Source: Patescibacteria group bacterium (lineage in GTDB: Bacteria > Patescibacteriota > Gracilibacteria > UBA1369 > UM-FILTER-53-11). From it: a stretch of 56,491 nucleotides of DNA. The position numbers and the translations under genes were made by a program. The notes below the pieces were generated by a model. It ran no database searches. It was not told the origin of the DNA and saw only the letters and a list, made by a program, of their open reading frames with translations. Below are positions 1 through 56,491 of the stretch, one piece after another. The stretch spans positions 1 through 56,491 of the forward strand of contig JBBTWV010000002.1 of assembly GCA_038062615.1 (NCBI GenBank). The letters run 5' to 3'. Positions within the stretch are counted from its first letter, which is position 1; the number at the start of each line of letters is the position of its first letter.

Positions 1-63
1 CCTAACACCCATCAAAGGTGTTAGGACTGTTCCATCTGCTTTACATTACCCAGAGAATAGTAC

Positions 64-99
64 TTGACAGATATGCTAATTTATATTAGCATATCTGTC
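64..99 (+). promoter_or_regulatory. Putative promoter (TTGACA 64-69, 17-nt spacer, TAGCAT 87-92) overlapped by a perfect 15-bp inverted repeat (candidate operator)
   Basis: GACAGATATGCTAAT (66-80) and ATTAGCATATCTGTC (85-99) are exact reverse complements separated by 4 nt. The ATG of the 311-aa ORF lies 9 nt after the -10. Confidence 0.5.
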
Positions 100-101
100 T
101 T

Positions 102-1037
102 ATGCAAAATCTAGCATTACAACCAGGAGCAACAGTGGTTGAGCTCGATCCAGCTCTCTTTGCCGGAGTGGATGGCGATCGAGATAATTTTGATCTTGGT
201 GATTTTGGAGGGCAAGGAGATGATACCGGCGTGGTATTCGACTTACATTCTCCTGGAGAACACGAAGGAACGCCTCTGGTGGCCCATGATCTTGAAACAA
301 TTTTATCGGTATCTCAAATTTTGGATGGAATTAACGCAAGTCTTAATGAGCACCAAGAAGCCCTTCAGGGTGCTTATGCTCAAATGGGTGATGAACTTGG
401 AGTAAAAAGAGCTGAAGTTTTTGCAACTCAGCAATTGTCCGCGCTTCATACTGCCCTTTTGGACTTAAGAAGTTTTGTGCATAAGCTTATACAGGCGGCT
501 CAAGGAAGTCCGCAAGACTTAAGGCCTGGTTCGGCCATGGAATCTCTGGCGCATTTTCAATGTGAGGCCATGAAAATGTCTATTTTCTTAGGTAATAATG
601 GTGCCTCCATTCATCAAGAAGTTTTTAATCTTCCGGAACGTCTACTAAGGGCCGCGCATGAAACGGCTCAGTTACTGAGTGCAGAAAGGGATAATAATAT
701 AGTCATTAATGCGCGACAAGAATTTATTTTCTTTTTGCGGAATACATTCCAGCAATTGAGCAAAGTGGCACTTGCTATAGCGGAAGAACCCCGTATGACG
801 GGAGAAAAAGCCATAAGCATCAACCGCCAATGCGGTATTTTTGCTATGGCGATTATTGATATTTTGGGTGCCTCTCAACTCAGAGGACACGTAAACTTCA
901 TCCCCGAAGCTCATGTAGTCAATCTTAGAGTTGCCGCGGAAAATTTGTTACCGGAAACAAGGCCATGCCTTGAAATGGCAACCATCCTTGGAAAGATAGA
1001 AGCGGTTCAGCGTGCCATCCAAGTTGCCGTTTTCTAA
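102..1037 (+). CDS. Hypothetical protein, acidic N-terminus then helical; no recognisable domain
   Basis: 311-aa ORF with an ATG start and its own promoter-like sequence. It converges on and overlaps the dinG-like gene by 4 nt. Confidence 0.6.
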   Translation: MQNLALQPGATVVELDPALFAGVDGDRDNFDLGDFGGQGDDTGVVFDLHSPGEHEGTPLVAHDLETILSVSQILDGINASLNEHQEALQGAYAQMGDELGVKRAEVFATQQLSALHTALLDLRSFVHKLIQAAQGSPQDLRPGSAMESLAHFQCEAMKMSIFLGNNGASIHQEVFNLPERLLRAAHETAQLLSAERDNNIVINARQEFIFFLRNTFQQLSKVALAIAEEPRMTGEKAISINRQCGIFAMAIIDILGASQLRGHVNFIPEAHVVNLRVAAENLLPETRPCLEMATILGKIEAVQRAIQVAVF

Positions 1038-3349
1038 ATAAAGAATCTACCATACGTCCTGTTTTTCAGCCGGCTGTCTAAAAGGTAGCAGGTTTTTGGT
1101 GTGGAGCTACTGCCCAGTTCTGCTAGGATTTCACGGAACTTGGTGACGGCGCGGGGGAGCGTGTACTGCTCAAAGCCGTTATCAAAAAACTTACTGCGAG
1201 CGCTTAAAATGGGATCATCAGGCGGATCAAAGGGGATTTTTTGAAACACGATCACCTCGAGTTGGTCTTCCACCTCAGGCAGGTGCGGCAGAATTTGGTT
1301 GGTGCTGAGGAGGATGGAGTTTGCCGGATCTTCACAAAAGAGTGCCAAAGATTTTCCCATACCGCCGGATGGACCAATTCCGAGGAGTCGCACATCCAGT
1401 TTTTTCATTTTTGGCGAGAGTGCTTGATACACGGCCTCTACGGCTTTTTTGGAGCTCATAAGGAACAAACTTTTGCCGCGTTTCTGTTCGATAATTTCTA
1501 GAAAAAGTTTAATACAGCGCTTAAAATAGCCCTCGCTGTAGGGGTCCGGAAAATCCTTGGGGATGTGGGTTTGAAGGTTAGACGAGTCCGGCGCTGGCGT
1601 TTCTTTGATTTCTTTCCACGATGAATCAAGCTCTAGAATTTCGCGTATGAGGGCAAAACTTCCGTCGCCGCTTAAGGCAGGACTTTGCAGGACGATATTT
1701 TTAAAGGGCGCTGCGCACTGGTTCCATAATTTTCCAAGAGAAATGGGCGCCGCAGAAAGAGATACTTCATTGGCCCAAGAACTTACCCACTGCACGATAT
1801 TTTCTTGTGGAACGATGGCCGCCAGCAGTTCGTCTTTTTTAGGATGATTGGGGAAATTGGCGAGCGCATCTTGCACGCGTTGCCACGGCACTTCTCGGCG
1901 TGCGGCTTCCGTCAAAAGGGCGTTACCACGGAACCCGCCGCTGTCCACGGAAGAAAAATGCTCGTGAAAAATTCCTAAGAGTCCAAAAAAGAGGGAAGCG
2001 CGATCTCCAAAAATTGGCCGCAAGTCGCTTTCGGTAAAGCGTTTTTTGAGAGCGAAGGTGAGATTGTCTTCAAGCCGGCCGGCGTCTAAAACAATGAGCG
2101 AACGTGGTGTTGGCTCTGTCAGTTTCTCTGCTATTAGGCGTGCCAATCCAAAATGGTGGATGAGAATAATATCTTTGGAGCTGGAATCTTGCAGGGATTT
2201 TTTTACAAAATCGCCCGTGCCTTCGTGGTCCGCAAGCGCATCAAATTTCCCGTATTCCTCGCGCTCTAATGTCAGTTCACTGCGGTCACCCGTAGCGGTT
2301 TCGTCTTTCCAAAGCAGCAGTTTGAGGAGGAATGGAACATCTTCAGCTGGGATTTTCTTGGCGGCCAGCGCTTGTTCTAATTTTTCTGATGAAAGGTAGA
2401 ATTGAGATTCTTTGATCTCACCGATAGAAAGTCCTGCCGCCTGCCTGCCGGTAGGCATGGCCTTTGCCTGCTCCATAATTTGGGTACGCGTGCGCGGCGA
2501 ACTATAAGCAATAATAAGCGGATGATTTTTGAGTTCAGAAAAGGGGATTTGAGACGAGGATTCGAGGAGGATTTTTTCATTATTGAGGAAATTTTTTGTA
2601 ACTTCCTGCGGCCAATAAGGTTTCGCGCAGGCAAGTCCGGTGTGCCCACTCGGGGGCACGGCGTCCTTTGTCCCAGCGGCCAAAGGCGCCTGTGCCTCGG
2701 CTTTGCCAGTCCGCTTCGGCGGACACCATGCTGTCAAAGCCTGCGGCGCTCCCCCTCGGAGCACACACGGACTTGCCTGCGCTTCAAATACCTGTTTCCC
2801 AGCCCAATCACTTTTCGCCAAAATTACTTCCACTTCTTTCCACATTTTTTCCGGAATCTCGCCAATTTTCCCCAGCAAAAATTCAAAAAATTCTACGGTG
2901 GTTTCTGTATCTGCCATGGCACGATGCGAAGGCCTTACTTCCAGCCCGTGCTTTTTCATTAAAACTTCCAGTGCGTACGAGGCTTCTTTCCGCAGCAAAA
3001 TCCGCGCTAAAGAAACGGTGTCAATTTGCGCATTGGGTAAATCAAAATGGCCTCCTCTCAAAAATCCGATATCAAAGGCAATGTTGTGCCCAATAATCGG
3101 CAAATCGCCCATAAATGTCGCAAATTTTTCTTTCACCTCGCTCACCTTTGGCGCGTCCTTCACCATCTCATCGTCAATTCCTGTTAAAAGCTCAACCTCC
3201 TGCGGAATAAGCACCGGTGGCCTTACCAAGCTCTCCAGCCGATCAAGAATTTTCCCGTCCTTCCAAATAAGACAGGCGATTTCCAGGAGGTGATCACGAC
3301 TGGCGTCCAAGCCCGTAGTTTCTGTATCGAGAAATATAAATGGCCCCAT
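1034..3349 (-). CDS. dinG: DnaQ-type 3'-5' exonuclease fused to a DinG/Rad3-like helicase scaffold with degenerate ATPase motifs
   Basis: Exo motifs FLDTETTG, HNIAFDIGFL and HRAMADTETT are in the first ~170 aa. The C-terminus is helicase_C_2-like (VIVFQKIPFDPPDDP). Walker A is replaced by LLESSSQ and DEAH by LDAGR. Confidence 0.8.
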   Translation of the reverse strand: MGPFIFLDTETTGLDASRDHLLEIACLIWKDGKILDRLESLVRPPVLIPQEVELLTGIDDEMVKDAPKVSEVKEKFATFMGDLPIIGHNIAFDIGFLRGGHFDLPNAQIDTVSLARILLRKEASYALEVLMKKHGLEVRPSHRAMADTETTVEFFEFLLGKIGEIPEKMWKEVEVILAKSDWAGKQVFEAQASPCVLRGGAPQALTAWCPPKRTGKAEAQAPLAAGTKDAVPPSGHTGLACAKPYWPQEVTKNFLNNEKILLESSSQIPFSELKNHPLIIAYSSPRTRTQIMEQAKAMPTGRQAAGLSIGEIKESQFYLSSEKLEQALAAKKIPAEDVPFLLKLLLWKDETATGDRSELTLEREEYGKFDALADHEGTGDFVKKSLQDSSSKDIILIHHFGLARLIAEKLTEPTPRSLIVLDAGRLEDNLTFALKKRFTESDLRPIFGDRASLFFGLLGIFHEHFSSVDSGGFRGNALLTEAARREVPWQRVQDALANFPNHPKKDELLAAIVPQENIVQWVSSWANEVSLSAAPISLGKLWNQCAAPFKNIVLQSPALSGDGSFALIREILELDSSWKEIKETPAPDSSNLQTHIPKDFPDPYSEGYFKRCIKLFLEIIEQKRGKSLFLMSSKKAVEAVYQALSPKMKKLDVRLLGIGPSGGMGKSLALFCEDPANSILLSTNQILPHLPEVEDQLEVIVFQKIPFDPPDDPILSARSKFFDNGFEQYTLPRAVTKFREILAELGSSSTPKTCYLLDSRLKNRTYGRFFI
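2625..2782. repeat. 158-bp GC-rich palindromic element with perfect 15-bp terminal inverted repeats, embedded in the dinG-like ORF
   Basis: GCGCAGGCAAGTCCG (2625-2639) is the exact reverse complement of CGGACTTGCCTGCGC (2768-2782). The interior is an imperfect long hairpin that looks much more GC-rich than its flanks. The reading frame stays open. Confidence 0.7.
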
Positions 3350-3355
3350 AGACGA

Positions 3356-3382
3356 GAATCAAGAAGCAGGAATCAAGAAGCA
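3356..3382 (+). repeat. Purine-rich tandem direct repeat GAATCAAGAAGCA x2 (family E copy 1)
   Basis: GAATCAAGAAGCAG GAATCAAGAAGCA. It shares the exact 13-mer CAGGAATCAAGAA (3367-3379) with 41507-41519 on the opposite strand. Confidence 0.55.
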
Positions 3383-3432
3383 AAAATGCTTTCCCCCTCA
3401 GCATTATTCATGTAGAGTGAGGATACCTTTTT

Positions 3433-4959
3433 ATGCAAAAAATACCTAAACGACTTGTTTTACCACTCGTAGTACTTTTCATTTTGGCTTTTGGGTCACT
3501 GCCAATTTTGGCCCAGCTGACGGGCTTTATTGATGTTACGGCGGATCATCCCGATTATTCCGCCATCAGCTATTTGCGTGCACGAGGCATTATTAGCGGC
3601 TACGGCGATGGATCATTTAGACCTTCCGGCCAAATTAATCGTGCTGAATTTATAGCCATTGTGGTAAAAGCAAAAAGCGTAAACACAAATACAGGAACCT
3701 ATAAAAATTGTTTTCAAGATGTGAAACAGGAATGGTTTGCCGATGAAGTTTGCTATGCCAAAGCAAAAGGATGGGTCGTCGGCTATGGAAAAGTATTTTA
3801 TCCAGCACTGCCCGTATCGTATGCACAGGCAGCTGCCATCGCGGCCAAAGCTTTTGGTGGCAACGCTCTCAATATTAATAGAGGACAAGCCGCCCAACTG
3901 ATTTACGAAAACATGCCGAAGACAAATCTTCCTGTGCCACCTGCTGCCTATGTTCCTCCGCCCACACCGCCGGCTCCGGCACCAGTTCCGCCAGTTGTGG
4001 TTGTTCCTCCGCCACCACCTCCGGCTCCACCACCACCAGCTCCTGTCACTACATCGGGAGGTTTTCCTGCTCACGTTTTTGCACCGTACGTAGATGTTTT
4101 GCTTGGCGATTTTGATCAATTTAAATTAGCTCAAAATTCAGACAATATCGGTAAATATATGACATTGGCCTTCATTGTGAGCCGAGGTTGTGAAGCGCAC
4201 TGGGGTGGCATTCTCCCATTGAGCGCGGATACTCCACTTTATAATGATATTGCCGCCTTGCGTGCCAAAGGTGGAGACGTGATTATTTCTTTTGGTGGAG
4301 CCAATGGTATTGAACTCGCCCAAGCCTGCAGCACCGATGATGCACTGCTTGCTCAGTATCAAGCCGTGGTCACAAGGTACGCTCTCAAACGAATTGATTT
4401 TGATATTGAAGGTGCCGCCGTGGCAGATCCCACTTCTCGCGAACGCCGAAATCGCGTTTTAGTGAGACTTAAAGCCGCTAATCCGGGTCTCCAAATTCAA
4501 TACACCTTACCGGTTTTGCCAACGGGTCTTACTAACGGCGTAGCGCTTTTACAAGATGCCGCGGCCAAAGGTTTCGTTCCAGATATCGTGAATATTATGG
4601 CGATGGATTACGGAACCTACTTCTCTAACGACATGGGCAAAAACGCCACGGATGCTATTACCGCCACAGTGGCTCAGCTCAAAACTATTTTTACCGGCAA
4701 GACGGATGCTCAACTCAAAGCCATGGTTGGCGTGACACCGATGATCGGCGCCAATGATGTGGCTCCGGAAGTCTTTACTCTAGCGGATGCCACCACGCTC
4801 CTCAACTTTGCCAATCAAAATGGAACGGCCTTTATTGCTATGTGGTCCGCCAATCGCGATAAACAGTGTACGCAGTCTTGGGATGCGCTCTACTTGTGCA
4901 CCAAGATAACTCAGCAGCCATTTGATTTCGCCAAGGTCTTTAAGGCCTTTACGCAGTAG
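3433..4959 (+). CDS. Secreted SLH-domain protein with proline-rich linker and C-terminal GH18 (chitinase/endo-beta-N-acetylglucosaminidase-like) domain
   Basis: N-terminal signal/TM segment. SLH-like motif GIISGYGDGSFRPSGQINRAEF. A PPPPPAPPPP linker. GH18 catalytic DxDxE in RIDFDIEG, plus MAMDYG. Confidence 0.8.
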   Translation: MQKIPKRLVLPLVVLFILAFGSLPILAQLTGFIDVTADHPDYSAISYLRARGIISGYGDGSFRPSGQINRAEFIAIVVKAKSVNTNTGTYKNCFQDVKQEWFADEVCYAKAKGWVVGYGKVFYPALPVSYAQAAAIAAKAFGGNALNINRGQAAQLIYENMPKTNLPVPPAAYVPPPTPPAPAPVPPVVVVPPPPPPAPPPPAPVTTSGGFPAHVFAPYVDVLLGDFDQFKLAQNSDNIGKYMTLAFIVSRGCEAHWGGILPLSADTPLYNDIAALRAKGGDVIISFGGANGIELAQACSTDDALLAQYQAVVTRYALKRIDFDIEGAAVADPTSRERRNRVLVRLKAANPGLQIQYTLPVLPTGLTNGVALLQDAAAKGFVPDIVNIMAMDYGTYFSNDMGKNATDAITATVAQLKTIFTGKTDAQLKAMVGVTPMIGANDVAPEVFTLADATTLLNFANQNGTAFIAMWSANRDKQCTQSWDALYLCTKITQQPFDFAKVFKAFTQ

Positions 4960-4967
4960 GACGTATA

Positions 4968-4976
4968 TGGTATAAT
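4968..4976 (+). promoter_or_regulatory. Extended -10 promoter TGgTATAAT, 7 nt upstream of the ATG at 4984 (leaderless-type)
   Basis: TG at 4968-4969 and TATAAT at 4971-4976, then ATATAAA, then ATG. Confidence 0.45.
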
Positions 4977-4983
4977 ATATAAA

Positions 4984-5772
4984 ATGAAAATAAACAAAAA
5001 AATACTCATTCCGTTTTTTGCCGCCATACTTTTGGTCGCCTTTCTTGGCCGTTCCACGCTGTATAAAGGTTTTTTAAAAATCAATAATTTTGTAGAAATT
5101 CCAAAACTCCAGTACGGAACTCCTACTGTTCCTGAGAAAATCCCAGATCAGAATAAGAAACAACTGCTTCTCAGGCTTTTACCTCCGGATGGAAATCAGC
5201 CTTGCCAACTACAGCAGTGGTTCGATGCCCTGCCGCTTGCCATCACGGCCGTCGGTTCTGATATCAGGATTGAATCCATTGGATATAAACCTCGGTCGCT
5301 TTTTGACCGAGATGCATCCATCCCGATTACCATATCGTTAACTTGGCTCGTTGATAAAGTGAGCCTCTTTGCCAATGGCCAAGAAATTAAACCGCCTCAA
5401 CCGCTTGGAACTCCATTCGCCCAGACCACCGATGTTTATTTTGGTTCCATTCATCGAACTATTCCTTCTGGAAAAACAGAAATATGGCGCATGAAAGCCT
5501 ATTTGAATCCAAGGTTACCATGGTATATGCCACACGATATTTACTTTAACATCACCCAGGATATGCCATTGGTACATCCTGAGTATTTCGTCGCTTTTGA
5601 TGATGAGGGAAATAAAATTCTCCCCACGAGCGCTGATTATGGCGAGTATCCCGGCGATGAAGCCATGAATGACGGCCTCTTGAATCTTTATGAGAACGGA
5701 TTACGATCCACGCCTCCGGAAAATAGGCGCGATATGGAAGTTCAGTGCCATATTCCCTTTGCGAATAATTAA
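4984..5772 (+). CDS. Hypothetical membrane-anchored protein
   Basis: 262-aa ORF with an N-terminal hydrophobic helix (ILIPFFAAILLVAFL). No recognisable domain. Confidence 0.6.
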   Translation: MKINKKILIPFFAAILLVAFLGRSTLYKGFLKINNFVEIPKLQYGTPTVPEKIPDQNKKQLLLRLLPPDGNQPCQLQQWFDALPLAITAVGSDIRIESIGYKPRSLFDRDASIPITISLTWLVDKVSLFANGQEIKPPQPLGTPFAQTTDVYFGSIHRTIPSGKTEIWRMKAYLNPRLPWYMPHDIYFNITQDMPLVHPEYFVAFDDEGNKILPTSADYGEYPGDEAMNDGLLNLYENGLRSTPPENRRDMEVQCHIPFANN

Positions 5773-5782
5773 GCTCCCGCTC

Positions 5783-6730
5783 CTAGAACTTTACCTCTAA
5801 AAGCGCCACTTCTGGTGGCACCAAGAGCCTGGCTCGCGGCCCCATCTCTCCAGCGCCGCTGGTAATAAAGAGCTGCGTTTTTCCAAATGCAAAAAGTCCG
5901 CGGTCGTATTTTCTACCTAACTCATCGGGAATTGGTGGCACTGATCCAAGAAATGGCAGACGAATCTGCCCGCCATGCGTGTGTCCCGCTAGCACCAAAT
6001 CAATCTCTTCGCTTTGCGCCTGGATGACAAGATCCGGATTGTGAGTTACCAAGATGCTGGGGTGTGGAATTTTATTTAAATGAAAAGACTCCAATGCTTG
6101 TTCAATGTTGGCTCGTTTTGTCCAAAGTTCATCCGTTCCAAGCAAGAAAATATCCTTACTGCCTTTGTGAATTTTTACGCCTTCATTGATGAGGATTTTA
6201 ATTCCCATGGAAGTGAGCGTACTTCTCACGGTGCTGGCTCGTACATCTGCCGGTGCGCCAGTTACAACCTCGTGATCCCCATAATCATGATTTCCCATGA
6301 TCGCAAAAACTCCATACGGCGCCTGGAGTTTTTTGAGTGGCGCTAAATATTCCGTTTGATTCTGATTATCATAAACAAAATCACCGGCCAGTAAAATAAT
6401 ATCCGGCTTCAGCGAAAGCGTTTTGGCCACGACCTTCTCAATGTAGTCCGCTTTTTTATAAGGGCCAACGTGCAAATCGGAGATCAATGCCACGCTTAAT
6501 GTCTCCGTCGGAGCTGAGCCCAGTTTAATTTCTTCTCTGGCAACCAAAAGCAGACGCGGTTCAATAAAACTTCCATAAAAAATCACGAGCCACGCCAAGA
6601 GAGCAAGCACCAGCCAGCCTTTATAAAACCACAACCTTTGCCAGCCATCCCAGAACTGCAGGGCCACCAACATGCCAACCCCATCGGCTGTTAAAAACGC
6701 GATGATGAGGGCGTCAAATAAATAATTCAT
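5783..6730 (-). CDS. Membrane-anchored calcineurin-like metallophosphoesterase
   Basis: Two N-terminal TM helices followed by the motifs DLHVGP, GDFV, GNHD and GHTHGG. Confidence 0.8.
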   Translation of the reverse strand: MNYLFDALIIAFLTADGVGMLVALQFWDGWQRLWFYKGWLVLALLAWLVIFYGSFIEPRLLLVAREEIKLGSAPTETLSVALISDLHVGPYKKADYIEKVVAKTLSLKPDIILLAGDFVYDNQNQTEYLAPLKKLQAPYGVFAIMGNHDYGDHEVVTGAPADVRASTVRSTLTSMGIKILINEGVKIHKGSKDIFLLGTDELWTKRANIEQALESFHLNKIPHPSILVTHNPDLVIQAQSEEIDLVLAGHTHGGQIRLPFLGSVPPIPDELGRKYDRGLFAFGKTQLFITSGAGEMGPRARLLVPPEVALLEVKF

Positions 6731-9153
6731 GGAAGACGCAGAAGGTCACTGCCGCCGGGAAGCAATTTTTCAGAAAAATCGCCAAGCGATGTTGTCCCCT
6801 CAGCCTCTAAATCAACATCTTTTTCTATGGATCTTAGAATCATCACCGCTGCTTCACCGCGTGTCAGTTTATCGTTAGGATTAAAGGTGTTGGAGGTTTT
6901 TCCCTTCGTGATGCCATTATTGTAGCCATTGGCAACCGCGGCGCAGAACCAATCTTTTTCTGAAACATCATCAAATGGAACGTCGGCGCAGGAGGCTTCT
7001 TTGCGAGTTTGAGAAAGCGCTTTGGAGGCTTTATTTAAAATGGTTAAGGCTTCTGCGCGGGTAATTTGATCACCCGGACGGAAGATAACTTCACCGGTGT
7101 TTTTATCCACGCTTCCGGAGACAAACCCTGCGGCGTAGGCTTTGGCAACCGGTGAGTAGTACCATGCACCCTCTTGTACATCCACAAAAGGTACAGTTTT
7201 TGCCCCAAATTCAATGTCTACACCCAAATAACTGGAAGTATTTTTTTCAAAAGCCTTCACTACCATAGTGGTAAACTCCGCACGATTCACCAAGTTGCCC
7301 GGACGGAAGGTTCCATCGTCATAACCCTTAATGGCACCGCGCTGGTAGAGGAGAGAAGCTTCATCCGTATAGTAAGACCCTTCATCAACATCTTTAAAGA
7401 GTTGGCCTTTGCCCTTAGGGTTAGAGCCTTTTTGCAATTCCACTAAATCCGAAACGCCGTCTTTATCGCTATCGCCAACATTCACCGGCGTATGATAGAG
7501 GTATTCTTCATCGTAATCACTCACGTTATCATCATCGGTATCCTGTGATTTAAGGTTTTCAAGCAGGTCATCGTAACTTACATGTTTGGCATCATCTATT
7601 TTTACCGTTCCTTCCAGCATGGCTTCGGCTTGGCCGGCGCGTGCAACCAATAAAATGTCCTTCACGCCGTATATTTTTTCCAAAACGGAATAATAACCCT
7701 GATAAAAAGAAAGATCAGGGGCGTGCTGCGGGTCTTTTTGCTTTATCCAGTCGGTAAAATCGTCTACCAGCTTCCAGACGTTGCGCACATTCAAATAGAA
7801 AATCCCCGCGCTCTCTTTGGCTTCAACCGTAAAAGGCATACCCGTTCGCGCAGAAGCATTTTCGATATTTGGGTAGTTGGAGACAATCAGCATGCCGTCG
7901 GAAGTCACACCAAAGGCGAGGGTGATTTTGGCAAACGGCGGACCATCATAATTTTCCGTAACGGTTGGGTCAATTTTAATTTTGGTGATATCGCCTTCGG
8001 AGGTAATAGTAACCCACTCGCCGGAAATATTCTCTTTGGCCAGTTCGGCAAATTTGGCAACCTGTTTTTTGGCGGCCTCCCGGTTATTGTTCACGTTCGC
8101 CATGAAAGTGAAGTAGGGGAGAGGTGATTTTGAATCCGACTGCAGAGCAAAAGCCGATTCTTCATCCAGTAAGTCAAAAATTTCATCCAGATTTATTCCC
8201 GTTTCTTTTTTAAGCTCTGCAAAAATATCTAAATCACTCATGCCGGGAAAGCTTTCTTGTAACTGTTGACTCAACTGCTTGGATTGCGCGCGGTTGGCCT
8301 TGTAATTAAACGACTCGGCATAAGCGATAGGACTGGCATTCGGGAATTTTTTGTAAAGATTGGGCGTGAAACCTCCGCCAGGGTTAAACGAAAATCCTTT
8401 CGTCTGCATTTTGGCCAGATTGCCCGTCAGCTTAAAATTAAACTTATAGCCATCCGCTACTTCGGCCACGCTTCCACCTTCAAACTGGAACATCTCTAAA
8501 ATATCAAAGAGAACGGCTGCGCCTGGTTCGTTGAGGGTTTCATTTTGCATAAAAGGCCGAGCGAGCTTGATGAGTGCTTCAATGTCCGCTGTAAAGCTAA
8601 AAAGCCGCGGGGAGAGGTAGGATTTTACCATATTTTGATACCCCGAATTATTGCTCAGCGATGGTGACGCCTCCGCTTTGCCGTCCACAATATCGCCTAT
8701 TTTTTGAAGTTGCTGTTCCGTCTCTGAAAAAACAAGAAAATTACCGATTTTGGTAAAAACACCCGTGGAATCCTTGTAGATGTCCAGGGAGCCATATGTA
8801 CTTTTTTCTGAACCCTGTATAAATGTATTCCACTCCTCATCGCTTAATGCAAAAGCGGCAGAGGATCCGCTATCGGATATACCCACAAAAAAGCGCTCAC
8901 CACTCAAGATTTTATCGAGTACGATTTTGTTCTGCTCAACTTCATCTTCGGTCAGCCGAGCAGAAGGATTCTCCATCTTCTCTCTCAAAAAAGGCTCAAT
9001 CGCATTCTTAAGTTTTCCCGTGAGATTAAAATCAAGCGTAAGGAACTGATCGCCTGGAATAAAATCTTCCGGCGCCGTTATGGTAAAAGATTGAAGGGTC
9101 GCGGGAAAAAGAAGAACGGCGATGGTAACAAGCGCCAAAATTTTGCGTTTCAT
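6727..9153 (-). CDS. Large secreted protein with three C-terminal SLH-like repeats and an acidic calcium-binding-like repeat
   Basis: Signal peptide MKRKILALVTIAVLLFPATLQS. Three repeats with ...G(Y/F)..G.F(R/N)P...(L/I)(N/T)R(A/G)E(A/F). A DSDKDGVSD thrombospondin-type-3-like stretch. Confidence 0.75.
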   Translation of the reverse strand: MKRKILALVTIAVLLFPATLQSFTITAPEDFIPGDQFLTLDFNLTGKLKNAIEPFLREKMENPSARLTEDEVEQNKIVLDKILSGERFFVGISDSGSSAAFALSDEEWNTFIQGSEKSTYGSLDIYKDSTGVFTKIGNFLVFSETEQQLQKIGDIVDGKAEASPSLSNNSGYQNMVKSYLSPRLFSFTADIEALIKLARPFMQNETLNEPGAAVLFDILEMFQFEGGSVAEVADGYKFNFKLTGNLAKMQTKGFSFNPGGGFTPNLYKKFPNASPIAYAESFNYKANRAQSKQLSQQLQESFPGMSDLDIFAELKKETGINLDEIFDLLDEESAFALQSDSKSPLPYFTFMANVNNNREAAKKQVAKFAELAKENISGEWVTITSEGDITKIKIDPTVTENYDGPPFAKITLAFGVTSDGMLIVSNYPNIENASARTGMPFTVEAKESAGIFYLNVRNVWKLVDDFTDWIKQKDPQHAPDLSFYQGYYSVLEKIYGVKDILLVARAGQAEAMLEGTVKIDDAKHVSYDDLLENLKSQDTDDDNVSDYDEEYLYHTPVNVGDSDKDGVSDLVELQKGSNPKGKGQLFKDVDEGSYYTDEASLLYQRGAIKGYDDGTFRPGNLVNRAEFTTMVVKAFEKNTSSYLGVDIEFGAKTVPFVDVQEGAWYYSPVAKAYAAGFVSGSVDKNTGEVIFRPGDQITRAEALTILNKASKALSQTRKEASCADVPFDDVSEKDWFCAAVANGYNNGITKGKTSNTFNPNDKLTRGEAAVMILRSIEKDVDLEAEGTTSLGDFSEKLLPGGSDLLRLP

Positions 9154-9203
9154 AAAAGGGGAGCTTAAAGGCTAAACAGGGCCAAGTATACCACGAACAG
9201 GCC

Positions 9204-9851
9204 CTATTGTTTGAAAGCCCCCAGGCCTTTAAGGCTGGCAATCGGAGCACCTTCGCAATAAGCGCTGTAGCCCTTGAGCGTCACCGCAACCGGATTTTTT
9301 TCAGAAGCCTTCTTGAGCTTTGCTTCCAAATCCGCCGGGACATCTACCACTCGCAGAGTTTTATTAAACTCAGGGTAGGTGGAGACAAGATTTTGCAAAG
9401 GAAGCTCTTTTACATCTTCGGCAATAACCTTCAACATCCATGTTTCTGTTCCTTCTACATAAGCTGCTTCCCAGACATACCATCCGCGAACCGTTGCCTC
9501 TCCTGCAAATGTGGGTTTTGAACAGGTGTCTTCCACGTCACCACTCACCAGCTTCCATTTTTGGTTTATCGTAGGCTTTGAAGTTTCGCTGGTATCAGTA
9601 TTACCGGCTTCGGGCTCGTCTTTCTCCTCTTGCTTGGCAGTGGCATTTTGTTGAAGAGTGAGGACTTGCTGCTTGAGTGATGCAACTTGAGACTGAAGCG
9701 TCGTACTCATTTTTTCCTGTTCACTCTGTTGCCAGAGGTAGACGGCACCTGCTGCAAAACTTCCACCAAGAAGAACGGCCAGTATTACGAAAATGCCAAA
9801 TTTTAGAGATTTTGATTCGGACGGAGCGGGGCTAAGCGGAGCTGGATCCAT
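9204..9851 (-). CDS. Hypothetical membrane-anchored protein with coiled-coil segment
   Basis: 215-aa ORF with a TM helix (FGIFVILAVLLGGSFAAGAVYLW) followed by a Q/L-rich heptad region. Confidence 0.6.
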   Translation of the reverse strand: MDPAPLSPAPSESKSLKFGIFVILAVLLGGSFAAGAVYLWQQSEQEKMSTTLQSQVASLKQQVLTLQQNATAKQEEKDEPEAGNTDTSETSKPTINQKWKLVSGDVEDTCSKPTFAGEATVRGWYVWEAAYVEGTETWMLKVIAEDVKELPLQNLVSTYPEFNKTLRVVDVPADLEAKLKKASEKNPVAVTLKGYSAYCEGAPIASLKGLGAFKQ

Positions 9852-9879
9852 AAATTTGGATTATGAATAAAAGGTTATT

Positions 9880-10953
9880 TTAAAGCATTTTAATGAATTC
9901 ATCAAACAAGAAGCCAGTATCGGCAGGGCCGGGAGTGGCTTCTGGATGAAACTGCACGGCCATGAAAGGAAGTTTTTTATGACGAATGCCTTCCACGGTT
10001 CCGTCATTGAGATTTTCCATCCAAACTACCCAGCCTTTTGGCAGCGTATTGGCCTTCACCGCAAAACCGTGATTTTGAGAGGTCAAGTAACAGCGTTTTG
10101 TTTGGACGTCTATCACGGGTTGATTCTGAGCGCGATGTCCATATTTAAGTTTGAAGGTTTTGGCGCCTGCGGCAATCGCCATAATTTGGATGCCGAGGCA
10201 GATGCCAAACGTGGGGATTTTTTTGGCGAGGGATTGTCTTACAATTTCATGAGTGGCGTGGAGCATAGCGGGATTTCCTGGTCCGTTAGCAATGAAAACG
10301 CCATCAAATTTAAATTTGGACTTCCAAATATCATAATTCCACGGCACGCGAATAAAGGTTACGTCGCGTTCCAAAAAACTTCGCACGATGTTATTTTTCA
10401 TGCCGGTATCAATGGCGATAATGCGTTTTTTCCCTCTGCCCTCGTTGTAGACAATAGGTTTTTTAATAGAGACCTGCTCCACCAAATTTTCTTCATTGGG
10501 ATCTTGAATTTCTTTTGCCGGCGTCTTGCCGTTTTGTACAATCTGGCCCAGCATGACGCCGTGCTCCCGGAGTTTTTGCGTTAACGCACGCGTATCTACG
10601 CCCGTTAGCCCGGGAATATTGTACTGCTCCATCCATTTACTCAGGCTGCGTTTGGCGTTCCAGTGGTGATACTCATCGCAATATTCCGAGACAATGAGCC
10701 CGCGAACTTGAATCTCATTACTCTCAAAATGTTTTTTGATCTTCCACTGGTCGCGAGAATCATCCGGCACGCCGTAATTGCCCACCAGCGGATAGGTGAA
10801 TACCAAGATTTGTCCTTTATAAGAAGGATCGGTAAGGCTCTCCGGGTAGCCCACCATGCCGGTATTAAAAACAACTTCTCCCTCGGCACCCGTGAGTGCG
10901 CCGAATGATTTTCCTTCAAATGTTGTGCCGTCCTTAAGAATCAAACGAGCCAT
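9880..10953 (-). CDS. carA: Carbamoyl-phosphate synthase small (glutaminase) subunit
   Basis: GEVVFNTGMVGYPESLTDPSYKGQILVFTYPLVGNYGVP, with the GATase triad context GICLG ... HGF ... FHPE. Confidence 0.9.
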   Translation of the reverse strand: MARLILKDGTTFEGKSFGALTGAEGEVVFNTGMVGYPESLTDPSYKGQILVFTYPLVGNYGVPDDSRDQWKIKKHFESNEIQVRGLIVSEYCDEYHHWNAKRSLSKWMEQYNIPGLTGVDTRALTQKLREHGVMLGQIVQNGKTPAKEIQDPNEENLVEQVSIKKPIVYNEGRGKKRIIAIDTGMKNNIVRSFLERDVTFIRVPWNYDIWKSKFKFDGVFIANGPGNPAMLHATHEIVRQSLAKKIPTFGICLGIQIMAIAAGAKTFKLKYGHRAQNQPVIDVQTKRCYLTSQNHGFAVKANTLPKGWVVWMENLNDGTVEGIRHKKLPFMAVQFHPEATPGPADTGFLFDEFIKML

Positions 10954-11006
10954 TGGAAGCAGCCTACTATGGATTTCATGAAAAGTTTAGTGATACTATT
11001 CAGGCA

Positions 11007-11936
11007 ATGGATTTTAAAGGCGCTGACATCTTAAGTGCCAAACAGTTTAATCGGGGTGATATTGAAGCGGTGCTGAAAATGGCTAAAAAGATGGAGCCGT
11101 TTGCCACCAAGCAAAAGTGGGGCGATTTGCTGAAGGGAAAGCTGTTGGCGTCGCTTTTTTATGAACCTTCTACGCGCACGCGCATGTCTTTTGAGACGGC
11201 CATGCAGCGGCTGGGCGGAAGGGTGGTTTCTGCCGTGGGGATGCAGTTTTCTTCTCTTACCAAGGGCGAAACTTTATATGACACGGGCAAAATTGTGGAA
11301 AATTATGCGGACGTCATTGTTATGCGGCACCCAGATGATTTTGCCGCGGAAAAATTGGCGGTTGGTGCCAACGTGCCGGTAATGAACGCGGGTGATGGCA
11401 GCAATGAGCATCCAACACAGTCGCTTTTGGATCTTTATACCATCGAAAAGGAGATAGGGAAGATTGATGGCCTCACCATTTCCATGGTGGGGGATTTAAA
11501 GTTTGGCCGCACGGTGCATTCGCTTTCTACCATGCTTTCTCATTTTGATACGCAGCTGATTTTTGTCTCTCCTCCGGAACTTAAAATGCCGGAGTCAGTG
11601 TGCCGCCTTTTAAAGGAGAAAAATATTAAGTACCGCGAAACAGAAGACATGAGCGAGGCTATGAAGAGCTCGCAAGTCCTTTATATGACGCGCATTCAGC
11701 AAGAGCGGTTTACGGATATGAAGGAGTACGAAAAACACCGGAATCGTTATGTGCTCACGCGCGATTTGATTGAAGAAAAAAATCCCAAGCTCGTGGTGAT
11801 GCATCCGCTGCCGCGCATTTGGGAAATTCAGCAGGATGTGGATCAGGTAGCTGGCGCCGCTTATTTTAGGCAGATTCCCAATGGCGTTGCGGTGAGGATG
11901 GCGCTATTGGCGTTGGTTTTGGGAAAAAATCCTTAA
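11007..11936 (+). CDS. pyrB: Aspartate carbamoyltransferase catalytic subunit
   Basis: STRTR, HPTQ and HPLPR motifs. The tracked ORF begins at a TTG (10953) that overlaps the carA start. The first ATG at 11007 (MDFKGADIL) is the more likely start. Confidence 0.9.
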   Translation: MDFKGADILSAKQFNRGDIEAVLKMAKKMEPFATKQKWGDLLKGKLLASLFYEPSTRTRMSFETAMQRLGGRVVSAVGMQFSSLTKGETLYDTGKIVENYADVIVMRHPDDFAAEKLAVGANVPVMNAGDGSNEHPTQSLLDLYTIEKEIGKIDGLTISMVGDLKFGRTVHSLSTMLSHFDTQLIFVSPPELKMPESVCRLLKEKNIKYRETEDMSEAMKSSQVLYMTRIQQERFTDMKEYEKHRNRYVLTRDLIEEKNPKLVVMHPLPRIWEIQQDVDQVAGAAYFRQIPNGVAVRMALLALVLGKNP

Positions 11937-11963
11937 GGAGCCTTAGAACGTAGCCGATTTTTC

Positions 11964-13271
11964 ATGATTTTTGATCTTATTATAAGGAAGGCCAAAATTG
12001 TGACGCCAACAGGTGTTATTGAGGGTGATATTGGCGTACATAAGGGCATTATAAGCAAAATTGGCGGGACGATTCCGCAAAAGGCACCGGTAGAAAAAGA
12101 TGGCACGGGACTTTTTGCGTTGCCAGGCACCATTGATATGCATGTGCATTTTCGGGATCCGGGGAATCCGGAGAAGGAAGATTTTGGAACGGGATCGGCG
12201 GCGGCCGCGGCGGGCGGGGTTACCACTATTATTGATATGCCGAACACGACTCCGTCTACCACTACCTGCCAAGCCTTAGAAGAAAAGCGCGCCGCGGCCG
12301 CCTTAAAATCCCACGTAAACTACGGATTTTTCTTTGGCCTCACGCATGACAATCTCCACGAAATCAAAAATGCTAAAAACATTGCCGGCGTAAAAGTTTT
12401 CTTAGCGCAATCAACCGGCGGGCTTATGGTTCATGATTCTGCCACTATTGAAAAACTTTTTGAACTGGGCAAATTCACCATTTTTCACGCCGAAGATGAG
12501 CGGATTATCAGTGAGCATCAAAAAAAATATAAAGGTTCCGTTGACCCAAGCATTCATTCCCTCATCCGTTCTTCGGGCGCCGCTTTTGAAGCCGTAAAGT
12601 TGGTTCTTCACTTAGCCAAAAAACATAACGCACGCGTCCACATTACGCACGTCTCTTCTCAGGAAGAAGTTAAGGAACTTCGCAAATTCCACGGTCCACT
12701 CGTGAGTGCCGACTGCACGCCGCATCATCTTTTTCTCACGCAGTCCGCCTACCACGACCGTGGAAACTACGTAAAAATGAATCCGCCACTGCGCACAAAT
12801 GAAGATCGTCAAGCGCTTTGGAAAGGCCTTAAGGACGGCATTATTCAGGCTGTGGCCAGTGACCACGCACCTCACACAAAAACTGAAAAAGAAAAATCTT
12901 ATGAGCTGGCACCGGCTGGTGTTCCTGGCGTGGAAACTCTGCTGCCGCTTCTCTTAGACTCCGTAAACCACGGCGAGATTTCTTTGCGAGAAGTAGCTCG
13001 TTTTACATCCCAAAATCCTGCCGCACTCCTTGGCATTCAAAAAAAAGGAAAAATAGAAGCTGGTTTTGACGCCGACTTAGTGCTTGTAGACATGGAAAAA
13101 GAAATGGAGGTCGGCAAGCATGGGTTTTTCACAAAGTGCGGCTGGTCGCCATTTAGCGGCTGGAAGCTTAAAGGCTGGCCCATAATGACCTTCGTTGGCG
13201 GGCAAATCGTTTACGAAAACAACGCGGTGCACAAAAATATCCGAGGCAAGGAAGTTTACTTTAGCTCCTAA
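11964..13271 (+). CDS. pyrC: Dihydroorotase
   Basis: DMHVHFRDPG metal-binding motif, ASDHAPH, and a ~430-aa amidohydrolase length. Confidence 0.9.
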   Translation: MIFDLIIRKAKIVTPTGVIEGDIGVHKGIISKIGGTIPQKAPVEKDGTGLFALPGTIDMHVHFRDPGNPEKEDFGTGSAAAAAGGVTTIIDMPNTTPSTTTCQALEEKRAAAALKSHVNYGFFFGLTHDNLHEIKNAKNIAGVKVFLAQSTGGLMVHDSATIEKLFELGKFTIFHAEDERIISEHQKKYKGSVDPSIHSLIRSSGAAFEAVKLVLHLAKKHNARVHITHVSSQEEVKELRKFHGPLVSADCTPHHLFLTQSAYHDRGNYVKMNPPLRTNEDRQALWKGLKDGIIQAVASDHAPHTKTEKEKSYELAPAGVPGVETLLPLLLDSVNHGEISLREVARFTSQNPAALLGIQKKGKIEAGFDADLVLVDMEKEMEVGKHGFFTKCGWSPFSGWKLKGWPIMTFVGGQIVYENNAVHKNIRGKEVYFSS

Positions 13272-14023
13272 CTCGCCACACCAATTATCCCGCTCCCAAT
13301 TGTGGTTCCGGCGTTTGTAACAAATTCATAGGTATACATACCCGGTGAAACCGGCGTACTACTCGCATTTCGCCCATTCCAAGTGGCATAAATACTCTCG
13401 TTTGCGGGTAGAGATGTGGTCGCCGAATTGAGATTCTTCACAATGCGGCCTTGGCGATCAACTATCCTGAGTATATATCCGCCGGAAAAATCGGTATTAA
13501 ACCAATACCTGATGGTTGCCACGCTATTGGGCGATGAAAGGGAAATAGCATTGGTATCAACACTATGAGTGAGCAAGGAGGCGATGGCGATTTTCCCCGT
13601 GAGAAAAGAATTTGTTTGAGAACCGACAAAAAAACTATAGGTATATTGTCCGGCTCCATATGTTCTTCCTGCGGCGTTTTTGCCATTCCATTGAACGGTG
13701 TAATTCCCCGGCTCTACAGGAAGGTTCTTGCTCTCCACCAGAGATGCCGCTACTACTGCACCATACCTATCCATTACATCCAACCTTAAAGATGAAACGC
13801 GGCTAAGCACTTCATATTTGATTGTCACCGATTCGCCGGCCTGCGGGTAAAAAGTCGCCGGGTTGGCGCTGTGGCTTATGGAAGAAACTCTTGGCAGTAT
13901 CGGAATAGGCCGCAGTGCGCCTTTTTGTGATTTTGAACTTCCCAAATAAACGGCGGCGCCAATAACGGCGACAACAAGAATCCCCACAACTATTTGAATC
14001 ACATTTTTTGTATTTTGAGGCAT
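13268..14023 (-). CDS. Membrane-anchored protein with two beta-sandwich (FlgD-Ig-like) repeats
   Basis: N-terminal TM helix and two repeats (YTVQWNGKNAAGRTYGAGQYTYSF; ATWNGRNASSTPVSPGMYTYEF). It lies on the opposite strand between pyrC and pyrD. Confidence 0.6.
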   Translation of the reverse strand: MPQNTKNVIQIVVGILVVAVIGAAVYLGSSKSQKGALRPIPILPRVSSISHSANPATFYPQAGESVTIKYEVLSRVSSLRLDVMDRYGAVVAASLVESKNLPVEPGNYTVQWNGKNAAGRTYGAGQYTYSFFVGSQTNSFLTGKIAIASLLTHSVDTNAISLSSPNSVATIRYWFNTDFSGGYILRIVDRQGRIVKNLNSATTSLPANESIYATWNGRNASSTPVSPGMYTYEFVTNAGTTIGSGIIGVAS

Positions 14024-14122
14024 GCTCTTTTTATTAAGACAGTTTTACTATTTATATTCTACGCCATAATATGCAAATAGTCAAATTTGATCATTCCCAT
14101 GAATCACCCTACTCTGTAACAG

Positions 14123-15091
14123 ATGGTAAATCTTTCGGTAGAATTTTGCGGAGTGAAATTCAAAAATCCGCTTGTGCTGGCCTCGGGCATTTTGGGAATC
14201 ACCGCTTCTTCTTGGCGCAATGCCGTAAAACATGGCGCCGGCGGCGTAACCACCAAGTCGCTCTGGCTGCATGAGCACAAAGGGCATCGCAATCCGGTGA
14301 TTATTGCCAACGAACATTACATGCTCAATGCGGTGGGTGTTCCTGATGCCGGTACGCAAAAAGCGCAGGAAGAAATCGGGAAATTTTTGAAGTGGGGCGA
14401 GGCACCCATCATCGCCAATATTATTGCCGGGAGTGTTCATGATTTTGGTGAAACCGCAGAAGAAATTGCCCAAATTAAGCCAGATATTTTGGAGGTCAAT
14501 ATTTCTTGCCCCAATGTGGAAGATGAGTTTGGCAAGCCGTTTGCCTGTGTTGCGGGGGATGCGGCGCGTGTAACAAAAGAAGTCAAAAATCGCTTAGCCA
14601 AAATGAAGCTGAAAATTCCGGTGAGCGTAAAATTGTCACCAAATGTGGAAGACATTACCGAGATTGCCAAAGCGGTTGCGGATGCTGGTGCTGATGCACT
14701 TACGGTGATGAATTCTGCTGGGCCGGGCATGGCCATCAATATTGAAACCCGCATGCCGATTTTAGCCAATAAAGTTGGCGGCCTAACAGGGCCGGCCTTA
14801 AAACCGCTTGCGGTAAAGCTTATTTACGATATTCGCCGCGCCGGAATTAAAATTCCTATTATTGGAACCGGCGGCATACTTACCGGCCGTGATGCCATTG
14901 AGATGATGATGGTTGGAGCCACGCTTATTGGTATCGGCACCGGAGTTCATTATCGCGGCGTCGAAATCTTCAAAAAAATAACCGACGAGATGGAGGAGTG
15001 GTGCCAAGAAAATAAAGTTAAAAAAATTACCGATATTATCGGTTCGGTTCATGTCATTGCGAGCGCCGCAAAGCGGAGCGAAGCAATCTAG
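14123..15091 (+). CDS. pyrD: Dihydroorotate dehydrogenase, class 1B catalytic subunit
   Basis: NISCPN, GGLTGPALKP and IIGTGGI motifs. The last ~12 codons (VIASAAKRSEAI) and the stop codon lie inside repeat A1. Confidence 0.9.
   Translation: MVNLSVEFCGVKFKNPLVLASGILGITASSWRNAVKHGAGGVTTKSLWLHEHKGHRNPVIIANEHYMLNAVGVPDAGTQKAQEEIGKFLKWGEAPIIANIIAGSVHDFGETAEEIAQIKPDILEVNISCPNVEDEFGKPFACVAGDAARVTKEVKNRLAKMKLKIPVSVKLSPNVEDITEIAKAVADAGADALTVMNSAGPGMAINIETRMPILANKVGGLTGPALKPLAVKLIYDIRRAGIKIPIIGTGGILTGRDAIEMMMVGATLIGIGTGVHYRGVEIFKKITDEMEEWCQENKVKKITDIIGSVHVIASAAKRSEAI
15053..15091 (+). repeat. Family A repeat, left-half copy (A1)
   Basis: GTCATTGCGAGCG..AGCGAAGCAATCTAG matches the left arms of A2 and A3, with an extra CCGC-AAA-GCGG hairpin. 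Confidence 0.65.
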
Positions 15092-15112
15092 CTCGTCTCT
15101 AACACTTTTAGC

Positions 15113-15913
15113 TTGGATAACTTTCCTCACGCCGTTCGGATCAAAAAAATCATTAAAGAAACGCCGTTGGTGCGTTCCTACATTTTTGACTACCCGGTGC
15201 GCGCTCTGCCCGGCCAGTTTATTAATATTTGGATTCCGGGAGTTGATGAAAAACCGATGAGCGTAGCTTTTGATGATGGGAAAAGTTATACCCTGGCAAT
15301 TGCCGGAATTGGACATGGAACCCAGGAATTAGAAAAAAAGAAGGTGGGGGACTACATCGGCATTCGCGGTCCGTATGGAACGCACTTCACATGGAAGAAA
15401 AAAGAGCGCATCGCCATGCTAGCAGGAGGATACGGTGCTGGACCTCTCTATTTTGCCGCGGAGTTAGCGGTGGAAGAGGGGTGCCATGTGGATTTTTTCT
15501 TAGGAGCCCGCAGTAAAACGCATCTGCTTTTTGCCGACCGAATTCGCAAACTTAAAAACACGCGTTTTTTGCCATCTACTGATGATGGCTCCGCCGGTTT
15601 TAAAGGCTTCAACGTCGCCTGTTGGACGGAAAAAATGGAGGAAGGCGCCAAGTATGATCGCATTCTTACCTGCGGCCCGGAGCTTATGATGAAGAGCGTT
15701 TCGGATATCTCCTGGGGGAAAAAAATCCCCGCGCAAGTTTCTATTGAGCGCTATATGAAGTGCGGGTTTGGCATTTGCGGTAACTGCTGCGTGGATGATT
15801 TAGGTATTACCACCTGCCAAAACGGCACGGTGATGGATAATGCCGTGGCGCGTAAAATTAAGGAGTTTGGAGTTTATCATCGAGATTCCCTAGGCCGCAA
15901 ACATCAATTTTAG
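15113..15913 (+). CDS. pyrK: Dihydroorotate dehydrogenase electron-transfer subunit
   Basis: Ferredoxin-reductase-like fold and a C-terminal 2Fe-2S cysteine cluster, CGFGICGNCC. Apparent TTG start. Immediately follows pyrD. Confidence 0.85.
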   Translation: MDNFPHAVRIKKIIKETPLVRSYIFDYPVRALPGQFINIWIPGVDEKPMSVAFDDGKSYTLAIAGIGHGTQELEKKKVGDYIGIRGPYGTHFTWKKKERIAMLAGGYGAGPLYFAAELAVEEGCHVDFFLGARSKTHLLFADRIRKLKNTRFLPSTDDGSAGFKGFNVACWTEKMEEGAKYDRILTCGPELMMKSVSDISWGKKIPAQVSIERYMKCGFGICGNCCVDDLGITTCQNGTVMDNAVARKIKEFGVYHRDSLGRKHQF

Positions 15914-15921
15914 CAGGTACT

Positions 15922-15947
15922 TAGAGGGCTTAACGCATGCCCTTTAG
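15922..15947 (+). terminator. Possible intrinsic terminator after pyrK
   Basis: TAGAGGGC-9 nt-GCCCTTTA stem (one G-U pair) followed by a T-rich stretch. It sits between convergent genes. Confidence 0.35.
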
Positions 15948-15955
15948 AGAATTTT

Positions 15956-17773
15956 CTATTTTCTCTTTCTACGCTTTTTTTCCAAAGCAAGCTGGTCTTC
16001 TTGTTCTCTTCTGCGAATTTCTGCCCACGCTTCACTCGCTATTCCCTCTATTGGGAGCCTATCACCACGATTAATATGGGAATTACTAGAAAATCGGTAA
16101 CTCACCCTATTAAGTTCTTCCATAGTGAGATGGGTTTCAATAATATGGGTTTCCCAAAGATGATAGGCAACCGGAAAACTTCGCGTCCTCAAGAGTACAC
16201 CTAAAAGTGTCTTGTCAGCCTCCTCATCTGAATTTGCACAAGCTCTGATTCTGGCAACCGTGTTATCTATAAAAACGTTGTCGTGGTAACCGTCTGCCAA
16301 TTCTGCGGCAAGGTCGCGAGTTTTTTGCCATCCTCGTTCTTGGGCTTCTCGTCTCTGCACATCTTTGTGAGCTTCAAGAGATTTTGCGCGTCTTTGCAAA
16401 ATACTCGTAACATCTAATCCTCTTGCTCCACATGCTGTAACTGCTTCTTGCACAACACGTTCACTCGCCGCATACCGAGCGATTTCCGGCAACAATTCAT
16501 TCGTCAAAACGGCAGGGTAAATATTTTGAAGCACCATCCAAACCACTTCGCATGTTTCATCATCATCGCAATCTGCAAAAAAACTTTTCAGCATATGCAA
16601 ATTATCGGCACCTTGGCCAGTACACTCTATAATGGTGCCTAAAAGGTCGCACGCGGTAGCAGGGTGAGTAGCACGGATGAATTGTTTTACCAAGAAAGCA
16701 AGATGTATACCGGCATGTTCTGCGGTAGCATTTGCATACAATCTTCTGTTGATTGCCATATCATAATCAAAGGTCGGTTCGGTTCTTATTCTTTCGGCAC
16801 GGGCAAGGATAAAACTTCGGTAAACTGGAGATGCATCTCTCAAAACTCTTGTAACTTCCCTTTTACCGGTTCTCACTAATGCAGCACTTTTACTCACTGC
16901 CGCAACAGCTCTGTCGCCGGTATCATCCGCAACTGTCATAATATGAGGCGTTTCATCTGGAGCATCTCCCGGAGGATCCAGTCCCTGTTCGTAAAAACTT
17001 TCTTGGTAAGCAACCTCATCTTGCAAAGCTAAAAGATCTTTAAGCCGTGGAAAGTCCTGCATGTCACTGCCAACTTTTCTCAAAATTTGTTCGCCAACCT
17101 CTCTTTGTTCCTCATCAGGAAGTTGGAATTTATATTGTACTTTAATGGTGCCAAGTCTAGGACTCTCACCCAAATTGAGCGTTTCTTCAATCTCTTTCAA
17201 TAAATCAACAAATGCTTGAATCAGACGCTCTTCAAAATCTCTTCCTGGGGCTTTAGATTCCATGAGCATTCCCATGCTTATAACTGCCTGCGGAGGAACA
17301 GAAGTGTCACGTTTTACTGTTACCAGTTCTACAAATTTTGCTGGTATGGCGGTGGCTAAATCGCCTGCTTGGCGCTCACCGATGATATTGATAAGTTTTT
17401 CCAGAGTTATAATATCGTGTGTGGACAATACTTTCCCCCCTCTTTTGTCCCATTCAACCGTTTCGGTTTTTTCCATGGGTAAATGGAGTATCTCGCTTAT
17501 AGCGTAGTGTCCAGCAAGTTCACTGAACACAACACCATAATCAATTATGAGTAAGTCTATTTTTCGCATGGTTTCTCTATATGCCTCTAAAGAAGTCGGA
17601 TGTTTTTTTTGCTGTGCAACGAGTACTTGTATCTTGGTGGTAATTTCAACAATATTGCGGAGTGCCAGCATTAAGTACTCCAGCAGCAGTTGGAGCCGGT
17701 CGGGTATCTGATTTTCAAAAATGACTAAACGAGTCGCTCCAGATGGCGGGCTTTTATCGAGGCTTTTTCCCAT
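15956..17773 (-). CDS. Orphan 605-aa protein, cassette copy 1 (paralog of 21073-22731); function unknown
   Basis: Long ORF with a leaderless-type promoter. It shares conserved blocks with its paralog (TVEWDK, QAFVDLLK, YQESF, LHMLK.FF, ETCE.VW, FIDNTVARIRAC). I recognise no known catalytic motif. Confidence 0.75.
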   Translation of the reverse strand: MGKSLDKSPPSGATRLVIFENQIPDRLQLLLEYLMLALRNIVEITTKIQVLVAQQKKHPTSLEAYRETMRKIDLLIIDYGVVFSELAGHYAISEILHLPMEKTETVEWDKRGGKVLSTHDIITLEKLINIIGERQAGDLATAIPAKFVELVTVKRDTSVPPQAVISMGMLMESKAPGRDFEERLIQAFVDLLKEIEETLNLGESPRLGTIKVQYKFQLPDEEQREVGEQILRKVGSDMQDFPRLKDLLALQDEVAYQESFYEQGLDPPGDAPDETPHIMTVADDTGDRAVAAVSKSAALVRTGKREVTRVLRDASPVYRSFILARAERIRTEPTFDYDMAINRRLYANATAEHAGIHLAFLVKQFIRATHPATACDLLGTIIECTGQGADNLHMLKSFFADCDDDETCEVVWMVLQNIYPAVLTNELLPEIARYAASERVVQEAVTACGARGLDVTSILQRRAKSLEAHKDVQRREAQERGWQKTRDLAAELADGYHDNVFIDNTVARIRACANSDEEADKTLLGVLLRTRSFPVAYHLWETHIIETHLTMEELNRVSYRFSSNSHINRGDRLPIEGIASEAWAEIRRREQEDQLALEKKRRKRK

Positions 17774-17917
17774 AGGGTGTATTAAACACTAAATTGGCTA
17801 ATTAGTCAACTGGTCGTTTAACCTGTTAAATCTCGTCAAAATAGATCACCTGTGCAGAATTTATTGACGCTCAAACGCATAAGGGAGTAACATAAGGGTG
17901 TAATATTATTACACCCT
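17774..17917. promoter_or_regulatory. Divergent promoter/operator region of cassette copy 1
   Basis: Minus strand: TTGACT (17809-17804), 17 nt, TTTAAT (17786-17781), 7 nt, ATG. AGGG(T/A)GTAA-like motif at 17774-17783, 17882-17891 and 17895-17904, and inverted at 17908-17917. The last two form a 10-bp perfect palindrome that abuts the RHH ATG. Confidence 0.55.
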
Positions 17918-18253
17918 ATGAAGACCCCTTACCGTAAAAAAGTAAAATCAAAATACGCTATTAAGCTGAAGCATATTCCCGTTCTGCCTCCGCTTGGGTC
18001 GGGGTTGTTGTTAGGTAAGAAAGGGCCGCGCAAAAAAGTAAATTTCATGGTGGATCTCAATATTTTAGAAGGCATGAAAATTTTTGTGCCTTTTGGAGAT
18101 AGAAGCGACTTTGTGAATGATGCGGTGGCTTATGCGCTCAAAAAGGCTGCTCAGCGAGAAGCCATGGAATTTATGGATAAAGTTCGGAAAGAAGGGAAGT
18201 TACAGATGACCGACAAGGAGATTAAAGAAGCGATTAATTATGGCCGAAAATAA
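17918..18253 (+). CDS. Ribbon-helix-helix (CopG/VapB-like) antitoxin, copy 1
   Basis: RHH signature KKVNFMVDLNILEGM...GDRSDFVNDAVAYAL. Overlaps the downstream PIN gene by 14 nt. Confidence 0.8.
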   Translation: MKTPYRKKVKSKYAIKLKHIPVLPPLGSGLLLGKKGPRKKVNFMVDLNILEGMKIFVPFGDRSDFVNDAVAYALKKAAQREAMEFMDKVRKEGKLQMTDKEIKEAINYGRK

Positions 18254-18680
18254 ATCTCTCTTCGTCGTAGATGCCTCGGTTCTTTTGAAGTGGTATCTCA
18301 AAGAAGAAAATGATCAAGAACCCGCTTTGCAGCTGCAAACAGACTACCACTACGATAAGATTTCTCTCGCGATTCCGCACTATGCTTGGTCGGAGGTATT
18401 GAATACATTGGGAAGAAAAAAATCCTTTGATGAAGTACTTGCCTATTTTTCGCGTTATTTAGCCTTTGAAATACAGGAATATTCCATCACGCTTGAAATT
18501 GCAGCCGTGGCCATTGAACTTATGGAAAAGTTCCCTAATATAACCTTTTACGATGCCGGTTATCATGCTTTGGCGCTCCAAGAAGGAGGTACTTTTGTAA
18601 CCGCTGATGAAAAATATTTCCAAAAAACAAAAAAGCATGGCGGCATCATGCTCTTGAAAGACTACGGCAAGAAACGCTAG
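18240..18680 (+). CDS. vapC: PIN-domain (VapC-like) toxin, copy 1
   Basis: LFVVDASVLLKW, FYDAGYHALA and TADEKY supply the acidic PIN residues. 146 aa, translationally coupled to the RHH gene. Confidence 0.85.
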   Translation: MAENKSLFVVDASVLLKWYLKEENDQEPALQLQTDYHYDKISLAIPHYAWSEVLNTLGRKKSFDEVLAYFSRYLAFEIQEYSITLEIAAVAIELMEKFPNITFYDAGYHALALQEGGTFVTADEKYFQKTKKHGGIMLLKDYGKKR

Positions 18681-18700
18681 ACTGCCGCAGATGGGTAAGG

Positions 18701-18841
18701 AGTTCTCTAACAGGCCAAGCCGCAGCTCGAGCCAAGGCGAAGATGCCGAATCAAGAAGATTCGGCTTGGCTAAGCAATTAACTCGCCCAAATGATGCTAA
18801 GGCATCAAGCAGAGCAAGCGGCGATGAGGGCGAAACTTCGG
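18701..18841 (+). repeat. Family B nested-hairpin repeat (B1), inserted into a duplicated pyrE 5' fragment
   Basis: TAACAGGCCAAGCCG...CGGCTTGGCTAAGCAATTAACTCGCCC...GAGGGCGAAAC matches the reverse complement of B2-B4. It is absent from the otherwise identical site at 24035/24036. Confidence 0.7.
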
Positions 18842-18874
18842 CTCAAGAAATCGCCGTGTCTCCTTTGGAAAATT

Positions 18875-20317
18875 ATGAATCCTATTTCTCTCGCCGATTT
18901 TAAAACGGCCCATGAGCCAAGAGCTTACGTTAATTCGAGCATTCGCTTTCATCATGAATTCTCGCAGCGCGAACGTCTTAAAGCCGCGCAAAAAGCCGGC
19001 TGGAATGTTTTTCAATTTCCTTCAGAAATGCTGAAAGGAGGTGATCTGCTCTCCGATTCGGGAACAACGACCATGACGGTGGAACAAGTTGCCGCGATGT
19101 TTCTTGGCGATGAAGCTTACGGAAGCAATTACGGCTATTTCCAGCTTCTTGAAACTTTTGAAGAAGTATTCGGAATTCCTTCCCAACAAACTGAAGTTTT
19201 TTTCTTCCATCAAGGCCGGGCGGCCGAACATGCTCTCTTTTCACAAATTGGAAAATTTGGCGAGCACCTCATTATTCCCAGCAACGGTCATTTTGATACC
19301 ACCCGTGCCAACATAGAAAATAATCGCATTGCGGCAAAAGATTGTTTTTCGCCACAACTTCATTCAAAGCAAACGGCACCTTTTAAAGGAAATATGGATT
19401 TGGCGGTTTTAGAGCGGATTCTGCAGGAAAATTCCCAAAATATTCCTCTTGTTTATGTCACTATCACCAACAACAGCGGCGGCGGGCAGCCGGTTTCGCT
19501 GGCCAATATAAAGGCTGTAAGAAAACTTTGCGACCACTATGCTAAGCCGTTATTTTTGGATGCCTGCCGTTTTGCCGAAAACTCTTGGTTTATTAAAGCT
19601 CGCGAAAAAGAATACGCCGGCAGAACCGTCCGAAATATTGTAAAAGAAATTTTCGCCCTCTGCGACGGATTTACCATCTCTCTCAAAAAGGACGGCTTGG
19701 CCAACATGGGAGGTGCGCTTGTCATCAAAAAAAAGAGTCCGCTTGTAGGTGAGCATCCGCGCCTTTTAAATGATATTCGGGATCATCAAATTCTCACCGA
19801 AGGTCATCCCACCTACGGCGGCCTTTCCGGCCGTGACATTATGACGCTTTGTGTGGGGCTTAAAACGGCCGTTACCGAGCAGTATCTCAAAAGCCGCATC
19901 GGTTTGGTGCATGAATTCGGACGCATGCTTAAAAAGGCAAAAGTTCCCGTACTGGAACCTTTTGGCGGACATGCCATATATTTAGATATGGACAAATTTT
20001 TTGTTAAAACCAAGCATCAGCGTGCGGATTTTGGCGGTATTGCTTTCACCGGTTTGTTGCTCCTCAAGGGCGTTCGTCTTTGCGAACTCGGCGCTTTTGC
20101 TTTTGGGGAAAATCATCCTCATAATTTTGTCCGCGCGGCGGTTCCCCGCAATAAATACGAACTGGAAGATCTTGCCTATGTTGCCGATTGCATCCAGGGG
20201 CTTTATGAAAAACGCCGCGAAATTCCGCGGGCCGTTCCGGTATATGGCCGCGACTTAACACTTCGCCATTTTAAGGCGAGGTTTAAGCTGGAGGCTTTTT
20301 CCTCATTAGTTAGCTGA
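18875..20317 (+). CDS. Beta-eliminating lyase (tryptophanase / tyrosine phenol-lyase family), PLP-dependent
   Basis: DLLSDSGTTTM, GDEAYGS, HQGRAAEH, and a PLP-lysine context SLKKDGLANMGGAL resembling TnaA. The tracked ORF start (18791) runs through repeat B1, so the ATG at 18875 (MNPISLADF) is preferred. Confidence 0.85.
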   Translation: MNPISLADFKTAHEPRAYVNSSIRFHHEFSQRERLKAAQKAGWNVFQFPSEMLKGGDLLSDSGTTTMTVEQVAAMFLGDEAYGSNYGYFQLLETFEEVFGIPSQQTEVFFFHQGRAAEHALFSQIGKFGEHLIIPSNGHFDTTRANIENNRIAAKDCFSPQLHSKQTAPFKGNMDLAVLERILQENSQNIPLVYVTITNNSGGGQPVSLANIKAVRKLCDHYAKPLFLDACRFAENSWFIKAREKEYAGRTVRNIVKEIFALCDGFTISLKKDGLANMGGALVIKKKSPLVGEHPRLLNDIRDHQILTEGHPTYGGLSGRDIMTLCVGLKTAVTEQYLKSRIGLVHEFGRMLKKAKVPVLEPFGGHAIYLDMDKFFVKTKHQRADFGGIAFTGLLLLKGVRLCELGAFAFGENHPHNFVRAAVPRNKYELEDLAYVADCIQGLYEKRREIPRAVPVYGRDLTLRHFKARFKLEAFSSLVS

Positions 20318-20414
20318 TTTCTCCCTGTTAGGCTCTTAGGGAATCTCTGAAAAACATCTTGCAAGCTGCGATTATTGTATTTTGGCCGCAAACACCTATT
20401 CGCAAAATAAAAGT

Positions 20415-20443
20415 TTGCACTAACGCTGCTAGTGCGCTATAAT
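20415..20443 (+). promoter_or_regulatory. Promoter TTGCAC-17 nt-TATAAT with inverted repeat GCACTA/TAGTGC in the spacer; ATG 6 nt after the -10
   Basis: TTGCAC at 20415-20420, TATAAT at 20438-20443, ATG at 20450. Confidence 0.55.
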
Positions 20444-20449
20444 ACGCCT

Positions 20450-20677
20450 ATGTCGAATCTTACCATCCGTATCAATGAAAATTTAAAGAAGAAGGCTGCA
20501 AAAGAAGCAGGCAAGCTTGGCATATCCCTTACGTTTGTGGTGATTAATGCCCTTAACCATTTTATTGAATCACCTAAAATTACCATTGGCGAACCGGAAG
20601 ATGTTATGGTGACCCCTGATCTTCAAAAGAGCATGGATACCATTGGCAGGCTGATATCCAAAAAGCAGCGTAAATGA
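20450..20677 (+). CDS. RelB/DinJ-type ribbon-helix-helix antitoxin
   Basis: MSNLTIRINENLKKKAAKEAGKLGISLTFVVINAL is typical of an RHH N-terminus. Its stop overlaps the next ATG (ATGA). The tracked GTG start at 20432 lies inside the promoter. Confidence 0.7.
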   Translation: MSNLTIRINENLKKKAAKEAGKLGISLTFVVINALNHFIESPKITIGEPEDVMVTPDLQKSMDTIGRLISKKQRK

Positions 20678-21054
20678 GACTCATCCTTACTGATTCAATC
20701 AAAAAGAGTGAGCTCTCGCCGCTGGAGAAGGTTTTTCCGTTGAAAGTCATTCAAATTGCTGCACGGAAAGCGCTTTTAGGGCTGGGGGAATCCATAAAAA
20801 ATCCCATGAAAGTTCCTTTTACTTGCCTCAAAAAACTTTATCTGACAGGAACAAGCGGCGCAGGGCGCGTCATCTTTTTACTGCTTACCAATGAACAGCA
20901 ATCTGTCTTGGTAATGCTCAGGCACAAAAATGACAAAAAAATCGGGGCAAACATGGCGATACAAAATCCGCGATTTAAGGGACTTTTGGAACGGAATTTA
21001 AACCTTATTGCCAAGGATCTTCAAAACGGTAAATTTGAAGCCAGCGAAATTTGA
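20674..21054 (+). CDS. Putative RelE/ParE-superfamily toxin
   Basis: 126 aa, coupled to the antitoxin. GAGRVIFLLLTNEQQSVLVMLRHKND resembles the RelE/ParE beta-strand plus hR(K) pattern. The assignment is tentative. Confidence 0.55.
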   Translation: MRLILTDSIKKSELSPLEKVFPLKVIQIAARKALLGLGESIKNPMKVPFTCLKKLYLTGTSGAGRVIFLLLTNEQQSVLVMLRHKNDKKIGANMAIQNPRFKGLLERNLNLIAKDLQNGKFEASEI

Positions 21055-21072
21055 TTATCTCGGCCTTCTTTT

Positions 21073-22731
21073 TCAGGAAGCTTTTGGCTTTCGCCTGTCA
21101 ATTTCCGCACTTGCTTCTTTCCATATCTCATCGCACGGATGCTTACCACCCCAAGGATTAAATCTTTCTGTGACTTTATCAAGTTCTTCATCGCTCATGT
21201 GTGATTCAATGATATGCTTTGACCACAAATACCAGGCCGTGTACAGGTTGGTATGCAGCAATACATTTACAAGAATTTTTCTGGCTTCTTCCTCGGAAGT
21301 TGTGCAAGCCCTTATTCTTGCCACCGTGTTATCAATGAATTTTCCGTCAGGTTCCTTGTCCCTCAACTCGGCGGTAAGGTCGCGAATTTTTTTATAATTT
21401 CTATCTCGAGCTTCCTGGCTCTTAACCTCACGGTGTGCCACAAGTGATCCTGCACGTTTTTCTAAAATGCTCTCGGCGTCCAGTCCTCTTGTCCGACATT
21501 CGGCGATGGCGGCCTGGGCAACGCGATCGCTCGTGGTATATAGGGCTATCTCTGCCAACAGCTCGTTCGTCAAAACAGGCTCATAATTTTGCAATTCATC
21601 CCAGACTGCCTCACACGTTTCTAGATCTTCACACCAAACAAAGAAAGTTTTTAGCATGTGCAGAAAGTCCGTGCCTTCATCAAAAGATTCCATGATCATG
21701 TGGAGGAGCGCACATGCGGAATAGGCATGGGTCGCGGCATGGAACTGGTCTACTAAGAATGTCCGATGTAAGCCTACATGCTCCTCGGTTGCTGTGGCAT
21801 GCCATTCTCTCGCTACTCCTCGATAATAATCAAAGGTGATTTCAGTTCTGATGCTTTGTGCACGGGCTAACATGAACCTTTGATATGGAGGAGATACGGC
21901 GGCGAGCACTTCAAGGACTTGTCTTCTCCCATGATTCACCAAGGCAGAGCTTTTATCCACAACCGCAAGAGCGCTCTCGCCAACTCCTTCCGTCATGGAT
22001 GCAATATCGGCGGTTTCATAAGTGGGCTCCGCAGGAGGTTCCATCCCTTGCTCCAAAAAACTTTCCTGGTAGGTAAGGCTATCTCTCAAATCCAAAAGAT
22101 CGCCTATCCTTGGAAATTCCTCAGTATTGCTACCAACTTTTTGTAAAATTCTTTCGGCAACGCGTCTTCGCTCATCATCATCCATTTTAAATTTATAGCG
22201 CGTTTCTATAATTCCTATCGCCGGTCTCCTACTATGGAGGTTGTTCTCAATCTGCTTGAGTAAATCAACAAATGCTTGAGTGAGCCGTTCCGCAAAATCT
22301 TTTTCTGGAGTGTAAGGTTTCATATCCATATCGGTGGATAGTGGTCTAAGCTTTTGGCGGTGCACAGCCAAGTCCACAAAGTCTTGCGGTGCATGGACCG
22401 TAAGGTTGGAAACCTGCTGCTCACTTATTAATTTCAAAACAGTTCCGATAGTTGAAATATCTTTTGTAGATATTACTTTTTCGCCTATTTTGTCCCATTC
22501 AACGGTTCGAATTTCTTCCATTTGCAAATTCAGTATTTCGCCAACAGCGTAATGTCCCACCAGCATGCTCATTTCGAGGCTATAATCAGCTATTAGGTTA
22601 TTAATTTCCAATATGGTTTTTTGATATGCAGTTAAGGTAGTTGGGTGTTCTCTTTGCTCTGTTACAAGTTTTTGTGCGGTCGTAGAGATTTCGATGAGTT
22701 TTCTCATCCCTCTTATTAAATAATTCAGCAA
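21073..22731 (-). CDS. Orphan protein, cassette copy 2 (paralog of 15956-17773), N-terminally disrupted by a frameshift
   Basis: 552-aa ORF from an internal TTG. The homologous ATG is at 22781 in another frame. One extra C in the C5 run (22755-22759) would restore MDKPSGETPQIPDKLEPLLNYL, which aligns with copy 1. Confidence 0.7.
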   Translation of the reverse strand: MLNYLIRGMRKLIEISTTAQKLVTEQREHPTTLTAYQKTILEINNLIADYSLEMSMLVGHYAVGEILNLQMEEIRTVEWDKIGEKVISTKDISTIGTVLKLISEQQVSNLTVHAPQDFVDLAVHRQKLRPLSTDMDMKPYTPEKDFAERLTQAFVDLLKQIENNLHSRRPAIGIIETRYKFKMDDDERRRVAERILQKVGSNTEEFPRIGDLLDLRDSLTYQESFLEQGMEPPAEPTYETADIASMTEGVGESALAVVDKSSALVNHGRRQVLEVLAAVSPPYQRFMLARAQSIRTEITFDYYRGVAREWHATATEEHVGLHRTFLVDQFHAATHAYSACALLHMIMESFDEGTDFLHMLKTFFVWCEDLETCEAVWDELQNYEPVLTNELLAEIALYTTSDRVAQAAIAECRTRGLDAESILEKRAGSLVAHREVKSQEARDRNYKKIRDLTAELRDKEPDGKFIDNTVARIRACTTSEEEARKILVNVLLHTNLYTAWYLWSKHIIESHMSDEELDKVTERFNPWGGKHPCDEIWKEASAEIDRRKPKAS

Positions 22732-22781
22732 TGGCTCAAGCTTGTCTGGGATTTGGGGGTTTCACCAGATGGCTTGTCCAT

Positions 22782-22935
22782 AAGGTGCATATTAAACACT
22801 AAATTAACAGATAAGTCAACAGGTTCGTAACCTGTTATGTCTGATGGTAGGTTTTAAAACTGGGTTGGCGACTCAGAATCAATTGATGTTCAAAATCGTA
22901 TGGAGTAACATAAGGGTGTAACAATCTTACTCCCT
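22782..22935. promoter_or_regulatory. Divergent promoter/operator region of cassette copy 2
   Basis: Conserved TTGACT (22819-22814), 17 nt, TTTAAT (22796-22791). Operator-like motifs at 22902-22909 and 22913-22922, and inverted at 22926-22935. Confidence 0.5.
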
Positions 22936-23268
22936 ATGAACACCCCCCGCAAAAAAGTAAAAGCCAAATACGCTATCAAACTCAAACATTTTCCTGTTTG
23001 TCCTCAATTTGGATCTGCGTTTTTTGGCTCAGGGAAAAGACCTCGGAAGAAAGTAAATTTTATGGTGAATATGGATCTTTTGGAAGCCATAACATTTTTG
23101 GTCCCTTCGGGTAGCAGGAGCGAATTTGTAAATGAAGCCGTGGAAGAAGCTCTCAGGGATTTTGCCCGAAGAAAAGCAATAGAGGCGATGGATGAATTTC
23201 GTAGGAAAAATAAATGGAAAATGACGGACGAAGAAATTCGTAAAGCTATCAATTATGGTCGCAAATAG
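22936..23268 (+). CDS. Ribbon-helix-helix (CopG/VapB-like) antitoxin, copy 2
   Basis: Paralog of 17918-18253 (KKVNFMVNMDLLEAI...GSRSEFVNEAVEEAL). Intact. Confidence 0.8.
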   Translation: MNTPRKKVKAKYAIKLKHFPVCPQFGSAFFGSGKRPRKKVNFMVNMDLLEAITFLVPSGSRSEFVNEAVEEALRDFARRKAIEAMDEFRRKNKWKMTDEEIRKAINYGRK

Positions 23269-23695
23269 GCCGCTCTTCATTGTTGATGCCTCTGTGATTT
23301 TAAAGTGGTTCCTCTTTGAGCCGGATTCCCAGGAACAGTCACTCCATCTCCGGCGAGATTATTTTGAGAGGAAGGTGGAGCTAGCTGTTCTTAACTATAC
23401 TTATGCTGAAATTTTGAATACTTTAGGGCGAATTCTCCCCCAAGAGAAAGCGCTTTCGGCCTTTTCTCAGCTGTTGATGTATCAATTGCAGTAATACCAT
23501 ACCACTATGGAATTAGCTTCGATGGGTTGCGAACTCATGAAGAATTTTTCTGGTGTCACCTTTTATGATTCTGGTTATCATGCCTTGGCTCTACAGGAAG
23601 GTGGCACATTTATAACCGCCGATGAAAAATATTTCCAAAAAACAAAGAAACAAGGCGGGGTAATGCTCTTGAAAGACTACGGCAAGAAACGCTAG
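23255..23695 (+). pseudogene. vapC: PIN-domain toxin, copy 2, interrupted by an in-frame TAA at 23492-23494
   Basis: The two ORFs 23255-23494 and 23507-23695 are in the same frame and align collinearly with copy 1. The TAA aligns with GAA (Glu) of copy 1. Confidence 0.75.
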
Positions 23696-24011
23696 GAGCT
23701 GTACGCCTTTTGCAATAATTATTTTTTATTTAATAATCCACAGGCGATAGCAAAACCTGCGCTTATTATGGCTATTCCTATGCTTGCACTTGCTGGTGCA
23801 TTTTCCCAAAGCCAAAGCGGAGCCGTTACTATATTTGCTGCAAAAAATATTGAAAGGAAAAAATAAATTTTGTGCATAAATTTAATGAAATAAAATACAA
23901 CAGTTGGTATTTTATCCTTTTTTACTATGGCGTACAACATCCGCGCCACTCGTGCCTAGAATCCAGATCTGCTAGAATACAACCATCCCAAGCTCGTTAT
24001 GCTAACAGCTC
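23696..24011. mobile_element. 316-bp insertion with 7-bp terminal inverted repeats (GAGCTGT/ACAGCTC) flanked by duplicated CTAG
   Basis: Copy 1 reads ...GAAACGCTAG|ACTGCCGCAGATG. Copy 2 reads ...GAAACGCTAG|GAGCTGT...ACAGCTC|CTAG|ACTGCCGCAGATG. Confidence 0.55.
23719..23949 (-). CDS. Small two-TM hydrophobic protein carried on the 316-bp insertion
   Basis: 76-aa ORF with two hydrophobic helices (IYFFLSIFFAANIVTAPLWLW; IGIAIISAGFAIACGLL) in a region that looks AT-rich by eye. Confidence 0.45.
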   Translation of the reverse strand: MARMLYAIVKKDKIPTVVFYFIKFMHKIYFFLSIFFAANIVTAPLWLWENAPASASIGIAIISAGFAIACGLLNKK

Positions 24012-24025
24012 CTAGACTGCCGCAG

Positions 24026-24676
24026 ATGAACAAGGCTCAAGAAATCGCCAAAATCCTACTCGACATCGGGGCTGTGAAGGTGAGCATGGATCCGCCGTTT
24101 ACGTGGACCTCTGGCATAAAATCTCCGGTATATTGTGATAACCGCAAACTTATTTCGCATCCCAAAGAGCGGCAGGCGGTGGTAAAAGCATTCGCTGATT
24201 TGGTGCGCGAAAAAAAACTGGATCCGGAATATATTGGCGGAACCGCCACGGCGGCCATTCCTTGGGCGGCATTTTTGGCTTATGAGCTCAACTTACCCAT
24301 GGTGTATATTCGTCCGGAAAAAAAGGAACACGGTGCGGGCCGGCAAGTGGAAGGGGATCTGCCGCCTGGCAAACGCGTCCTCATTGTGGAGGATCTTATT
24401 TCTACCGGTGGATCTTCGGTAAATGCGGCTAAAGCCGTACAGCAAGAATGCCAAGGCGTGGTTACGGATGTGCTTGCGATTGTTACTTACGAATTAGATG
24501 AAGCTCAGCAAAAATTCCAGGAATCCGGTTTGCATATTTCTACGCTTACGAATTTTTCAAATATTATCGGTTTGGCGCTTGAGCGCGGGAATATTACACA
24601 AGAACAATGGGGAAAAATTTTGGAATTTAGAAAAAATCCAAGAAGTTGGTTTTCAGTTTTTGGGCTGGAATCATAG
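24026..24676 (+). CDS. pyrE: Orotate phosphoribosyltransferase
   Basis: PRPP-binding motif VLIVEDLISTGGS and TSGIKSPVYCDNR. The ATG at 24026 (MNKAQEIA) is preferred over the tracked start at 23999, which lies inside the insertion. Confidence 0.9.
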   Translation: MNKAQEIAKILLDIGAVKVSMDPPFTWTSGIKSPVYCDNRKLISHPKERQAVVKAFADLVREKKLDPEYIGGTATAAIPWAAFLAYELNLPMVYIRPEKKEHGAGRQVEGDLPPGKRVLIVEDLISTGGSSVNAAKAVQQECQGVVTDVLAIVTYELDEAQQKFQESGLHISTLTNFSNIIGLALERGNITQEQWGKILEFRKNPRSWFSVFGLES

Positions 24677-24690
24677 GGACCTCTCGTATT

Positions 24691-25065
24691 TTACCCTGGA
24701 ACATTTTCACTATCAGAAAATGCTGGTGTGCCAGGCAGATCTTCTGTGTCTATATTTTGTTCTCGCCGGAGATGGGGAACTGTTGTAGGCAGGTTTGGAG
24801 GCAGCGTTGGTGATGGCGATGGTTGCGGTCCAAAACCGGATGATGGTGTCTGCGGCGGCTTAAAATGGTCCCATGCGTGTGCGGCACCCAGTGCGGTTCC
24901 AGCACTAAATAATATAAGAGCCAGGGTATTTCTTCGGACCCAATTCCCAATATCACGAAGAGGTGTTGCACGCTTAACACGCTGCAATATGGGTGATTTT
25001 CGGTGTAACACGCCGTATGGTAACGCGTGGCGCTCCACCTCAAGGGCTGAGTTCCTTCCCTCCAT
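24691..25065 (-). CDS. Hypothetical single-TM, proline-rich protein
   Basis: 124-aa ORF with the TM helix LALILFSAGTALGAAHAW and a P/S/T-rich tail. Competing ORFs overlap it on both strands, so this is uncertain. Confidence 0.4.
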   Translation of the reverse strand: MEGRNSALEVERHALPYGVLHRKSPILQRVKRATPLRDIGNWVRRNTLALILFSAGTALGAAHAWDHFKPPQTPSSGFGPQPSPSPTLPPNLPTTVPHLRREQNIDTEDLPGTPAFSDSENVPG

Positions 25066-25188
25066 AAATAGATAGGATATAAGTCTTCATCATCCGTGAT
25101 TTTTCCGGTTTCTGTCAAGAAAATGAACAAATTATGGCATTCTCTCGGTTCGGATTATTTGACGTGATAAATAATATATTGTAGATAT

Positions 25189-26154
25189 ATGCATGGGGAA
25201 ATGAGTATAATGCAACCAATGCCAAAACAATCACTCAATTTTGCAGACCGGCTGGTAGCCGCAATCAAACAAAAAGGTACGCCTGTTTGCGTGGGTTTGG
25301 ATCCACGGCTGGAAAATATTCCATCTTTTTTGAAGACGAAACATATTCATGAAAAAGGCAGAAGTTTTGTGGCGGCGGCGGATACATTTTTAGAATTTAA
25401 TAAAGGTATCATTGATGCGATTCATGACTTGGTCCCAGCGGTAAAGCCGCAGTTTGCTTTTTATGAGCAGTATGGATTTTCGGGCGTTTGGGCTTTTGAA
25501 GAGACGTGTAAGTATGCGCAAGAAAAAGGACTCATGGTTATTGCGGACGCAAAGTGCAATGATATTGGGACGACCGCCGAGGCTTATGCCAATACTTTTT
25601 TGGGTGAGACGGATGTGTTTGGTGAAAAAGTTTCCGTGATGGACTGTGACGCCGTTACGGTGAATCCTTATTTGGGATACGATGGCGTGAAGCCGTTTAT
25701 GGAGGTTTGTAAAAAACGTGGGAAAGGAATTTTTGTGCTCGTGAAAACTTCCAACCCGTCATCCGGAGATTTGCAAGATCGCATGACGGAGGACAAGTTG
25801 CGCAACTATGAAGTGACGGCACACTTGCTGGAAGCTTGGGGGGCTGATGAAATTGGGAAGTGCGGGTATAGCTCTATTGGCGCGGTGGTTGGAGCCACGT
25901 ATCCAGATGAAGCGGCGCGACTGCGAAAAGTAATGCCGCATGTTTATTTTTTAGTCCCGGGTTATGGGGCACAAGGTGCCAAGGCTAAAGATGTAAAAGC
26001 CTGCTTTAATGAAGATGGACTTGGAGCGCTTATTAACAACGGTCGCGATATTATTTTTGCTTGGGAAAAATCAGAGACTTCCGAGAAGGATTATGCGGCG
26101 GCAGCGCGTGTGGCGGTTCTAGAAATGAAAAAGAAGTTGGCGGAATTGTTTTAA
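25189..26154 (+). CDS. pyrF: Orotidine-5'-phosphate decarboxylase, type 2
   Basis: VCVGLDP and VIADAKCNDIG (the DxKxxD motif), with a ~320-aa long-form length. The exact start among several early Met codons is uncertain. Confidence 0.85.
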   Translation: MHGEMSIMQPMPKQSLNFADRLVAAIKQKGTPVCVGLDPRLENIPSFLKTKHIHEKGRSFVAAADTFLEFNKGIIDAIHDLVPAVKPQFAFYEQYGFSGVWAFEETCKYAQEKGLMVIADAKCNDIGTTAEAYANTFLGETDVFGEKVSVMDCDAVTVNPYLGYDGVKPFMEVCKKRGKGIFVLVKTSNPSSGDLQDRMTEDKLRNYEVTAHLLEAWGADEIGKCGYSSIGAVVGATYPDEAARLRKVMPHVYFLVPGYGAQGAKAKDVKACFNEDGLGALINNGRDIIFAWEKSETSEKDYAAAARVAVLEMKKKLAELF

Positions 26155-26954
26155 AGGGAAGAGAAATGCGCGAGCTTTTCCCACTCTTCAATACTCAGTG
26201 TTTCCGCGCGGCGTGTTAGTTCAATTCCGGCTTTTTTTAAAAGTTCTACGTCAAAAACGCCGCGAAGCATTTTTCGTTTGTGTGAGAATCCGCGGTGTAT
26301 ATTTTCGAAATAAGTTTTTTGCGCGACACTCGTCGTAGCTTGGTCGTGCGTCGCCGCCGGAAATTCAATTTTCAAAATAGCGGAATCCACTTTAGGCACC
26401 GGTTTAAAATTCCTGCGGGAAACAATCTTCATAATTTTAGGCACGCCAAATGTCTGTACATGAAGGGCTAAGACGTTCATGTGCGGCGGCGACGCGCATA
26501 TTTTTTCGGCAACTTCCTTTTGCACCAAAAGAACGGCACGCTGCGGAAGATTATTACTTTTACGAATAAAATGATCCAGTAGCGGAGAAGTAATGGAATA
26601 GGGAATATTGGCCACCCAGTAATAGGGGACTTGCGGTGGAGGCACATCCAGCGCATCGGCATGAATCAATTCCAAATTCCGATGCGTGTCGCGGCAAGCG
26701 GCCGCGGCTAAATTCTTCTGCATGCCAAATTCGGCTTGGAGGTGCGCAAAAAGATGGTTATCCTTTTCAATCGCTTTCACTTTCACGTTGCGCGCAAGAA
26801 GAGCCGAGGTAAGAATCCCAAATCCTGGCCCCACCTCCACCACCAATGCTCCCGCAGGAAGATCGGCGTACTGCAAAATTTTCTCCACGATCATGGGTTG
26901 GATAAGAAAATTTTGACCGAAAGATTTTTTAGGATGAAATTCGCGCAGTTGCAT
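26151..26954 (-). CDS. rsmA: 16S rRNA (adenine1518/1519-N6)-dimethyltransferase
   Basis: KKSFGQNFL, VEVGPGFG (SAM site) and NIPYSITSP. Confidence 0.9.
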   Translation of the reverse strand: MQLREFHPKKSFGQNFLIQPMIVEKILQYADLPAGALVVEVGPGFGILTSALLARNVKVKAIEKDNHLFAHLQAEFGMQKNLAAAACRDTHRNLELIHADALDVPPPQVPYYWVANIPYSITSPLLDHFIRKSNNLPQRAVLLVQKEVAEKICASPPHMNVLALHVQTFGVPKIMKIVSRRNFKPVPKVDSAILKIEFPAATHDQATTSVAQKTYFENIHRGFSHKRKMLRGVFDVELLKKAGIELTRRAETLSIEEWEKLAHFSSL

Positions 26955-29727
26955 AATTCCTTTGAAAAAACTTGCGAACTTCTTCTACAAAAAGCATAGA
27001 AAAAGAAATAATCGCCAGTACTCCCCACTGGCTCCACGTCAGTGCCATCGTCTTAAAATACGTGTGAAAGAATGGGATCTGCACGATAGCTACCGTGGCC
27101 CCAATAGAAAACGAAATTGCCGCTAGGAGACTTGGGTTTTCAAAGAACTTCATTTTAAAGACGGATATGGTTTCGCTGCGGCTGTTGAAAACATGAACCA
27201 TTTGTAGCAAGGTAAGGACCACAAAGGCCATCGTTGCTGACTCAAAATAAAGCGTGCTTTCAATATCCACATTCCCACCAAAACTCCAGCCGTTTGCGAT
27301 GAGATTTCCTACGAACACCGCTGCCGTGGTAAGCCCAATCCAAAGCCCGCTTAACATGAATCGGCGGACAAAAGCCCCTTCCATAATTCTAACGTTTGTT
27401 TTGCGCGGAGGGCGTTCAAGAATATCTTTGTGTACGGGTTCCACGCTCAAGGCAAGAGAAGGGAAGACGTCGGTAAGCGTGTTAATCATGAGGATGAGGA
27501 CGGCCGTGAGAGGTGCCGGTAGTGCCAGCAGAATGGTAGAAAAAATAGCGATGAGCTCGCCGATGTTGGAAGAAAAAATAAAGAAAATAAATTTTCGCAT
27601 ATTTTCGTAAATGGTTCGTCCTTCAATGATCGCCGTTACGATAGTTTTAAAACTGTCATCCGCTAAAACCATATTGGCAGCTTCTTTGCTCACATCGGTG
27701 CCGGTAATACCCATGGCGATGCCAATGTCTGCTCGCGCGAGCGACGGCGCGTCATTTACGCCGTCGCCGGTTACCGCCACCACTTCGCCGGCACGCTTGA
27801 GGGTGTCCACAATACGGAGTTTATGTTCCGGGCTCACGCGTGCAAAAATAGTTTCTTGCCCTTTTGCCACAAAGTCCAAAAGTTTCTCATCAGAAATTTT
27901 ATCCAGCATTTCTCCGGTAAGAATGTGCACTCCAAACGATTTCACGAGCCCCAGTTCTTTAGCAATGGCATGAGCAGTGAGTCCGTGATCACCGGTAATA
28001 ATAAATACGCGAATGCCGGCTTTGTGGGTCAATTTAATGGCTTCTTTAACCTCTTCTCGGGGAGGGTCAATCATAGCCATAACTCCCAAAAAAATGAGGT
28101 TCGACTCAATTTCTTTCTCCTCATAATGTTTTTTATTCGGCACGGAAATTTTCTTATAAGCCACGGCAATAGTTCTCAGGGCACGATTGGCCATGAGATC
28201 CGTTCGCTTGAGGAGCTCCTCCCGAAGAGTGGCATCGAGCGGAACCATTTTATCGCCCTTCATCATATGGCTGCAGAGGGGTAAAAGCCCATCCGGAGCA
28301 CCTTTGGTAAAAGCCAAAACTTCTCCCGTTGCCCGTTCTTTTACGACAAGAGACATGCGTTTGCGCCCGGCATCAAACGGAATCTCTTGAATCCGCTCAT
28401 ATTTTTTATGTATTTCTTCAGTCACAAAACCGGCTTTCTCAGCCGCTGTAAGTAGTGCCCCTTCGGTAGGATCTCCCAAAATGGACCAGGTATCATCCTT
28501 ATTCACCAGCTTGGCATTATTGTTAAGGATGTTTGTGGTCATGGCCAGTTCCAGATGTTGGTAAAATGCGGGCTGTTCCTTTGTAAGTTTTTTTTGATTT
28601 TCATGATCGAATTCAAAATATTCCAATAGGCCGAGCCGTGGCGAGGCTAAGCCAATACTGCCCCGACCTGATGTCGGGGAAACCTTCTCTTTGGCTCCTG
28701 AATGATGAACAGAAAAGCCTCCCTTGGGTTCATAGCCGATTCCGCGGACCGTAACATCATAATCTCCCAAAAAGATCTCCTGGACCGTCATCTCATTTTT
28801 GGTGAGAGTGCCTGTTTTATCGCTGCAAATAACCGTTGTGGAGCCAAGCGTTTCTACGGAAGAAAGCTGTTTAACAATGGCATTTTCTTTAGCCAGCCGC
28901 TGTACTCCGAGCGCTAGCGCCACCGTAATGGTTGCCGGAAGGCCTTCTGGTACCGCCGCCACAGCGACGGCAACCGCAAAGAGAATGGTATCAATCAGTT
29001 CTCGACCTTGTATAAAAAACCCAATGAGAAAAAGAACGAGCGAAAGTACAAGCGTAATTTTCCCTACAAAAACTCCAAGATGGATTAGTTCTTTTTGCAA
29101 AGGACTCTTATCCTTTTCTGTTTCACTCGTGAGGCGGGCAATCTTTCCAAATTCAGTATGCATGCCAGTTTGCATCACCACCGCCTGGCCGTTGCCATGC
29201 GTCACCTGCGTTCCCATAAATATTTTTTTATTTTTCTGAGAATCTTTCCTTACCGGCACCGACTCACCCGTTAAAATGGCTTCATCAACGCGAATATCGT
29301 GATCCTCAAGAATATGCCCATCCGCCGGTATTTTATCGCCTTCATTTAAAATAATGATATCGCCGGGTACAAGTTGAGTGGCATCAATGAGGATCTCGGT
29401 GCCGTCGCGCTTCACTCGCGCTTTGGGTGAGAGCAATTTTTTAAGAGCGCTAATGGCTTTCTCTGCTTTATATCCCTGAATAAACCCAATACTGGCATTC
29501 AAAATAACGATGCCGATGATAATGGAACCATCAATTTTTTCTCCGGCGATGTAAGCAAAAGCGGCCGCCACGATCAAAATAATTACGAGCAGATCTTTAA
29601 ATTGCGCAAAAAATTGCAGAATGAGCGGAGTCCTCCGCTTTTCTTGTATAAGATTGAGACCGAATTTCTTAAGAAGCGAGGCGGCTTCAACCGAGGTAAG
29701 TCCGGTCGTCAGATTTTTTTCTTTCAT
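26929..29727 (-). CDS. P-type (P2, Ca2+/cation-transporting) ATPase
   Basis: TGES, the DKTGTLT phosphorylation site and the TGDGVNDAP hinge. 932 aa with about 10 TM segments. Confidence 0.9.
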   Translation of the reverse strand: MKEKNLTTGLTSVEAASLLKKFGLNLIQEKRRTPLILQFFAQFKDLLVIILIVAAAFAYIAGEKIDGSIIIGIVILNASIGFIQGYKAEKAISALKKLLSPKARVKRDGTEILIDATQLVPGDIIILNEGDKIPADGHILEDHDIRVDEAILTGESVPVRKDSQKNKKIFMGTQVTHGNGQAVVMQTGMHTEFGKIARLTSETEKDKSPLQKELIHLGVFVGKITLVLSLVLFLIGFFIQGRELIDTILFAVAVAVAAVPEGLPATITVALALGVQRLAKENAIVKQLSSVETLGSTTVICSDKTGTLTKNEMTVQEIFLGDYDVTVRGIGYEPKGGFSVHHSGAKEKVSPTSGRGSIGLASPRLGLLEYFEFDHENQKKLTKEQPAFYQHLELAMTTNILNNNAKLVNKDDTWSILGDPTEGALLTAAEKAGFVTEEIHKKYERIQEIPFDAGRKRMSLVVKERATGEVLAFTKGAPDGLLPLCSHMMKGDKMVPLDATLREELLKRTDLMANRALRTIAVAYKKISVPNKKHYEEKEIESNLIFLGVMAMIDPPREEVKEAIKLTHKAGIRVFIITGDHGLTAHAIAKELGLVKSFGVHILTGEMLDKISDEKLLDFVAKGQETIFARVSPEHKLRIVDTLKRAGEVVAVTGDGVNDAPSLARADIGIAMGITGTDVSKEAANMVLADDSFKTIVTAIIEGRTIYENMRKFIFFIFSSNIGELIAIFSTILLALPAPLTAVLILMINTLTDVFPSLALSVEPVHKDILERPPRKTNVRIMEGAFVRRFMLSGLWIGLTTAAVFVGNLIANGWSFGGNVDIESTLYFESATMAFVVLTLLQMVHVFNSRSETISVFKMKFFENPSLLAAISFSIGATVAIVQIPFFHTYFKTMALTWSQWGVLAIISFSMLFVEEVRKFFQRNYATARISS

Positions 29728-29758
29728 GTATCAATTTTACCATGTACAAAGGCATTTT

Positions 29759-31864
29759 TTATACAAAGCAATTTCGTTCGCTTTCGGTTGAATTATTTGA
29801 TTCGTCGGTTTCGATAATTCGATTTTCCGGATCTACAATGGCGCGGAAGGATGCATACGAAGAGAGATCAAGCTGCTCATATCGCGTCCAAGGAGTTCCG
29901 GGTAGAAGCTCGGTGATTTGTTCTTCAAAAATGACGGTTGCACTTCCGTCTTCACGAATGCCGATAATGCGCACCGTGAACGGCGACGTCACCCCCATCT
30001 CGGAATTGTTCATAACCATCAGCTCGGATGATCTTGTGAAGTGGCAAAGGTCTATCATGCTGAATTGTATGGTGAGATCCGGTGCTTGAGAAACTCTCTG
30101 CTCATCAAGGTTGATGTTGACGTCGGCTCCGCCGCGAGTATTAGGGGAAAAAGAGAAGGAAGTATTCAGAGCTGAAAGTTGGAAAGACGTATTTTTGTTT
30201 ATGCACGAAACCGTAAAATCAGAGATAGCAGAATCGAAGGTATATTCCACGTGAGGAGAGGCATCGAGAAGGAGAGATTGCCCGCTTATTTGTGGCGCCA
30301 TCGGACAAATGGTTGCAAAAAGACACCCTTCAGCAGGCAACGTCATGCGGTTCAAAATATCCTGTGAGTGGCTGGCGTCAGGAAAAGACTTATTGGCAAA
30401 ATCATCGAGCCCGATTGGTTTTCGGTACTCTATACAAAGAGGATTTTCGCGATAAGGAATGCGCAGTACCTGTGAGCCAGAAGATTTTGTCTCAAGAACA
30501 TCGAGAGGATACGTTCCGTCTTGAGTGATAGTCGTAGAAGTAACCCAGTTCAACATCTTTTTTCTCCATCCGTTGATGTGACCTTCAAAATATGCACCTC
30601 CCATGACATCAAAAGGATTCAAATATTCTATTGGGTAACAACCTTCATCGCTGAATGATGCATCACCACACTCCAATCCATTGGCATGCCCAAGGAAGCT
30701 GTCGAATGCCCCATGTCCAAGTTCATGTTCAATGATCGCACTCGTGAAGGTAGCGATAGAGGCAATGCTCGTGGTAGCTTCGCCGTCTTGACTGATAAAT
30801 TGCCATTTACCAAAGCTTAAACCGCCACCTGTTGTTTGTGTCGAGGGATAGATGACCAATGCATCCACATCTTGAAAATTTACCGAAGGATCACAGGTTT
30901 CAATTGCTGCTGCTGTTTCGCTGCCGCCGTCAGTTGGATACGGACCAGTCCAAACGGTATTTCCTGCATATTGCGTTTGGATACTTACTTTATTATAAGA
31001 AACTTCACGGTAATAATCATTGACTCTCTGCATGACAGGCCGAAGCGTATTAATGGAAATTTCTGGATCATTCGAGTTCCATCGCATGATGCAAACAAGC
31101 ACCTTTAAAGGTGTTCCGCTTTGAGCTCTCGGTGGCGCAGGCACTCTATTGCGATCTTCAGCGAGTGGGTATGGGAGTTCAAACAATAAAAACCATTTGA
31201 GTTTCATTACGACATTGAGCAGTTCCTGTTGAACAGCTCCGCTTTGCGGGCTTGTTTGTGACCGGATGACGTTTTGCAAGACCGGGAGTGCAGTAGTGCG
31301 AATTTCACTAATGCGTTTGGCTACTTCCTGATACTGTTCTTTATCATACAAAGCTTGAATTTTAGGTATTGATGACTTCATATTATTGAGCGTTTCTCGA
31401 AGTGGGTCACTTAAAGAAAACAATTCAATCTGACTTATTTGCTTAGACCAGGATATTAATAAGCTGGGAAGAAGAGCCATTTTTTTCGTGTACGCAAGTT
31501 TGTCATTTAATTGTTCATGATTAAAAAGATGCAGGAGGTTATCTTTGTTCACCATGGAAGCTCCGGAAAATTTTTGCTCAAATTCTTGAAGTTTTTTCTC
31601 CACTTCTTTATCGAAAAAAGAATGTAGCAACTTTTTGTTAGAAGGTATCATTTTTTTAGACTCATCTTTTTTCTTAAGAAGGTCTTTGAAGTTCGGTAAC
31701 TGCGCGGCTTCTTGTCTTGGAGGAGATGGTAAACGAGGGGAAGGGATTTTTTTCTTGCCAAAAGGATCAAATGCCCCTTTAAAAAGTTCCGTATTCGGAA
31801 TAACCATGACAAGGAACAAGGTTAAACCCAACACAACCAGAATAATTTTAATTTTTTTGAGCAT
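29759..31864 (-). CDS. Secreted putative zinc metalloprotease (HEXXH) with C-terminal CARDB-like domain
   Basis: N-terminal signal/TM segment, the IIEHELGHGAFD motif, and a C-terminal PDL...VDPENRIIETDESNN signature typical of CARDB. Confidence 0.65.
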   Translation of the reverse strand: MLKKIKIILVVLGLTLFLVMVIPNTELFKGAFDPFGKKKIPSPRLPSPPRQEAAQLPNFKDLLKKKDESKKMIPSNKKLLHSFFDKEVEKKLQEFEQKFSGASMVNKDNLLHLFNHEQLNDKLAYTKKMALLPSLLISWSKQISQIELFSLSDPLRETLNNMKSSIPKIQALYDKEQYQEVAKRISEIRTTALPVLQNVIRSQTSPQSGAVQQELLNVVMKLKWFLLFELPYPLAEDRNRVPAPPRAQSGTPLKVLVCIMRWNSNDPEISINTLRPVMQRVNDYYREVSYNKVSIQTQYAGNTVWTGPYPTDGGSETAAAIETCDPSVNFQDVDALVIYPSTQTTGGGLSFGKWQFISQDGEATTSIASIATFTSAIIEHELGHGAFDSFLGHANGLECGDASFSDEGCYPIEYLNPFDVMGGAYFEGHINGWRKKMLNWVTSTTITQDGTYPLDVLETKSSGSQVLRIPYRENPLCIEYRKPIGLDDFANKSFPDASHSQDILNRMTLPAEGCLFATICPMAPQISGQSLLLDASPHVEYTFDSAISDFTVSCINKNTSFQLSALNTSFSFSPNTRGGADVNINLDEQRVSQAPDLTIQFSMIDLCHFTRSSELMVMNNSEMGVTSPFTVRIIGIREDGSATVIFEEQITELLPGTPWTRYEQLDLSSYASFRAIVDPENRIIETDESNNSTESERNCFV

Positions 31865-31873
31865 GGGAGTACG

Positions 31874-32230
31874 TTATTTCTTCATGTATACCGTAGCGGT
31901 ACCTGTGCCTTCTGAAATGCCGCGGAAACTTCTTGGAAGGAAATGAGTACCCTCGCCTTGAGGAGTGCTTACATCAGTGGTCACATATACCCCATCAACA
32001 TCTTGCGAGAAAACAATCTCTGGAGCAAAAACATAATCGGCATCTGATCCTGAGATTCCGCGCTCACCGCCTCCATATCGGCAAGAAAATAAATTCTTCA
32101 TGACGCTCATGGAAGTACAGTTAAAGACTTCGGTGATGAATGCTTTTTGAAAACGATGCATGACAAAAATATCTCGCTCAGTATAACATATTTCACTCAA
32201 CGAACTCACCGTACCTGCCCTTTTCTCCAC
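31874..32230 (-). CDS. Hypothetical protein (start uncertain; alternative ATG at 32161)
   Basis: 118-aa ORF between trmD and the protease gene. It overlaps the trmD 3' end if the long form is used. No domain recognised. Confidence 0.35.
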   Translation of the reverse strand: MEKRAGTVSSLSEICYTERDIFVMHRFQKAFITEVFNCTSMSVMKNLFSCRYGGGERGISGSDADYVFAPEIVFSQDVDGVYVTTDVSTPQGEGTHFLPRSFRGISEGTGTATVYMKK

Positions 32231-32853
32231 TCGGCTATTTTTTTGTGATCACCATTCAGCAGTACATCGGGAACCTTGAGTCCTTTAAATTCGCGCGGTT
32301 TGGTGTAATGCGGATATTCTTTTTTGCCTCCCAAGGCCTCGGTAAAGGAATCTTCACGCGCAGATTCTTTGTTCCCCAGAGCCTTGGGCAACAGCCTTGT
32401 AACCGCATCAATAAGCACCATGGCGGGTAACTCGCCGCCGGTGAGTACATAATTGCCAATGGAGATTTCCTCGTCAACACACAGTTCTTTGATCCTTTCA
32501 TCAATGCCTTCATATCGGCCGCAAAGCAAAATGAGGCCGCGTTTTTTAGAAAGCTTTTTTGCCAATTTGTAATCCAACATTTTCCCTTGAGGAGAAAGAT
32601 AGATCACCGGCGCTCCTTTATTTTTTTTCTTCACCGCTTTTACACAGTCATAAATGGGCTGAGGCGTCATCACCATGCCGGCTCCTCCGCCGTAAGGAGT
32701 TCCGTCCACTTTTTGATGCCGATCTTTGCTGTACCGGCGTATATCATGAAAACGAATTTTGATAGTCTTTTTTTTGATTTCACGGCCAAGAATACTACCT
32801 GCGAGATAGGAATCAAGGAGATGAGGAAAGATAGTGAGAACGTCAAACACCAT
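32206..32853 (-). CDS. trmD: tRNA (guanine37-N1)-methyltransferase
   Basis: FDVLTIFP, DGTPYGGGAGMVM and CGRYEGIDER. Confidence 0.9.
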   Translation of the reverse strand: MVFDVLTIFPHLLDSYLAGSILGREIKKKTIKIRFHDIRRYSKDRHQKVDGTPYGGGAGMVMTPQPIYDCVKAVKKKNKGAPVIYLSPQGKMLDYKLAKKLSKKRGLILLCGRYEGIDERIKELCVDEEISIGNYVLTGGELPAMVLIDAVTRLLPKALGNKESAREDSFTEALGGKKEYPHYTKPREFKGLKVPDVLLNGDHKKIAEWRKGQVR

Positions 32854-32865
32854 GGAGCGGCGTTT

Positions 32866-33480
32866 TTAACGTTTACTGAATTGAGGTGCGCGGCGTGCTC
32901 GTTTAAGACCGTACTTCTTGCGTTCTTTAATGCGGGAATCTCGAGTCAAAAAGCCCATTGGCTTAAGCGTGGTTCTTAAATTACTGTCATGTTCCAAAAG
33001 AGCTTTGGAGACGCCATGACGAACCGCTTCGGCTTGGGAGTGAATGCCTCCACCATGGACTTGGACCACAATGTCAAAAGTTTTGAGAGTGTTGGCCATG
33101 CGCAGCGGCGCCATAATCTTGTCTTGATCCGTAAAAACCGGGAAGTAGTTTTCAAATGTACGTCCATTAATGGTAATGACACCCTTTCCATTCTGGTAAA
33201 GTCTCACACCGGCAACGGATGTTTTTCGTTTACCGTTAGCGTAAAAATACGTTCCGCTCCGTTTTGGAATAATGCCTTGGTGAACCTCTTCTTTTTTGGG
33301 CGAAGCGGATGGCACATTAGAAGCATCTTCAAACGAAGCAACGGTTTTAATAATTTGTGGGGTTTTTTTAGTCGCAACTGCTTTAGCCGGCGCCTTTGGA
33401 GCTGCCTTTTTTACCGGTGGTTTTTTTGTGACTTCCTTTGCCACTGCCGGTTTTGCTTTCTTTGCTGGGGTTTTAGCCAT
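32866..33480 (-). CDS. rpsI: 30S ribosomal protein S9 with ~70-aa Lys/Ala/Pro-rich N-terminal extension
   Basis: C-terminal GGGIHSQAEAVRHGVSKAL...RDSRIKERKKYGLKRARRAPQFSKR. Confidence 0.9.
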   Translation of the reverse strand: MAKTPAKKAKPAVAKEVTKKPPVKKAAPKAPAKAVATKKTPQIIKTVASFEDASNVPSASPKKEEVHQGIIPKRSGTYFYANGKRKTSVAGVRLYQNGKGVITINGRTFENYFPVFTDQDKIMAPLRMANTLKTFDIVVQVHGGGIHSQAEAVRHGVSKALLEHDSNLRTTLKPMGFLTRDSRIKERKKYGLKRARRAPQFSKR

Positions 33481-33485
33481 AGATC

Positions 33486-33932
33486 TTAGAGTTTAAGAGG
33501 CTCCGGAGATTGAGCTTTCACATTGTGAGTGTCTTCCGGGAAGATGTGGAGCTTACGCATAAGATGTTTGCGAGTTTTGTTGCGCGGGAGCATTCCCCAA
33601 ACCGCGTCATAAATAATTTTTTCCGGTTTGGTCTCAGATATTTCTCTGGCGGTGCGCGTTCTAAAACCACCTGGATACCGAGTATGCCAGTGGTACATCT
33701 TCGTGTCCATTTTATTTCCGGCTAGGCGAACGGACTTGGCGTTGATGACGACCACATAATCCCCGCAATCTGTCTGAGGTGTAAAGAAAACCTTGTTTTT
33801 ACCGCGCAGAATATTGGCAATTTTCGTAGCAATCGGTCCAAGCGTTTTGCCTTTTACATCAACCAGGAACCACTTTTGCTTAAGTTCTTGCTCGGTGGGT
33901 ACGTGCGTTTGCTGTGATGGTTTGAGTTTCAT
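33486..33932 (-). CDS. rplM: 50S ribosomal protein L13
   Basis: KQKWFLVDVKGKTLGPIATKIANILRGK...GDYVVVINA. Confidence 0.9.
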   Translation of the reverse strand: MKLKPSQQTHVPTEQELKQKWFLVDVKGKTLGPIATKIANILRGKNKVFFTPQTDCGDYVVVINAKSVRLAGNKMDTKMYHWHTRYPGGFRTRTAREISETKPEKIIYDAVWGMLPRNKTRKHLMRKLHIFPEDTHNVKAQSPEPLKL

Positions 33933-33938
33933 AAAATA

Positions 33939-34292
33939 TTAAAGAAGTTCAATTTGAACGAGACAGGCACTATCACCTTTGCGCAGTCCAATGCGTGTAA
34001 TGCGGGTGAATCCGGAAGTTCGTTTTTCGTACTTGGGCTTGAGTTCGTCCATCAATTTGCGCTGAGCAGCTGGAACCGAACAGAAACGAGGCAAAATGCG
34101 AATGGCCTCGCGTTTTTCTTTCCTCTGAGCAAAGTTCATGAGTCTGCCGAATCTTGCAGCAACTGCCTTAGCTCGGGTTTCCGTAGTGCGAATGCGGCCA
34201 TGGAGAATCAAAGACGATACGAGATTCTTGAGGAGTGAGTCGCGGTGAGGCTTCGCAAGTCCAAGTTTTTTAAGTTTTTTCTGGTGGCGCAT
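33939..34292 (-). CDS. rplQ: 50S ribosomal protein L17
   Basis: MRHQKKLKKLGLAKPHRDSLLKNLVSSLILHGRIRTTETRAK. Confidence 0.9.
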   Translation of the reverse strand: MRHQKKLKKLGLAKPHRDSLLKNLVSSLILHGRIRTTETRAKAVAARFGRLMNFAQRKEKREAIRILPRFCSVPAAQRKLMDELKPKYEKRTSGFTRITRIGLRKGDSACLVQIELL

Positions 34293-34313
34293 AAAAATAA
34301 GGGTAAAACCCTA

Positions 34314-35288
34314 TCACACATCGGAAAGTTTCAAACTACGAGCCTCAAGAGCGGCGGCGACTTCGTTAAGCGCTTTTCTTCCAAATCCGCGAAGGTTAGT
34401 AAGTTTGCTCTCTGTGCATTTTGTAAGCATCTCAATAGAACCAATTTCGCCATTAATGAGAGCATTAAGGGTTCTTGGGGAAAGTCCCAGAATTTCAATA
34501 GGCGTATAAGATTCTTGCGTTGGCTTTTTGGATTCCTCTTGCTCCGCCTTTGCCGTGATCTTGTTCACATCCGTCATGAAGTCAGGCTCCACAGAGACAT
34601 CTGCCACATTGAAGAGTCCAAAGTAGGATTTGAGAACATTGGAAGCAAATTTAAGGGCATCTTCCGGGCTAAGAGCACCGTTTGTCTCAATTTCCATGGT
34701 GAGTTTATCTAAATTCGTGAGGGAACCCACACGAGTGGACTCCACATCGTACTTAACTTTTTTGACAGGGGAGAAGAAGGCATCAATCCAAATAATGTTT
34801 ACAGTGTCATCTGTTTTTTGAGCCTGAGCAACTGGACGGTAACCAACGCCTTTTTCAATTCGCAGTTCCATATTGAGTTTGCCGCCTTTATCTAAAGTCG
34901 TAATGTAAAGTTCTGGATTGAGAATTTCCACGTCGCTTGGAACCTCAATATGTTTGGCCAGGATAACGCCTTCTTTGTTTACTTTCAAAGTTCCGACGGC
35001 TGGTTCTTTGGAACCTTTCTTAAGCTGAAGGAGTTTCAAATTCAACATAATATCGAGTGCGCTCTCTTTCACACCTTTCACCGTAGCGTATTCATACGTC
35101 ACACCCTCAATGCGAACGCCCGTAACGGCTGCGCCAGGAAGGGATGAAAGCAAGACTCGGCGAAACGCATTACCCACCGTCATGCCGTAGCCCGTAGGAA
35201 GAGGACTCACCGTGAAGATGGCGTGTGTGGCAGAAATGCGTTGAATGCGAATCTTTGGAATCCCAATTTCTTCTTGAATCTGATGCAT
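34314..35288 (-). CDS. rpoA: DNA-directed RNA polymerase alpha subunit
   Basis: GYGMTVGNAFRRVLLSSLPGAAV in the N-terminal domain and a C-terminal HhH domain (LGLSPRTLNALINGEI). Sits in the alpha-operon position. Confidence 0.9.
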   Translation of the reverse strand: MHQIQEEIGIPKIRIQRISATHAIFTVSPLPTGYGMTVGNAFRRVLLSSLPGAAVTGVRIEGVTYEYATVKGVKESALDIMLNLKLLQLKKGSKEPAVGTLKVNKEGVILAKHIEVPSDVEILNPELYITTLDKGGKLNMELRIEKGVGYRPVAQAQKTDDTVNIIWIDAFFSPVKKVKYDVESTRVGSLTNLDKLTMEIETNGALSPEDALKFASNVLKSYFGLFNVADVSVEPDFMTDVNKITAKAEQEESKKPTQESYTPIEILGLSPRTLNALINGEIGSIEMLTKCTESKLTNLRGFGRKALNEVAAALEARSLKLSDV

Positions 35289-35335
35289 AAGAGTGGTGGA
35301 AAGGAATAAAAGTGTAGGAATTCTAGGCGAGCGGT

Positions 35336-35941
35336 TTACCTCGAGTAGAATTCAATAATCATTTGAGGTTCAACGGATGCCTCCAAATCTTGCTTTGCGG
35401 CTTTTCCGATGACTTGTCCCGTAAAATTCTCAGCATCTACTTTGAGCCAAGCCGGTGGGGTAGTAGCCCGCTTTGAGAGATTTTCAAAAGCTGGCATCGT
35501 CTTATTTTTTGGACGCACAGTGAAACTATCGCCTTCTTTAAGTTGAATGGACGGCACATTGGCACGCTTGCCGTTGAGGGTAAAGATACCGTGAGCCACA
35601 AACTGACGAGCCTGACGTCGCGTGGTGGCAAAACCAGAACGGAACACGATATTATCAAAGCGATTTTCTAACTGGCGAATAAGCTCTTCACCAGAAACTT
35701 CTGGACTGGAAATCGCATTTTTGTAATATTTTTGAATCTGTTTTTCTGAAACTCCAAAAATACGCCTCGTCTTTTGCTTCTCGCGAAGCTGTTTGGCGTA
35801 GTCGGATTTTTTGCCATGCGTATCTTTTCCGTGCATGCCCGGCGGATAATTTCGGCGCACCGTAGCACACTCGTGTTTATCGCACAGTTTCATGCCTTCG
35901 CGGCGGCAGAGACGACAGATTGGTCCTAGATAACGACCCAT
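35336..35941 (-). CDS. rpsD: 30S ribosomal protein S4
   Basis: MGRYLGPICRLCRREGMKL...YAKQLREKQK, plus an S4 RNA-binding domain. Confidence 0.9.
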   Translation of the reverse strand: MGRYLGPICRLCRREGMKLCDKHECATVRRNYPPGMHGKDTHGKKSDYAKQLREKQKTRRIFGVSEKQIQKYYKNAISSPEVSGEELIRQLENRFDNIVFRSGFATTRRQARQFVAHGIFTLNGKRANVPSIQLKEGDSFTVRPKNKTMPAFENLSKRATTPPAWLKVDAENFTGQVIGKAAKQDLEASVEPQMIIEFYSR

Positions 35942-35963
35942 AAAAAAATAAAAATTAGATGTT

Positions 35964-35983
35964 TGTCGCCCATGCAGGCGACA
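35964..35983 (-). other. Intercistronic hairpin (TGTCGCC-6 nt-GGCGACA) between rpsK and rpsD, followed on the mRNA strand by a U-rich run
   Basis: Perfect 7-bp stem. On the minus strand the downstream sequence is AACATCTAATTTTTATTTTTTT, then the ATG of rpsD. Confidence 0.4.
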
Positions 35984-35994
35984 TGATGCGAAGG

Positions 35995-36522
35995 CTAGAC
36001 GCGGCGTGCCTTACGAGGACGGCAGCCATTGTGAGCAATAGCTGTTTTATCACTAATAGTTTCAATAGAAACTCCAGAAGCACTTACGGCTCTTACCGCT
36101 TGGTCGCGTCCGGATCCCGTGCCTTTTACAGAAACATGAACTCGTTCCACGCCTAATGCCTTGGCTTTTGTAAGCGCTGTTTCAGCTGCCACCGAAGCAG
36201 CATAAGGCGTCGCTTTTCTCGTGCCTTTAAATCCGCATGAACCCGAAGATGCCCAGCAGACCACATTCCCATTCATCTCAGTCACCGTTACAATCGTATT
36301 GTTGTAACTGGCCTGAACCGTAACCATAGCCTCGGTAAGGCTATGCTTTTTGGACTTCTTCTTGCGCTTCTTGGCACCAGCTTCATCCTCGCCGCTTGCT
36401 CGGTTTGATGCCTGAGCATCATCGCCTCCTTCGGCTGCAGCACCTTCCGTGGTTGCGGATGGCGCATCTTTTGCAGGGGCATCAGCTGGAGCAACACTTG
36501 GTTTTTTGGGTTCTTCTGCCAT
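35995..36522 (-). CDS. rpsK: 30S ribosomal protein S11 with ~50-aa Ala/Glu/Lys-rich N-terminal extension
   Basis: Core VQASYNNTIVTVTEMNGNVVCWASSGSCGFKGTRKATPYAA... Confidence 0.9.
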   Translation of the reverse strand: MAEEPKKPSVAPADAPAKDAPSATTEGAAAEGGDDAQASNRASGEDEAGAKKRKKKSKKHSLTEAMVTVQASYNNTIVTVTEMNGNVVCWASSGSCGFKGTRKATPYAASVAAETALTKAKALGVERVHVSVKGTGSGRDQAVRAVSASGVSIETISDKTAIAHNGCRPRKARRV

Positions 36523-36535
36523 AAAAAATTTGAGT

Positions 36536-36627
36536 GGTTGCGCCCTTCAGGCGCAGTTATTGGTTTAGCCTCGCTAGAGTCATCTATGCAGATGACATGA
36601 TGCTGAGGCATCAGGCTCGGCCTGTTA
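36536..36627 (-). repeat. Family B nested-hairpin repeat (B2) filling the rpsM-rpsK spacer
   Basis: GGTTGCGCCCTTCAGGCGCAGTTATTGGTTTAGCCTCGC...GGCTCGGCCTGTTA. The TTA at 36625-36627 is the complement of the rpsM stop codon. Confidence 0.7.
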
Positions 36628-36999
36628 CTTCGTTACCTTTTTCTTGTTGGCTACCGTTACGCGTTTGCCTTTTCTTGTGCGGGCATTCGTTTTTGTTCGC
36701 TGGCCGCGCACCGGCAGACGTCTTCGATGGCGAAGTCCGCGGTAGCATCCAATCTCCTGGAGTCGTTTGATATCCAGTTGAACTTTGCGGCGAAGATCTC
36801 CCTCAACCGGCATTTTGGCAATATATTCACGCACCTTATTAAGATCTACTTCATTGAGATCCTTCATCTTCACATCCTTATTGATGTTTAAATCCGTAAG
36901 AATGCGCTTAGAGACGGACCTCCCAATGCCATAGACGAGCGTCAGTCCTGCTTCAATGCGTTTGTTGTCTGGAATATTTACACCTGCGATTCGAGCCAT
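36625..36999 (-). CDS. rpsM: 30S ribosomal protein S13
   Basis: [28 protein letters not shown]... Confidence 0.9.
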
Positions 37000-37014
37000 A
37001 AGGAGAGAGATAGA

Positions 37015-37128
37015 TTAACCTTGTCGTTGCTTATGTTTAGGAGTTTTGCAGATAACGCGGACGACTCTTCGTCGTCGAATAATCTTGCATTTAGGACATA
37101 TGGGTTTTACGGAAGCTCGGACTTTCAT
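37015..37128 (-). CDS. rpmJ: 50S ribosomal protein L36 (not in the supplied ORF track)
   Basis: The reverse complement translates to [37 protein letters not shown] plus a stop. Its ATG overlaps the infA TGA (ATGA). Confidence 0.85.
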
Positions 37129-37406
37129 ACCGGATTAGATGGCGGACTTGGCCGCGACGAATCAAAATTATCTTTATAACGGAAGGTAATACGACCGACT
37201 CCTTGCAAATCACTTGAATCAAGTTCAATCCGGACACGATCGCCCGGAATGATTCTTATATAGTGGAGGCGCATTTTACCTGAGATTTTTCCCCGAACGA
37301 CCATGTTCTCAGGGAAGCTAGGGTCAGTGATCTTAATGTTAAAGAATGCACTCGGAAGATTTTGGAGGACCACACCGTCAACCTCCCATTTGTTGCCTTT
37401 TGGCAT
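37125..37406 (-). CDS. infA: Translation initiation factor IF-1 with short Ser/Pro-rich C-terminal tail
   Basis: S1-like fold sequence [36 protein letters not shown]. Confidence 0.85.
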
Positions 37407-37490
37407 AATTTATCGTGAAACAGTCTTTTTTAAGAAAGCAGAGGGATATTAACCAAAATCATGCTTCTCCTGCAAGGAAATTAAAAAAAT

Positions 37491-38267
37491 CTATTGCGGA
37501 TAAACGGCGTTTATTGTGTCGTTATATTTTGTCAAAACTTCGCAACCTGATGGCGTTATGGCAATAGTATGCTCCACTTGGCACGCCATGGAATGATCGC
37601 GGGTAACCACCGTCCAATCATCGCTTAGAGTGTCCACAAAACGTGCACCCATGTTAATGATGGGTTCCACTGCAATAACCATGCCTGGGACGAGCAGAGG
37701 GCCTTTGCCTTTTTTGCCCATATTGGGAACCTCCGGCTCTTCGTGCAGCTGGCGGCCAACCCCGTGCCCAATGTAATCGCGCACCACAGAATATCCGTGT
37801 GATTCAATCCATTGCTGGACGGCAAATCCAATGTCTCCCGTATGGGCTCCAGGCTTTATAGCAGCCAAACCTTTTTCAAAGGACTGCTGAACCGTTTTTA
37901 CAAATGTCACTATTTCGGGCTTCACATTTCCAATGAGCACCGTTACAGCCGCATCGGTATGAAATCCTTTGTGAATAACACCGCCGTCAATGCTTATGAT
38001 GTCACCGTCTTGCAGCACTCGCGGACCAGGAATGGTGTGTACCACTTCATCGTTTATCGAGGTGCAAATAACCGCAGGGAAGCCGCGATAGCCTTTAAAG
38101 GAAGGTGCCACATCGTATTTTGCCATCATTGCCTCTGCCTTGAGGTTGAGGTCGCCCGTCGTCATGCCAGCTTTTGTCTGAATGGCTAACTCATGCAAAA
38201 TTTCTGCGAGGATTTTGCCGCCCTCGCGCATGGCTTGGATTTCTTCGTTGGTTTTAATGTGAATCAT
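37491..38267 (-). CDS. map: Methionine aminopeptidase type I
   Basis: FKGYRGFPAVICTSINDEVVHTIP, DIISIDGG, HGVGRQLHEEP and AVEP. The ATG at 38267 is preferred over the tracked GTG at 38282. Confidence 0.9.
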   Translation of the reverse strand: MIHIKTNEEIQAMREGGKILAEILHELAIQTKAGMTTGDLNLKAEAMMAKYDVAPSFKGYRGFPAVICTSINDEVVHTIPGPRVLQDGDIISIDGGVIHKGFHTDAAVTVLIGNVKPEIVTFVKTVQQSFEKGLAAIKPGAHTGDIGFAVQQWIESHGYSVVRDYIGHGVGRQLHEEPEVPNMGKKGKGPLLVPGMVIAVEPIINMGARFVDTLSDDWTVVTRDHSMACQVEHTIAITPSGCEVLTKYNDTINAVYPQ

Positions 38268-38287
38268 AGAATTTGTGTGCACAGGCC

Positions 38288-38944
38288 CTAACCAAGTTTT
38301 TCAAAAAGATTTTTACTGACTTCTTCAATGGTGCCTGTGCCGTTTACCGTGATCATTTTTTCACGCGTTTTCCATTCTTCAATCACCGGCAGCGTTTCTT
38401 TATAAAAAATATCAATACGCGTGCGGATACTCTCCGGGTTATCATCGGTCCGTCTGAATAACGTCCCACTACATTTTTCACAAACCGGGTGGGAATAAGC
38501 AAACGGATAGGTTGCCTTGCAATCCATACATATGCGTCGCCAAATCAATCTTTTTTCAGCTTCATGTCGTGAAATATCAAAATAAATACCAATATATTCT
38601 CGGTTCATTTTCTGTAGTAATGCTTCAAAAGTTCCGCTTTGTTCTTGATTCCGGGGAATACCATCAAAGATAATTGGCATTTCTGGATGATTTTTTGGCA
38701 CGAGAGTAGTGATGCAATTTTCAACGATCCTCATTACAACTTCATTGGACACTAAGTGTCCCGCATCAATTATGGATTTAATTTCTTTTCCTAGTGGTGA
38801 ATCTTCTTTCGAGAGTATTCTAAGCTGTTCTCCGGTTTCGAAATAAATTGGAAAGGAATTATTTTTATCAACTAATTTCTTAATTAATATTTTCCCTTGG
38901 GTTCCTTTTCCCGCACCTTGTATTCCAAAAAGCACATAATCCAT
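38288..38944 (-). CDS. adk: Adenylate kinase (zinc-lid type)
   Basis: P-loop GIQGAGKGTQ and lid cysteines CMDC...CEKC. Confidence 0.85.
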   Translation of the reverse strand: MDYVLFGIQGAGKGTQGKILIKKLVDKNNSFPIYFETGEQLRILSKEDSPLGKEIKSIIDAGHLVSNEVVMRIVENCITTLVPKNHPEMPIIFDGIPRNQEQSGTFEALLQKMNREYIGIYFDISRHEAEKRLIWRRICMDCKATYPFAYSHPVCEKCSGTLFRRTDDNPESIRTRIDIFYKETLPVIEEWKTREKMITVNGTGTIEEVSKNLFEKLG

Positions 38945-38946
38945 AG

Positions 38947-38983
38947 CAGGGTACAGGGTACAGGGCCCAGGGTATGAGGGTCA
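38947..38983 (+). repeat. Tandem heptad CAGGGTA x ~4.5 giving five GGG tracts (G-quadruplex-type motif on the plus strand)
   Basis: GGG at 38949-51, 38956-58, 38963-65, 38970-72 and 38978-80, with 4-5 nt loops. It starts 2 nt from the adk start codon. Confidence 0.6.
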
Positions 38984-39056
38984 ATCCCGGAAAATATTTT
39001 CTTCTTATAGGTAGCACGGCCTGGCGGCCCTGTCCGAAAAAAATACGCAATCGCCA

Positions 39057-40352
39057 CTACACTAACTTCTCGTAATCATGCATGATGAGCTGCGCGTTGA
39101 TTTGTCGCACCAGCTCCAGCACCACGCCTACGATAATAATTAACCCGGCGCCGGAAATGAGGCTTGGTACCGAACCCAATTGTGATCCGGAAAATGCAAT
39201 TTGAAGAAGAATGGGCGCCACGGCAATGAGTGCTAAGAAAACACCGCCAAAGAGATTTAAGCGATTAGAGATTTTTCCAAGATATTCCACGGTTTGGCTT
39301 CCTGGTCGAATACCGGGAATATAACCACCTCGTTTTTGAATGTTCTCCGCCACCTGCTTGGCATTGAAGGTGATGCTCACGTAGAAGTACGTGAAGAGAA
39401 TAATCAATAAGAAGTAGAGGATGAGGTAGAGAGTACTATTTGGAGCAAAATAAACCGAGAGAAATTCGCCGGTGCTCTTGAGCCACTCGGTGCCTGAGCG
39501 TTGGAAGAATTGAGCCAATAAACTTGGGAAGCTTACGAGTGAAACGGCAAAAATGATCGGAATCATGCCTGCCTGATTAATACGAATCGGTAAAGCGGAT
39601 TGCTCGCCGCGGCCTTGGAACTTGTGGCCCGCGTAGGTAATGGGAATTTTTCGCTCGCCTTCGGCAACCAACACAATGACTACCAATAAAATAATCGTGA
39701 AAAGAATGGTGCCAACAAATGGAATGAGGGCCTGCGTATCGGTTTGGCCAAGATACAGGGTTTGAGCCACAATTGCCGGCATGCCGGCAATAATATTCGT
39801 GAAGATGATGAGCGAGATGCCGTTGCCAATGCCTTTTTCGGTTATGATTTCACCTAACCACATGAGCCACAGAGTTCCCGTGGTGATGGTCAGCATAATT
39901 GGCAGAATGACTTTTGGATCCTGGATGCTTTCAATAATAGGAATTTGTGACTGAGAATTGAGGAGCAAAATGGTTCCGTAGGATTGGAGCAGGGCGAGCG
40001 GGATGGTGAGCCAACGGGTATATTTGTTGAGGGTTTTTTGACCTTGTTCTCCTTCCTTAGAAAGATTCTCCCATTTTGGAATAATAACGGTGAGTAGCTG
40101 AATAATAATGGATGCATTAATGTAAGGGGACACTCCCATCAGCACGATAGAAAAATTTTCTGCGCTGCCACCCGTAAGCGCCGAGAAAATTCCAAAGAAA
40201 GAATTTTGCTGGAAAATAGCCTGGATTGCCTGGAGATTGGCACCAGAAATAGAAATTTGCGTAGTAAGGCGATAAACCAAAAGTGCGCCTATTGTGAAGA
40301 GGATTTTCTTTCGCAGATCCTTAGAGTGCCAGATTTGCGCAAAGTATTTCAT
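39057..40352 (-). CDS. secY: Preprotein translocase subunit SecY
   Basis: Ten-TM SecY sequence in the spc-operon position. The ATG at 40352 (MKYFAQIWHSKDLRKKILFT) is preferred, because the tracked start at 40472 overlaps rplO. Confidence 0.9.
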   Translation of the reverse strand: MKYFAQIWHSKDLRKKILFTIGALLVYRLTTQISISGANLQAIQAIFQQNSFFGIFSALTGGSAENFSIVLMGVSPYINASIIIQLLTVIIPKWENLSKEGEQGQKTLNKYTRWLTIPLALLQSYGTILLLNSQSQIPIIESIQDPKVILPIMLTITTGTLWLMWLGEIITEKGIGNGISLIIFTNIIAGMPAIVAQTLYLGQTDTQALIPFVGTILFTIILLVVIVLVAEGERKIPITYAGHKFQGRGEQSALPIRINQAGMIPIIFAVSLVSFPSLLAQFFQRSGTEWLKSTGEFLSVYFAPNSTLYLILYFLLIILFTYFYVSITFNAKQVAENIQKRGGYIPGIRPGSQTVEYLGKISNRLNLFGGVFLALIAVAPILLQIAFSGSQLGSVPSLISGAGLIIIVGVVLELVRQINAQLIMHDYEKLV

Positions 40353-40356
40353 GGGT

Positions 40357-40851
40357 TTATTTTGCCTCAGATGGGGCCTTGGAAGCAACAGTCTTTTGAG
40401 ATGCTCCAGAAAGCACGATGGTTCCGTTTTTCGCTTCAATTTTTTGCTTGGCGGATGCGGAACAGGCATCAACTTTTACCGTAAGCTTCTTTTGGACTTC
40501 TCCGTCACCCAAAATTTTAACCGGCAAGTTTTTGCGTGAAACCAGCTTCTGCTCATAAAGAGCGATGAGATCAACCGTCATACCTTCGTCAAACACATTC
40601 AAGTCGGCAACATTCACTACTTGGAAAGGCACGCGGTTAGGATTGTTGAACCCTTTGAGCTTTGGAAGGCGTCGGAGGAGAGGAGTCTGTCCTCCTTCAA
40701 AACCCTGCTTAACACGTCCACCAGAACGAGATTTTTGGCCTTTAACGCCTCGTCCGGAATACGAACCTCTACCAGAACCGTCTCCGCGTCCTGCTGCGCG
40801 GGCGAATCTGTGAGCACCTGCCTGTGGTTTAAGGGTGTGATGTCCAATCAT
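40357..40851 (-). CDS. rplO: 50S ribosomal protein L15
   Basis: GRGDGSGRGSYSGRGVKGQKSRSGG...FEGGQTPLLRRLPK. Overlaps the rpsE stop by 4 nt. Confidence 0.9.
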   Translation of the reverse strand: MIGHHTLKPQAGAHRFARAAGRGDGSGRGSYSGRGVKGQKSRSGGRVKQGFEGGQTPLLRRLPKLKGFNNPNRVPFQVVNVADLNVFDEGMTVDLIALYEQKLVSRKNLPVKILGDGEVQKKLTVKVDACSASAKQKIEAKNGTIVLSGASQKTVASKAPSEAK

Positions 40852-41489
40852 ACAGTGGGTTTTTTCATGGGTTTAAGTTGCCCAAGCGCAATCATCATAG
40901 CTTGTGCATTGGTAATTCGATTTCTGGCGCCGAACATTTTGCTGAGCATATTTTTAATTCCGGCTAGTTCTGCAATTTTACGAACGGCACCGCCGGCAAT
41001 AATTCCTGTACCAGGGCTGGCTGGCATCATAAAAATTTTAGCGCTCTTAAACTTTACCGTGACGTCATGCGGTATAGTGCCGTTTTTGAGCGGAACCACC
41101 ACCATGTCTTTTTTGGCCTGAGTGATAGCTTTTTGGATGGCACCGACGACTTCGTGGGATTTTCCAATACCAATGCCCACTTTACCCTTTCTGTTGCCAA
41201 CAACCACGGTGGCGCGGAAACGCAAACGGCGTCCTCCTTTTACTACGCGCGTTACACGATCAATTTGCAAAACTTCTTCTTCATATTCGGAAGGTTCTCT
41301 TCTGCCTCCACGTCCACCGTGGCCCCCGCCTGGACCTCCGCGTCCTCCTCCGGGTCCTCCGCGTCCATGCCCACCACCCGGACCACCACGCCCGCCGCCA
41401 CCTGGTCCTCCGCGCTTGCCTGCCGGTAGGCTAGTTCCGCGTTGGGGTGCTGCTCCTGCTGCCGGTACATTACTTTTCTGTTGTTCCAT
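40848..41489 (-). CDS. rpsE: 30S ribosomal protein S5 with Gly/Arg/Pro-repeat N-terminal extension
   Basis: Core IDRVTRVVKGGRRLRFRATVVVGNRKGKVGIGIGKSHEV. The N-terminus has GGPGGG(H/R)G repeats. Confidence 0.9.
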   Translation of the reverse strand: MEQQKSNVPAAGAAPQRGTSLPAGKRGGPGGGGRGGPGGGHGRGGPGGGRGGPGGGHGGRGGRREPSEYEEEVLQIDRVTRVVKGGRRLRFRATVVVGNRKGKVGIGIGKSHEVVGAIQKAITQAKKDMVVVPLKNGTIPHDVTVKFKSAKIFMMPASPGTGIIAGGAVRKIAELAGIKNMLSKMFGARNRITNAQAMMIALGQLKPMKKPTV

Positions 41490-41505
41490 AAGATTTTAGA
41501 ATTAC

Positions 41506-41535
41506 ATTCTTGATTCCTGACTCCTGATTCTTGAC
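41506..41535 (-). repeat. Family E purine-rich repeat copy 2, in the rplR-rpsE spacer
   Basis: The minus strand reads GTCAAGAATCAGGAGTCAGGAATCAAGAAT. It shares the exact 13-mer CAGGAATCAAGAA with 3367-3379. Confidence 0.5.
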
Positions 41536-41883
41536 TCAGAACACAAGGCCGCCTTCACGTGCGCCATCGGCGAGTGCTTTTACGCGACCATGATATTTAT
41601 AGCCGTTTCGATCAAATACACAAGTTTTTACGCCTTTTTCGAGAGCCTTTTTAGCCAGTTCCATACCGACTTTTTTAGCACGCTCGGTCTTGGTGCCTTG
41701 CTTAATGAAAGCACTATCGCTCGCAGCAGCAACCACAAGCCCTTTGGCATCGTTCACTAATTGAGCGTAATTTTTCTTAAGACTTCGGAAAACCACGAGC
41801 CGCGGACGAGTTTCTGAGCCTTCTATGCGGGCACGGATTCGGATGTGTCTTCTTTCGCGTTTGAGGAACTTCTTATTGTTCAT
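41536..41883 (-). CDS. rplR: 50S ribosomal protein L18
   Basis: MNNKKFLKRERRHIRIRARIEGSETRPRLVVFRS... The tracked start at 41961 reads through repeat C1. Confidence 0.9.
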   Translation of the reverse strand: MNNKKFLKRERRHIRIRARIEGSETRPRLVVFRSLKKNYAQLVNDAKGLVVAAASDSAFIKQGTKTERAKKVGMELAKKALEKGVKTCVFDRNGYKYHGRVKALADGAREGGLVF

Positions 41884-41961
41884 AATGTTTACGCTCGTCT
41901 GCGCTCGAACCGGCAAAGCCGGATTCTCGCTTGCCTCGCGGCGCCGCTGTGCGGCGCTCAT
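41884..41961 (-). repeat. Family C structured repeat (C1), abutting the rplR start codon
   Basis: AATGTTTACGCTCG...CCGGCAAAGCCGG...GCGCCGCTGTGCGGCGCTCAT aligns with 55789-55868. Confidence 0.7.
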
Positions 41962-41996
41962 AAGGCGCTAGACTGTTAATAAATAGTTAACTTCTT

Positions 41997-42563
41997 CTAC
42001 GCACCGCCTTTAGCGGCGGCTGTAGCGGCTTTTCCGGCCTTGCGGCGGATTTGCTCGCCAAGATAACGAATACCTTTTCCTTTATAAGGTTCTGGTGGAC
42101 GGAGTCCTCGAAGCTCGGAAGCCACTTGGCCCACCAAACTTTTATCAATGCCGGAAACCGTGATGATGTTCTTCTTTTCTTTATCAATTTCAAACAGAAT
42201 GCCTTCCTTAGCGGTGTATTCAATAGGATGAGAGAATCCAAGCGCCAGTTTGAGCTTTTTGCCTGCAATTACTTCAGCGCGGTAACCTACACCTTGAATC
42301 TCAAGTTTTTTGAAGAATCCCTTTGTGACGCCCTCAACCATGTTTGCCACCAGCGTTCGAGTAAGACCGTGGAGGCTTCGATCAAGAATTTCTTCGCTCT
42401 TGCGCTCTACGATGATTTTTCCGTCCTCAATTTTAATAACGACGCGAGCGTGAGGAGCAAAAACAAGCGTGCCCTTTGTCCCTTTTACGTTGAGCTTGCC
42501 CTCTTTAAAGGTAACTTCAACGCCGGAGGGAATGGTAACTGGTTGTTTGCCGATTCGAGACAT
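41997..42563 (-). CDS. rplF: 50S ribosomal protein L6
   Basis: MSRIGKQPVTIPSGVEVTFKEGKLNVKGTKG. The ATG at 42563 avoids overlap with rpsH. Confidence 0.9.
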   Translation of the reverse strand: MSRIGKQPVTIPSGVEVTFKEGKLNVKGTKGTLVFAPHARVVIKIEDGKIIVERKSEEILDRSLHGLTRTLVANMVEGVTKGFFKKLEIQGVGYRAEVIAGKKLKLALGFSHPIEYTAKEGILFEIDKEKKNIITVSGIDKSLVGQVASELRGLRPPEPYKGKGIRYLGEQIRRKAGKAATAAAKGGA

Positions 42564-42574
42564 AAAAAATTTTC

Positions 42575-42958
42575 TTAATATACTTCGCAAAGGAATTCAC
42601 CGCCAACTTTTTGCTTACGGGCTTCTTCGCCAGGCAAGATACCGCGGGAAGTAGAAATAATAGCAATGCCTTGGCCGTTTTTAACGCGCTTGATTTTATC
42701 CCAACCCACATAAATGCGTTGGCCAGGTTTGCTGACGCGCTTGAGCTGAAGAGGTTCACCCTCCGCACGAAGCACAATGTGCAGCTCCTTGGTTTTTTCT
42801 ATGGCGACTTCCTCAACTTTTTCTAAGAAATGCTTATCCATAAGCACCTGTGCAATCGCCTTGATCATGCGAGATGATCGCACCGTAAGCTCGTGCCGTC
42901 TGGCAGAGCTGGCATTACGAATGCGTGTGAGAAAGTCTGAAATAGGATCGGTAAGCAT
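42575..42958 (-). CDS. rpsH: 30S ribosomal protein S8
   Basis: MLTDPISDFLTRIRNASSARRHELTV... Confidence 0.9.
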   Translation of the reverse strand: MLTDPISDFLTRIRNASSARRHELTVRSSRMIKAIAQVLMDKHFLEKVEEVAIEKTKELHIVLRAEGEPLQLKRVSKPGQRIYVGWDKIKRVKNGQGIAIISTSRGILPGEEARKQKVGGEFLCEVY

Positions 42959-42972
42959 ATGGTGAAATAAAA

Positions 42973-43197
42973 TTACCAGGAAGATTTTTTAACGCCTGCA
43001 ATGAGTCCGCGCAGCGCCAGTTCGCGGAAGCAAATTCTGCAGAGATCAAAGTAGCGCATGTAACCACCGATACGTCCGCAAAGCCGGCAGCGATTATATA
43101 CCTTTGTTGGATGATGAGGCTTTTTACCGGCTGCAAGGGAACGGAGGAATTCATCCTTGAGTCGGCGGTGTTTCACTTTTAAGGCTTTTCGAGCCAT
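42973..43197 (-). CDS. rpsN: 30S ribosomal protein S14, zinc-binding (type Z-like)
   Basis: CRLCGRIGGYMRYFDLCRICFRELALRGLIAGVKKSSW, with a CxxC...CxxC pattern. Confidence 0.9.
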   Translation of the reverse strand: MARKALKVKHRRLKDEFLRSLAAGKKPHHPTKVYNRCRLCGRIGGYMRYFDLCRICFRELALRGLIAGVKKSSW

Positions 43198-43211
43198 AAA
43201 TTAAGGAGAGA

Positions 43212-43754
43212 TTAATGTTTAAAGGGGAATCCAAATGCTTTTAAAAGTTCGAGTCCTTGTTTGTCATTTTCTGCCGTGGTCTGAATGGTTATCTGAACGC
43301 CGTGAGTCTTATTAACATCATCGGCCTGAATTTCTGGGAAGACGATGTGCTCAGTAATTCCCACGGAATAATTTCCTTTTCCATCGAATGACTTTTTAGA
43401 GATGCCGCGGAAGTCACGAATACGGGGGAAAACTACATGAACCAGTTTTGTAAGAAAATCATACATGCGTTTTCCGCGGAGCGTAACAATAACGCCTGAG
43501 ACCATATTGATTTTGAGCTTAAAGTTAGAAATGGCCTTTTTGGATTTCACTATCATAGGTTTTTGGCCAGCAATCATCGTAATATTTTTGACGATTTCTT
43601 CGGGATCCTTCCCCTGTGCCACGTGACTTCCAACGCCGACGTTAATTTTGATAGCCTTAATTTTTGGCACAGCATTCCGGTTTTTGAGTCCGAGTACTTT
43701 ACTGAGCTCGGGAACCATTTCGTCGCGATAGAGTTGTTGGAGAGTTTTCTTCAT
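43212..43754 (-). CDS. rplE: 50S ribosomal protein L5
   Basis: NRNAVPKIKAIKINVGVG...RGKRMYDFLTKLV...FDGKGNYSVGI. Confidence 0.9.
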   Translation of the reverse strand: MKKTLQQLYRDEMVPELSKVLGLKNRNAVPKIKAIKINVGVGSHVAQGKDPEEIVKNITMIAGQKPMIVKSKKAISNFKLKINMVSGVIVTLRGKRMYDFLTKLVHVVFPRIRDFRGISKKSFDGKGNYSVGITEHIVFPEIQADDVNKTHGVQITIQTTAENDKQGLELLKAFGFPFKH

Positions 43755-43767
43755 AAGGGATTTAAAT

Positions 43768-43825
43768 GGTCGCGCCCTTCGGGCGCATTACTTGCTTAGC
43801 CTCGCCTCGACGGCTCGGCCTGTTA
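43768..43825 (-). repeat. Family B repeat (B3) filling the rplX-rplE spacer
   Basis: TGGTCGCGCCCTTCGGGCGCATTACTTGCTTAGCCTCGCCTCGACGGCTCGGCCTGTTA. The terminal TTA is the complement of the rplX stop codon. Confidence 0.7.
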
Positions 43826-44164
43826 AACTTTCTTCGTGTGTTTTTTCTCAACGGCTTTATCGAGGCTTTGAGAACATTTTTTGCAGACGCGCTGCTTCTT
43901 TCCTGTCTTAAGAACAATGTGGCCCACGCGCGTTGCTTTAGAACAGTGTGGACAAATCACCATGACGTTAGAGATATCAAACGGAGCTTCAAAAGTGATT
44001 TTCTGGCCAGCTTGATCGGCTTTACGCTTAATATGTTTGACGCGCATGTTGATCTTCTCAACGACGGCTTTACGATGTTTTTCGCTGACACGCATGACCT
44101 TTCCGGATTTTCCGCGATACTTTCCGGCAATTACCAACACATTGTCGCCCGTATGAACTTTCAT
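43823..44164 (-). CDS. rplX: 50S ribosomal protein L24 (with CxxC...CxxC pattern in the C-terminal part)
   Basis: [29 protein letters not shown] motif, and [11 protein letters not shown]...VCKKCSQ. Confidence 0.9.
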
Positions 44165-44529
44165 AAAACTTCAGGAGCTAAAGAAACAATTTTTTGAAAA
44201 CCTTTTTCACGGAGTTCGCGAGCCACTGGGCCAAAGACGCGAGTTCCTTTTGGTTCACCTTCCTTAGTGACAATCACGCAGGCATTGTCGTCAAAGCGAA
44301 TGTAAGATCCGTCCTTGCGTCGGATTTCTTTGTGCGTGCGGACAATAACGGCGCGTTCAATCGCCTTTTTCTTCACTTGGGCGTGTGGTGTAGCTACTTT
44401 TACAGAGACCACAATGGTGTCGCCTACCGAGGCATAACGGCGCTTGGAACCACCGAGCACCTTGATGCACTTCACGAGCTTAGCGCCGGAGTTATCGGCC
44501 ACAACGAGTCTGGTAACTTGCTGAATCAT
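44161..44529 (-). CDS. rplN: 50S ribosomal protein L14
   Basis: [37 protein letters not shown]. Confidence 0.9.
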
Positions 44530-44537
44530 GAGTAAAG

Positions 44538-44774
44538 TTAGGCTTTAGGAAGGGGAGGAACCACCGTCCAACGCTTGAGTTTGGAGAGTGGGCGCGTCTC
44601 ATAAATGGTTACTTTATCGCCGACTTGATACTTGTTCTCTGGATCGTGCGCATAGAACTTTTTAGATGAACTTACGAGTTTTTTATACTTTGGATGAGCT
44701 CTTTTGGAAGTAACTTTAACCACAAGGGTCTTTTCCATTTTGTTGCTCATGACAGTTCCAACTTTAGTTCTCAT
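44538..44774 (-). CDS. rpsQ: 30S ribosomal protein S17
   Basis: [16 protein letters not shown]...HPKYKKLV...[26 protein letters not shown]. Confidence 0.9.
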
Positions 44775-44792
44775 AAGAATTGAGGATAATTA

Positions 44793-45023
44793 CTATTTCG
44801 TTACGGCACTTTTAGCATTCTCTTTGACTTGTTCCATAGAGAGCCAGCGCTTCATGGTTTTAATACGAGCAATGTATTTGCGCAAGCTTTTTAACTTCGA
44901 CGTCTCTTTGCTCTGGCGTCCTGCAACCGAGAGTCGCAGCTTGAGCAAGTTGATCCGGCCTTTGCGGATTTCTTCAACCAGTTCTTTCTCTGTCATCTTT
45001 TTGAGTTCGTCGGGGGTAAGCAT
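44793..45023 (-). CDS. rpmC: 50S ribosomal protein L29
   Basis: LKKMTEKELVEEIRKGRINLLKLRL, in the position between rplP and rpsQ. Confidence 0.85.
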   Translation of the reverse strand: MLTPDELKKMTEKELVEEIRKGRINLLKLRLSVAGRQSKETSKLKSLRKYIARIKTMKRWLSMEQVKENAKSAVTK

Positions 45024-45027
45024 GGGG

Positions 45028-45088
45028 ATTGTTGCGCCCTGCGGGCGCGTTATTGGCTTAGCCGTCGCCTCGACGGCTAAGCCTGTTA
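45028..45088 (-). repeat. Family B repeat (B4) filling the rplP-rpmC spacer
   Basis: ATTGTTGCGCCCTGCGGGCGCGTTATTGGCTTAGCCGTCGCCTCGACGGCTAAGCCTGTTA, with a perfect 10-bp stem TTAGCCGTCG/CGACGGCTAA. The terminal TTA is the complement of the rplP stop. Confidence 0.7.
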
Positions 45089-45499
45089 GTGTGAGATAAC
45101 GAAGCGAGTTCTTACGGGGAGTTTGCTTGCAGCCAGGTACATGGCTCTCTTGGCGAGATCTTGGGTTACGCCATCCATTTCCATAATAATGTGGCCTTTT
45201 CGTACCTGTGAGACATAGAATTCGACGGTTCCCTTACCGGCACCCATGGGTACTTCAGCCGCTTTGCGAGTGATGGGCTGGTGAGGAAAAATTCGAATCC
45301 AGATTTTTCCTCCGCGTTTGAGGCAGTGCGCAACAGCTTTACGTGCGGCTTCCAGCTGACGAGAATTGATCTCGCCGCCACTTTGAGCTTTGAGTCCAAA
45401 AGATCCAAAGCTGAGTTGATGGCCGGAAGTTGCGACACCATACTGGCTGTTTCGCATCCGATGCCACTTCCTATATTTCGTTCGAGCAGGCTGTAACAT
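45086..45499 (-). CDS. rplP: 50S ribosomal protein L16
   Basis: MLQPARTKYRKWHRMR...GGKIWIRIFPHQPITRKAAEVPMGAGKG. Confidence 0.9.
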   Translation of the reverse strand: MLQPARTKYRKWHRMRNSQYGVATSGHQLSFGSFGLKAQSGGEINSRQLEAARKAVAHCLKRGGKIWIRIFPHQPITRKAAEVPMGAGKGTVEFYVSQVRKGHIIMEMDGVTQDLAKRAMYLAASKLPVRTRFVISH

Positions 45500-45507
45500 A
45501 GAAAATC

Positions 45508-46137
45508 TTAATGAAACACTTCACCGCGATAAACCCACACCTTTACTCCGATGGTTCCATAGGTGGTTATGGCCCGGTAGTAACCGTAATCAATATCAGC
45601 ACGGAAAGTTTGAAGTGGAATTTTTCCGGCAGCAAAGAACTCACTGCGAGCAATTTCAACACCATTGAGACGCCCAGCGCAGTTGATCTTTACGCCTTTG
45701 GCGCCCGATTCCATAGAACGTTCAATAGAAATCTTGCAGGCGCGTCGGTAAGGGATGCGCTTTTCGATCTGCTTGCCCACCAGCTCTGCCAAAATGTAGG
45801 CATCTTGGTACGGCTTCTTAATCTCTTTAATGTTGATGATGAATTTGTCATGGAACTTGGCTTCAAGATCCTTGCGAAGATTATCAATGGCGGCTCCTTG
45901 GCTGCCAATGGCAAGACCTGGCCTTGAACTCATAATATTCACCGTAACTTGATTGGCATTGCGGAGAATCTCAATATGAGAGACGCCAGCTTCGGAAAGT
46001 TTTTTCTCAACGAACTTTCGAAGTTGAATATCCTGATGCAGCGTCTTTGCAAAGTTATGCTTGTTGGCATACCACTTTGAGTCCCAGGTGCGGTTGATAC
46101 CGAGACGGAGTCCAATTGGATGTACTTTTTGACCCAT
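45508..46137 (-). CDS. rpsC: 30S ribosomal protein S3
   Basis: MGQKVHPIGLRLGINRTWDSKWYA, plus a KH domain. Confidence 0.9.
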   Translation of the reverse strand: MGQKVHPIGLRLGINRTWDSKWYANKHNFAKTLHQDIQLRKFVEKKLSEAGVSHIEILRNANQVTVNIMSSRPGLAIGSQGAAIDNLRKDLEAKFHDKFIINIKEIKKPYQDAYILAELVGKQIEKRIPYRRACKISIERSMESGAKGVKINCAGRLNGVEIARSEFFAAGKIPLQTFRADIDYGYYRAITTYGTIGVKVWVYRGEVFH

Positions 46138-46151
46138 GGGGAGAGAAATAA

Positions 46152-46553
46152 TTAAGCTTGAATTTTCTGAGTAACTTTTACAGGCTTTTCTTTAATAACT
46201 TTTTTCACTTTTGCATCAGGAGCGGCTGTACGCACGGCCACTTCTACCGTAATGTGGCTTGTTCTTTTGAGGATAGGATGAGCACGTCCTTTTGATACGG
46301 GACGATGCCGTTTAAGAGTGGATCCTTCATTCACAATGATCTTGCTGATGTAGAGATCTTTGCGCTGCTGTTTGAAGTTTTGCTCGGCGTTGGCAACGGC
46401 AGAGCGAATCGTCTCCATAAGAGGCTTGGCACTTTTCTTGGGAGTAAAGCGCAGAAAGTTAATGGCTGTTTCTGCGGATTTGCCGCGAACAAGATCAGCG
46501 ACGAGGTTCACTTTTTTTGGAGAGATGCGGAGATATCTTCGGATAGCTTTCAT
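46152..46553 (-). CDS. rplV: 50S ribosomal protein L22
   Basis: MKAIRRYLRISPKKVNLVADLVRGKSAETAINFLRFTPKK. The tracked TTG start at 46589 reads through a repeat-like GC-rich stretch. Confidence 0.85.
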   Translation of the reverse strand: MKAIRRYLRISPKKVNLVADLVRGKSAETAINFLRFTPKKSAKPLMETIRSAVANAEQNFKQQRKDLYISKIIVNEGSTLKRHRPVSKGRAHPILKRTSHITVEVAVRTAAPDAKVKKVIKEKPVKVTQKIQA

Positions 46554-46652
46554 GAGGCGAGGGAGCGAAGCGACCGAGCCTTTTACCAATTGAGGGTTGT
46601 CGCCGTTAGCTTAGTGAGTGATATAAACTTAGGAGCACAGATTAAAGATTTT

Positions 46653-47030
46653 CTATTTCGCTGGTGCTTTAGTAGGGGCAGCGGCACCGGCAGCAGGTGC
46701 ACCGGTTGCTCCAGGAGCAGGAGCGGCGCCGCCTTCAGCGGCAGAACCAGTACCAACTTCGCGAGCCAAACGGCCACCGTGAGCTCTAAATTTACGAGTA
46801 GGGGAGAATTCACCAAGACGATGTCCCACCATGTTTTCACTTACGAACACCGGGATGTGCTGCTTGCCATTGTGGACTCCAAAGGTGTGGCCCACAAATT
46901 CTGGAGGAATCTGGCAAGAACGTGCCCAAGTCTTGATAATCTTTTTTTGTCCGATGGCATTGAGTGCCGCAACTTTCTTCACAAGTTTGGCATCTACGTA
47001 AGGACCTTTTTTTGAACTGCGATGTGACAT
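46653..47030 (-). CDS. rpsS: 30S ribosomal protein S19 with ~35-aa Gly/Ala/Pro-rich C-terminal extension
   Basis: [14 protein letters not shown]...[34 protein letters not shown], then [33 protein letters not shown]. Confidence 0.9.
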
Positions 47031-47031
47031 A

Positions 47032-47886
47032 TCACTCAGTTTTAATTAATTGCTTGCCCTTGCGGGTGCGGATGATAAAGCGGTTTGTCCATTTTTTGCG
47101 CGTGCGAGTTTTGTGACCCAACGCCGGGGCACCCCATGGAGTTTTAGGATGAATGAGACCGATCGTAGTACTTCCTTCACCACCACCGTGTGGATGATCA
47201 ATCGGGTTCATGGCTTTACCTTGTACTTCCGGACGCAGACCTTTCCAGCGTGCTCGGCCGGCTTTTCCAAGCGAGACCAAGTTGTGGTCAGGATTACTGA
47301 CGCGACCAATGGAAGCGTAGCAGGTTTTATGCACAAATCGAAGTTCCTTAGAAGGCATTTCGACCTGGGCATAACGACCTTCGAGCGAGATAAGCCGTGC
47401 TGCTGAACCAGCAGATCGGATAACTTGCCCGCCCTTACCGGAGGTCATTTCCAGATTATGAATCTCAAAACCAACAGGAATATTTTTAAGTTGAATGCGA
47501 TTGCCAACCTTTATTTTGGCCTTCGCCTTGGTCATAATGGTACCGCCGACCGTAATGCCGTGTGGCGCTAAGTGATAACGTTTTTCACCATCGGCGTAGT
47601 GCACCAACATAATGAAGCAAGTGCGGAAAGGATCATATTCAATGGCGGCAACTTTGCCTGGCACATCCAATTTTTCCGTCTGTTTAAAATCAATCAAGCG
47701 ATACAAAACCTTGTTTCCTCCGCCGCGATGGCGCACCGTGAGGCGACCCTGATTATTACGACCAGCGTGTTTTTGAATGCGTACGCGCAGACGTTTCTCA
47801 GGACGATGTTTCGTGAGTTCTTCGTACGTAAGGCTAACGCGGAAGCGTTGGCCGGGAGTCGTTGGTTTAAATGATTTGACTGGCAT
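47032..47886 (-). CDS. rplB: 50S ribosomal protein L2
   Basis: [17 protein letters not shown]...[16 protein letters not shown]. Confidence 0.9.
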
Positions 47887-47894
47887 AGAGATGG

Positions 47895-47967
47895 GTGTCC
47901 TTGCGAGCGTTAGCGAAGCAATCTAGTGTAGGTTGCTTCGTCCCATGGATGGGACTCGCAATGACAG
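47895..47967 (-). repeat. Family A nested-hairpin repeat (A2) filling the rplW-rplB spacer
   Basis: GTGTCCTTGCGAGCGTTAGCGAAGCAATCTAG...TTGCTTCGTC...CTCGCAATGACAG. The outer arms GTCCTTGCGAG/CTCGCAATGAC and inner arms GCGAAGCAA/TTGCTTCG are complementary. Confidence 0.7.
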
Positions 47968-48267
47968 TTATGACTTAACTTTAGGCTTCATGGCATCAAT
48001 TACCTTGAGACCTTTGGTGGTAATAATAACTTTTTTTAAAGCTGGTCTCTTTGTTACTGGCGTCCGAGCCTTTCCAATCTTAGTCTTTTTAGGCGTTTTG
48101 ATGACGTTCACTTTTGCCGCATCAACTCCGTAAATTTCTTTGAAAGCGGCGCGAATATCAACTTTGGTGGCATAAGGCCGAACAAAGAACTGAAACTTTC
48201 CCTTCTTCTCTGCGGAAGTTGCTTTTTCGGTAATGACTGGACGTAAAAAGAAATCGAAGGTTTTCAT
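47968..48267 (-). CDS. rplW: 50S ribosomal protein L23
   Basis: LRPVITEKATSAEKKGKFQFFVRPYATKVDIRAAFKEIYGV. Confidence 0.9.
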   Translation of the reverse strand: MKTFDFFLRPVITEKATSAEKKGKFQFFVRPYATKVDIRAAFKEIYGVDAAKVNVIKTPKKTKIGKARTPVTKRPALKKVIITTKGLKVIDAMKPKVKS

Positions 48268-48275
48268 GTGAGAAA

Positions 48276-48905
48276 TTATGAGCTAAGGAAGACTTCTTCT
48301 AATTTAGCGATTGAGGCTTTTAAAAAGACAATATCTCTATACTTCAGCAGGTCCACAACATTGAGGTAATTTACCAGGATAGATTTAACTGAAGGAATGT
48401 TGCGGCTGGAACGGTAGAGAGTTTCATCTTTACCTGGGAGTACAAAGAGAACCGTCTTTTTAAATGGAAGTTTTTTGAGCATCTCATTGAACTTCTTGGT
48501 CTTGGGAGTTTCTGAATCGAATGCTTCTAATGCGGAAACGTTGCCGTCTTTGAGCTTTGAAGCGAGGGCAGAGAACAAAGCACCACGGCGTTCTTTTTTA
48601 GAAGCGAAGAGCTCAAAATTTCTGGCGTTACGAGGACCAAAAGCCACACCACCTCCACGGAAGTGCGGGTTGGTAATGGAACCCTGGCGGGCATTACCAG
48701 TGTGCTTTTGTTTGTAAGGTTTTTTACCACCACCACGCACCTCACCTTTGGTCATGGTGTGAGCAATAGGGTGGCGCTTGTTGGATTGCTGCAACACGAG
48801 CATGCGATGCATGAGAGGCTTATTGATAGCGTGCCCAAAAATTTTTTCTGGAACCATTACTTCGCCTTTAGGGCTGCCGTCTTGTGAGTACAGGGGGATT
48901 TTCAT
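48276..48905 (-). CDS. rplD: 50S ribosomal protein L4
   Basis: TKGEVRGGGKKPYKQKHTGNARQGSITNPHFRGGGVAFGP. Confidence 0.9.
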   Translation of the reverse strand: MKIPLYSQDGSPKGEVMVPEKIFGHAINKPLMHRMLVLQQSNKRHPIAHTMTKGEVRGGGKKPYKQKHTGNARQGSITNPHFRGGGVAFGPRNARNFELFASKKERRGALFSALASKLKDGNVSALEAFDSETPKTKKFNEMLKKLPFKKTVLFVLPGKDETLYRSSRNIPSVKSILVNYLNVVDLLKYRDIVFLKASIAKLEEVFLSS

Positions 48906-48907
48906 AA

Positions 48908-49486
48908 TTAACTGTTAACCATTACGAGTCCTCCGCGCGGCCCGGGAACCGGACCCTTGATGAGGAGAATATTTCTTTCAGGGAGAACTTGGATGAGTGG
49001 AATATTTCGAGTGGTGAGACTCTCAAAGCCCATATGGCCGGCCATCTTTTTACCTTTGTGGATGCGGCCTGGGTTTGAACGGGCACCGATGGAGCCTGGT
49101 TCGCGGTTGAAGTGGCTTCCGTGGCTGCCTGGCCCAGAATGGAAGTGGTGGCGCTTCATGAAGCCAGCAAATCCTTTTCCTTTGGAAACGGCTTTTACCG
49201 TTACCAACTTAATTTCTTTGAAGGCCTCCACCGTAACTTGGTCACCGACTTTGTAATCCTCCGGCTTTTCAACATGGAACTCGCGCAGGAACCGGTATTT
49301 TCTGGTTTTGCGCGGTTTTTTCAATGCGTTAAACCCGAGGACTATCGCCGGATATCCATCTTTGTCTACCGTTTTGATCTGAGTAATGACCGAAGGAGAA
49401 CAACTCAGAACGGTGACAGGGATCACACGACCATCGTCTTGGAATATGCGAGTCATGCCCATTTTTGTGCCCAGAATACCTGGCAT
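48908..49486 (-). CDS. rplC: 50S ribosomal protein L3
   Basis: MPGILGTKMGMTRIFQDDGRVIPVTV matches the canonical L3 N-terminus. The tracked ORF extends to 49552 with 22 non-conserved residues. Confidence 0.85.
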   Translation of the reverse strand: MPGILGTKMGMTRIFQDDGRVIPVTVLSCSPSVITQIKTVDKDGYPAIVLGFNALKKPRKTRKYRFLREFHVEKPEDYKVGDQVTVEAFKEIKLVTVKAVSKGKGFAGFMKRHHFHSGPGSHGSHFNREPGSIGARSNPGRIHKGKKMAGHMGFESLTTRNIPLIQVLPERNILLIKGPVPGPRGGLVMVNS

Positions 49487-49610
49487 ACAGGAGAGGTTAG
49501 GAACTACTTTGCGAAACTTTTGGACTTGCTGGGAGTTATCCCGTCTCGACATACGTCGGGACGCCTAGGTTTCAAGCTAACGTGCTGATTTTCTTATTAG
49601 GTGCTTGTAC

Positions 49611-49639
49611 AAGTTACAGATAACCAATTTCGATGTCAA
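49611..49639 (-). promoter_or_regulatory. Putative promoter for rplC and downstream genes: TTGACA (49639-49634), 17 nt, TAACTT (49616-49611)
   Basis: Read on the minus strand within the 49487-49697 spacer created by the opposite-strand gene. Confidence 0.4.
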
Positions 49640-49658
49640 TTTCAGGTTACAGAAGCAC

Positions 49659-49687
49659 TTGACATTATTACTTTAATATAATACAAT
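49659..49687 (+). promoter_or_regulatory. Promoter TTGACA (49659-49664), 17 nt, TACAAT (49682-49687), 10 nt before the ATG at 49698
   Basis: Near-consensus hexamers at ideal spacing directly upstream of the orphan ORF. Confidence 0.5.
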
Positions 49688-49697
49688 CTTCATCCTT

Positions 49698-50687
49698 ATG
49701 AATACTACACCCTCATCGGATAGAAGAAACATAGATCAACTTGTGACGGATTTAAGGAGAGAACCCCTTCAGCTTCCTCCTGCCAATGCCACAGATGTGC
49801 AAGAGCGCCGTTTGGCCATTCGTAACCTTATTTTGGAGGCAACTCGCAATACCCTTTTTCAATTGTGTGATAACCAAGGCAACGGGCTTGTATACGATAA
49901 CGCTTGGCCACCACTTGATGGTGTTTCAACGATAGTTGATGGCCATGACGTACACGATTTTATGGAAGCCTTTCGTCATCATCTTGACCCGCAAAGTCCG
50001 CATTTTGATAATCTTCTTGCCGACCCTGACGTTGGAATTACTCGCCTTATTTCAATTTTTACCAAAATGGCCGTGGAGGTGGCCAGCCGAGGAGGAAGTC
50101 CATCCGCAATCTTTAAATATTTTAGAAGATTAACTGAAGAAGATTTACCAGTTGATGTACTAAGTGTGGGAAGAGTTCCGGAAACAAAATATTATGGTCT
50201 CGAAGAATTGCCCTGGGATAAACCAGAAAGCAGATCTAAGCCATTTACTGCCAAAGGATTATTGCAAGAGAAGCTCGGTGGAGCTTTGGTGCGTTATTGG
50301 TCATTTATGAATGACTATTTCTTAGCGCAAACATTACAAGAACCGAGATTTGCAGAACAAGCTGAATATATAAATACATTTAAAAAAGCTTTTGGAGATT
50401 TGCTCAGTAAAGCTGGTATTACGTCTGACTGGATTATGTGTTGGTTCTTTACTATATCTCATGCACTGGAAACCCAGGTGACTTCTGCAATGACCACGGA
50501 GATGAGCTTGGCCCTTATGCAACTCGGACAGGAAACAGTGGCCATTCTGGGGGGAGGTGACCAAAATAAGCATGCACTCATTGGACAGGCAGTTCAAAAA
50601 TTTGCACAACAAACATTGCCGGCTTTAGTAAACCAAGCGCCGCAAGCAGGACCAGCTTTGCTTCCCATTCGACAAGCTGAGGAGTGA
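49698..50687 (+). CDS. Orphan 329-aa helical protein inserted on the opposite strand between rpsJ and rplC
   Basis: Long ORF with its own promoter. No recognisable domain, signal peptide or TM segment. Confidence 0.65.
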   Translation: MNTTPSSDRRNIDQLVTDLRREPLQLPPANATDVQERRLAIRNLILEATRNTLFQLCDNQGNGLVYDNAWPPLDGVSTIVDGHDVHDFMEAFRHHLDPQSPHFDNLLADPDVGITRLISIFTKMAVEVASRGGSPSAIFKYFRRLTEEDLPVDVLSVGRVPETKYYGLEELPWDKPESRSKPFTAKGLLQEKLGGALVRYWSFMNDYFLAQTLQEPRFAEQAEYINTFKKAFGDLLSKAGITSDWIMCWFFTISHALETQVTSAMTTEMSLALMQLGQETVAILGGGDQNKHALIGQAVQKFAQQTLPALVNQAPQAGPALLPIRQAEE

Positions 50688-50694
50688 CATTCCG

Positions 50695-50706
50695 CTCGCA
50701 ATGACA
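50695..50706 (-). repeat. Family A right-arm fragment (A4)
   Basis: CTCGCAATGACA is identical to the right arm of A2 and A3. It lies in the 22-nt gap between the orphan ORF stop and the rpsJ stop. Confidence 0.45.
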
Positions 50707-50709
50707 TCG

Positions 50710-51051
50710 CTATTTCTTCGTGGGTAACTCGCTGGAGATCATCTTAATTTCGACATCCACACCGGCTGGTAAACTCAGGTTGCTCAGAGATTCAATGGTC
50801 TTTGGCGTTGATTCCGTAATATCAATAAGGCGCTTGTGCTCACGCATCTCAAACTGCTCGCGGCTGTTTTTGTGAACAAACGTAGAGCGGTTTACCGTGA
50901 ATTTTTTGATGCGTGTTGGCAGGGGAATAGGACCGGCAATAATGGCTCCGCTTTTTTCTGCCGTATCAATGATGAGTTTTGTGGACTCATCAGCAACCTT
51001 ATGATCAAAAGCCTTGATCTTAATTCTGATTTTCTGTTGAGCTGTGGCCAT
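50710..51051 (-). CDS. rpsJ: 30S ribosomal protein S10
   Basis: [50 protein letters not shown]. Confidence 0.9.
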
Positions 51052-51060
51052 AGAAAGGAT

Positions 51061-51132
51061 TGTCCTTGCGAGCGTAGCGAAGCAATCTAGACTAGTTTGC
51101 TTCGTCGGCCTTTGGGCCTTCTCGCAATGACA
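51061..51132 (-). repeat. Family A nested-hairpin repeat (A3) filling the tuf-rpsJ spacer
   Basis: TGTCCTTGCGAGCGTAGCGAAGCAATCTAGACTAGTTTGCTTCGTCGGCCTTTGGGCCTTCTCGCAATGACA. It directly abuts the tuf stop codon (51133-51135). Confidence 0.7.
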
Positions 51133-52332
51133 TTACTCGATGATCTTTGTTACAACTCCGGCACCAACCGTCTTACCACCTTCACGAATAGCAAAGCGAA
51201 GACCGGCGTCCATAGCAATAGGTACTCCAAGAACTACCACGAGTTTGACGTTATCACCTGGCATAACCATTTCTGCGCCGGCTGGAAGTTCAATATTTCC
51301 CGTCACATCCGTGGTGCGCATATAGAACTGAGGCTTGTATCCTTTGAAGAATGGAGTATGACGACCACCTTCTTCTTTGGTGAGTACATAAATTTCGCAC
51401 TCAAACTTGGTGTGAGGCTTGATAGTTCCTGGTTTAGCAAGAACCTGTCCGCGTTGGATTTCTTCTTTTTCAATACCGCGGAGGAGGAGACCTACGTTGT
51501 CTCCAGCCTGACCTTGGTCCAAAAGTTTCTTGAACATTTCAACACCAGTAACTACCGTCTTGCGAACGGGAGTAATACCAATGAGCTCAACTTCTTCGTT
51601 AATCTTCACAACGCCTTGTTCGATTCTTCCTGTAGCCACCGTACCGCGTCCTTTAATAGAGAAGACATCTTCTACAGGCATGATGAATGGCTTATCCAAA
51701 GGACGATCAGGCATTGGGATGTAGGTATCGAGCTGTTCGAGGAGGTCAAGAATTGGTTTTGCAGCGGCCTCGTCATTTGGATTTTCCATAGCCTTGAGAG
51801 CGGAGCCTTTAATAATTGGAGTTTTATCGCCTGGGAAGCCGTACTTGGTAAGAAGTTCGCGGATTTCCATTTCCGTAAGCTGGGCAATTTCCGGGTCAGC
51901 CATATCCATCTTGTTCATGAAAACGACGATGTATGGAACGTTTACCTGCTTGGCAAGAAGAATGTGTTCACGAGTTTGCGGCATGGGTCCATCGGCGGCA
52001 GATACCACAAGAATAGCGCCATCCATTTGGGCAGCACCGGTAATCATATTCTTAATATAGTCAGCATGACCAGGACAGTCCACGTGAGCATAGTGGCGGT
52101 TTGGAGTCTCATACTCCTGATGGGAAGTGGCAATGGTAATACCACGAGCCTTTTCTTCTGGAGCGTTATCAATCTGGTCATAGCGCACCGCCTTGTTGGA
52201 AGCGCTTGGCCACCTAGCGGAACACACCATGGTTATGGCGGCCGTTAAAGTTGTCTTTCCATGGTCAACGTGACCGATGGTACCGACGTTGAGATGAGGT
52301 TTCTTACGATCGAACTTAACTTGATCCGCCAT
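51133..52332 (-). CDS. tuf: Elongation factor Tu
   Basis: [26 protein letters not shown] and NKMD motifs. Confidence 0.95.
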
Positions 52333-52376
52333 AGTATTAAAAGTTAGAAGTTAATAAAGCTTAAATAGCGAAGATG

Positions 52377-52405
52377 ATTCTAGAGGAAGAAAAAGGGCTT
52401 TGCAA
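52377..52405 (-). promoter_or_regulatory. Putative tuf promoter: TTGCAA (52405-52400), 17 nt, TAGAAT (52382-52377)
   Basis: Read on the minus strand. The -10 ends 44 nt upstream of the tuf ATG. Confidence 0.45.
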
Positions 52406-52463
52406 GAGAAAAAATGAGGAAATATGGCATTAATATATGGAATGTTCTTGGGCTCCGCCTCTG

Positions 52464-53183
52464 CTATTCCTGTCCCATTTGAGCTAGATCGCCAAAATAT
52501 ATGGAATATTCTTTGGCTCCACGGCTACTCGTTTCGTTATTCCCATCTTTGTTTATGATCTCAAAATGTTCTGCTCCAACAATATTGGAACCTCTCCAGT
52601 GAAGGGTGAACTCGCTCCCTAATCCGCCACCAGATCCTCCATTAAATGATTCATTCTCTGGAAGGGTGACGAGCAATTTACAGGAATCCTTAAGGAGATC
52701 GCAGATATAAAGTGTTCTTTGATCCATTAAGTCGGGAACATAGGCCAATCTTGTGCTATCGGGCGAAGCAGTGAAGTTCATCCATCCGCCAGCCCATATA
52801 GAATTTATTGCCATTTTTTTAAATTTTTTCGTCTGGGTGTTGAATTTATAAAGAGGACCATATCCGGCATCAGTTTCGGGCATCGTAACTGAGAAAAAAA
52901 CTGCGTTGGAGTTATAAGGTTGAGCGATGAGAGTCAAAGATTCAGTCACTTTTAAATCAGGAAGCTGGTCGCGCACATTTTGTAGCACGATGCTTTTCTT
53001 TCCTGTTTTGCGACTGATTTTATAGAGCTTTGAGGTAAATCCATATTCCTCTCGTTCAGACCATTTTATCTCAATACCATAATCAAATAGCTTGGTACTT
53101 TGGGCACTTGCTGGAACAGCAAAAAGTAAAAAAGCCGCGCTGCAAATGGAGACAGAAAAAATGATTTTAATAAATTTTTGCAT
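52464..53183 (-). CDS. Hypothetical secreted protein inserted between fusA and tuf
   Basis: Signal peptide MQKFIKIIFSVSICSAAFLLFAVPASA|QS. Beta-rich sequence with no recognisable domain. Confidence 0.65.
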   Translation of the reverse strand: MQKFIKIIFSVSICSAAFLLFAVPASAQSTKLFDYGIEIKWSEREEYGFTSKLYKISRKTGKKSIVLQNVRDQLPDLKVTESLTLIAQPYNSNAVFFSVTMPETDAGYGPLYKFNTQTKKFKKMAINSIWAGGWMNFTASPDSTRLAYVPDLMDQRTLYICDLLKDSCKLLVTLPENESFNGGSGGGLGSEFTLHWRGSNIVGAEHFEIINKDGNNETSSRGAKEYSIYFGDLAQMGQE

Positions 53184-53223
53184 AGCAAAAAATAAAGCTT
53201 ATATTAAGCCGAGTATATCACAT

Positions 53224-55329
53224 TTATCTGGCTCTCGCCGTACCCGTTCCGCGGGATTCTTTGATCTTTTCGGAAACGTTGGCGGGAACTTTTTGGTAGT
53301 GCCCAAACTCCATGCTGTAGCTGGCTCGGCCTTGGGTCATGGAACGTAAATCGGTGGCGTAGCCAAACATTTCGGAGAGGGGAACGTGAGCCTTAATAAA
53401 CTTGGCCATGCCGCGATCTCCGGTTTCAAAAATTTGTCCGCGGCGAGAACTCAAGTTACCCATAACATCTCCAAAGAAATTTTCAGGAGAAACCACTTCC
53501 ACATTCATGATTGGTTCAAGGAGATGCGGATCGGCTTTGCGAGCCGCGCCTTGGAAGGCGAGTGAACCGGCAATTTTGAAAGCCAATTCAGAAGAGTCAA
53601 CGTCGTGGTAACTTCCATCAAAGAGTTCAACTTGAATATCCACAAGCGGATAACCGGCCACGACTCCACGAGTAAGGGCTTCTCGAATACCTTTATCAAC
53701 GGCTGGGATAAATTCACGCGGAATGCGTCCACCGACGATTTTGTCCAAAAATTCGTAACCTTTTCCTTTTTCTAAAGGACGAACGAGAAGTTTTACGTGG
53801 CCGTACTGACCGTGACCACCTGTTTGCTTCACATATTTTTCCTCACCTTCAGCCTCTTTGCTAATAGTTTCTTTGTAAGCTACTTGCGGTGTACCAACGT
53901 TGGCTTCCACTTTAAATTCGCGGCGCATACGATCCACGATGATATCCAAATGGAGTTCACCCATACCAGAAATAATCGTCTGGCCAGTTTCTTCATTCGA
54001 TTTTACTTGGAAGGTAGGATCTTCTTCAGCCAATTTTTGAAGGGCGATACCCATTTTCTCTTGATCGGCCTTGGTTTTTGGTTCAATGGCAATGGAGATA
54101 ACCGGATCAGGAAACTCAATCGCCTCCAAAATGATGGGATGATCCACGTCGCAAAGCGTATCACCCGTAAATGTCTGTTTAGGGCCAATGAGTGCGGCAA
54201 TTTCTCCGGCGTGAACTTCTTTAATCTCTTCACGCGAGTTGGCATGGAGCCGAACCATACGGCCAACGCGCTCTTTTTGTTCACTCGTGGCATTATAAAC
54301 ATACGAGCCGGTTTCTAATTTTCCGGAATAGACCCTAAAGAAAGCGAGTTTACCAACAAAAGGGTCAGTAGCAATTTTGAAAGCAAGCGCCGTGAAAGGT
54401 TCGCTTGCGTCGGGCTTACGTTCTTCTTGCAGCCCGGTGCGTGGGTTAATACCTTTAATAGGAGGAAGATCAAAAGGAGCGGGGAGGAAGAAACAGACGC
54501 CGTCGAGCACAAACTGAACACCCATGTTTTTGAGTGAGCTTCCGCAAAAAACCGGATACAACTGGCCTTTAATGACACCGCTTCGAAGTCCGCGGCGGAT
54601 TTCGTCTATCGTTAATTCTTTGCCTTCGATGTACTTGGCCATGAGGTCATCGTCAAACTCGGAAGCTTTTTCTAAAACTTTGTGGCGATATTCCGTCACT
54701 TGGTCCTTCATATCTTCTGGAATAGGAATTTCTGTAATTTTTTCGCCGTTTTCACCTTCAAATTTGTAGGCTTTTTGCGTGATCAAATCCACAATGCCGC
54801 TAAAGCTGCTTTCGTAGCCGATGGGAAGCTGCACCGCTACGCCGCTCTTGGAAAGGCGTTCGTGAATAGATGCCAGCGTCATGAAAAAATCCGCGCCGGT
54901 CTTGTCCATTTTATTTACAAAAGCGATACGAGGAACTTCATACTTATCGGCTTGGCGCCAGACGGTTTCGGATTGCGGTTCGACGCCTTGGGATCCATCA
55001 AACACGACAACGCCGCCATCCAGTACGCGCAAACTACGCTCAACTTCCACCGTAAAATCTACGTGGCCGGGAGTATCAATAATGTTGAAGCGATATTTTT
55101 CTCCGCCAATGGTGGGAGTCCAAAAACACGTGGTGGCCGCAGCGGTAATCGTAATGCCGCGTTCTTTTTCCTGTTCCATCCAGTCCATTTCGGCGGCACC
55201 TTCATGCACCTCGCCGATTTTGTGTTTCTTTCCGGTATAAAAAAGAACACGTTCAGTGGTGGTGGTTTTCCCGGCATCAATATGAGCAATAATGCCGATA
55301 TTACGCGTCAGTCGGAGATCTTCAGCCAT
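53224..55329 (-). CDS. fusA: Elongation factor G
   Basis: [28 protein letters not shown] and NKMD. 701 aa. Confidence 0.95.
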
Positions 55330-55335
55330 AAAATT

Positions 55336-55788
55336 TTAATATTTAGCAAAGTGAGCGAACGCCTTGTTGGCCTGAGCCATGCGGTGCGAATCGTCCTTCT
55401 TTTTGACAGCGGGACCTGTGCCTGCAGCGGCTTCAATAAGTACGCCGGCAAGTTTTTTACCCATAGGACGTCCTTTTATGCCACGTGCCGCGGCTATAAT
55501 CCAGCGGAATGCGAGGGAGAGTTGGCGGTTGGATTTTACCTCAACAGGAATTTGATACACCGCGCCGCCGATACGTTTGGGACGGACTTCCATGGTGGGT
55601 TTTACATTATCTACGGCTTTTTCAAACACACGTTCTGGATTTTGTCCGGCCGCCTGTTTGCTGATTTCAAGAAAACTGTCACGCAAAATTCTGCGGGAGG
55701 TAGATTTTTTGCCGCACGACATCATCGTGTTGATGAAGCGTTCTTGGAGCGGATTGGAACCTTCGGGAATGTAGATTGCTTTTTTCAT
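55336..55788 (-). CDS. rpsG: 30S ribosomal protein S7
   Basis: MSCGKKSTSRRILRDSF...MEVRPKRIGGAVYQIPVEV...HRMAQANKAFAHF. Confidence 0.9.
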   Translation of the reverse strand: MKKAIYIPEGSNPLQERFINTMMSCGKKSTSRRILRDSFLEISKQAAGQNPERVFEKAVDNVKPTMEVRPKRIGGAVYQIPVEVKSNRQLSLAFRWIIAAARGIKGRPMGKKLAGVLIEAAAGTGPAVKKKDDSHRMAQANKAFAHFAKY

Positions 55789-55868
55789 AATGTTTACGCT
55801 CGGCCTTGCTCAGACTGGCAGAGCCAGATCTTCGCTGCGGCCTCGCAGCCCCGCTGTGCGGCGCTCAT
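55789..55868 (-). repeat. Family C structured repeat (C2), abutting the rpsG start codon
   Basis: AATGTTTACGCTCGG...CTGGCAGAGCCAG...CCGCTGTGCGGCGCTCAT. It is collinear with C1 and has a compensatory change in the central hairpin. Confidence 0.7.
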
Positions 55869-55894
55869 TAATTAAATAAGATATTTGAAATTCG

Positions 55895-56305
55895 TTACTT
55901 AGGTCTCTTAGCACCATACTGACTACGTCCACGGCGACGAGCCGTAACACCTTGGGTATCAAGAAGTCCGCGGACAATGTGATAGCGCACGCCGGGAAGA
56001 TCCTTCACGCGTCCTCCGCGAATCATGACCACGGAGTGTTCTTGGAGGTTGTGGCCTTCACCCGGAATATAAGCGATAACTTCCATCCCGTTGGTAAGGC
56101 GAACCTTGGCGATTTTACGCAAAGCCGAGTTGGGCTTTTTAGGTGTCATGGTGGTTACCTTAATACAGACACCGCGTTTGAGCGGAGCAGAAAGCGGGAT
56201 CAGTTTGCTCTTGAGGGAGTTCCATCCAAATTGCAACACCGGAGATTTCGACTTCTTAGACGGGGGGTGGCGTTTGTGGCGGACGAGTTGGTTAATGGTT
56301 GGCAT
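55895..56305 (-). CDS. rpsL: 30S ribosomal protein S12
   Basis: [12 protein letters not shown]...[18 protein letters not shown]...[25 protein letters not shown]. Confidence 0.95.
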
Positions 56306-56315
56306 AGTGAGTCAC

Positions 56316-56343
56316 AGTCTAGCGGATAAAGTTATCGAGTCAA
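56316..56343 (-). promoter_or_regulatory. Putative str-operon promoter: TTGACT (56343-56338), 16 nt, TAGACT (56321-56316), 10 nt before the rpsL ATG
   Basis: Read on the minus strand. Confidence 0.45.
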
Positions 56344-56383
56344 GCTATAGGGCCTGTTCGCATATAATTCTTGCGATGGTTGG

Positions 56384-56474
56384 ACAGGAATATGGTTGGA
56401 TTTAAGGCGCGAGGAGCACAGTGTAGCATAGCTACACAAGCGACGAGCAACACGGAAGACAGCCATATTCCTGT
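56384..56474. repeat. ~90-bp imperfect palindrome upstream of the rpsL promoter
   Basis: Outer arms ACAGGAATATGG (56384-56395) and CCATATTCCTGT (56463-56474). Inner hairpin GTGTAGC-ATA-GCTACAC (56421-56437). Confidence 0.55.
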
Positions 56475-56491
56475 GCAACCCGTAGGGAAGG

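Follow-up and report, generated by a model that had tools for sequence, protein, structure and literature searches.

This study focused on how the start of pyrE came to lie a second time, and in two pieces, behind a toxin gene in a 56,491-nt contig (the window) from a metagenome-assembled genome of a Patescibacteria group bacterium. An earlier note on this DNA had described a 5' fragment of pyrE duplicated after the PIN-domain gene of the first of two cassettes, and split there by 141 nt of a GC-rich, hairpin-forming repeat, family B. The account favoured here, and considered likely, is that two events are superimposed at 18557-18855, namely a short conversion patch and the insertion into it of a family-B copy, B1 (Table 1).

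Table 1. Coordinates of the features discussed, in order of position in the window
Feature	Position	Strand	Remarks
PIN1, 3' part (VapC-like toxin, gene 18240-18680)	18557..18680	+	Homogenised with PIN2; left part of the patch
Promoter-like site TTGAAA-N18-TAGACT	18654..18683	+	From a consensus scan; within the 3' end of the PIN gene; 7 nt separate it from the remnant ATG
pyrE 5' remnant, left half	18681..18700	+	10-nt pyrE upstream spacer, ATG (18691-18693), GGT AAG G
Remnant ORF, 70 codons	18691..18903	+	Runs across B1 in the one sense frame that the family leaves open; extends over the lyase start in a different frame
B1, 141-nt net insert	18701..18841	+	Family-B-homologous core 18708-18838
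B1 hairpin 1, GCCAAGCC/GGCTTGGC	18714-18721 / 18763-18770	+	About 40 extra loop nt, including GCCGAATC/GATTCGGC
B1 hairpin 2, TCGCCC/GGGCGA	18783-18788 / 18828-18833	+	39-nt insert in loop
Nested 37-nt family Y module, ATGATGCTAAGGCATCAAGCAGAGCAAGCGGCGATGA	18791..18827	+	Inside B1 hairpin 2
pyrE 5' remnant, right half, CTCAAGAAATCGCC	18842..18855	+	pyrE codons 4-8; pyrE homology stops abruptly at 18855
Tryptophanase/tyrosine phenol-lyase-like gene	18875..20317	+	NCBIfam PRK13238, 466 bits
PIN2, 3' part	23554..23695	+	Putative donor side of the patch; PIN2 gene 23255-23695
AT-rich insertion, 316 nt, in the putative donor PIN2-pyrE junction	23696..24011	+	CTAG at both flanks; ends GAGCTGT...ACAGCTC (7-bp inverted)
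Genuine pyrE junction, 'empty site' for B1	24012..24049	+	CTAG, 10-nt spacer, ATG, codons 2-8, unbroken
B5	28620..28691	+	In-frame, antisense in P-type ATPase gene (26929-29727, -); encodes KVSPTSGRGSIGLASPRLGLL; CM 64.8 bits
B2	36529..36631	-	Between S13 and S11; loop 1 contains nested hairpins; includes the TAA stop codon of S13; CM 43-49 bits
B3	43761..43829	-	Between L24 and the ORF that follows it (43212-43754); includes the TAA stop codon of L24; CM 72.8 bits
B4	45023..45092	-	Follows L16; includes the TAA stop codon of L16; CM 59.5 bits

The 17-mer CTAGACTGCCGCAGATG occurs at exactly two sites in the window, 18677-18693 and 24012-24028, where no match was expected (100 shuffles, up to two mismatches allowed), and GGCTCAAGAAATCGCC at 18840-18855 is identical to 24034-24049, with zero exact 16-mers expected. 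Both blocks lie on the same strand and are collinear, their spacing being 141 nt larger at 18.7 kb than at 24.0 kb, and the pyrE 5' fragment has thus indeed been duplicated after the copy-1 PIN gene and then split. The genuine pyrE, identified by its Pfam Pribosyltran domain and by synteny, has an uninterrupted start, as had been claimed, with the ATG at 24026-24028. The remnant itself is real, but the identity runs further left than first described: the 43 nt of 18651-18693 equal 23666-23695 joined to 24016-24028, that is, copy 2 minus a 316-nt spacer. Between the blocks, the remnant has GGTAAGG in place of the AACAAGG of pyrE. A codon 2 changed at every base, within flanks that otherwise match, means that more has happened at this site than one clean insertion.

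Logan unitig contigs break at 18677 and at 23666, exactly at the common 30-mer, as might be expected if a short repeat had been mis-assembled. The exact, collinear 17-mer and 16-mer matches speak against this and against chance similarity, and an independent ENA contig (L004), which covers 12348-20604 with its sole mismatch at the contig edge (20596), crosses the whole junction, so that the arrangement is not an artefact of a single assembly. The sequence following the common block (GGTAAGGAGTTC...) is unique, and no alternative graph path could therefore create the junction. Chance or mis-assembly can practically be dismissed.

The direction of the interruption is also clear. pyrE starts were contiguous at the B1 site in all ten orthologues examined, which makes the uninterrupted state ancestral and the 141 nt a true insertion into the pyrE fragment, with 18677-18855 as the filled and 24012-24049 as the empty site. 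The boundary of the insert is ambiguous by 2 nt, a GG standing at either side (18699-18839, 18700-18840 or 18701-18841). An alternative register, with insertion after ATG-AAC and AAC duplicated, was rejected as less parsimonious than three substitutions and one insert, because 15 nt on its left side would go unexplained and further changes would be needed on its right. The translation given for the remnant, MGK-[47 aa]-AQEIA, was confirmed, as was the frame kept across the insert, but frame preservation alone is weak evidence, since exactly one frame is open in either orientation of the family, and an insertion at random would land in it one time in three.

How old the remnant is depends on how it arose, and the earlier note had attributed it to the duplication that produced the cassettes, which would have carried the first ~8 codons of pyrE. 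In such a history a single segmental duplication made both cassettes, the remnant is as old as they are, and B1 entered one copy later. Both cassettes do end in a PIN gene followed by the same pyrE 5' sequence, and they are paralogues of one lineage, since the only homologue of the 605-aa protein of one cassette, in an exhaustive HMMER search of 1.84e9 representatives, was the 552-aa paralogue of the same locus. (A word-indexed search with the 605-aa protein returned solely its own cluster; neither protein matched Pfam, NCBIfam or PADLOC, and nothing suggests a recombinase.) Their sequence divergence, though, marks the cassettes as ancient paralogues: they share 63% nucleotide identity with saturated dS, and the 605-aa and 552-aa proteins 50% amino acid identity. 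Identity in 100-nt windows is 50-67%, climbing to 83% at the 3' end, and pS falls from 0.81 in PIN codons 1-100 to 0.35 in codons 121-146, after which 43 nt are identical. Cassette bodies saturated at synonymous sites are hard to reconcile with a last 66 nt that differ at one codon alone, and about 12 differences would be expected in a neutral 34-nt remnant as old as that.

Two further observations count against a single duplication. The first is a phylogenetic incongruence inside PIN1. Nucleotides 1-300 are 74-80% identical to the PIN gene of the relative L094 and 54-58% to PIN2, whereas nt 361-441 are 91% identical to PIN2 and 69% to L094. Informative sites before nt ~318 favour PIN1 with L094 by 93:28, and those after it favour PIN1 with PIN2 by 26:3, the best breakpoint being nt 318 (Fisher p=3.5e-11). 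Nucleotides 1-318 thus group with the L094 orthologue, and nt 319-441 together with the pyrE fragment group with PIN2; the 34-mer of pyrE continues the PIN2-like tract, so that donor flank and tract were transferred together. The second is the arrangement in L094 itself, which has a copy-1-type antitoxin and PIN gene, 9 nt, and then the lyase gene, with no pyrE fragment. Saturated dS, the L094 arrangement and the switch at PIN1 nt ~318 contradict the proposal that the cassette duplication carried the codons, and an origin of the remnant in that duplication is very improbable. For the same reasons, the fragment is taken to have arrived after the cassettes, in a short ectopic conversion patch from the PIN2-pyrE junction.

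The first of the two events would have been a short, non-reciprocal copying from that junction, whether by ectopic gene conversion or by a template switch while a break was repaired or the DNA replicated. It would have overwritten the last ~125 nt of PIN1 and overrun the PIN homology by 34 nt (the 10-nt spacer, the pyrE ATG and 8 codons), giving a patch of ~160 nt in all. An illegitimate join ~19 nt upstream of the lyase start would then have stranded the 5' fragment of pyrE, now dead, behind PIN1. The direction of conversion, with PIN2 as donor, is what the grouping and the co-transferred flank suggest. An in-frame stop at 23492-23494 makes PIN2 itself a pseudogene. The identity of the 43-nt block could partly reflect constraint rather than recency, since a promoter-like motif and conserved coding sequence for the PIN C-terminus fall on the same stretch.

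Almost every relative has different content between pyrK and pyrE, an insertion hotspot, and this opens another route to the same arrangement: an allele pyrK-C1-pyrE from a sibling strain might have recombined with a resident pyrK-lyase-...-C2-pyrE by homology-facilitated illegitimate recombination, with one homologous crossover and one illegitimate crossover in pyrE codon 8, leaving tandem cassettes with a pyrE stump between them. In the relative L045 the lyase gene does follow pyrK directly, and the 13 nt before the lyase start resemble their L045 counterpart, which is there the 3' end of pyrK. This resemblance (~13/21 nt) is not significant, and the 19 nt upstream of the lyase were accordingly rejected as a pyrK 3' remnant. 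The C1-type PIN gene lies directly before the lyase in L094, and as this is another lineage, the adjacency of C1 and lyase is probably old. The breakpoint within PIN1 is also unpredicted unless an earlier recombination is added. A joining of two alleles is therefore regarded as quite unlikely, and conversion followed by insertion remains the preferred history.

The presumed donor junction has been altered in its own right. Relatives L045 and L046 keep the PIN stop, 10 nt and the pyrE ATG as an ancestral junction, without the 316-nt spacer, which is missing from the copy-1 patch as well; this element would thus have entered at CTAG separately from B1 and later than the patch. Neither the window nor any comparison locus contained another copy of the spacer, and its 76-aa antisense ORF matched no family. 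On the recipient side, the true lyase start is at 18875, from which the orthologues align (M-N-P; NCBI gives 480 aa), while the mechanically called lyase ORFs begin at 18791, inside B1. The promoter-like site recurs in the same arrangement before pyrE in L045 and L046 and before the lyase start in L094. It may function as a promoter, to judge from its sequence, although this conservation may stem from coding alone because the site overlaps coding sequence. There was no tRNA or tmRNA in the window.

The second event would have been the later entry of a composite, 141-nt family-B copy between codons 3 and 4 of the pyrE fragment. B1 folds at -55.5 kcal/mol (z=-2.9), and a covariance model (CM R1), built from 14 foreign copies and B3-B5 with B1 and B2 left out, matches it at 18704-18795 with 26.5 bits (E=3.7e-6 window-wide), a score that is modest because nested inserts break hairpin 2. 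Having been found without training on B1, this match confirms the insert as a member of the family that includes the ribosomal-operon repeats B2-B4. Beyond the 39-nt loop insert and hairpin 2, a tail AACTT is recognisable by eye. The family Y module is 89% identical to 36386-36422 (-), within the S11 N-terminal extension; its hairpin part has three copies in the window against 0.17 expected, and the module also lies in-frame in pyrF of L094. At the left end, 7-11 nt (AGTTCTC, before TAACAGG) are unaccounted for by the family consensus, and no further copies of this filler, GGAGTTCTCTAAC, were found. A remnant allele lacking B1 was not found in any contig compared, and the contigs of the same population are all identical; in the search for such an allele in a sibling strain, the closest homologues were 75% (lyase) and 68% (ATPase) identical.

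Family B is a two-hairpin, non-coding repeat of ~57-65 nt in several Candidatus Peregrinibacteria (CPR) genomes. Its hosts are a group of tiny groundwater bacteria. The consensus is (T/C)AA(C/T)AGGCCGAGCC - loop - GGCTAAGCMAWTAAY - GC-rich hairpin - AACC(T/A)T, in which hairpin 1 is conserved by sequence and hairpin 2 by structure, with compensatory changes in 5 of 6 pairs and 97.8% pairing, reached by none of 500 shuffles, in an alignment fitted to the model. Smaller hairpin modules are nested within the loops. Each orientation has exactly one stop-free frame, so that copies survive either between a stop and the next start in operons or as in-frame inserts of 20-25 amino acids within housekeeping proteins. 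The window holds five copies (B1-B5), and 21 foreign copies were found, in three other Peregrinibacteria MAGs (JACPMA01, JACRID01 and CAYHNW01), including in-frame copies within TsaD, FolD, ProC (P5CR), Der, sigma-70 r2 and an RlmI-like methyltransferase. B5 is likewise an in-frame insert, of 20-21 aa, present in 1 of 40 ATPase sequences and absent from 39/39 closest homologues and from the syntenic orthologues. No copy was seen in 71 kb of the nearest relatives (filters off) or in 39 pyrE loci. Rfam gave no gathering-score match over the window, and none at E<=1 over B1 and the B3/B4 region. A role as intrinsic terminators was considered and rejected because the elements have no T-tail.

This dispersed and lineage-specific distribution is as predicted for a repeat that is or was mobile, and with filled and empty pairs for both B1 and B5 the earlier suggestion of mobility stands. 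The manner of spread left few of the usual marks. The flanks of 19 aligned copies have no consistent direct repeat that would indicate a target-site duplication (TSD), only a bias to C at position -1, and the filled and empty B1 sites have nothing but GG in common. The two ends of the family, CAGGCCGAGCC... and ...GCGCAACCTT, do not form terminal inverted repeats, and no transposase, including RAYT/IS200-type TnpA, was found among the ORFs of this 56-kb MAG contig scanned with Pfam. Our working guess is that family B is mobilised as single-stranded DNA in a hairpin-dependent manner, either through an HUH-type enzyme supplied in trans or through template switching. That families B and Y, as coding-compatible modules, spread in CPR genomes entirely without a transposase, by hairpin-provoked template switching or short-patch ectopic conversion of the same kind as the run-off copying that would have placed the pyrE start behind PIN1, is rather unlikely; if true, selfish hairpins could enter essential genes of minimal genomes, and add peptide segments to them, by a route that needs no transposase.

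Another proposal is that a single complex, microhomology-mediated, replication-based template-switching event built all of 18557-18855, running from the PIN2 3' end through 24 nt of pyrE, a family-B copy elsewhere and 14 nt of pyrE to the join before the lyase; in that case B1 would have been copied in as a patch instead of transposed. Junctions with only the 2-nt GG microhomology and no TSD, the unexplained filler at the left end and the cluster of three changed nucleotides beside the junction would all fit, and the locus demonstrably underwent one template-guided run-off event. The proposal needs three switches, with a precise return to the next pyrE base, and no identical composite source copy of B1 is present in the window. 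The 21 foreign copies and the genic B5 favour a general insertion process over one-off repair accidents, and assembly of the locus in one event is judged very unlikely. On the favoured account of a patch followed by an insertion, the order of events would imply recent activity, since two different insertions and one nonsense mutation accumulated after one conversion event. If family B is confirmed genome-wide, the locus would serve as a built-in relative clock, and the elements would systematically introduce lineage-specific inserts and wrongly called gene starts into CPR protein annotation.

Several known systems bear comparison with these events. Ectopic gene conversion between paralogues, with run-off, leaves a short, non-reciprocal patch with a sharp breakpoint in one paralogue. 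The PIN1 patch is similar in continuing into the donor flank and ending in a non-homologous joint; it differs from canonical two-ended conversion in that its right end lacks homology, so that an end-joining or template-switch step would be needed. Very small, nested hairpin repeats have reportedly been recognised in heterocyst-forming cyanobacteria, by comparison of filled and empty sites. Like family B, these insert into one another, but they differ in phylum and sequence, and in-frame genic insertion is not salient there. IS200/IS605-derived miniature (PATE-like) elements have subterminal hairpins at both ends and no TSD, and they insert 3' of a fixed tetra- or pentanucleotide. The two hairpins of family B and its lack of a TSD would fit such an element, but its left flanks vary, with TAAC in 4/5 window copies and NNNC elsewhere.

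REP/BIME elements, whose RAYT (TnpA-REP) is an IS200/IS605-like HUH transposase (PMC3733652), are also short, GC-rich hairpins of AT-richer genomes, frequent between co-directional operon genes and right after stop codons, without TSD, and in hairpin 2 of family B, as in REPs, structure is conserved more than sequence. REPs are defined by a 20-40-nt imperfect palindrome with a GTAG or CGTC tag (PMC3733652), and such a tag was absent next to either hairpin of the family-B consensus. Family B further differs in being genic as well as extragenic, and in having no inverted doublets (REPINs) and no RAYT in the window. Intragenic MITEs such as Correia/NEMIS, ERIC, BOX and the Coxiella QMITE are likewise small, non-autonomous elements with stable stem-loops, which donate stop codons, make in-frame fusions and sit in operons without breaking them (PMC10969869). 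MITEs are defined by terminal inverted repeats and TSD, whereas family B has neither, as judged from the 19 copies aligned with flanks and from the filled and empty B1 pair.

In its behaviour, family B resembles the Rickettsia palindromic elements, or RPEs (Ogata et al. 2000 Science 290:347 and 2002 Genome Res 12:808, as summarised in PMC10969869). Both are dispersed palindromic repeats without coding capacity of their own, in bacteria with small genomes, found between genes and in-frame in unrelated housekeeping genes, where they add a conserved peptide in variable or loop regions (PMC10969869), and the family-B copies are in-frame and read through in conserved genes. Neither has TSD, terminal inverted repeats or a known transposase, and both are lineage-specific (PMC10969869). 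Family B differs in host (CPR/Peregrinibacteria rather than Alphaproteobacteria), in length (~57-65 nt, less than half of the ~100-150 nt of an RPE) and in architecture, with two hairpins and a linker and with smaller hairpin modules nested in the loops. Since its host belongs to the Patescibacteria/Peregrinibacteria, it is an analogue of the RPEs and not a member, and no sequence relatedness to the RPE families is expected. No description of family B was found in the searched literature. It would appear to be an unrelated and much smaller element that does the same in a CPR lineage with ~1-Mb genomes, and it occupies the stop-to-start gaps of a ribosomal-protein operon as well as housekeeping genes. 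If confirmed genome-wide, it would offer, beside the RPEs, a second independent system for learning how insertions of this kind come about and what makes reduced genomes tolerant of them.

A split fragment of the pyrE 5' end was found behind PIN1, the VapC-like toxin gene of the first of two paralogous cassettes (C1 and C2) between pyrK and pyrE, as the earlier note had proposed. By direct reading, the PIN1 stop is followed by ACTGCCGCAG ATG GGT AAGG, an insert of 141 nt (B1), and CTCAAGAAATCGCC, and the genuine pyrE start reads ACTGCCGCAG ATG AAC AAGG CTCAAGAAATCGCC without interruption; the flanks are repeated at 18.7 kb and 24.0 kb. The boundary of the insert is ambiguous by the dinucleotide GG, and codon 2 of the remnant differs from that of pyrE at all 3 bases. 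There are exactly 2 occurrences of CTAGACTGCCGCAGATG in the window (chance expectation none), and 2 of GGCTCAAGAAATCGCC. The translation proposed for the remnant was recovered as a 70-codon ORF, MGK-[47 aa]-AQEIA. A second, independent ENA contig covering 12348-20604 spans the junction with a single mismatch, at the contig edge, and the structure is therefore not tied to one assembly. No functional role was apparent for the remnant or B1. Mechanical ORF calling and the ENA contig gene call (507 aa) misplaced the start of the adjacent tryptophanase-like lyase inside B1, which adds 18791-18874 to the gene and reads across the remnant in a different frame; the start given by orthologues and by the NCBI call (480 aa) lies after the remnant, at 18875.

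The 56,491-nt window is a complete MAG contig from Hainich groundwater metagenomes, labelled Patescibacteria group by NCBI, and the nearest relatives of its proteins belong to Candidatus Peregrinibacteria. The genes of this region form a pyrimidine cluster (carA, pyrB, pyrC, pyrD, pyrK ... pyrE, pyrF). A metagenome scan with PyrE gave 47 loci, and tblastn of the window proteins against 39 of them showed that the order pyrC-pyrD-pyrK-pyrE-pyrF-<ksgA-<ATPase is kept among relatives, with different cargo in the pyrK-pyrE gap in nearly every lineage. Across Peregrinibacteria (loci L045-L083), the pyrK-pyrE and pyrE-pyrF intervals are insertion hotspots, with gaps of ~15 nt to several kb and lineage-dependent cargo. 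In other relatives the lyase occupies unrelated contexts, such as between PdxS-like (SOR_SNZ) and PdxT-like (SNO) genes in L093.

Coordinates and content of the features discussed (forward strand of the window unless a locus is named)
Feature	Position	Content or context
C1		First in pyrK-pyrE gap; 605-aa ORFan (minus strand), 111-aa antitoxin-like gene, VapC-like PIN1
605-aa gene	15956-17773 (-)	
PIN1 stop, TAG	18678-18680	
Remnant with B1	18681-18855	pyrK-pyrE gap, after C1
Remnant ORF	18691-18903	
Tryptophanase-like lyase	start 18875	pyrK-pyrE gap, after remnant
RelB-like gene and 126-aa gene		pyrK-pyrE gap, between lyase and C2
C2		pyrK-pyrE gap; 552-aa paralogue, 110-aa gene, PIN2 with in-frame stop
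552-aa gene	21073-22731 (-)	
PIN2 in-frame TAA	23492-23494	Codon 80
316-nt spacer	23696-24011	AT-rich insertion, last in gap, between PIN2 stop and pyrE
pyrE ATG	24026	
P-type ATPase gene	26929-29727 (-)	
B5	28620-28691	Antisense inside P-type ATPase gene; translated frame KVSPTSGRGSIGLASPRLGLL
Family Y (~37 nt)	18791-18827 (+)	In B1; hairpin TGATGCYNAGGCATCA, encodes DDAQASxRASG(E)DE
Family Y	36386-36422 (-)	In S11
Family Y	36598-36613	Partly in B2 loop
Family Y	L094 4659-4685	
TAACAGG stop codons of B2, B3, B4	36625-36627, 43823-45088 region	
Two-copy repeat	41876-41931 / 55781-55836	79% identical
Two-copy repeat	47911-47942 / 51075-51106	91% identical
51-nt tandem repeat	3931-4032	

The earlier note had attributed the fragment to the duplication that produced the two cassettes, and this explanation fails. 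First, C1 and C2 share 63% overall identity with saturated synonymous sites, whereas 43 nt up to the ATG, together with AAGG (4 nt) and 14 nt flanking the B1 point, are the same in both copies, codon 2 alone differing. Second, in the relative L094 the antitoxin and PIN are of C1 type (76% to PIN1 and 46% to the N-terminal part of PIN2), and the order is PIN, 9 nt, lyase, then pyrE, with no pyrE fragment trailing the PIN gene. Third, PIN1 is itself a mosaic: nt 1-300 are closer to L094 (74-80% identity) than to PIN2 (54-58%), but nt 361-441 are closer to PIN2 (91%) than to L094 (69%), and informative sites around a breakpoint at ~nt 318 (window ~18557) divide 93:28 upstream and 3:26 downstream (p=3.5e-11). 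The simplest reading of these sequences is an ectopic conversion patch, in which ~160 nt of the PIN2-pyrE junction would have been copied non-reciprocally over the PIN1-lyase junction, overrunning the end of PIN homology by 34 nt and sealing without homology at 18855/18856. The 605-aa protein has the 552-aa paralogue (50% identity) as its sole detectable homologue; neither matched Pfam, NCBIfam or PADLOC, and among 1.84 billion representative proteins they match only each other, making them a locus-restricted ORFan pair adjoining VapBC-like modules.

In L045 and L046, a PIN gene, or merely its last 30 codons, is followed by its stop, 10 nt and the pyrE ATG, so this spacer-free junction is ancestral. 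The 316-nt spacer is likewise missing from the copy-1 patch, which thus represents its internal 'empty site'. It has CTAG on either side and a 7-bp inverted repeat at its ends (GAGCTGT...ACAGCTC), and looks like an independent transposon-type insertion; its minus strand holds a hydrophobic 76-aa ORF of no family, and neither the window nor the relatives' loci yielded a second copy of the spacer. Since the spacer is absent from the patch and B1 from the donor, both insertions would postdate the patch. The same is probably true of the PIN2 nonsense codon, which makes the copy-2 toxin a pseudogene; its 110-aa partner gene is still open. The perfectly conserved 43-nt block coincides with a promoter-like TTGAAA-N18-TAGACT, which terminates 7 nt short of the ATG and overlaps conserved coding sequence. 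The layout is the same upstream of pyrE in L045 and L046 and upstream of the lyase start in L094. A promoter serving a leaderless gene downstream may therefore reside in the PIN 3' end, and the patch would then have put a copy ahead of the lyase. The spacer stands between the promoter-like -35 element and pyrE.

B1 is a composite member of the hairpin repeat family B (window copies B1-B5). A covariance model trained on 14 copies from other genomes plus B3, B4 and B5, run on the window with filters off, recovered those three and also found the untrained B2 (43 bits) and B1 (26.5 bits, E=3.7e-6); Rfam gave no match over the B1/family-B region. From its left end, TAACAGGCC, B1 comprises hairpin 1 (GCCAAGCC/GGCTTGGC, loop enlarged by ~40 nt), the linker GGCTAAGCAATTAAC, hairpin 2 (TCGCCC/GGGCGA) with a 39-nt insert in its loop, and the tail AACTT. 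The loop 2 insert belongs to a second mini-family, Y. It is 89% identical to the copy within a ~65-aa N-terminal extension of ribosomal protein S11, and the Y hairpin recurs in the B2 loop, giving 3 sites against 0.17 expected. The L094 copy is in-frame near the PyrF C-terminus. In the ribosomal-protein/EF region, two pairs of repeats with short hairpins at gene boundaries may be further small repeat families, and an SLH/GH18-like surface protein gene holds a tandem proline-rich coding repeat.

When 185,579 species-representative genomes were scanned for its pattern, the family-B motif was recurrent in three Peregrinibacteria/Peribacteria MAGs, with 11, 3 and 2 exact-pattern matches, and only scattered, chance-level matches appeared elsewhere. 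The covariance model identified 21 copies in 112 kb of loci from these MAGs and no copy in the relatives' 39 pyrE loci or, with filters off, in 71 kb from the nearest relatives. Within the three MAGs, copies inside long ORFs interrupt Pfam-recognised TsaD, FolD, pyrroline-5-carboxylate reductase, Der/EngA, sigma-70 region 2 and an RlmI-like methyltransferase. In the window, B5 forms a 20-21-aa in-frame insert in a variable loop before the conserved GDPTE motif of the ATPase; the segment is unique among the 40 closest sequences, being lacking in the 39 closest homologues and in syntenic orthologues. The sense frame is always (N)RPSRSEAKQ(I/L)xRPxGA and the antisense frame always KVAPxxRINCLASLRLGL, the remaining two frames, in either orientation, containing stops; B1 occupies the sense frame, which is open (NRPSRS...AKQLTRP...GET). 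The orientation of B2, B3 and B4 is sense to the ribosomal-protein operon; the TAACAGG motif of each provides, with its TAA, the stop codon of S13, L24 and L16, respectively, and each element entirely fills the stop-to-start gap. Hairpin 2 shows compensatory changes in 5/6 pairs and 97.8% pairing, reached by 0/500 shuffles, in an alignment fitted to the model.

The dispersed copies, the in-frame genic copies in other MAGs and the lack of B5 in homologues support and extend the earlier claim that B1 is an insertion and that these repeats are or were mobile. Neither TSD nor TIR was found at family-B copies, no transposase was present among the window ORFs scanned, and tests for MITE and REP membership were negative. 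No description of the family turned up in the literature searched, which included the genome paper on Peribacteria. By analogy, family B is best described as RPE-like: it matches the pattern of behaviour of the Rickettsia RPE, as outlined in PMC10969869 (citing Ogata 2000 and 2002), but occurs in another phylum and is half the RPE size.

Follow-up and report, generated by a model that had tools for sequence, protein, structure and literature searches.

The Rickettsia palindromic elements (RPEs), described by Ogata et al. (2000) and reviewed in PMC2229807, are the closest known counterpart of the repeat reported here, which we call Family B. Both are short palindromic repeats of a small reduced genome, both lie in intergenic DNA as well as in frame within genes for conserved proteins, to which a short peptide is thereby added, both differ in presence or absence between relatives, and for neither is a mobilising enzyme known; however, RPEs measure 105-146 bp, form one long stem with terminal inverted repeats of about 12 bp and occur in Alphaproteobacteria, whereas Family B measures about 60 bp, forms two hairpins, has no such terminal repeats and occurs in Peregrinibacteria of the CPR. 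The palindrome-associated elements derived from IS200/IS605 are moved by Y1 HUH transposases and, like Family B, lack both terminal inverted repeats and target duplications. Their imperfect end hairpins are recognised and insertion takes place 3' of a short fixed target, which in Family B would be TAA, but their two end hairpins are mutually alike and a TnpA gene is present in the genome, whereas the second hairpin of Family B is free in sequence. REP, BIME and REPIN sequences (PMC2817692, PMC3733652, PMC3116915) are also short, GC-rich, imperfect hairpins, repeated and forming mosaics with other motifs, and they share with Family B positions after genes inside operons as well as conserved stem mismatches. 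The likeness drawn in a preliminary description of this DNA is apt as to the broad type of repeat. REP sequences, however, are defined as extragenic, bear GTAG or CGTC as a tag at the palindrome end and number hundreds of copies near a RAYT gene, whereas 8 of 14 Family B copies are intragenic, its conserved columns hold neither tag and its copy number is apparently modest. Among bacterial MITEs, the 107-bp form of Correia/NEMIS, ERIC and YPAL are likewise non-autonomous, with open frames fused to host ORFs, and the RNA hairpins of some of their copies influence neighbouring transcripts (PMC2229807), but these elements span 100-170 bp, end in terminal inverted repeats and are flanked by duplications of TA or other targets, and neither such repeats nor such duplications were found in Family B. 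The repetitive hairpin-forming elements and GC clusters known from organelles, as in sponge mitochondria (PMC2800124) and in Volvox (PMC2670323), are similar in being short hairpins that have invaded the spacers, and sometimes the genes, of compact genomes with several families together, whereas their setting is organellar and their sequences are unrelated to Family B.

Family B is a new family of RPE-like repeats in a phylum new for them, set apart from RPE by size, fold and host, and the literature searched yielded no account of repeats like these in CPR. Its unit is a palindromic sequence of about 57-62 nt with two separate hairpins; the consensus begins 5'-(TAA)C-AGGCCGAGCC-GYRGCGA-GGCTAAGCMAWTAR- and continues with hairpin 2, a GC-rich hairpin of 6-7 bp and of free sequence, which is followed by AACCTT-3'. 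Across the copies the sequence of hairpin 1 and of the linker is kept, a C.A/G.A internal loop included, and hairpin 2 is free in sequence with its pairing kept. The first stem had previously been given as GCC.AGCCG/CGGCT.GGC; its 3' arm has to be corrected to the usual form GGCTAAGC, which leaves the C.A/G.A loop in 12 of 13 rows once the alignment is fitted to the model; in B4 the loop is closed as U-A/U-A.

All four copies named in the preliminary description are present, at the positions it gave, in the window, that is, the whole stretch of 56,491 nt analysed, which comes from a groundwater Peregrinibacteria genome. Three lie on the minus strand in spacers of the ribosomal operon: B2 (36536..36627; model score 42.6 bits) between S13 and S11, B3 (43768..43825; 88.7 bits, E 6e-25) between L24 and L5, and B4 (45028..45088; 81.9 bits) between L16 and L29. 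Each directly follows the upstream stop codon, its leading TAA being, as had been noticed, that of S13 (36625-36627), L24 (43823-43825) or L16 (45086-45088). The common start GCC(G/A)AGCC proposed for the family does not extend to B4, which begins TAACAGGCTTAGCC and whose hairpin 1 pairs over 13 bp without a mismatch, GGCTTAGCCGTCG/CGACGGCTAAGCC; the proposed second stem GCGCCC/GGGCGC is found in B4 (45034-45048) and in B3 (GCGCCC-GAA-GGGCGC, 43772-43786) but not in B2, which has GCGCCT-GAA-GGGCGC (36540-36554). B1 (18708..18840, plus strand; 22.9 bits, E 2e-4) is a composite copy in the spacer between a PIN-domain gene and a beta-eliminating lyase gene with a probable start ATG at 18875; its TAA (18708) does not serve as a stop, the PIN-domain gene ending upstream at TAG 18678-18680. 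Shifted to another register, GCCAAGCC/GGCTTGGC, stem 1 of B1 pairs perfectly too, and the arms of its hairpin 2, TCGCCC (18783-18788) and GGGCGA (18828-18833), are indeed changed on both sides with pairing kept. A covariance model scored at every window position gave one further copy and none beyond it: B5 (28624..28683, plus strand; 44.3 bits, E about 1e-11) is 60 nt long and lies antisense and in frame in a P-type ATPase gene (26929-29727, minus strand), where it encodes VSPTSGRGSIGLASPRLGLL, with CCCCGAC-CTGAT-GTCGGGG (28661-28679) as its hairpin 2. Motif counts exceed chance as well, the 14-mer TAACAGGCCGAGCC with at most 3 mismatches giving 10 matches versus 3.8 expected (reached in 0 of 100 shuffles) and GCGCCC-N3-5-GGGCGC giving 2 occurrences versus 0.02 expected. 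The contig does not owe its sequence to faulty assembly: a second assembly made independently (L001) agrees with it at 99.99% identity.

B1 and B2 are composites because other short hairpin modules landed in their loops. Extra modules are nested in both hairpin loops of B1, and the hairpin 1 loop of B2 holds about 41 nt of them (TGATGC-CTCA-GCATCA and GTCATC-TGCAT-AGATGAC). A 37-nt module nested in B1 at 18791-18827 recurs at 36386..36422 on the minus strand as module D (ATGATGCTCAGGCATCAAACCGAGCAAGCGGCGAGGA), in frame in the N-terminal extension of S11, and shares 89% identity with its counterpart in hairpin 2 of B1; the N-termini of relatives confirm 36522 as the start of S11. Module C, consisting of GCATCATGTC and the hairpin GTCGCC-TGCAT-GGGCGAC, lies in the S11|S4 spacer (35960..35989, minus strand) and is also found inside B2, where the stem is GTCATC/GATGAC, a compensatory difference. 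Several other hairpin families occupy spacers of the same ribosomal operon, and none of these is present in the relatives.

The repeat family of nested hairpins with compensatory changes put forward in the preliminary description is genuine, the changes being located in the second stem. Hairpin 2 takes 10 different stem sequences, in which 58 of 60 pairs are standard; arms cross-paired between copies form 3.5 of 6 pairs, and none of 20000 permutations reaches the observed total. In the model-fitted alignment 4 of its 6 pairs are changed on both sides, with a covariation score of 0.138 versus 0.046 and none of 500 shuffles as high. In hairpin 1, none of the 8 pairs covaries and 4 never vary, the L5 proteins of the genomes being only about 70% identical. 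The four intergenic window copies fold with z from -2.3 to -7.3 (B1 -2.9, B2 -4.5, B3 -2.3, B4 -7.25), and the in-gene copies give -3.1 (B5), -3.0 (L002a), -0.7 (L012), +0.7 (L009) and -1.0 (L003); three of the six in-gene copies folded have largely lost their structure, which is decay inside genes.

The three ribosomal spacers were compared with those of four related Peregrinibacteria that have the same gene order and an L5 70-77% identical. Here S13|S11 measures 102 nt, L24|L5 68 nt and L16|L29 62 nt; in the relatives the same spacers are 4-17 nt, 3-35 nt and from a 4-nt overlap up to 12 nt, respectively. Family B is absent from all three orthologous spacers in the four relatives, where the sequence is unrelated, and the covariance model finds no copy anywhere in the 20-kb loci of three of them. 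The C-terminal residue of L16, L24 and S13 is the same in the four relatives, and the stop is TAA in 11 of 12 cases, the exception being TGA for L16 in L016. Family B is not a conserved regulatory RNA of the ribosomal operon, and the dedicated role in ribosomal mRNA (processing, stabilisation, decoupling or attenuation) suggested in the preliminary description is not supported: the relatives show the unrelated spacer sequence which that description itself had named as refuting its proposal, and the intragenic copies likewise count against it. Nor do the hairpins look like intrinsic terminators or attenuators: they are followed by no T-run (the tails are AACCATTTAAAT, AACAATCCCC and AACCACTCAAAT), and a terminator scan made no call on the minus strand, i.e. 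the gene strand, at the three operon sites. The operon copies may still have been co-opted as cis-acting RNA, serving now as REP-like 3' stabilisers, RNase III/E sites or translation-uncoupling spacers, and effects of this kind have been reported for REP and Correia elements in other bacteria (PMC2229807). Their hairpins are stable (z -2.3 to -7.25), B4 has evolved its perfect stem, the G-poor leader of the next gene is preserved downstream, and the four intergenic window copies are all oriented along transcription, three of them adjoining the stop codon with zero offset. Three operon cases, however, are too few for an orientation bias, Rfam gives no match to them, and both the relatives with the same gene order and the occurrence of the same element in coding DNA in both orientations speak against it; we regard such co-option as unlikely.

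Model R1 retrieves 13 copies at E <= 5e-4, comprising the 5 in the window and 8 in other Peregrinibacteria contigs from groundwater and other metagenomes. A fourteenth, decayed copy lies in the rpoB N-terminus on the window's own contig, of which about 65 kb hold 5 intact copies, the decayed one and a partial variant upstream of rpoB. Apart from B1-B4, L011 and L015, which are intergenic, the copies are inside protein genes (8 of the 14, counting 13 scored and 1 decayed), in both orientations and always in an open frame. At B5 the P-type ATPase has exactly 20 extra residues versus 15 orthologues (61-68% identical); the EngA/Der GTPase in L012 has about 19-20 extra residues versus B. subtilis Der (2hjg), between TPF and the DTAG strand, and ProC in L002 about 28 versus 2rcy. 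Other hosts are a YfiH-like protein, a putative SAM-methyltransferase-like ORF, the N-terminus of an S41-like peptidase and an uncharacterised 495-aa ORF (L010). Antisense in-gene copies (n = 4) encode the peptide ..[CG]LAS[PL]RLGL.. and sense copies (n = 3) peptides of the RPSRSEAKQ type, while L010 is read in a third frame (GRAAARLNK), open by chance in this copy; the frames with a built-in TAA are used by no in-gene copy. These in-frame copies in either orientation count against an RNA-level operon function, which would not predict them. They also weigh against the idea that the genome repeats a structured non-coding RNA or a small ribozyme that cleaves itself, which might be prompted by a covarying hairpin adjoining an internal loop and linker that are conserved, a layout like that of small ribozymes and riboregulators. 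Copies are translated through in both orientations in essential genes, where self-cleavage would be lethal, the structure has decayed in several of them, and Rfam 15 gives no match at the gathering score and only 4 weak ones at E up to 5, none overlapping Family B; this idea is most improbable.

Family B is probably a non-autonomous palindromic repeat of Candidatus Peregrinibacteria (CPR/Patescibacteria), an RPE-like selfish element that spreads, or formerly spread, as DNA. It survives only where harm is small. In packed operons this is right 3' of a native TAA stop and before the short leader of the next gene (B2, B3, B4); B1, L011 and L015 lie in ordinary intergenic DNA; copies inside genes use a frame open in that copy and add about 20 residues. 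The mobilising enzyme would recognise hairpin 1 and the linker, perhaps as single-stranded DNA in the manner of the IS200/IS605 or REP/RAYT systems, hairpin 2 would be needed as a shape only, and the operon copies would be transcribed as passengers in the polycistronic mRNA, any effect on which would be secondary. Recent mobility is inferred and not seen between close strains, the nearest relative having an L5 just 77% identical. Pfam scans of 25 window ORFs revealed no transposase or mobilising gene, and specifically no RAYT or Y1 transposase and no TnpA. This counts against mobility, as do the modest copy number, the ends CAGGCC... and ...AACCTT, which as read from the sequence are not complementary and hence form no terminal inverted repeats, and the want of a consistent target-site duplication, 3-nt flanks being equal on inspection in B3 (TAA...TAA) and in no other copy; the sense orientation and exact stop-codon abutment could also reflect a selected RNA role.

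A more specific form of the mobile reading sees in Family B the remnant of an active single-strand-hairpin transposon that targeted the position 3' of TAA, a stop-codon-adjacent safe haven in a gene-dense CPR genome; an HUH-type or other enzyme would then recognise hairpin 1 with its conserved C.A/G.A loop. This form is allowed by the three operon copies at zero offset from a native TAA and by two further TAA-flanked copies, in which the TAA is not a stop codon; TAA precedes CAGGCC in 5 of 13 copies, and with at most one mismatch in 9 of 13, in a small sample whose in-gene flanks are coding-constrained. We hold this form to be possible yet doubtful. The constancy of hairpin 1 and linker across genomes with an L5 about 70% identical could alternatively mean that the conserved 30-nt core is a host DNA signal multiplied by selection and not by transposition. 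It would be bound by a host protein (nucleoid or partition protein, methyltransferase, recombinase) or serve in DNA uptake. The general view that CPR bacteria rely on DNA and nucleotides taken up from outside speaks for this reading. The element, however, arrives as a whole 60-nt insertion that lengthens conserved proteins, not as point-mutation matches, its density of about 1 per 10 kb is far under that of known uptake sequences, three related 20-kb loci hold no copy, and the covarying second hairpin would be left unexplained, so a host signal appears very unlikely.

CPR/Patescibacteria genomes are about 1 Mb and usually called streamlined. In one CPR lineage several miniature hairpin-repeat families are nevertheless found inside the most highly expressed operon, and essential genes are also hit (EngA/Der GTPase, RNA polymerase beta, P-type ATPase), so that what RPEs do in Rickettsia is seen again in a lineage of reduced genomes unrelated to it. 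Such repeats add about 20 residues to proteins, can pass for regulatory RNAs and mislead start-codon calling, as for L18 and for the lyase after B1. The combination of a sequence-conserved and a structure-only hairpin with TAA-adjacent insertion offers a handle for finding the mobilising enzyme, which is still sought for RPEs too.

The S10-spc-alpha ribosomal operon lies on the minus strand of the window from L3 (49552) to L17 (33939). All four copies of the Family B hairpin repeat claimed by the preliminary description were found at their sites, three in spacers of this operon (B2, S13|S11; B3, L24|L5; B4, L16|L29) and one, B1 (18708-18840, plus strand), between a PIN-domain gene and a beta-eliminating lyase gene. 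In gene direction, B2 reads TAA-CAGGCCGAGCC-(41 nt of other hairpins)-GCGAGGCTAAACCAATAACT-GCGCCT-GAA-GGGCGC-AACC, B3 reads TAA-CAGGCCGAGCC-GTCGAGGCGA-GGCTAAGCAAGTAAT-GCGCCC-GAA-GGGCGC-GACC and B4 reads TAA-CAGGCTTAGCC-GTCGAGGCGAC-GGCTAAGCCAATAAC-GCGCCC-GCA-GGGCGC-AAC. B1 has the same ends, with additional hairpins in both loops and the second stem TCGCCC/GGGCGA. A fifth window copy, B5 (28624-28683, plus strand; CAAT-AGGCCGAGCC-GTGGCGA-GGCTAAGCCAATACTG-CCCCGAC-CTGAT-GTCGGGG-AAAC), surfaced in mismatch searches. The ribosomal copies had also been said to begin at the upstream stop codon, and indeed their TAA is the stop of S13 (B2), L24 (B3) and L16 (B4), the spacers with the element being 102, 68 and 62 nt long, respectively; the TAA of B1 is not a stop codon, because it lies 28 nt beyond the TAG stop of the upstream gene. 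Pattern counts for Family B exceed the shuffled expectation. An assembly artefact is ruled out by an independently assembled contig from Hainich groundwater, which is 99.99% identical to the window contig over 14.8 kb. Homologues of L5 and of the ATPase that carries B5 are named by their sources as Candidatus Peregrinibacteria or Patescibacteria.

The same operon was compared in four related genomes, whose L5 proteins are 77, 75, 73 and 70% identical. In all four, the ends of L16, L24 and S13 coincide to the residue with those in the window, and their stop codons are TAA in 11 of 12 cases, the exception being a TGA after L16 in one genome. The spacers measure 12, 4, 10 and -4 nt (L16|L29), 3, 6, 35 and 9 nt (L24|L5) and 17, 11, 4 and 15 nt (S13|S11), and none of them holds a Family B element. 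Since the relatives lack it, the operon elements are lineage-specific insertions placed just past the native stop codon and before a short native leader. The conserved ribosomal-operon function envisaged earlier is contradicted by the same spacers. In addition, a terminator scan of the gene strand made no call at the hairpins, where a T-run is absent, Rfam gave no match on the elements either at the gathering score or at E up to 5, and the tRNA/tmRNA scan found none.

Four copies, with annotation of both hairpins, served to build a covariance model of Family B (R1). With E no higher than 5e-4 it recovered 13 copies, with no other match in 167 kb, and no further copies appeared when it was scored on every window position. 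Degenerate patterns were scanned on the genome collection and on metagenomes, and true copies occurred only on Peregrinibacteria-like contigs, namely those of MAG JACPMA01 (L002 with two copies, L003 and L015) and those of metagenomes (L009 to L012), another Hainich well among them. The genome collection yielded two true matches (one Peregrinibacteria MAG) and one chance match in a Brevibacillus tandem repeat, while the metagenomes yielded four true matches and four chance matches in GC-rich or repetitive contigs. R1 also detected a fourteenth, decayed copy in the N-terminal extension of rpoB, within the 8.8 kb by which the same contig continues past the window (L017 602-653; record about 64677-64728), which is in frame and about 80% identical to the consensus, with hairpins degraded and stems lost. 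A partial variant lies just upstream of rpoB (L017 433-483; GGCCGAGCTACGGCGAG plus the hairpin TCGCGCC-AAGCA-GGCGCGA).

Eight of the 14 copies lie within protein genes. B5 is antisense in a 932-aa P-type ATPase (Pfam). An alignment to 15 orthologues (61-68% identity) shows a single additional block in the window protein, exactly the 20 residues VSPTSGRGSIGLASPRLGLL, which is the element itself. The L012 copy is antisense in EngA/Der, where about 19-20 residues (kvatasgsanclasprlgla), between TPF and the DTAG strand, are unmatched in B. subtilis Der (2hjg) by HMMER. The two L002 copies, both antisense, lie in ProC, with about 28 additional residues relative to 2rcy, and in a YfiH-like protein. 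The sense copies are those in rpoB, in a SAM-methyltransferase-like ORF (L003, named without a family search), in the N-terminus of an S41-like peptidase (L009) and in an uncharacterised 495-aa ORF (L010). Family B occurs as unit-length insertions, present or absent between genomes. Translation of all copies in six frames revealed two frames open in nearly all of them, one sense (RPSR[SG]EAKQ..) and one antisense (KV....[CG]LAS[PL]RLGL), and the frame of TAA-CAG always runs into an internal GGC-TAA. Every gene that contains a copy reads through it in a frame which that copy leaves open; in L010 this is the third sense frame, otherwise open in just two copies. Both orientations are used, with frame filtering. 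A 45-aa concatenation of the element-encoded peptide gave no shared words as a query.

The two hairpins are conserved in different ways, hairpin 1 as sequence and hairpin 2 as structure. In hairpin 1, GGC-CG-AGCC pairs with GGCT-AA-GCC; the sequence is nearly invariant, with four of eight pairs unchanged throughout, and in the model-fitted alignment 12 of 13 rows have C.A and G.A at the two central positions. In B4 these positions are closed as U-A/U-A, and for B1 an alternative register, GCCAAGCC/GGCTTGGC, gives perfect pairing. After a conserved linker, (A)AGCMAWTAR, hairpin 2 follows with 6-7 GC-rich pairs whose sequence differs among copies, its 5' arms including GCGCCC, GCGCCT, GCCCAGC, GCCCCGC, CCCCGAC, GCTCCCG, ATGACA, TCGCCC and TCTCCG. 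Neither MAFFT nor the first model alignment matched the arms of hairpin 2 by structure; its pairs were counted both by hand-anchored arms and by tool. With the arms anchored on the linker and the AACC tail, 58 of 60 pairs across 10 distinct stems are standard, as against 3.5 of 6 when arms are cross-paired between copies, and the observed total was reached in 0 of 20000 permutations. In the model-fitted alignment both sides change in four of six pairs and 93.5% of cells pair, falling to 14-37% when partners are slid by 1-3 columns; the covariation score is 0.138 vs 0.046, as high in 0 of 500 shuffles. Because hairpin 2 covaries by both counts, the compensatory change noticed at first in B1 (TCGCCC/GGGCGA) is real and one among many.

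Predicted folding of the window copies beats shuffles (z -2.3 to -7.25). Among the six in-gene copies scored, B5 (-3.1) and one L002 copy (-3.0) fold well, the other L002 copy is intermediate (-1.6), and three, L012 (-0.7), L009 (+0.7) and L003 (-1.0), do not outperform shuffles. Transcription of the operon copies is unavoidable, and they may now affect mRNA stability or translational coupling. A co-opted RNA role is the main residual alternative. Both orientations within unrelated genes are unexpected for an RNA element serving the ribosomal operon and expected for an insertion sequence filtered by selection. We therefore consider it probable that Family B is a selfish miniature insertion element, and this reading replaces the functional interpretation.

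Family B behaves like the Rickettsia palindromic elements (RPEs) and ORF-bearing MITEs (PMC2229807). RPEs are 105-146 bp long and fused in frame in 19 protein genes (PMC2229807); Family B differs from them in size and has neither a single long stem nor terminal inverted repeats. It also falls outside the definition of REPs, which are extragenic and have a GTAG/CGTC tag and a linked RAYT gene, and outside that of classical MITEs, which feature terminal inverted repeats and target duplications. A full-text literature search found no description of such repeats in CPR, and we file Family B as a new family within a known kind of element. Several other identities were rejected: integron attC sites (GTTRRRY core absent, architecture wrong, copies intragenic), group II intron domain V (Family B too short, bulge wrong), a tRNA-derived D-arm (resemblance of 8 nt only), DGR-associated hairpins (context wrong) and a hairpin 2 derived from the target (unrelated sites share identical stems).

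As to mechanism, hairpin 1 and the linker may form the recognition site of a mobilising enzyme, and hairpin 2 would be needed as a shape, possibly in single-stranded DNA. Target duplications are absent from Family B, and no transposase was found among the 25 window ORFs scanned. CAGGCC is directly preceded by TAA in 5 of the 13 copies (B1-B4 and L003), and in 9 of 13 the trinucleotide at this place differs from TAA by at most one mismatch. This suggests either insertion immediately 3' of TAA, which in B2-B4 is the native stop and which would liken Family B to IS200/IS605-type elements and their short insertion targets, or a filter by which only copies with this offset survive. An empty site for B1 was sought via the paralogous PIN-gene copy (23484-23695) and none was gained, because homology stops at the stop codon. 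That PIN stop is the exact end of a diverged duplication (15956-18680 and 21073-23695, 71-76% identical) of a three-gene block, comprising a 605/552-aa ORF without Pfam match, a 111/110-aa ORF and a PIN-domain toxin.

Some further features of the window concern its genes. In the 20 nt upstream of 38 start codons the leaders are T/C-rich with 11% G, vs 23% in the window; only 4 of 38 contain GGAG, GAGG or AGGA, and 15 of 38 contain CTCC-, CCTT- or TCTC-type motifs. Translation of these genes does not seem to rely on a Shine-Dalgarno sequence in this organism. The S10 operon is broken between S10 and L3 by a 329-aa ORF without Pfam match on the opposite strand (49698-50687, plus), and since the relatives carry different cargo at this junction (ParE/PhdYeFM, Fic, ORF6N), it looks like a variable insertion hotspot. 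Low-complexity extensions occur on S5 (40848-41489; Gly/Arg-rich N-terminus), S19 (46653-47030; Ala/Pro-rich C-terminus) and S11 (35995-36522; acidic, Ala-rich N-terminus). No L30 gene separates S5 from L15; the two coding regions share a 4-nt overlap.

The loops of B1 and B2 hold other short modules. One of them, 37 nt long (TGATGC-nnnn-GCATCA plus GAGCAAGCGGCGA), is nested in B1 (18791-18827, plus) and is also present in frame in the S11 N-terminal extension (36386-36422, minus; DDAQASNRASGED), the two being 89% identical, and its palindrome alone is also in B2 (36598-36613). The module GCATCATGTC plus a hairpin is common to the S11|S4 spacer (35960-35989) and the B2 loop (36576-36603), both minus strand, with two compensatory pairs between the stems (GTCGCC/GGCGAC vs GTCATC/GATGAC). 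The SecY|Adk spacer (38945-39056, 112 nt) ends in CCCTGTACCCTGTACCCTG, and the decamer GAATCAAGAA is found again in the L18|S5 spacer (41490-41535), in the B1 loop and twice at 3356-3379 (within 3350-3379). The nested hairpins of family 'A', 81 nt each on the minus strand, fill the L23|L2 (47887-47967) and tuf|S10 (51052-51132) spacers; the two copies share the outer stem CATTGCGAG/CTCGCAAGG and the hairpin CGAAGCAA..TTGCTTCG but differ in the first inner hairpin (TCCCATCCATGGGA vs GGCCCAAAGGCC). The L23|L2 spacers of the relatives are 1-32 nt. Family 'F' (about 75 nt, minus strand; S12|S7, 55789-55860; L6|L18, 41884-41960) has a compensatory hairpin (ATCTGGC-TCT-GCCAGT vs ATCCGGC-TTT-GCCGGT), and both copies end in GAGCGTAAACATT-ATG, which places the L18 start at 41883 (MNNKKF; 114 aa, matching the relatives) rather than at the first ATG of the ORF, 41961. 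Beyond the window, the rpoC|S12 spacer (L017 8702-9024) consists of 323 nt of long nested palindromes, e.g. GAACAGGCCCT..AGGGCCTGTTC and GGAAGCCACCCATTTTG..CAAAATGGGTGGCTTCC. In other spacers of the ribosomal operon there are at least three more hairpin families, which the relatives lack. Miniature hairpin repeats have evidently colonised this genome.

Follow-up and report, generated by a model that had tools for sequence, protein, structure and literature searches.

We found that, in a Peregrinibacteria-like bacterium from groundwater, a 316-bp unit with short inverted ends has inserted precisely into a CTAG at the stop codon of a decaying vapC-like toxin gene, just upstream of pyrE, and that the target has been duplicated. 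The unit is probably a non-autonomous, MITE-like transposable element (mobile insertion cassette, MIC, would be the better term if the open reading frame that it carries is real). Judging from the sequences compared, the gain of 316 bp plus a 4-bp duplication is specific to this lineage, and its direction is settled.

In the window (the whole stretch of DNA that was analysed, 56,491 nt), positions 23692-24015 read CTAG-GAGCTGT...(302 bp)...ACAGCTC-CTAG. The unit itself (23696-24011; 37-38% G+C) measures 316 bp between both CTAGs and 324 bp with the CTAGs counted. The left target CTAG occupies 23692-23695, and its last three bases (23693-23695) are the TAG stop of the vapC-like gene; the right CTAG (24012-24015) is the second copy of the duplicated target. 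Inside these lie the terminal inverted repeats, GAGCTGT at 23696-23702 and ACAGCTC at 24005-24011 (both as read on the plus strand). The inverted ends are perfect over 7 bp, with 8 of the 10 outermost bases matching, and no similarity between the two ends was found further in, which makes them short for the MITE class. Because CTAG is a palindrome, the borders allow three readings: 7-bp ends next to a 4-bp duplication, perfect 8-bp ends next to a duplicated TA (the left end then being GGAGCTGT), or an 11-bp inverted repeat that includes CTAG. The corresponding 11-mer, CTAGGAGCTGT, occurs at only two places in the window, namely the two borders of the unit, as mutual reverse complements. The size, the ends and the duplication are as described in the initial annotation, every sequence statement of which holds in the window.

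The interior of the unit offers few landmarks. It contains two further CTAGs (23956 and 23972) and an AT-rich imperfect palindrome, ATAAAATAC..GTATTTTAT, at 23890-23915, which appears both in the self-match of the unit and in the centroid fold and is followed by CCTTTTTT on the plus strand; this palindrome is too weak for a terminator, and no terminator-like site was called in the insert. Fold z-scores for the insert region are -2.9 and -3.2, to which the 11-bp terminal stem seems to contribute much. A search of Rfam over positions 22700-24700 gave no match at E <= 1. The only open reading frames of the unit are one of 76 aa (minus strand) and one of 47 aa (plus strand), neither with a family match.

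The uninterrupted state of the site is seen both in a paralogue and in orthologues. In copy 1 of the vapC region, positions 18671-18693 read GAAACG-CTAG-ACTGCCGCAG-ATG without interruption, as the initial annotation had stated; this paralogous empty site (CTAG-ACTGCCGCAG-ATG, 18677-18693, plus strand) lies 3' of the intact vapC copy 1 and has a single CTAG (18677-18680). ACTGCCGCAG occurs in the window at positions 18681 and 24016 only. Copies 1 and 2 are old, diverged paralogues (76% identity over 212 nt; the large proteins neighbouring them are 50% identical). The closest relative (contig L015; its pyrE product is 92% identical in amino acids) has an empty vapC-pyrE junction, AAACGCTAG followed directly by ACTGCCGCAGATG, with a single CTAG and the same junction as copy 1. 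The empty junction specific to copy 2 would read GGGGTAATGCTCTTGAAAGACTACGGCAAGAAACGCTAGACTGCCGCAGATGAACAAGG. In all, vapC directly abuts pyrE, with no insert, in four Peregrinibacteria-like contigs (L015, L028, L029 and L030), and the spacer between the vapC stop and the pyrE ATG in relatives is only 1-33 bp. Since vapC abuts pyrE in L028, L029 and L030 as well, the insert is the derived state. The filled site is identical across four independent assemblies (the window and three others), which rules out an assembly artefact. The initial annotation had proposed a precise cut-and-paste or MITE-like insertion too small to encode a transposase, and the orthologous empty sites strengthen this proposal: the relatives lack the unit at this position, and empty-site alleles exist in L015, with the same junction as copy 1, and in the other three contigs.

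Composition and chance expectations were considered next to the anatomy. The G+C content is 37.7% in the unit versus 46.0% in the window, with a local minimum of 32%, in agreement with the AT-rich payload noted initially, and third-position G+C is 0.28 versus 0.45 in host genes. The low G+C, a codon usage unlike that of the host and the failure to find any relative point to an origin of this DNA outside this genome, as far as composition and database comparison can tell. CTAG itself is rare, with 41 sites in the 56-kb window versus 111 expected from dinucleotide content (observed/expected 0.37), so that a random insertion point would fall in a CTAG with a probability of only ~7e-4. As the borders are fixed by the empty site, the chance of a perfect 7-bp inverted repeat adjoining the duplication can be estimated as ~4^-7 = 6e-5, and it stays below 1e-3 when a few alternative registers are allowed. 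Among all pairs of CTAGs separated by 60-2500 bp, in the window as well as in eight related loci, a scan detected no further case of inner ends that match.

We infer a transposase as the agent, together with its IS family and the former existence of other copies. In the mechanism that we propose, a DDE transposase acting in trans would have inserted the unit 10 nt upstream of pyrE, into the CTAG where the last codon of the vapC-like gene meets its TAG stop. Staggered target cuts followed by gap repair would then have duplicated CTAG (IS5-type) or its central TA (IS630-type), and GAGCTGT/ACAGCTC would be remnants of the binding and cleavage sites of the transposase.

Typical MITEs have inverted ends of 15-30 bp; the ends of IS5-family elements start with GA, GG or GAG, those of the IS630/Tc1/mariner family often begin with CAGT, and known MICs carry recognisable genes between long ends of known IS. 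Going by its anatomy, the unit would match a transposase-made insertion of either the IS5 or the IS630 type. The 4-bp target that IS5 duplicates has the consensus C(A/T)A(G/A) and is frequently CTAG or CTAA (PMC11677980), and a 100-nt MITE of Pseudomonas syringae, MITEPsy1, has CTAG or YTAA as its duplicated target (PMC3189936). Like IS5-derived MITEs, the unit is small and transposase-free, with inverted ends and a 4-bp duplication of CTAG, and its ends begin with G-purine-G (GAG), a start that resembles the general end pattern of the family. It differs from IS5-derived MITEs in its shorter ends (7-8 bp versus 16-18 bp), in being single-copy as far as seen and without a known cognate IS, and in its host, a Peregrinibacteria-like CPR bacterium; compared with MITEPsy1 it is three times longer and bears an ORF. 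As for the second type, IS630 inserts at TA within CTAG, according to the title of Tenzen and Ohtsubo 1991 (cited in PMC2170065), and ISY100 duplicates TA (PMC2170065). The change from an empty CTAG to a filled C-TA-GGAGCTGT...ACAGCTCC-TA-G fits a TA duplication in CTAG exactly, a reading that is indistinguishable from the 4-bp one, the target being palindromic. However, the ends of the unit do not begin with CAGT, and the window yielded no transposase of the IS630 type. MICs are passenger genes bounded by inverted repeats, without a transposase (PMC3129680); the unit likewise has inverted ends around a possible passenger ORF and no transposase, but its only passenger would be one orphan ORF (52-76 aa) whose function is unsupported.

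With respect to the MITE class as a whole, the small size (roughly 50-500 bp) without a transposase, the inverted repeats, and the target duplication with an empty site were all found, while multiple copies or a related family were not found in the collections searched (for the host, the 56-kb contig). Other element types fit poorly. An integron gene cassette was rejected on the borders of the unit (CTAG/GAGCTGT and ACAGCTC/CTAG), which have no GTTRRRY core, and on the lack of an attC; an IS481-type 6-bp NCTAGN duplication was rejected as there is no 6-bp repeat (GCTAGG versus CCTAGA); and the borders do not suit an IS200/IS605-type element, nor are hairpins subterminal as would be expected. 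The unit is probably a new representative of a known element type.

The initial annotation had suggested looking for further copies of the unit or of its ends, and none turned up in the collections that we searched. There is no second copy in the 56-kb contig, the sole part of the host genome searched at the DNA level, so the absence of other copies is weak evidence either way. A scan for the end-gap-end pattern, using the end sequence and length of the unit, found no true copy in 185,579 species-representative genomes, JGI metagenomes and IMG/VR; it returned 10 genome, 8 metagenome and 1 viral match, none internally similar to the unit. Most of these matches sit within long ORFs and were set aside as chance; eight of them are one conserved Nitrosotalea/Nitrosopumilales gene, another (L025) is one long perfect palindrome, and another (L013) consists of inverted repeats around rpsS. 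Plasmid and phage records contained no copy either. Two de Bruijn contigs of the Logan collection (L002 and L003), which come from two samples, cross both insert borders unbranched and break exactly k-1 = 30 nt before the point at which the paralogues diverge. Because these contigs are unbranched across the borders yet break near the paralogue divergence, a second copy with identical ends would appear to be absent, at comparable abundance, from those two samples.

One match in the scan, on JGI contig L020 (positions 928-1237), is the only one that looks like a real element, and it is the sole lead towards an autonomous IS with matching ends. It is 310 bp long, has imperfect inverted ends of 32 nt, and sits between a TAG stop and the ATG of the next gene. 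Over their outer 14 nt (CTAGGAGCTGTACG), these inverted ends are identical to the left end of the 316-bp unit. The link between the two is marginal, because 10 of the 14 shared bases were forced by the scan; the extra four would match with a chance of ~5% across roughly 12 independent matches. The end sequence of the L020 type is CTAGGAGCTGTACGG. Searching plasmid records by blastn with the L020 element and with its end gave nothing useful.

The 76-aa ORF (23719-23949, minus strand, GTG start) is doubtful as a gene and most likely incidental. The open frame and its two hydrophobic segments, proposed initially as a two-TM protein, are present: Kyte-Doolittle windows exceed 1.7 at residues 28-48 and 1.8 at residues 53-73. 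The suggestion that it is a functional toxin, holin-like or immunity gene fared less well. No homologue was found by a word-indexed search among 5.8 billion clustered proteins or by full phmmer against 1.84 billion representative proteins; there was no family match in Pfam, PHROGs, NCBIfam or PADLOC, and a tblastn-based search of viral contigs gave no relative. A NCBIfam line for NhaC (E = 0.014, 14 bits versus a cut-off of 370) was dismissed as hydrophobic noise. The codon-usage score of the ORF (-0.02) falls within the distribution of spurious ORFs and is lower than that of any of the 142 real windows of 76 codons, and three of the four assemblies carry no gene call for it. The lack of a Shine-Dalgarno site was dropped as an argument against the ORF, as few genes of this genome have one (4 of 40).

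It is nevertheless conceivable, though unlikely, that the same mobile element carries the ORF as functional cargo, in which case it would be a mobile insertion cassette with a two-helix membrane peptide, similar to a type I toxin, holin-like or an immunity protein, and an antisense transcript from the plus strand at the left end might control the ORF. The open frame occupies 231 of the 316 bp, and only 2.1% of dinucleotide shuffles of the unit contain an ORF of at least 76 aa, which makes its length no more than modestly unusual; on the other hand, 20% contain one of at least 52 aa, the length of the ATG version (23719-23877, P0001) that one gene caller chose. The two hydrophobic segments are clear and there are lysines at both ends, but a T-rich strand gives hydrophobic ORFs by default. 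The start context is AT-rich like that of real genes of this genome, and a sigma-70-like site at 23709-23737 (plus strand) would yield the antisense RNA, although the number of promoter-like sites equals the shuffle expectation. The absence of homologues, family matches and viral relatives in the databases searched, the spurious-like codon usage and the missing gene calls also count against a cargo gene. Type I toxin-antitoxin loci resemble the unit in being compact and AT-rich, with a small hydrophobic ORF and a promoter-like site on the opposite strand; they usually have one helix, whereas two are predicted here, the ORF has no homology to known toxin families, and the antisense RNA is hypothetical in this case. 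Type I loci are not known to have inverted ends with target duplications. This assignment found no support, there being no family match, no Rfam match and no more promoter-like sites than in shuffles.

The most far-reaching form of this idea, to which we give a low probability, is that the unit is among the smallest self-contained mobile cassettes, consisting of CTAG-targeting ends and a working gene for a two-helix membrane peptide (toxin- or holin-like). It would then belong to a cross-phylum family, including L020, that prefers TAG stops at tight junctions, restores the stop and rewires the downstream gene (here pyrE).

We also consider it distinctly unlikely that a CTAG-bounded fragment was captured without a transposase, by cutting and ligation or by break repair, for example with a CTAG-specific restriction enzyme or through microhomology. 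Ligation of any CTAG-ended fragment into an opened CTAG site would indeed give CTAG-X-CTAG, and the unit appears to be a single-copy orphan with very short inverted ends and no transposase nearby (no transposase gene was found in the window). Such a capture leaves the extra perfect 7-bp inverted repeat unexplained, however, and the enzyme would have cut the two internal CTAGs too; moreover, L020, which is clearly bounded by inverted repeats, has the same 14-nt end.

Integration of a small circle by site-specific recombination is highly improbable. When joined, the ends of the unit form an 18-bp perfect palindrome, ACAGCTC-CTAG-GAGCTGT, which would be a textbook recombinase site (att) with two inverted arms around a 4-bp core in which the crossover would occur, and a direct repeat of the core flanks the insert, an arrangement like that of attL and attR. 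The chromosomal site, however, has just the 4-bp core in common with it (its arms, AGAAACG and ACTGCCG, are unlike ACAGCTC and GAGCTGT), neither the unit nor the window has a recombinase gene that we could find, a transposon circle would just as well have abutted ends, and steric constraints disfavour a circle as small as about 320 bp. Finally, the chance that the 316 bp were present ancestrally and have been lost between both CTAGs elsewhere is negligible, effectively refuted by the outgroups: the 4-bp direct repeat could drive slippage and the inverted repeat could juxtapose both repeats, but an identical precise loss would be needed independently in copy 1 and L015, the unit would have to be absent also from L028, L029 and L030 despite their vapC-pyrE spacers of 1-33 bp, and its composition is foreign to the genome.

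With transposition as the preferred reading, the two flanking genes can be considered. The vapC-like PIN toxin gene of copy 2 (23255-23695, plus strand) has an in-frame TAA at 23492-23494 and receives the insert at its stop codon, and pyrE (orotate phosphoribosyltransferase; 24026-24676, plus strand) has its ATG 10 nt past the right CTAG. Because the vapC stop of relatives is so close to the pyrE ATG, the insert may separate pyrE from an upstream promoter, and to judge from this arrangement it may well uncouple the gene from it. No terminator-like site was called in the insert, however, and it may also carry promoters of its own. A conjectural candidate is TGCTAGAAT (23970-23978, plus strand), an extended -10-like motif that faces pyrE 47 nt before its ATG; it has no -35 and hence was not reported by the consensus promoter scan.

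As long as neither a second copy nor the transposase has come to light, the finding is of limited practical value. One limited paper search on Peregrinibacteria together with transposase and insertion sequence found nothing. If our reading is right, a bacterium of the Candidate Phyla Radiation has undergone a transposition that is cleanly dated, with both the empty and the filled site known, and the case illustrates how a short orphan ORF can arrive through the insertion of foreign DNA. It would also mean that CTAG-targeting elements can enter the gap that separates a stop codon from the start codon after it, with neither gene destroyed, and that such insertions may uncouple an operon gene such as pyrE or provide it with a new promoter.

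At 23692-24015 the sequence reads CTAG GAGCTGT ...302 bp... ACAGCTC CTAG, with 316 bp between the two CTAGs (23696-24011; G+C 37.7%, as compared to 46.0% for the window). The inverted ends match at eight of their first ten bases and not further in, and the 11-mer CTAGGAGCTGT is found in the window only at the two ends of the unit, in opposite orientations. The corresponding junction in the first of two paralogous vapC-bearing modules (copy 1; 18671-18693) is uninterrupted, GAAACG CTAG ACTGCCGCAG ATG. We re-read the ends, the CTAGs, the ORF and the copy-1 junction in the window, and the statements of the initial annotation about the sequence are all correct. CTAG is strongly depleted in the window (41 sites in 56.5 kb versus 111 expected from dinucleotide content) and equally rare in related loci (0-8 sites each). 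A random insertion point would fall in CTAG with a probability of about 7e-4. As the empty sites define the borders, the probability of a perfect 7-bp inverted repeat adjoining the duplication is about 6e-5. We compared the inner ends of every pair of CTAGs spaced 60-2500 bp in the window and in eight related loci; they match only for the pair of the unit.

The related contig L015, whose pyrE product shares 92% amino acid identity with that of the window, contains an intact 156-aa PIN gene with its stop directly abutting the pyrE leader (...AAGAAACGCTAG followed by ACTGCCGCAGATGAATAAGGCTCAAGAAG); this junction is the orthologous site, empty, and agrees with copy 1 to the base. Three more related contigs (L028, L029 and L030) have a vapC homologue directly 5' of pyrE, with insert-free spacers of 1, 9 and 32 nt, respectively. 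Adjacency of vapC and pyrE, as in these four contigs, is therefore the ancestral state, and the window's lineage gained the 316 bp together with the extra CTAG. The empty site in L015 bears out the earlier reading as an insertion, with evidence beyond what that reading had used. A filled site identical to that of the window is present in an ENA assembly from a different sample and in two Logan assemblies, which rules out an assembly artefact.

The unit contains an ORF of 76 aa (23719-23949, minus strand, GTG start), of which one gene caller takes a 52-aa ATG version, and which is left uncalled as a gene in three of four assemblies. The initial annotation suggested that the unit could carry a small membrane toxin, holin-like protein or immunity protein; with such cargo it would be a mobile insertion cassette (MIC) or type-I-toxin-like. 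A real gene has in its favor the length (ORFs of at least 76 aa are found in 2.1% of dinucleotide shuffles of the unit), two hydrophobic segments (residues 28-48 and 53-73) with lysines at both ends, and a start context resembling that of real genes of this genome, which rarely uses Shine-Dalgarno motifs (4 of the 40 checked window genes have one upstream). However, ORFs as long as the 52-aa version are found in 20% of the shuffles, and a T-rich strand gives hydrophobic ORFs by default. The codon-usage score, -0.02, falls inside the distribution of spurious ORFs and is lower than that of any of the 142 real 76-codon windows, no homologue was found in 5.8 billion clustered proteins or 1.84 billion representatives, and there is no family match in Pfam, PHROGs, NCBIfam or PADLOC. 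The cargo idea is unsupported and we regard it as unlikely; the ORF is probably incidental. Many gene starts in the window are preceded by T/C-rich or AT-rich sequence, some with TATAAT-like motifs 10-20 nt before the ATG, which suggests short leaders or Shine-Dalgarno-independent initiation.

The precise insertion, the duplicated short palindromic target, the inverted ends and the foreign composition together argue for a transposase-made insertion of a non-autonomous element, and a MITE-like element is the best explanation of the unit, and a probable one; we keep this core reading of the initial annotation, which the empty sites strengthen. Either IS5-type or IS630-type transposition would make exactly the CTAG junction seen here. 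IS5-type elements duplicate a 4-bp target with the consensus C(A/T)A(G/A), commonly CTAG or CTAA (PMC11677980), and MITEPsy1 of Pseudomonas syringae, a MITE with proven mobility, duplicates CTAG or YTAA (PMC3189936); a 4-bp duplication of CTAG at the unit would agree with both. IS630 uses the TA inside CTAG as its insertion site and duplicates TA, going by a title (Tenzen & Ohtsubo 1991, cited in PMC2170065), and TA duplication was confirmed for its family with ISY100 (PMC2170065); a TA duplication inside CTAG would equally explain the junction of the unit. Because CTAG is palindromic, a single copy cannot separate an element of 316 bp that has GAGCTGT ends and duplicates 4 bp from one of 318 bp that has GGAGCTGT ends and duplicates TA. 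The ends of IS5-family elements start with GA, GG or GAG, which slightly favors the 316-bp element with the 4-bp duplication. Were the unit a captured fragment joined at CTAG ends, which seems rather improbable, its 7-bp inverted repeat would be left unexplained, and so would its two internal CTAGs, which are uncut. Site-specific integration via the 18-bp palindrome of the joined ends is very unlikely, as the chromosomal site lacks arm similarity and no recombinase gene lies in the unit or the window. An ancestral unit deleted repeatedly elsewhere is hardly credible, being contradicted by the outgroups.

The membership of the unit in a MITE family is incomplete, with a single copy and no cognate transposase found: the 56-kb window, the part of this organism's genome covered at the DNA level, contains neither a second copy nor a transposase gene. 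The end-gap-end pattern TAGGAGCTGT-N(287-317)-ACAGCTCCTA matches at 10 loci among 185,579 species-representative genomes (about 17 chance matches had been estimated for this collection), at 8 among JGI metagenomes and at one in IMG/VR; these loci are mostly inside long ORFs, and none of the 10 + 8 + 1 has internal similarity to the unit. Plasmid and phage records contained nothing matching it, and the other copies envisaged in the initial annotation were found in none of these collections. Two Logan contigs with the filled site (L002 and L003) start exactly 30 nt (k-1) before the divergence point of copy 1 and copy 2, so the assembler breaks at 31-nt repeats; both pass through the two insert borders, from which we infer that no identical-ended second copy exists at comparable abundance in those samples.

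One pattern match, L020 (JGI Ga0210395_10002100, 928-1237), is a real inverted-repeat element (310 bp, 32-nt arms, 88% complementary, CTAG-flanked), and its ends have the same outer 14 nt, CTAGGAGCTGTACG, as the left end of the unit. It lies in a high-G+C organism, flanked on one side by a LacI-type regulator gene that ends in TAG and on the other by a sodium:solute symporter gene with its ATG 9 nt on, the same kind of junction (stop codon/next ATG) as that of the unit; its interior is G+C-rich and unrelated to the unit. Ten of the 14 common bases were forced by the scan, and the remaining four have a chance of agreement of about 5% over about 12 independent pattern matches, so the link is suggestive only. 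Another match, L025 (JGI Ga0256838_1011312, ~1386-1723), is a perfect palindrome of ~340 bp with arms of ~150 bp, either a foldback element or an assembly artefact, that entered solely through a 10-mer on both arms. In L013 (Acidobacteriaceae MAG JASHTH010000370.1, ~3260-3640), a core gene, putatively that of ribosomal protein S19 (assigned by visual inspection of the N-terminus), has unusual intergenic surroundings, with CTAG-rich inverted repeats on both sides (AGCTAGAAGCTAGTAGCTAACGGCTAGGAGCTGT and the inverted counterpart).

The contig comes from the chromosome of a Peregrinibacteria-like CPR bacterium (taxon from the names on pyrE and vapC homologues), and an identical stretch is present in an assembly with records labelled Hain_PNK108, presumably the Hainich groundwater site. 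It encodes a pyrimidine biosynthesis cluster (carA, pyrB, pyrC, pyrD, a pyrK-like gene, pyrE and pyrF). After this cluster come ksgA, a P-type ATPase, trmD and translation genes, among them L4, EF-Tu and EF-G. In more distant relatives the genes are arranged as pyrD, pyrK-like gene, beta-eliminating lyase, pyrE, pyrF. A module of an orphan large protein (minus strand), an antitoxin and a vapC-like PIN toxin is found 5' of the lyase gene (copy 1; 15956-18680) and between the lyase gene and pyrE (copy 2; 21073-23695). The large proteins (605 aa, 15956-17773, and 552 aa, 21073-22731, both minus strand), divergent beside each vapBC pair, are paralogous; neither has a Pfam or PADLOC match, nor the 552-aa protein an NCBIfam match, and the large protein beside vapBC in L015 is unrelated to them. 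The module copies are old, given 76% identity over 212 nt at the vapC end and 50% amino acid identity of the large proteins. The copy-1 vapC (18240-18680) is intact (Pfam PIN match, E = 5.6e-13), whereas its copy-2 counterpart (23255-23695) has a single in-frame TAA (23492-23494; GAA in copy 1) that splits it into ORFs of 79 aa and 62 aa, and is therefore a pseudogene, a decaying toxin gene beside the insertion. Just 5' of the copy-1 antitoxin gene is a perfect 21-bp palindrome, GGGTGTAATATTATTACACCC (17896-17916), likely an operator; its copy-2 counterpart, GGGTGTAACAATCTTACTCCC (22914-22934), is degenerate, consistent with decay of that toxin-antitoxin module. Copy 1 is followed by a relic of the pyrE start (18681-18903; ACTGCCGCAGATG at 18681-18693 and GGCTCAAGAAATCGCC at 18840-18855, with ~141 additional bases in frame between them), a 70-aa ORF of M-G-K, ~47 Ser/Arg/Glu-rich residues and then AQEIA...; the old duplication therefore took in the pyrE 5' end, with a later addition there.

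In the relatives, only 1-33 nt separate the vapC stop from the pyrE ATG, so pyrE is likely co-transcribed with vapBC or transcribed from a promoter within vapC, as judged from spacing. In the window, the insert displaces pyrE (24026-24676, plus strand) by 320 bp. It contains no terminator-like site, and its right end has an extended -10-like motif facing pyrE (TGCTAGAAT, 23970-23978; read by eye and missed by a consensus scan). Downstream of the insert, pyrE may be read through, re-promoted or silenced. The interval between the pyrK-like gene and pyrE differs between relatives (the window, L029 and another contig, L016), with toxin-antitoxin pairs, a FecR-domain gene, a 319-aa orphan and orphan large proteins varying by contig, and in L029 pyrE is closely followed by a Fic/HTH pair and a nucleotidyltransferase; the pyr cluster appears to be a local hot spot of accessory genes.

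Follow-up and report, generated by a model that had tools for sequence, protein, structure and literature searches.

A hairpin repeat present in two copies directly upstream of rplR and rpsG in the ribosomal protein operons of a Peregrinibacteria-like bacterium

The ribosomal operons of an uncultured groundwater bacterium with a Peregrinibacteria-like genome contain two copies of a short repeat, here called C, each of which ends flush with the start codon of a ribosomal protein gene, rplR (L18) in one case and rpsG (S7) in the other. In the reading we favour, to which we give a probability of about 0.6, C is a low-copy, lineage-specific, non-coding hairpin repeat that was inserted or copied at the ATG-A of these two genes. 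The copies, the start codons and the short repeats at their edges lie as follows in the 56,491-nt stretch of DNA that was analysed, hereafter the window.

41884-41961, minus strand: C1, 78 nt, forming the 3' end of the rplF-rplR (L6-L18) spacer; covariance model score 101 bits
55789-55868, minus strand: C2, 80 nt, forming the 3' end of the rpsL-rpsG (S12-S7) spacer; covariance model score 108 bits
41881-41883, minus strand: true start codon of rplR (gene 41536-41883, 115 aa), predicted to be accessible
55786-55788, minus strand: true start codon of rpsG (gene 55336-55788, 150 aa)
41958-41963, minus strand: TTATGA, the 5' copy of a direct repeat flanking C1, with its 3' copy at 41880-41885; read from the sequence
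55865-55870, minus strand: TAATGA, across the 5' boundary of C2 and identical in 5 of 6 bases to the TTATGA at 55785-55790; read from the sequence

The preliminary description of this DNA had presented the two copies as homologous and collinear and as adjoining the genuine ATG of each gene, and both statements hold, the first by alignment, identical ends and exact readings at these coordinates, and the second by direct reading of the sequence. Both copies begin with ATGAGCGCCGCACAGCGG and end with CGAGCGTAAACATT. Each of these ends (18 and 14 nt, respectively) has two perfect occurrences only, against an expectation of 0 from shuffles for the 5' end and of about 0.5 for the 3' end in a scan allowing up to two mismatches. 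The likeness starts at the element's ATG and extends through ATTATGAA; upstream of it the two flanks bear no relation to each other. A 2-nt indel and 14 substitutions separate C1 from C2, and all of the substitutions fall inside the central 46 of the 78 aligned columns (P = 2e-4), conserved ends with a variable centre being typical of copied elements. The ends carry the direct motif GAGCG ... GAGCG, and no inverted repeat linking them was found, the internal hairpins being the only ones. Since the sequence of both copies is identical in three independent assemblies (NCBI MAG, ENA and Logan), they are not assembly artefacts, and this agreement, the identical ends and the two covariance scores make a likeness arising by chance or by misassembly extremely improbable.

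An insertion of the kind we favour would have duplicated or brought along the ATGA motif, which at the L18 site is TTATGA, and the element would then carry one ATG at its 5' edge and be followed at its 3' edge by a regenerated start codon. The apparent flanking duplication is 4–6 nt long at the two sites (n=2), ATGA is native gene sequence at both, and microhomology-mediated copying from one spacer to the other would look alike. The orthologous junctions were compared in ten related contigs representing eight distinct relatives with 76–87% protein identity (with duplicates counted, six contigs cover the S7 junction and seven the L18 junction), and C is absent from the L6-L18 and S12-S7 spacers of these contigs. 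Repeat-free spacers at these junctions measure 1, 4, 20, 20 and 45 nt: between S12 and S7 there is 1 nt in L170, 4 nt in L172 and 20 nt in L185 (with the same sequence in L186), and between L6 and L18 there are 20 nt in L086 and 45 nt in L187-L189. Other spacers hold other repeats, namely 42 nt of AT-rich repeat between S12 and S7 in L171, a repeat of a second hairpin family (A) that ends the region upstream of S7 in L184, the top-ranked relative in the S7 search (83% identity), and a repeat of a third (B) between L6 and L18 in the two closest relatives, L085 (87%) and L089 (82%). Empty orthologous sites are thus seen in relatives, the presence/absence polymorphism by which MITEs are recognized, and since close relatives lack C at both sites it looks lineage-specific and inserted and not like a conserved element of translational control.

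No third copy of C was found in 66 kb of the contig (the window and a further 9.3 kb), in the relatives, or in publicly available collections of genomes and metagenomes. An exact pattern of both ends (GAGCGCCGCAMAGCGG, then GAGCGTAAAC after a gap of 30–60) had 0 matches in genome contigs and 0 in metagenome contigs, and the covariance-model search proposed in the preliminary description, run on the contig and the relatives with a model from the two copies, yielded no further copy. Several candidates were rejected: 11 matches to a looser pattern of the 5' half in metagenome contigs are all unrelated high-GC sequence, 80 matches to the 16-mer alone in viral contigs are all unrelated and mostly from one phage gene, and a weak covariance match at 784-863 (21.7 bits) lies inside a coding region and is without sequence similarity. 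With two known copies only, a mobile family is not demonstrated, and a Pfam scan of the ten unannotated ORFs of the window detected no transposase.

Among known systems, C is like the REP/BIME and REPIN sequences of proteobacteria in being a short, GC-rich hairpin repeat of transcribed operon spacers, in the compensatory change that keeps its hairpins, and in being non-coding and lineage-specific, but REPs are 20–40 nt long, reach copy numbers of tens to hundreds, are often arranged in inverted pairs and are linked to the RAYT transposase (PMC3116915, PMC3184786, PMC2229807). C, in contrast, is a unit of 78–80 nt with two different hairpins, two known copies and no inverted doublets, lies flush with start codons where REPs lie downstream of stop codons, and shows no RAYT among the ten window ORFs scanned. 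It shares with MITEs such as Correia, ERIC/IRU, RUP and BOX (PMC10969869, PMC2229807), which are about 80–150 nt long, a non-coding and foldable sequence and a place in intergenic or presumably co-transcribed DNA. MITEs are inserted with short target duplications, of which the motifs flanking C may be an example, and they may add start codons or alter the expression of neighbours. Family A, with terminal inverted repeats of 12 nt, is the textbook MITE case in the same window, whereas C is without terminal inverted repeats, its ends being direct, and its apparent duplication, ATGA or TTATGA, is the start codon itself. Integron attC sites and IS200/IS605-type ends were rejected as models, since C has no corresponding core site and its left flank is the same as its right end. 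Rickettsia palindromic elements are palindromic, are inserted inside coding sequences and translated, and can add residues to proteins. C1 resembles them in lying in frame and adding residues to the annotated L18, but C2 does not share the frame of rpsG, and homologues have nothing that corresponds to the L18 extension.

That extension had been described beforehand as false, created by the element's own ATG, and the present analysis agrees. The ORF from 41961 is open, 141 aa long and in frame with L18, to which it adds 26 N-terminal residues, and this form is the version on record in public assemblies, whereas the L18 proteins of relatives are almost all 113–117 aa long, so that the addition is an annotation artefact. 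A family B repeat likewise lengthens the annotated L18 in two relatives (126 and 123 aa). The ATG of C2 opens the following frame.

55794-55868, minus strand: 24-codon ORF from C2's ATG, out of frame with rpsG, ending in TAA 5 nt before the S7 ATG

The C1 and C2 peptides have 10 codons in common (MSAAQR and four further residues), after which the frames diverge because of the 2-nt indel; this shift, together with C1 being in frame and C2 out of frame, argues that C is non-coding. We consider it unlikely that the upstream ATG is a working start, giving a genuine 26-residue extension of L18 in C1 and a 24-residue leader peptide that drives re-initiation at S7 in C2. The open frame of C1 and the position of the C2 stop codon would suit such a role, the element ATGs sit behind native AT-rich spacers, and the family B copy before L5 holds a similar ORF of 8 codons ending 7 nt before the start. 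Against it stand the early divergence of the two peptides, the downstream ATG at which homologous L18 proteins begin, and the finding of no protein cluster having three 5-residue words in common with either peptide. The element ATGs are, moreover, among the three least accessible of 28 sites scored (predicted unpaired probability 0.24 and 0.37), because hairpin 1 of the predicted fold starts at +5.

41941-41957, minus strand: hairpin 1 of C1, GCGCCGC-ACA-GCGGCGC, 7 bp, beginning 4 nt downstream of the first base of the element's ATG
41893-41939, minus strand: hairpin 2 of C1, long and interrupted, with the apical stem-loop GAA.CCGGC-UUU-GCCGG.UUC at 41907-41926
55848-55864, minus strand: hairpin 1 of C2, as in C1 with one G-G mismatch and an extra A-U pair outside (55865 with 55847)
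55798-55846, minus strand: hairpin 2 of C2, with the apical stem-loop AGA.CUGGC-UCU-GCCAG.UCU at 55812-55831 and an outer GGCC/GGCC stem

For the central hairpin, which reads CCGGC-AAA-GCCGG (C1) and CTGGC-AGA-GCCAG (C2) on the plus strand, the preliminary description had listed one compensated pair, and the pairing is better supported than that claim. The apical stem extends as GAA/UUC in C1 versus AGA/UCU in C2, so that three pairs differ between the copies in both of their bases, and all 10 pairs of the apical helix are formed in both copies. When the 14 observed substitutions are scattered at random by Monte Carlo, at least three compensated pairs arise with P = 0.0014 and a single one with P = 0.25, a covariation that rests on two sequences and for which the shuffle control of the covariation tool has a floor of 1/8. 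A GA/GA internal loop beneath the apical stem of hairpin 2 is conserved in both copies, and folding energies are modestly better than those of shuffles (z from -1.9 to -3.1). The helices contain no G-U pairs by which pairing at the RNA level could be told from pairing at the DNA level, and a DNA hairpin would lead one to expect the same pairing. In the favoured reading, the conserved ends and the compensated hairpin would reflect constraint on the element itself, either the needs of copying or a harmless fold, and not gene-specific regulation. A role as intrinsic terminator was rejected, since the hairpins are not followed by a T-run and no terminator is called at C1 or C2.

Because it occupies the region where a ribosome-binding site would lie, C had also been proposed to stand in for such a site and to control initiation of the downstream cistron. 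Shine-Dalgarno motifs are missing from all 26 genes of the cluster, so C replaces no such site, and a Peregrinibacteria genome is listed elsewhere as SD-scarce (PMC10783764). Positions -12 to -1 of the 26 genes are poor in G, position -1 is always T or C, and the last 8 nt of C (TAAACATT), which are G-free, simply fit this local start context. Over -12 to +12 the starts of L18 and S7 have predicted unpaired probabilities of 0.64 and 0.73, which place them with the most open of the 26. With starts predicted to be this open, with C absent from the orthologous spacers and with its presence before two unrelated genes, control of initiation by C is not supported. The positions of the copies inside spacers of the str and spc operons mean that C is presumably co-transcribed. 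According to the fold prediction its RNA forms two self-contained hairpins; its own ATG would be buried there while the 8-nt tail and the true start remain single-stranded, and such a fold would allow essential genes to tolerate a presumably neutral C in an organism where initiation does without Shine-Dalgarno pairing.

In the E. coli str operon the rpsL-rpsG spacer contains an autoregulatory S7 site. Leaders of this kind (the E. coli S7 site and those in Rfam) are, like C, structured and directly upstream of a ribosomal protein cistron inside an operon mRNA, and C2, with its internal loop, occupies the very S12-S7 region where the E. coli site acts, so that C might be viewed as a mimic of rRNA to which S7, L18 or some other ribosomal protein binds in order to repress translation. 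The window itself contains no rRNA gene. We regard this as highly improbable: such leaders keep to one orthologous position, where they are conserved, and serve one protein, whereas the same element before two unrelated ribosomal protein genes that lack it in relatives argues against a protein-specific site, the start codon is predicted not to be sequestered, and C has no match in Rfam, to leader families or otherwise, whether the gathering threshold is applied or E is allowed up to 10.

The ribosomal operons of this genome contain at least three hairpin-repeat families, A and B occupying spacers of the same operons as C, and all ten window copies of the three families (10/10), including two on plus-strand genes (15053 and 18711), are oriented in the sense of local transcription. 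For the seven non-founder copies the chance of this is about 0.008, a hint of selection at the RNA level that fits a purely selfish DNA element less well. The relative L086 has a repeat of its own, of about 140 nt, in two spacers. A literature search on the core of the family A repeat (CATTGCGAG) and on CPR intergenic repeats found nothing relevant.

The shared orientation bears on a further possibility, to which we assign perhaps one chance in four: whatever its origin, C could be a functional cis-element of the polycistronic mRNA that protects the upstream cistron from 3' exonucleases, provides a processing site, or insulates the downstream start, whose translation would then not depend on the upstream cistron even though Shine-Dalgarno pairing is lacking. 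The three compensated pairs and the conserved internal loop would agree with this, as would an open start codon beside an upstream ATG hidden by the predicted fold, and since relatives couple S12 and S7 through spacers of 1–4 nt, that coupling has here been replaced by something. On the other side, C is not conserved at orthologous sites, where different families are interchangeable, its folding energy departs only modestly from that of shuffles, it has neither an Rfam match nor a terminator-like tail, and its hairpins, which contain no G-U pairs, are of a kind that selfish repeats also maintain. A general RNA-level role for C, in stabilizing transcripts or uncoupling neighbouring cistrons, may nevertheless exist.

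A bolder extension of the insertion reading, which we hold to be doubtful, would make C a start-codon-seeking element that targets ATGA and, with A and B, one of a set of sense-oriented cassettes replacing translational coupling and adopted by Peregrinibacteria that lack Shine-Dalgarno motifs; the duplication would regenerate the start codon, and the element would carry along a self-insulating fold and a ready-made G-free initiation tail. At present C is a two-copy local curiosity, with the practical consequence that its ATG makes gene callers annotate L18 with the false extension. Together with families A and B, it indicates that even the compact, essential operons of a small-genome CPR bacterium are colonized by several hairpin-repeat families, which turn over fast between close relatives and are always sense-oriented. 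If the orientation rule held genome-wide, along with placement flush with start codons, these repeats would make it possible to test how bacteria without Shine-Dalgarno pairing define their start sites and uncouple their cistrons.

The family C element is present as two copies within everything that was searched, each lying directly in front of a ribosomal protein gene:

C1: 41961 down to 41884, minus strand, 78 nt read in the gene direction, before rplR (L18)
C2: 55868 down to 55789, minus strand, 80 nt read in the gene direction, before rpsG (S7)

As the preliminary description had stated, both copies begin in the gene direction with ATGAGCGCCGCACAGCGG and end with CGAGCGTAAACATT, and the ATGAA of rplR or rpsG follows directly after the 3' end. 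At zero mismatches both ends are found at these two sites alone, the chance expectation at the mismatch levels scanned being about 0 matches for the 5' end and 0.5 for the 3' end. Similarity between the copies sets in sharply at the element's own ATG, with unrelated flanks upstream, and all 14 substitutions fall within the central 46 of the 78 aligned columns (P = 2e-4), so that the ends are more strongly constrained than the interior. Direct repeats flank each copy (TTATGA/TTATGA for C1, TAATGA/TTATGA for C2). The window DNA is the first 56.5 kb of CAYIMD010000001.1 (68,959 bp, GCA_964364405.1), with identical coordinates in window and record, and also occurs in the Logan assembly of ENA sequencing run ERR3858122 and in an ENA assembly with contig names of the form 'Hain_...', which we read as Hainich groundwater; the C1 and C2 sequences are identical across independent assemblies. 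The nearest L18 and S7 homologues with a named source are labelled Candidatus Peregrinibacteria or Gracilibacteria, and the ribosomal protein genes are intact under standard stop codons.

Two hairpins are shared by the copies. The first, of 7 bp (GCGCCGC-ACA-GCGGCGC), carries one G-G mismatch in C2, and the second is long and interrupted, its apical part reading GAA.CCGGC-UUU-GCCGG.UUC in C1 and AGA.CUGGC-UCU-GCCAG.UCU in C2, with 10 of 10 pairs of that helix formed in each. The compensation first noticed in this central hairpin stands, but not the count of one pair: three pairs have changed on both sides and are still Watson-Crick. If the 14 observed substitutions are scattered at random, at least three compensated pairs arise with P = 0.0014, and a single one with P = 0.25, which is not significant; sliding the structure by one to three columns gives zero compensated changes. 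A symmetric GA/GA internal loop beneath the covarying stem is kept in both copies, and the folding energies beat those of shuffled sequences by no more than a moderate margin, at z between -1.9 and -3.1. Pairing of this kind could operate at the level of either DNA or RNA.

The element had been thought to replace a ribosome-binding site and so perhaps to control translation initiation, a premise that does not hold here, as none of the S12-to-SecY genes, 26 in number, is preceded by a Shine-Dalgarno motif. Upstream of these genes (39057-56305) positions -12 to -1 are nearly free of G and rich in pyrimidines (e.g. ctctcccc, tctct), position -1 being T in 18 and C in 8, and the element's tail TAAACATT matches this start context. 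Organisms scarce in Shine-Dalgarno motifs include Candidatus Peribacter riflensis (Peregrinibacteria) (PMC10783764). Accessibility, taken as the mean unpaired probability over -12..+12 from partition-function folding of -120..+60, is predicted to be 0.64 for the L18 start and 0.73 for that of S7, which ranks both with the most accessible of the 26 gene starts, and 0.24 and 0.37 for the element's own ATGs, two of the three lowest values among the 28 sites scored. Neither a terminator-like site nor an Rfam family was found at C1 or C2, and a protein-specific autoregulatory leader is unlikely.

A real coding extension is likewise unlikely. Because of a 2-nt indel at column 30-31, the reading frames of the two copies differ past codon 10: C1, in frame with L18, yields an ORF of 141 aa, and C2, out of frame, opens one of 24 codons whose TAA stop lies 5 nt before the S7 ATG. 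The suspicion that the L18 extension is false is borne out by the top 120 homologues, almost all of 113-117 aa and aligning from the downstream ATG, and among the protein clusters none has three 5-residue words in common with the peptide of either copy. The element is not coding.

The orthologous junctions of related genomes (contigs and loci denoted by L-numbers, with protein identity) hold other sequences:

S12-S7 spacer, L170: 1 nt (S7 identity 84%)
S12-S7 spacer, L172: 4 nt (81%)
S12-S7 spacer, L171: 42-nt AT-rich repeat (83%)
S12-S7 spacer, L185: 20 nt (79%), with identical sequence in L186
S12-S7 junction, L184, top-ranked match in the S7 search: 3' half of a family A repeat (gattgcttcg...ctcgcaatgaca) 13 nt upstream of S7 (83%)
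L6-L18 spacer, L086: 20 nt (77%)
L6-L18 spacer, L187-L189: 45 nt, C-rich (76%)
L6-L18 spacer, L085 (87%) and L089 (82%), the two closest relatives: family B repeat

A covariance model built from C1 and C2 detected no third copy in the window, where it was run with filters off, none in a further 9.3 kb of the contig, and none in the loci of all the Peregrinibacteria-like relatives named or in three more distant CPR loci. Since the relatives' junctions are without the element, it is a lineage-specific gain at both sites.

Families A and B, the other hairpin repeats of these operons, lie in the window as follows:

47896-47966 and 51061-51132, minus strand: full family A copies, filling the L23-L2 and EF-Tu-S10 spacers
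50695-50705 and 15053-15091: partial family A copies
43772-43822, 45034-45085 and 36540-36624, minus strand: family B, including the L16-L29 and L24-L5 spacers
18711-18790, plus strand: family B variant

Family A (about 70 nt, TGTCATTGCGAG...CTCGCAAGGACA) has 12-nt terminal inverted repeats, complementary at 11 of 12 positions, and two inner hairpins; its partial copy at 15053 provides the last codons and TAG stop of the ORF 14123-15091. Family B consists of two hairpins, cAGGCCGAGCC..GGCGAGGCT followed by taATGCGCCCGAAGGGCGC, beginning directly past the upstream stop codon and stopping 12-21 nt short of the next start; the GA/GA internal loop of its first stem is replaced by Watson-Crick AA/TT in the 18711 variant. 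In L085 (586-650) and L089 (about 375-436) family B occupies the L6-L18 spacer that holds family C in the window, and there its own ATG leads gene callers to lengthen L18 to 126 and 123 aa. All 10 copies of the three families in the window are sense to local transcription, including two on plus-strand genes (15053, 18711), which suggests that the constraint is linked to transcription rather than to one fixed strand of the DNA. This strict orientation is the best argument for an exapted RNA role, as stabiliser, processing site or cistron uncoupler, a role that we consider possible but less likely than a plain insertion. L086 has its own repeat of about 140 nt (tcctgggg..aaac..tacg..tttccccc ... 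ctccgctcat) in the S8-L6 and L3-L4 spacers (9276-9419, 3123-3262). The repertoire of spacer repeats seems particular to each lineage.

Several further features of the contig were observed. A gene for a single-stranded DNA-binding protein (PF00436) lies between rpoB and rpoC past the window (4837-5295 of L081, a locus of the same contig; record about 60.5-61.0 kb) and in two relatives (L172 3700-4152, L185 5027-5485); for the rpoBC operon such an interruption is unusual, and here it is conserved. A 329-aa ORF without Pfam match is antisense between S10 and L3 (49698-50687, plus strand), and at the corresponding position L086 has, likewise oriented, a 305-aa ORF without Pfam family. A 239-aa ORF without Pfam match (52464-53183, minus strand) separates fusA (EF-G) from tuf (EF-Tu), where L172, L184 and L185 have, at this junction or nearby, toxin-antitoxin (ParE) or AbiE genes instead. 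A duplication of about 2.5 kb, some 5 kb apart (16196-18680 and 21262-23695, 71-89% identity), contains a large ORF without Pfam match (605 and 552 aa) and a small ORF, with a PIN-domain gene in the first copy. The rpoC-S12 spacer is 323 nt long (56306-56491 and on to record 56628; L081 9161-9483), as against only about 50 nt in relatives, and contains a long imperfect inverted repeat (gcatataattcttacagatggaagccacccattttg ... caaaatgggtggcttcc ... ccatattcctg ... gaattatatgc). The public L4 gene call (178 aa, start 48812) is probably too short; an ORF from the ATG at 48905 has 209 aa, begins 2 nt past the L3 stop and matches the 208-209 aa L4 of L086 and L187, and if L4 starts there the '95-nt L3-L4 spacer' (48813-48905) is coding.

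We favour, with a probability of roughly 0.6, the reading of family C as a small, structured element that was inserted by copying at two ATGA start sites, the mechanism of insertion being one that we infer from these two sites. The element, lying inside operon spacers, would presumably be co-transcribed with the operon, and its insertion would be tolerated because the predicted fold is self-contained and leaves open the start codon regenerated at the insertion site. Conserved ends and a compensated hairpin are what would be expected if copying, or harmlessness, of the element depends on the fold. The S12-S7 and L6-L18 spacers are sites where different lineages acquire different repeats.
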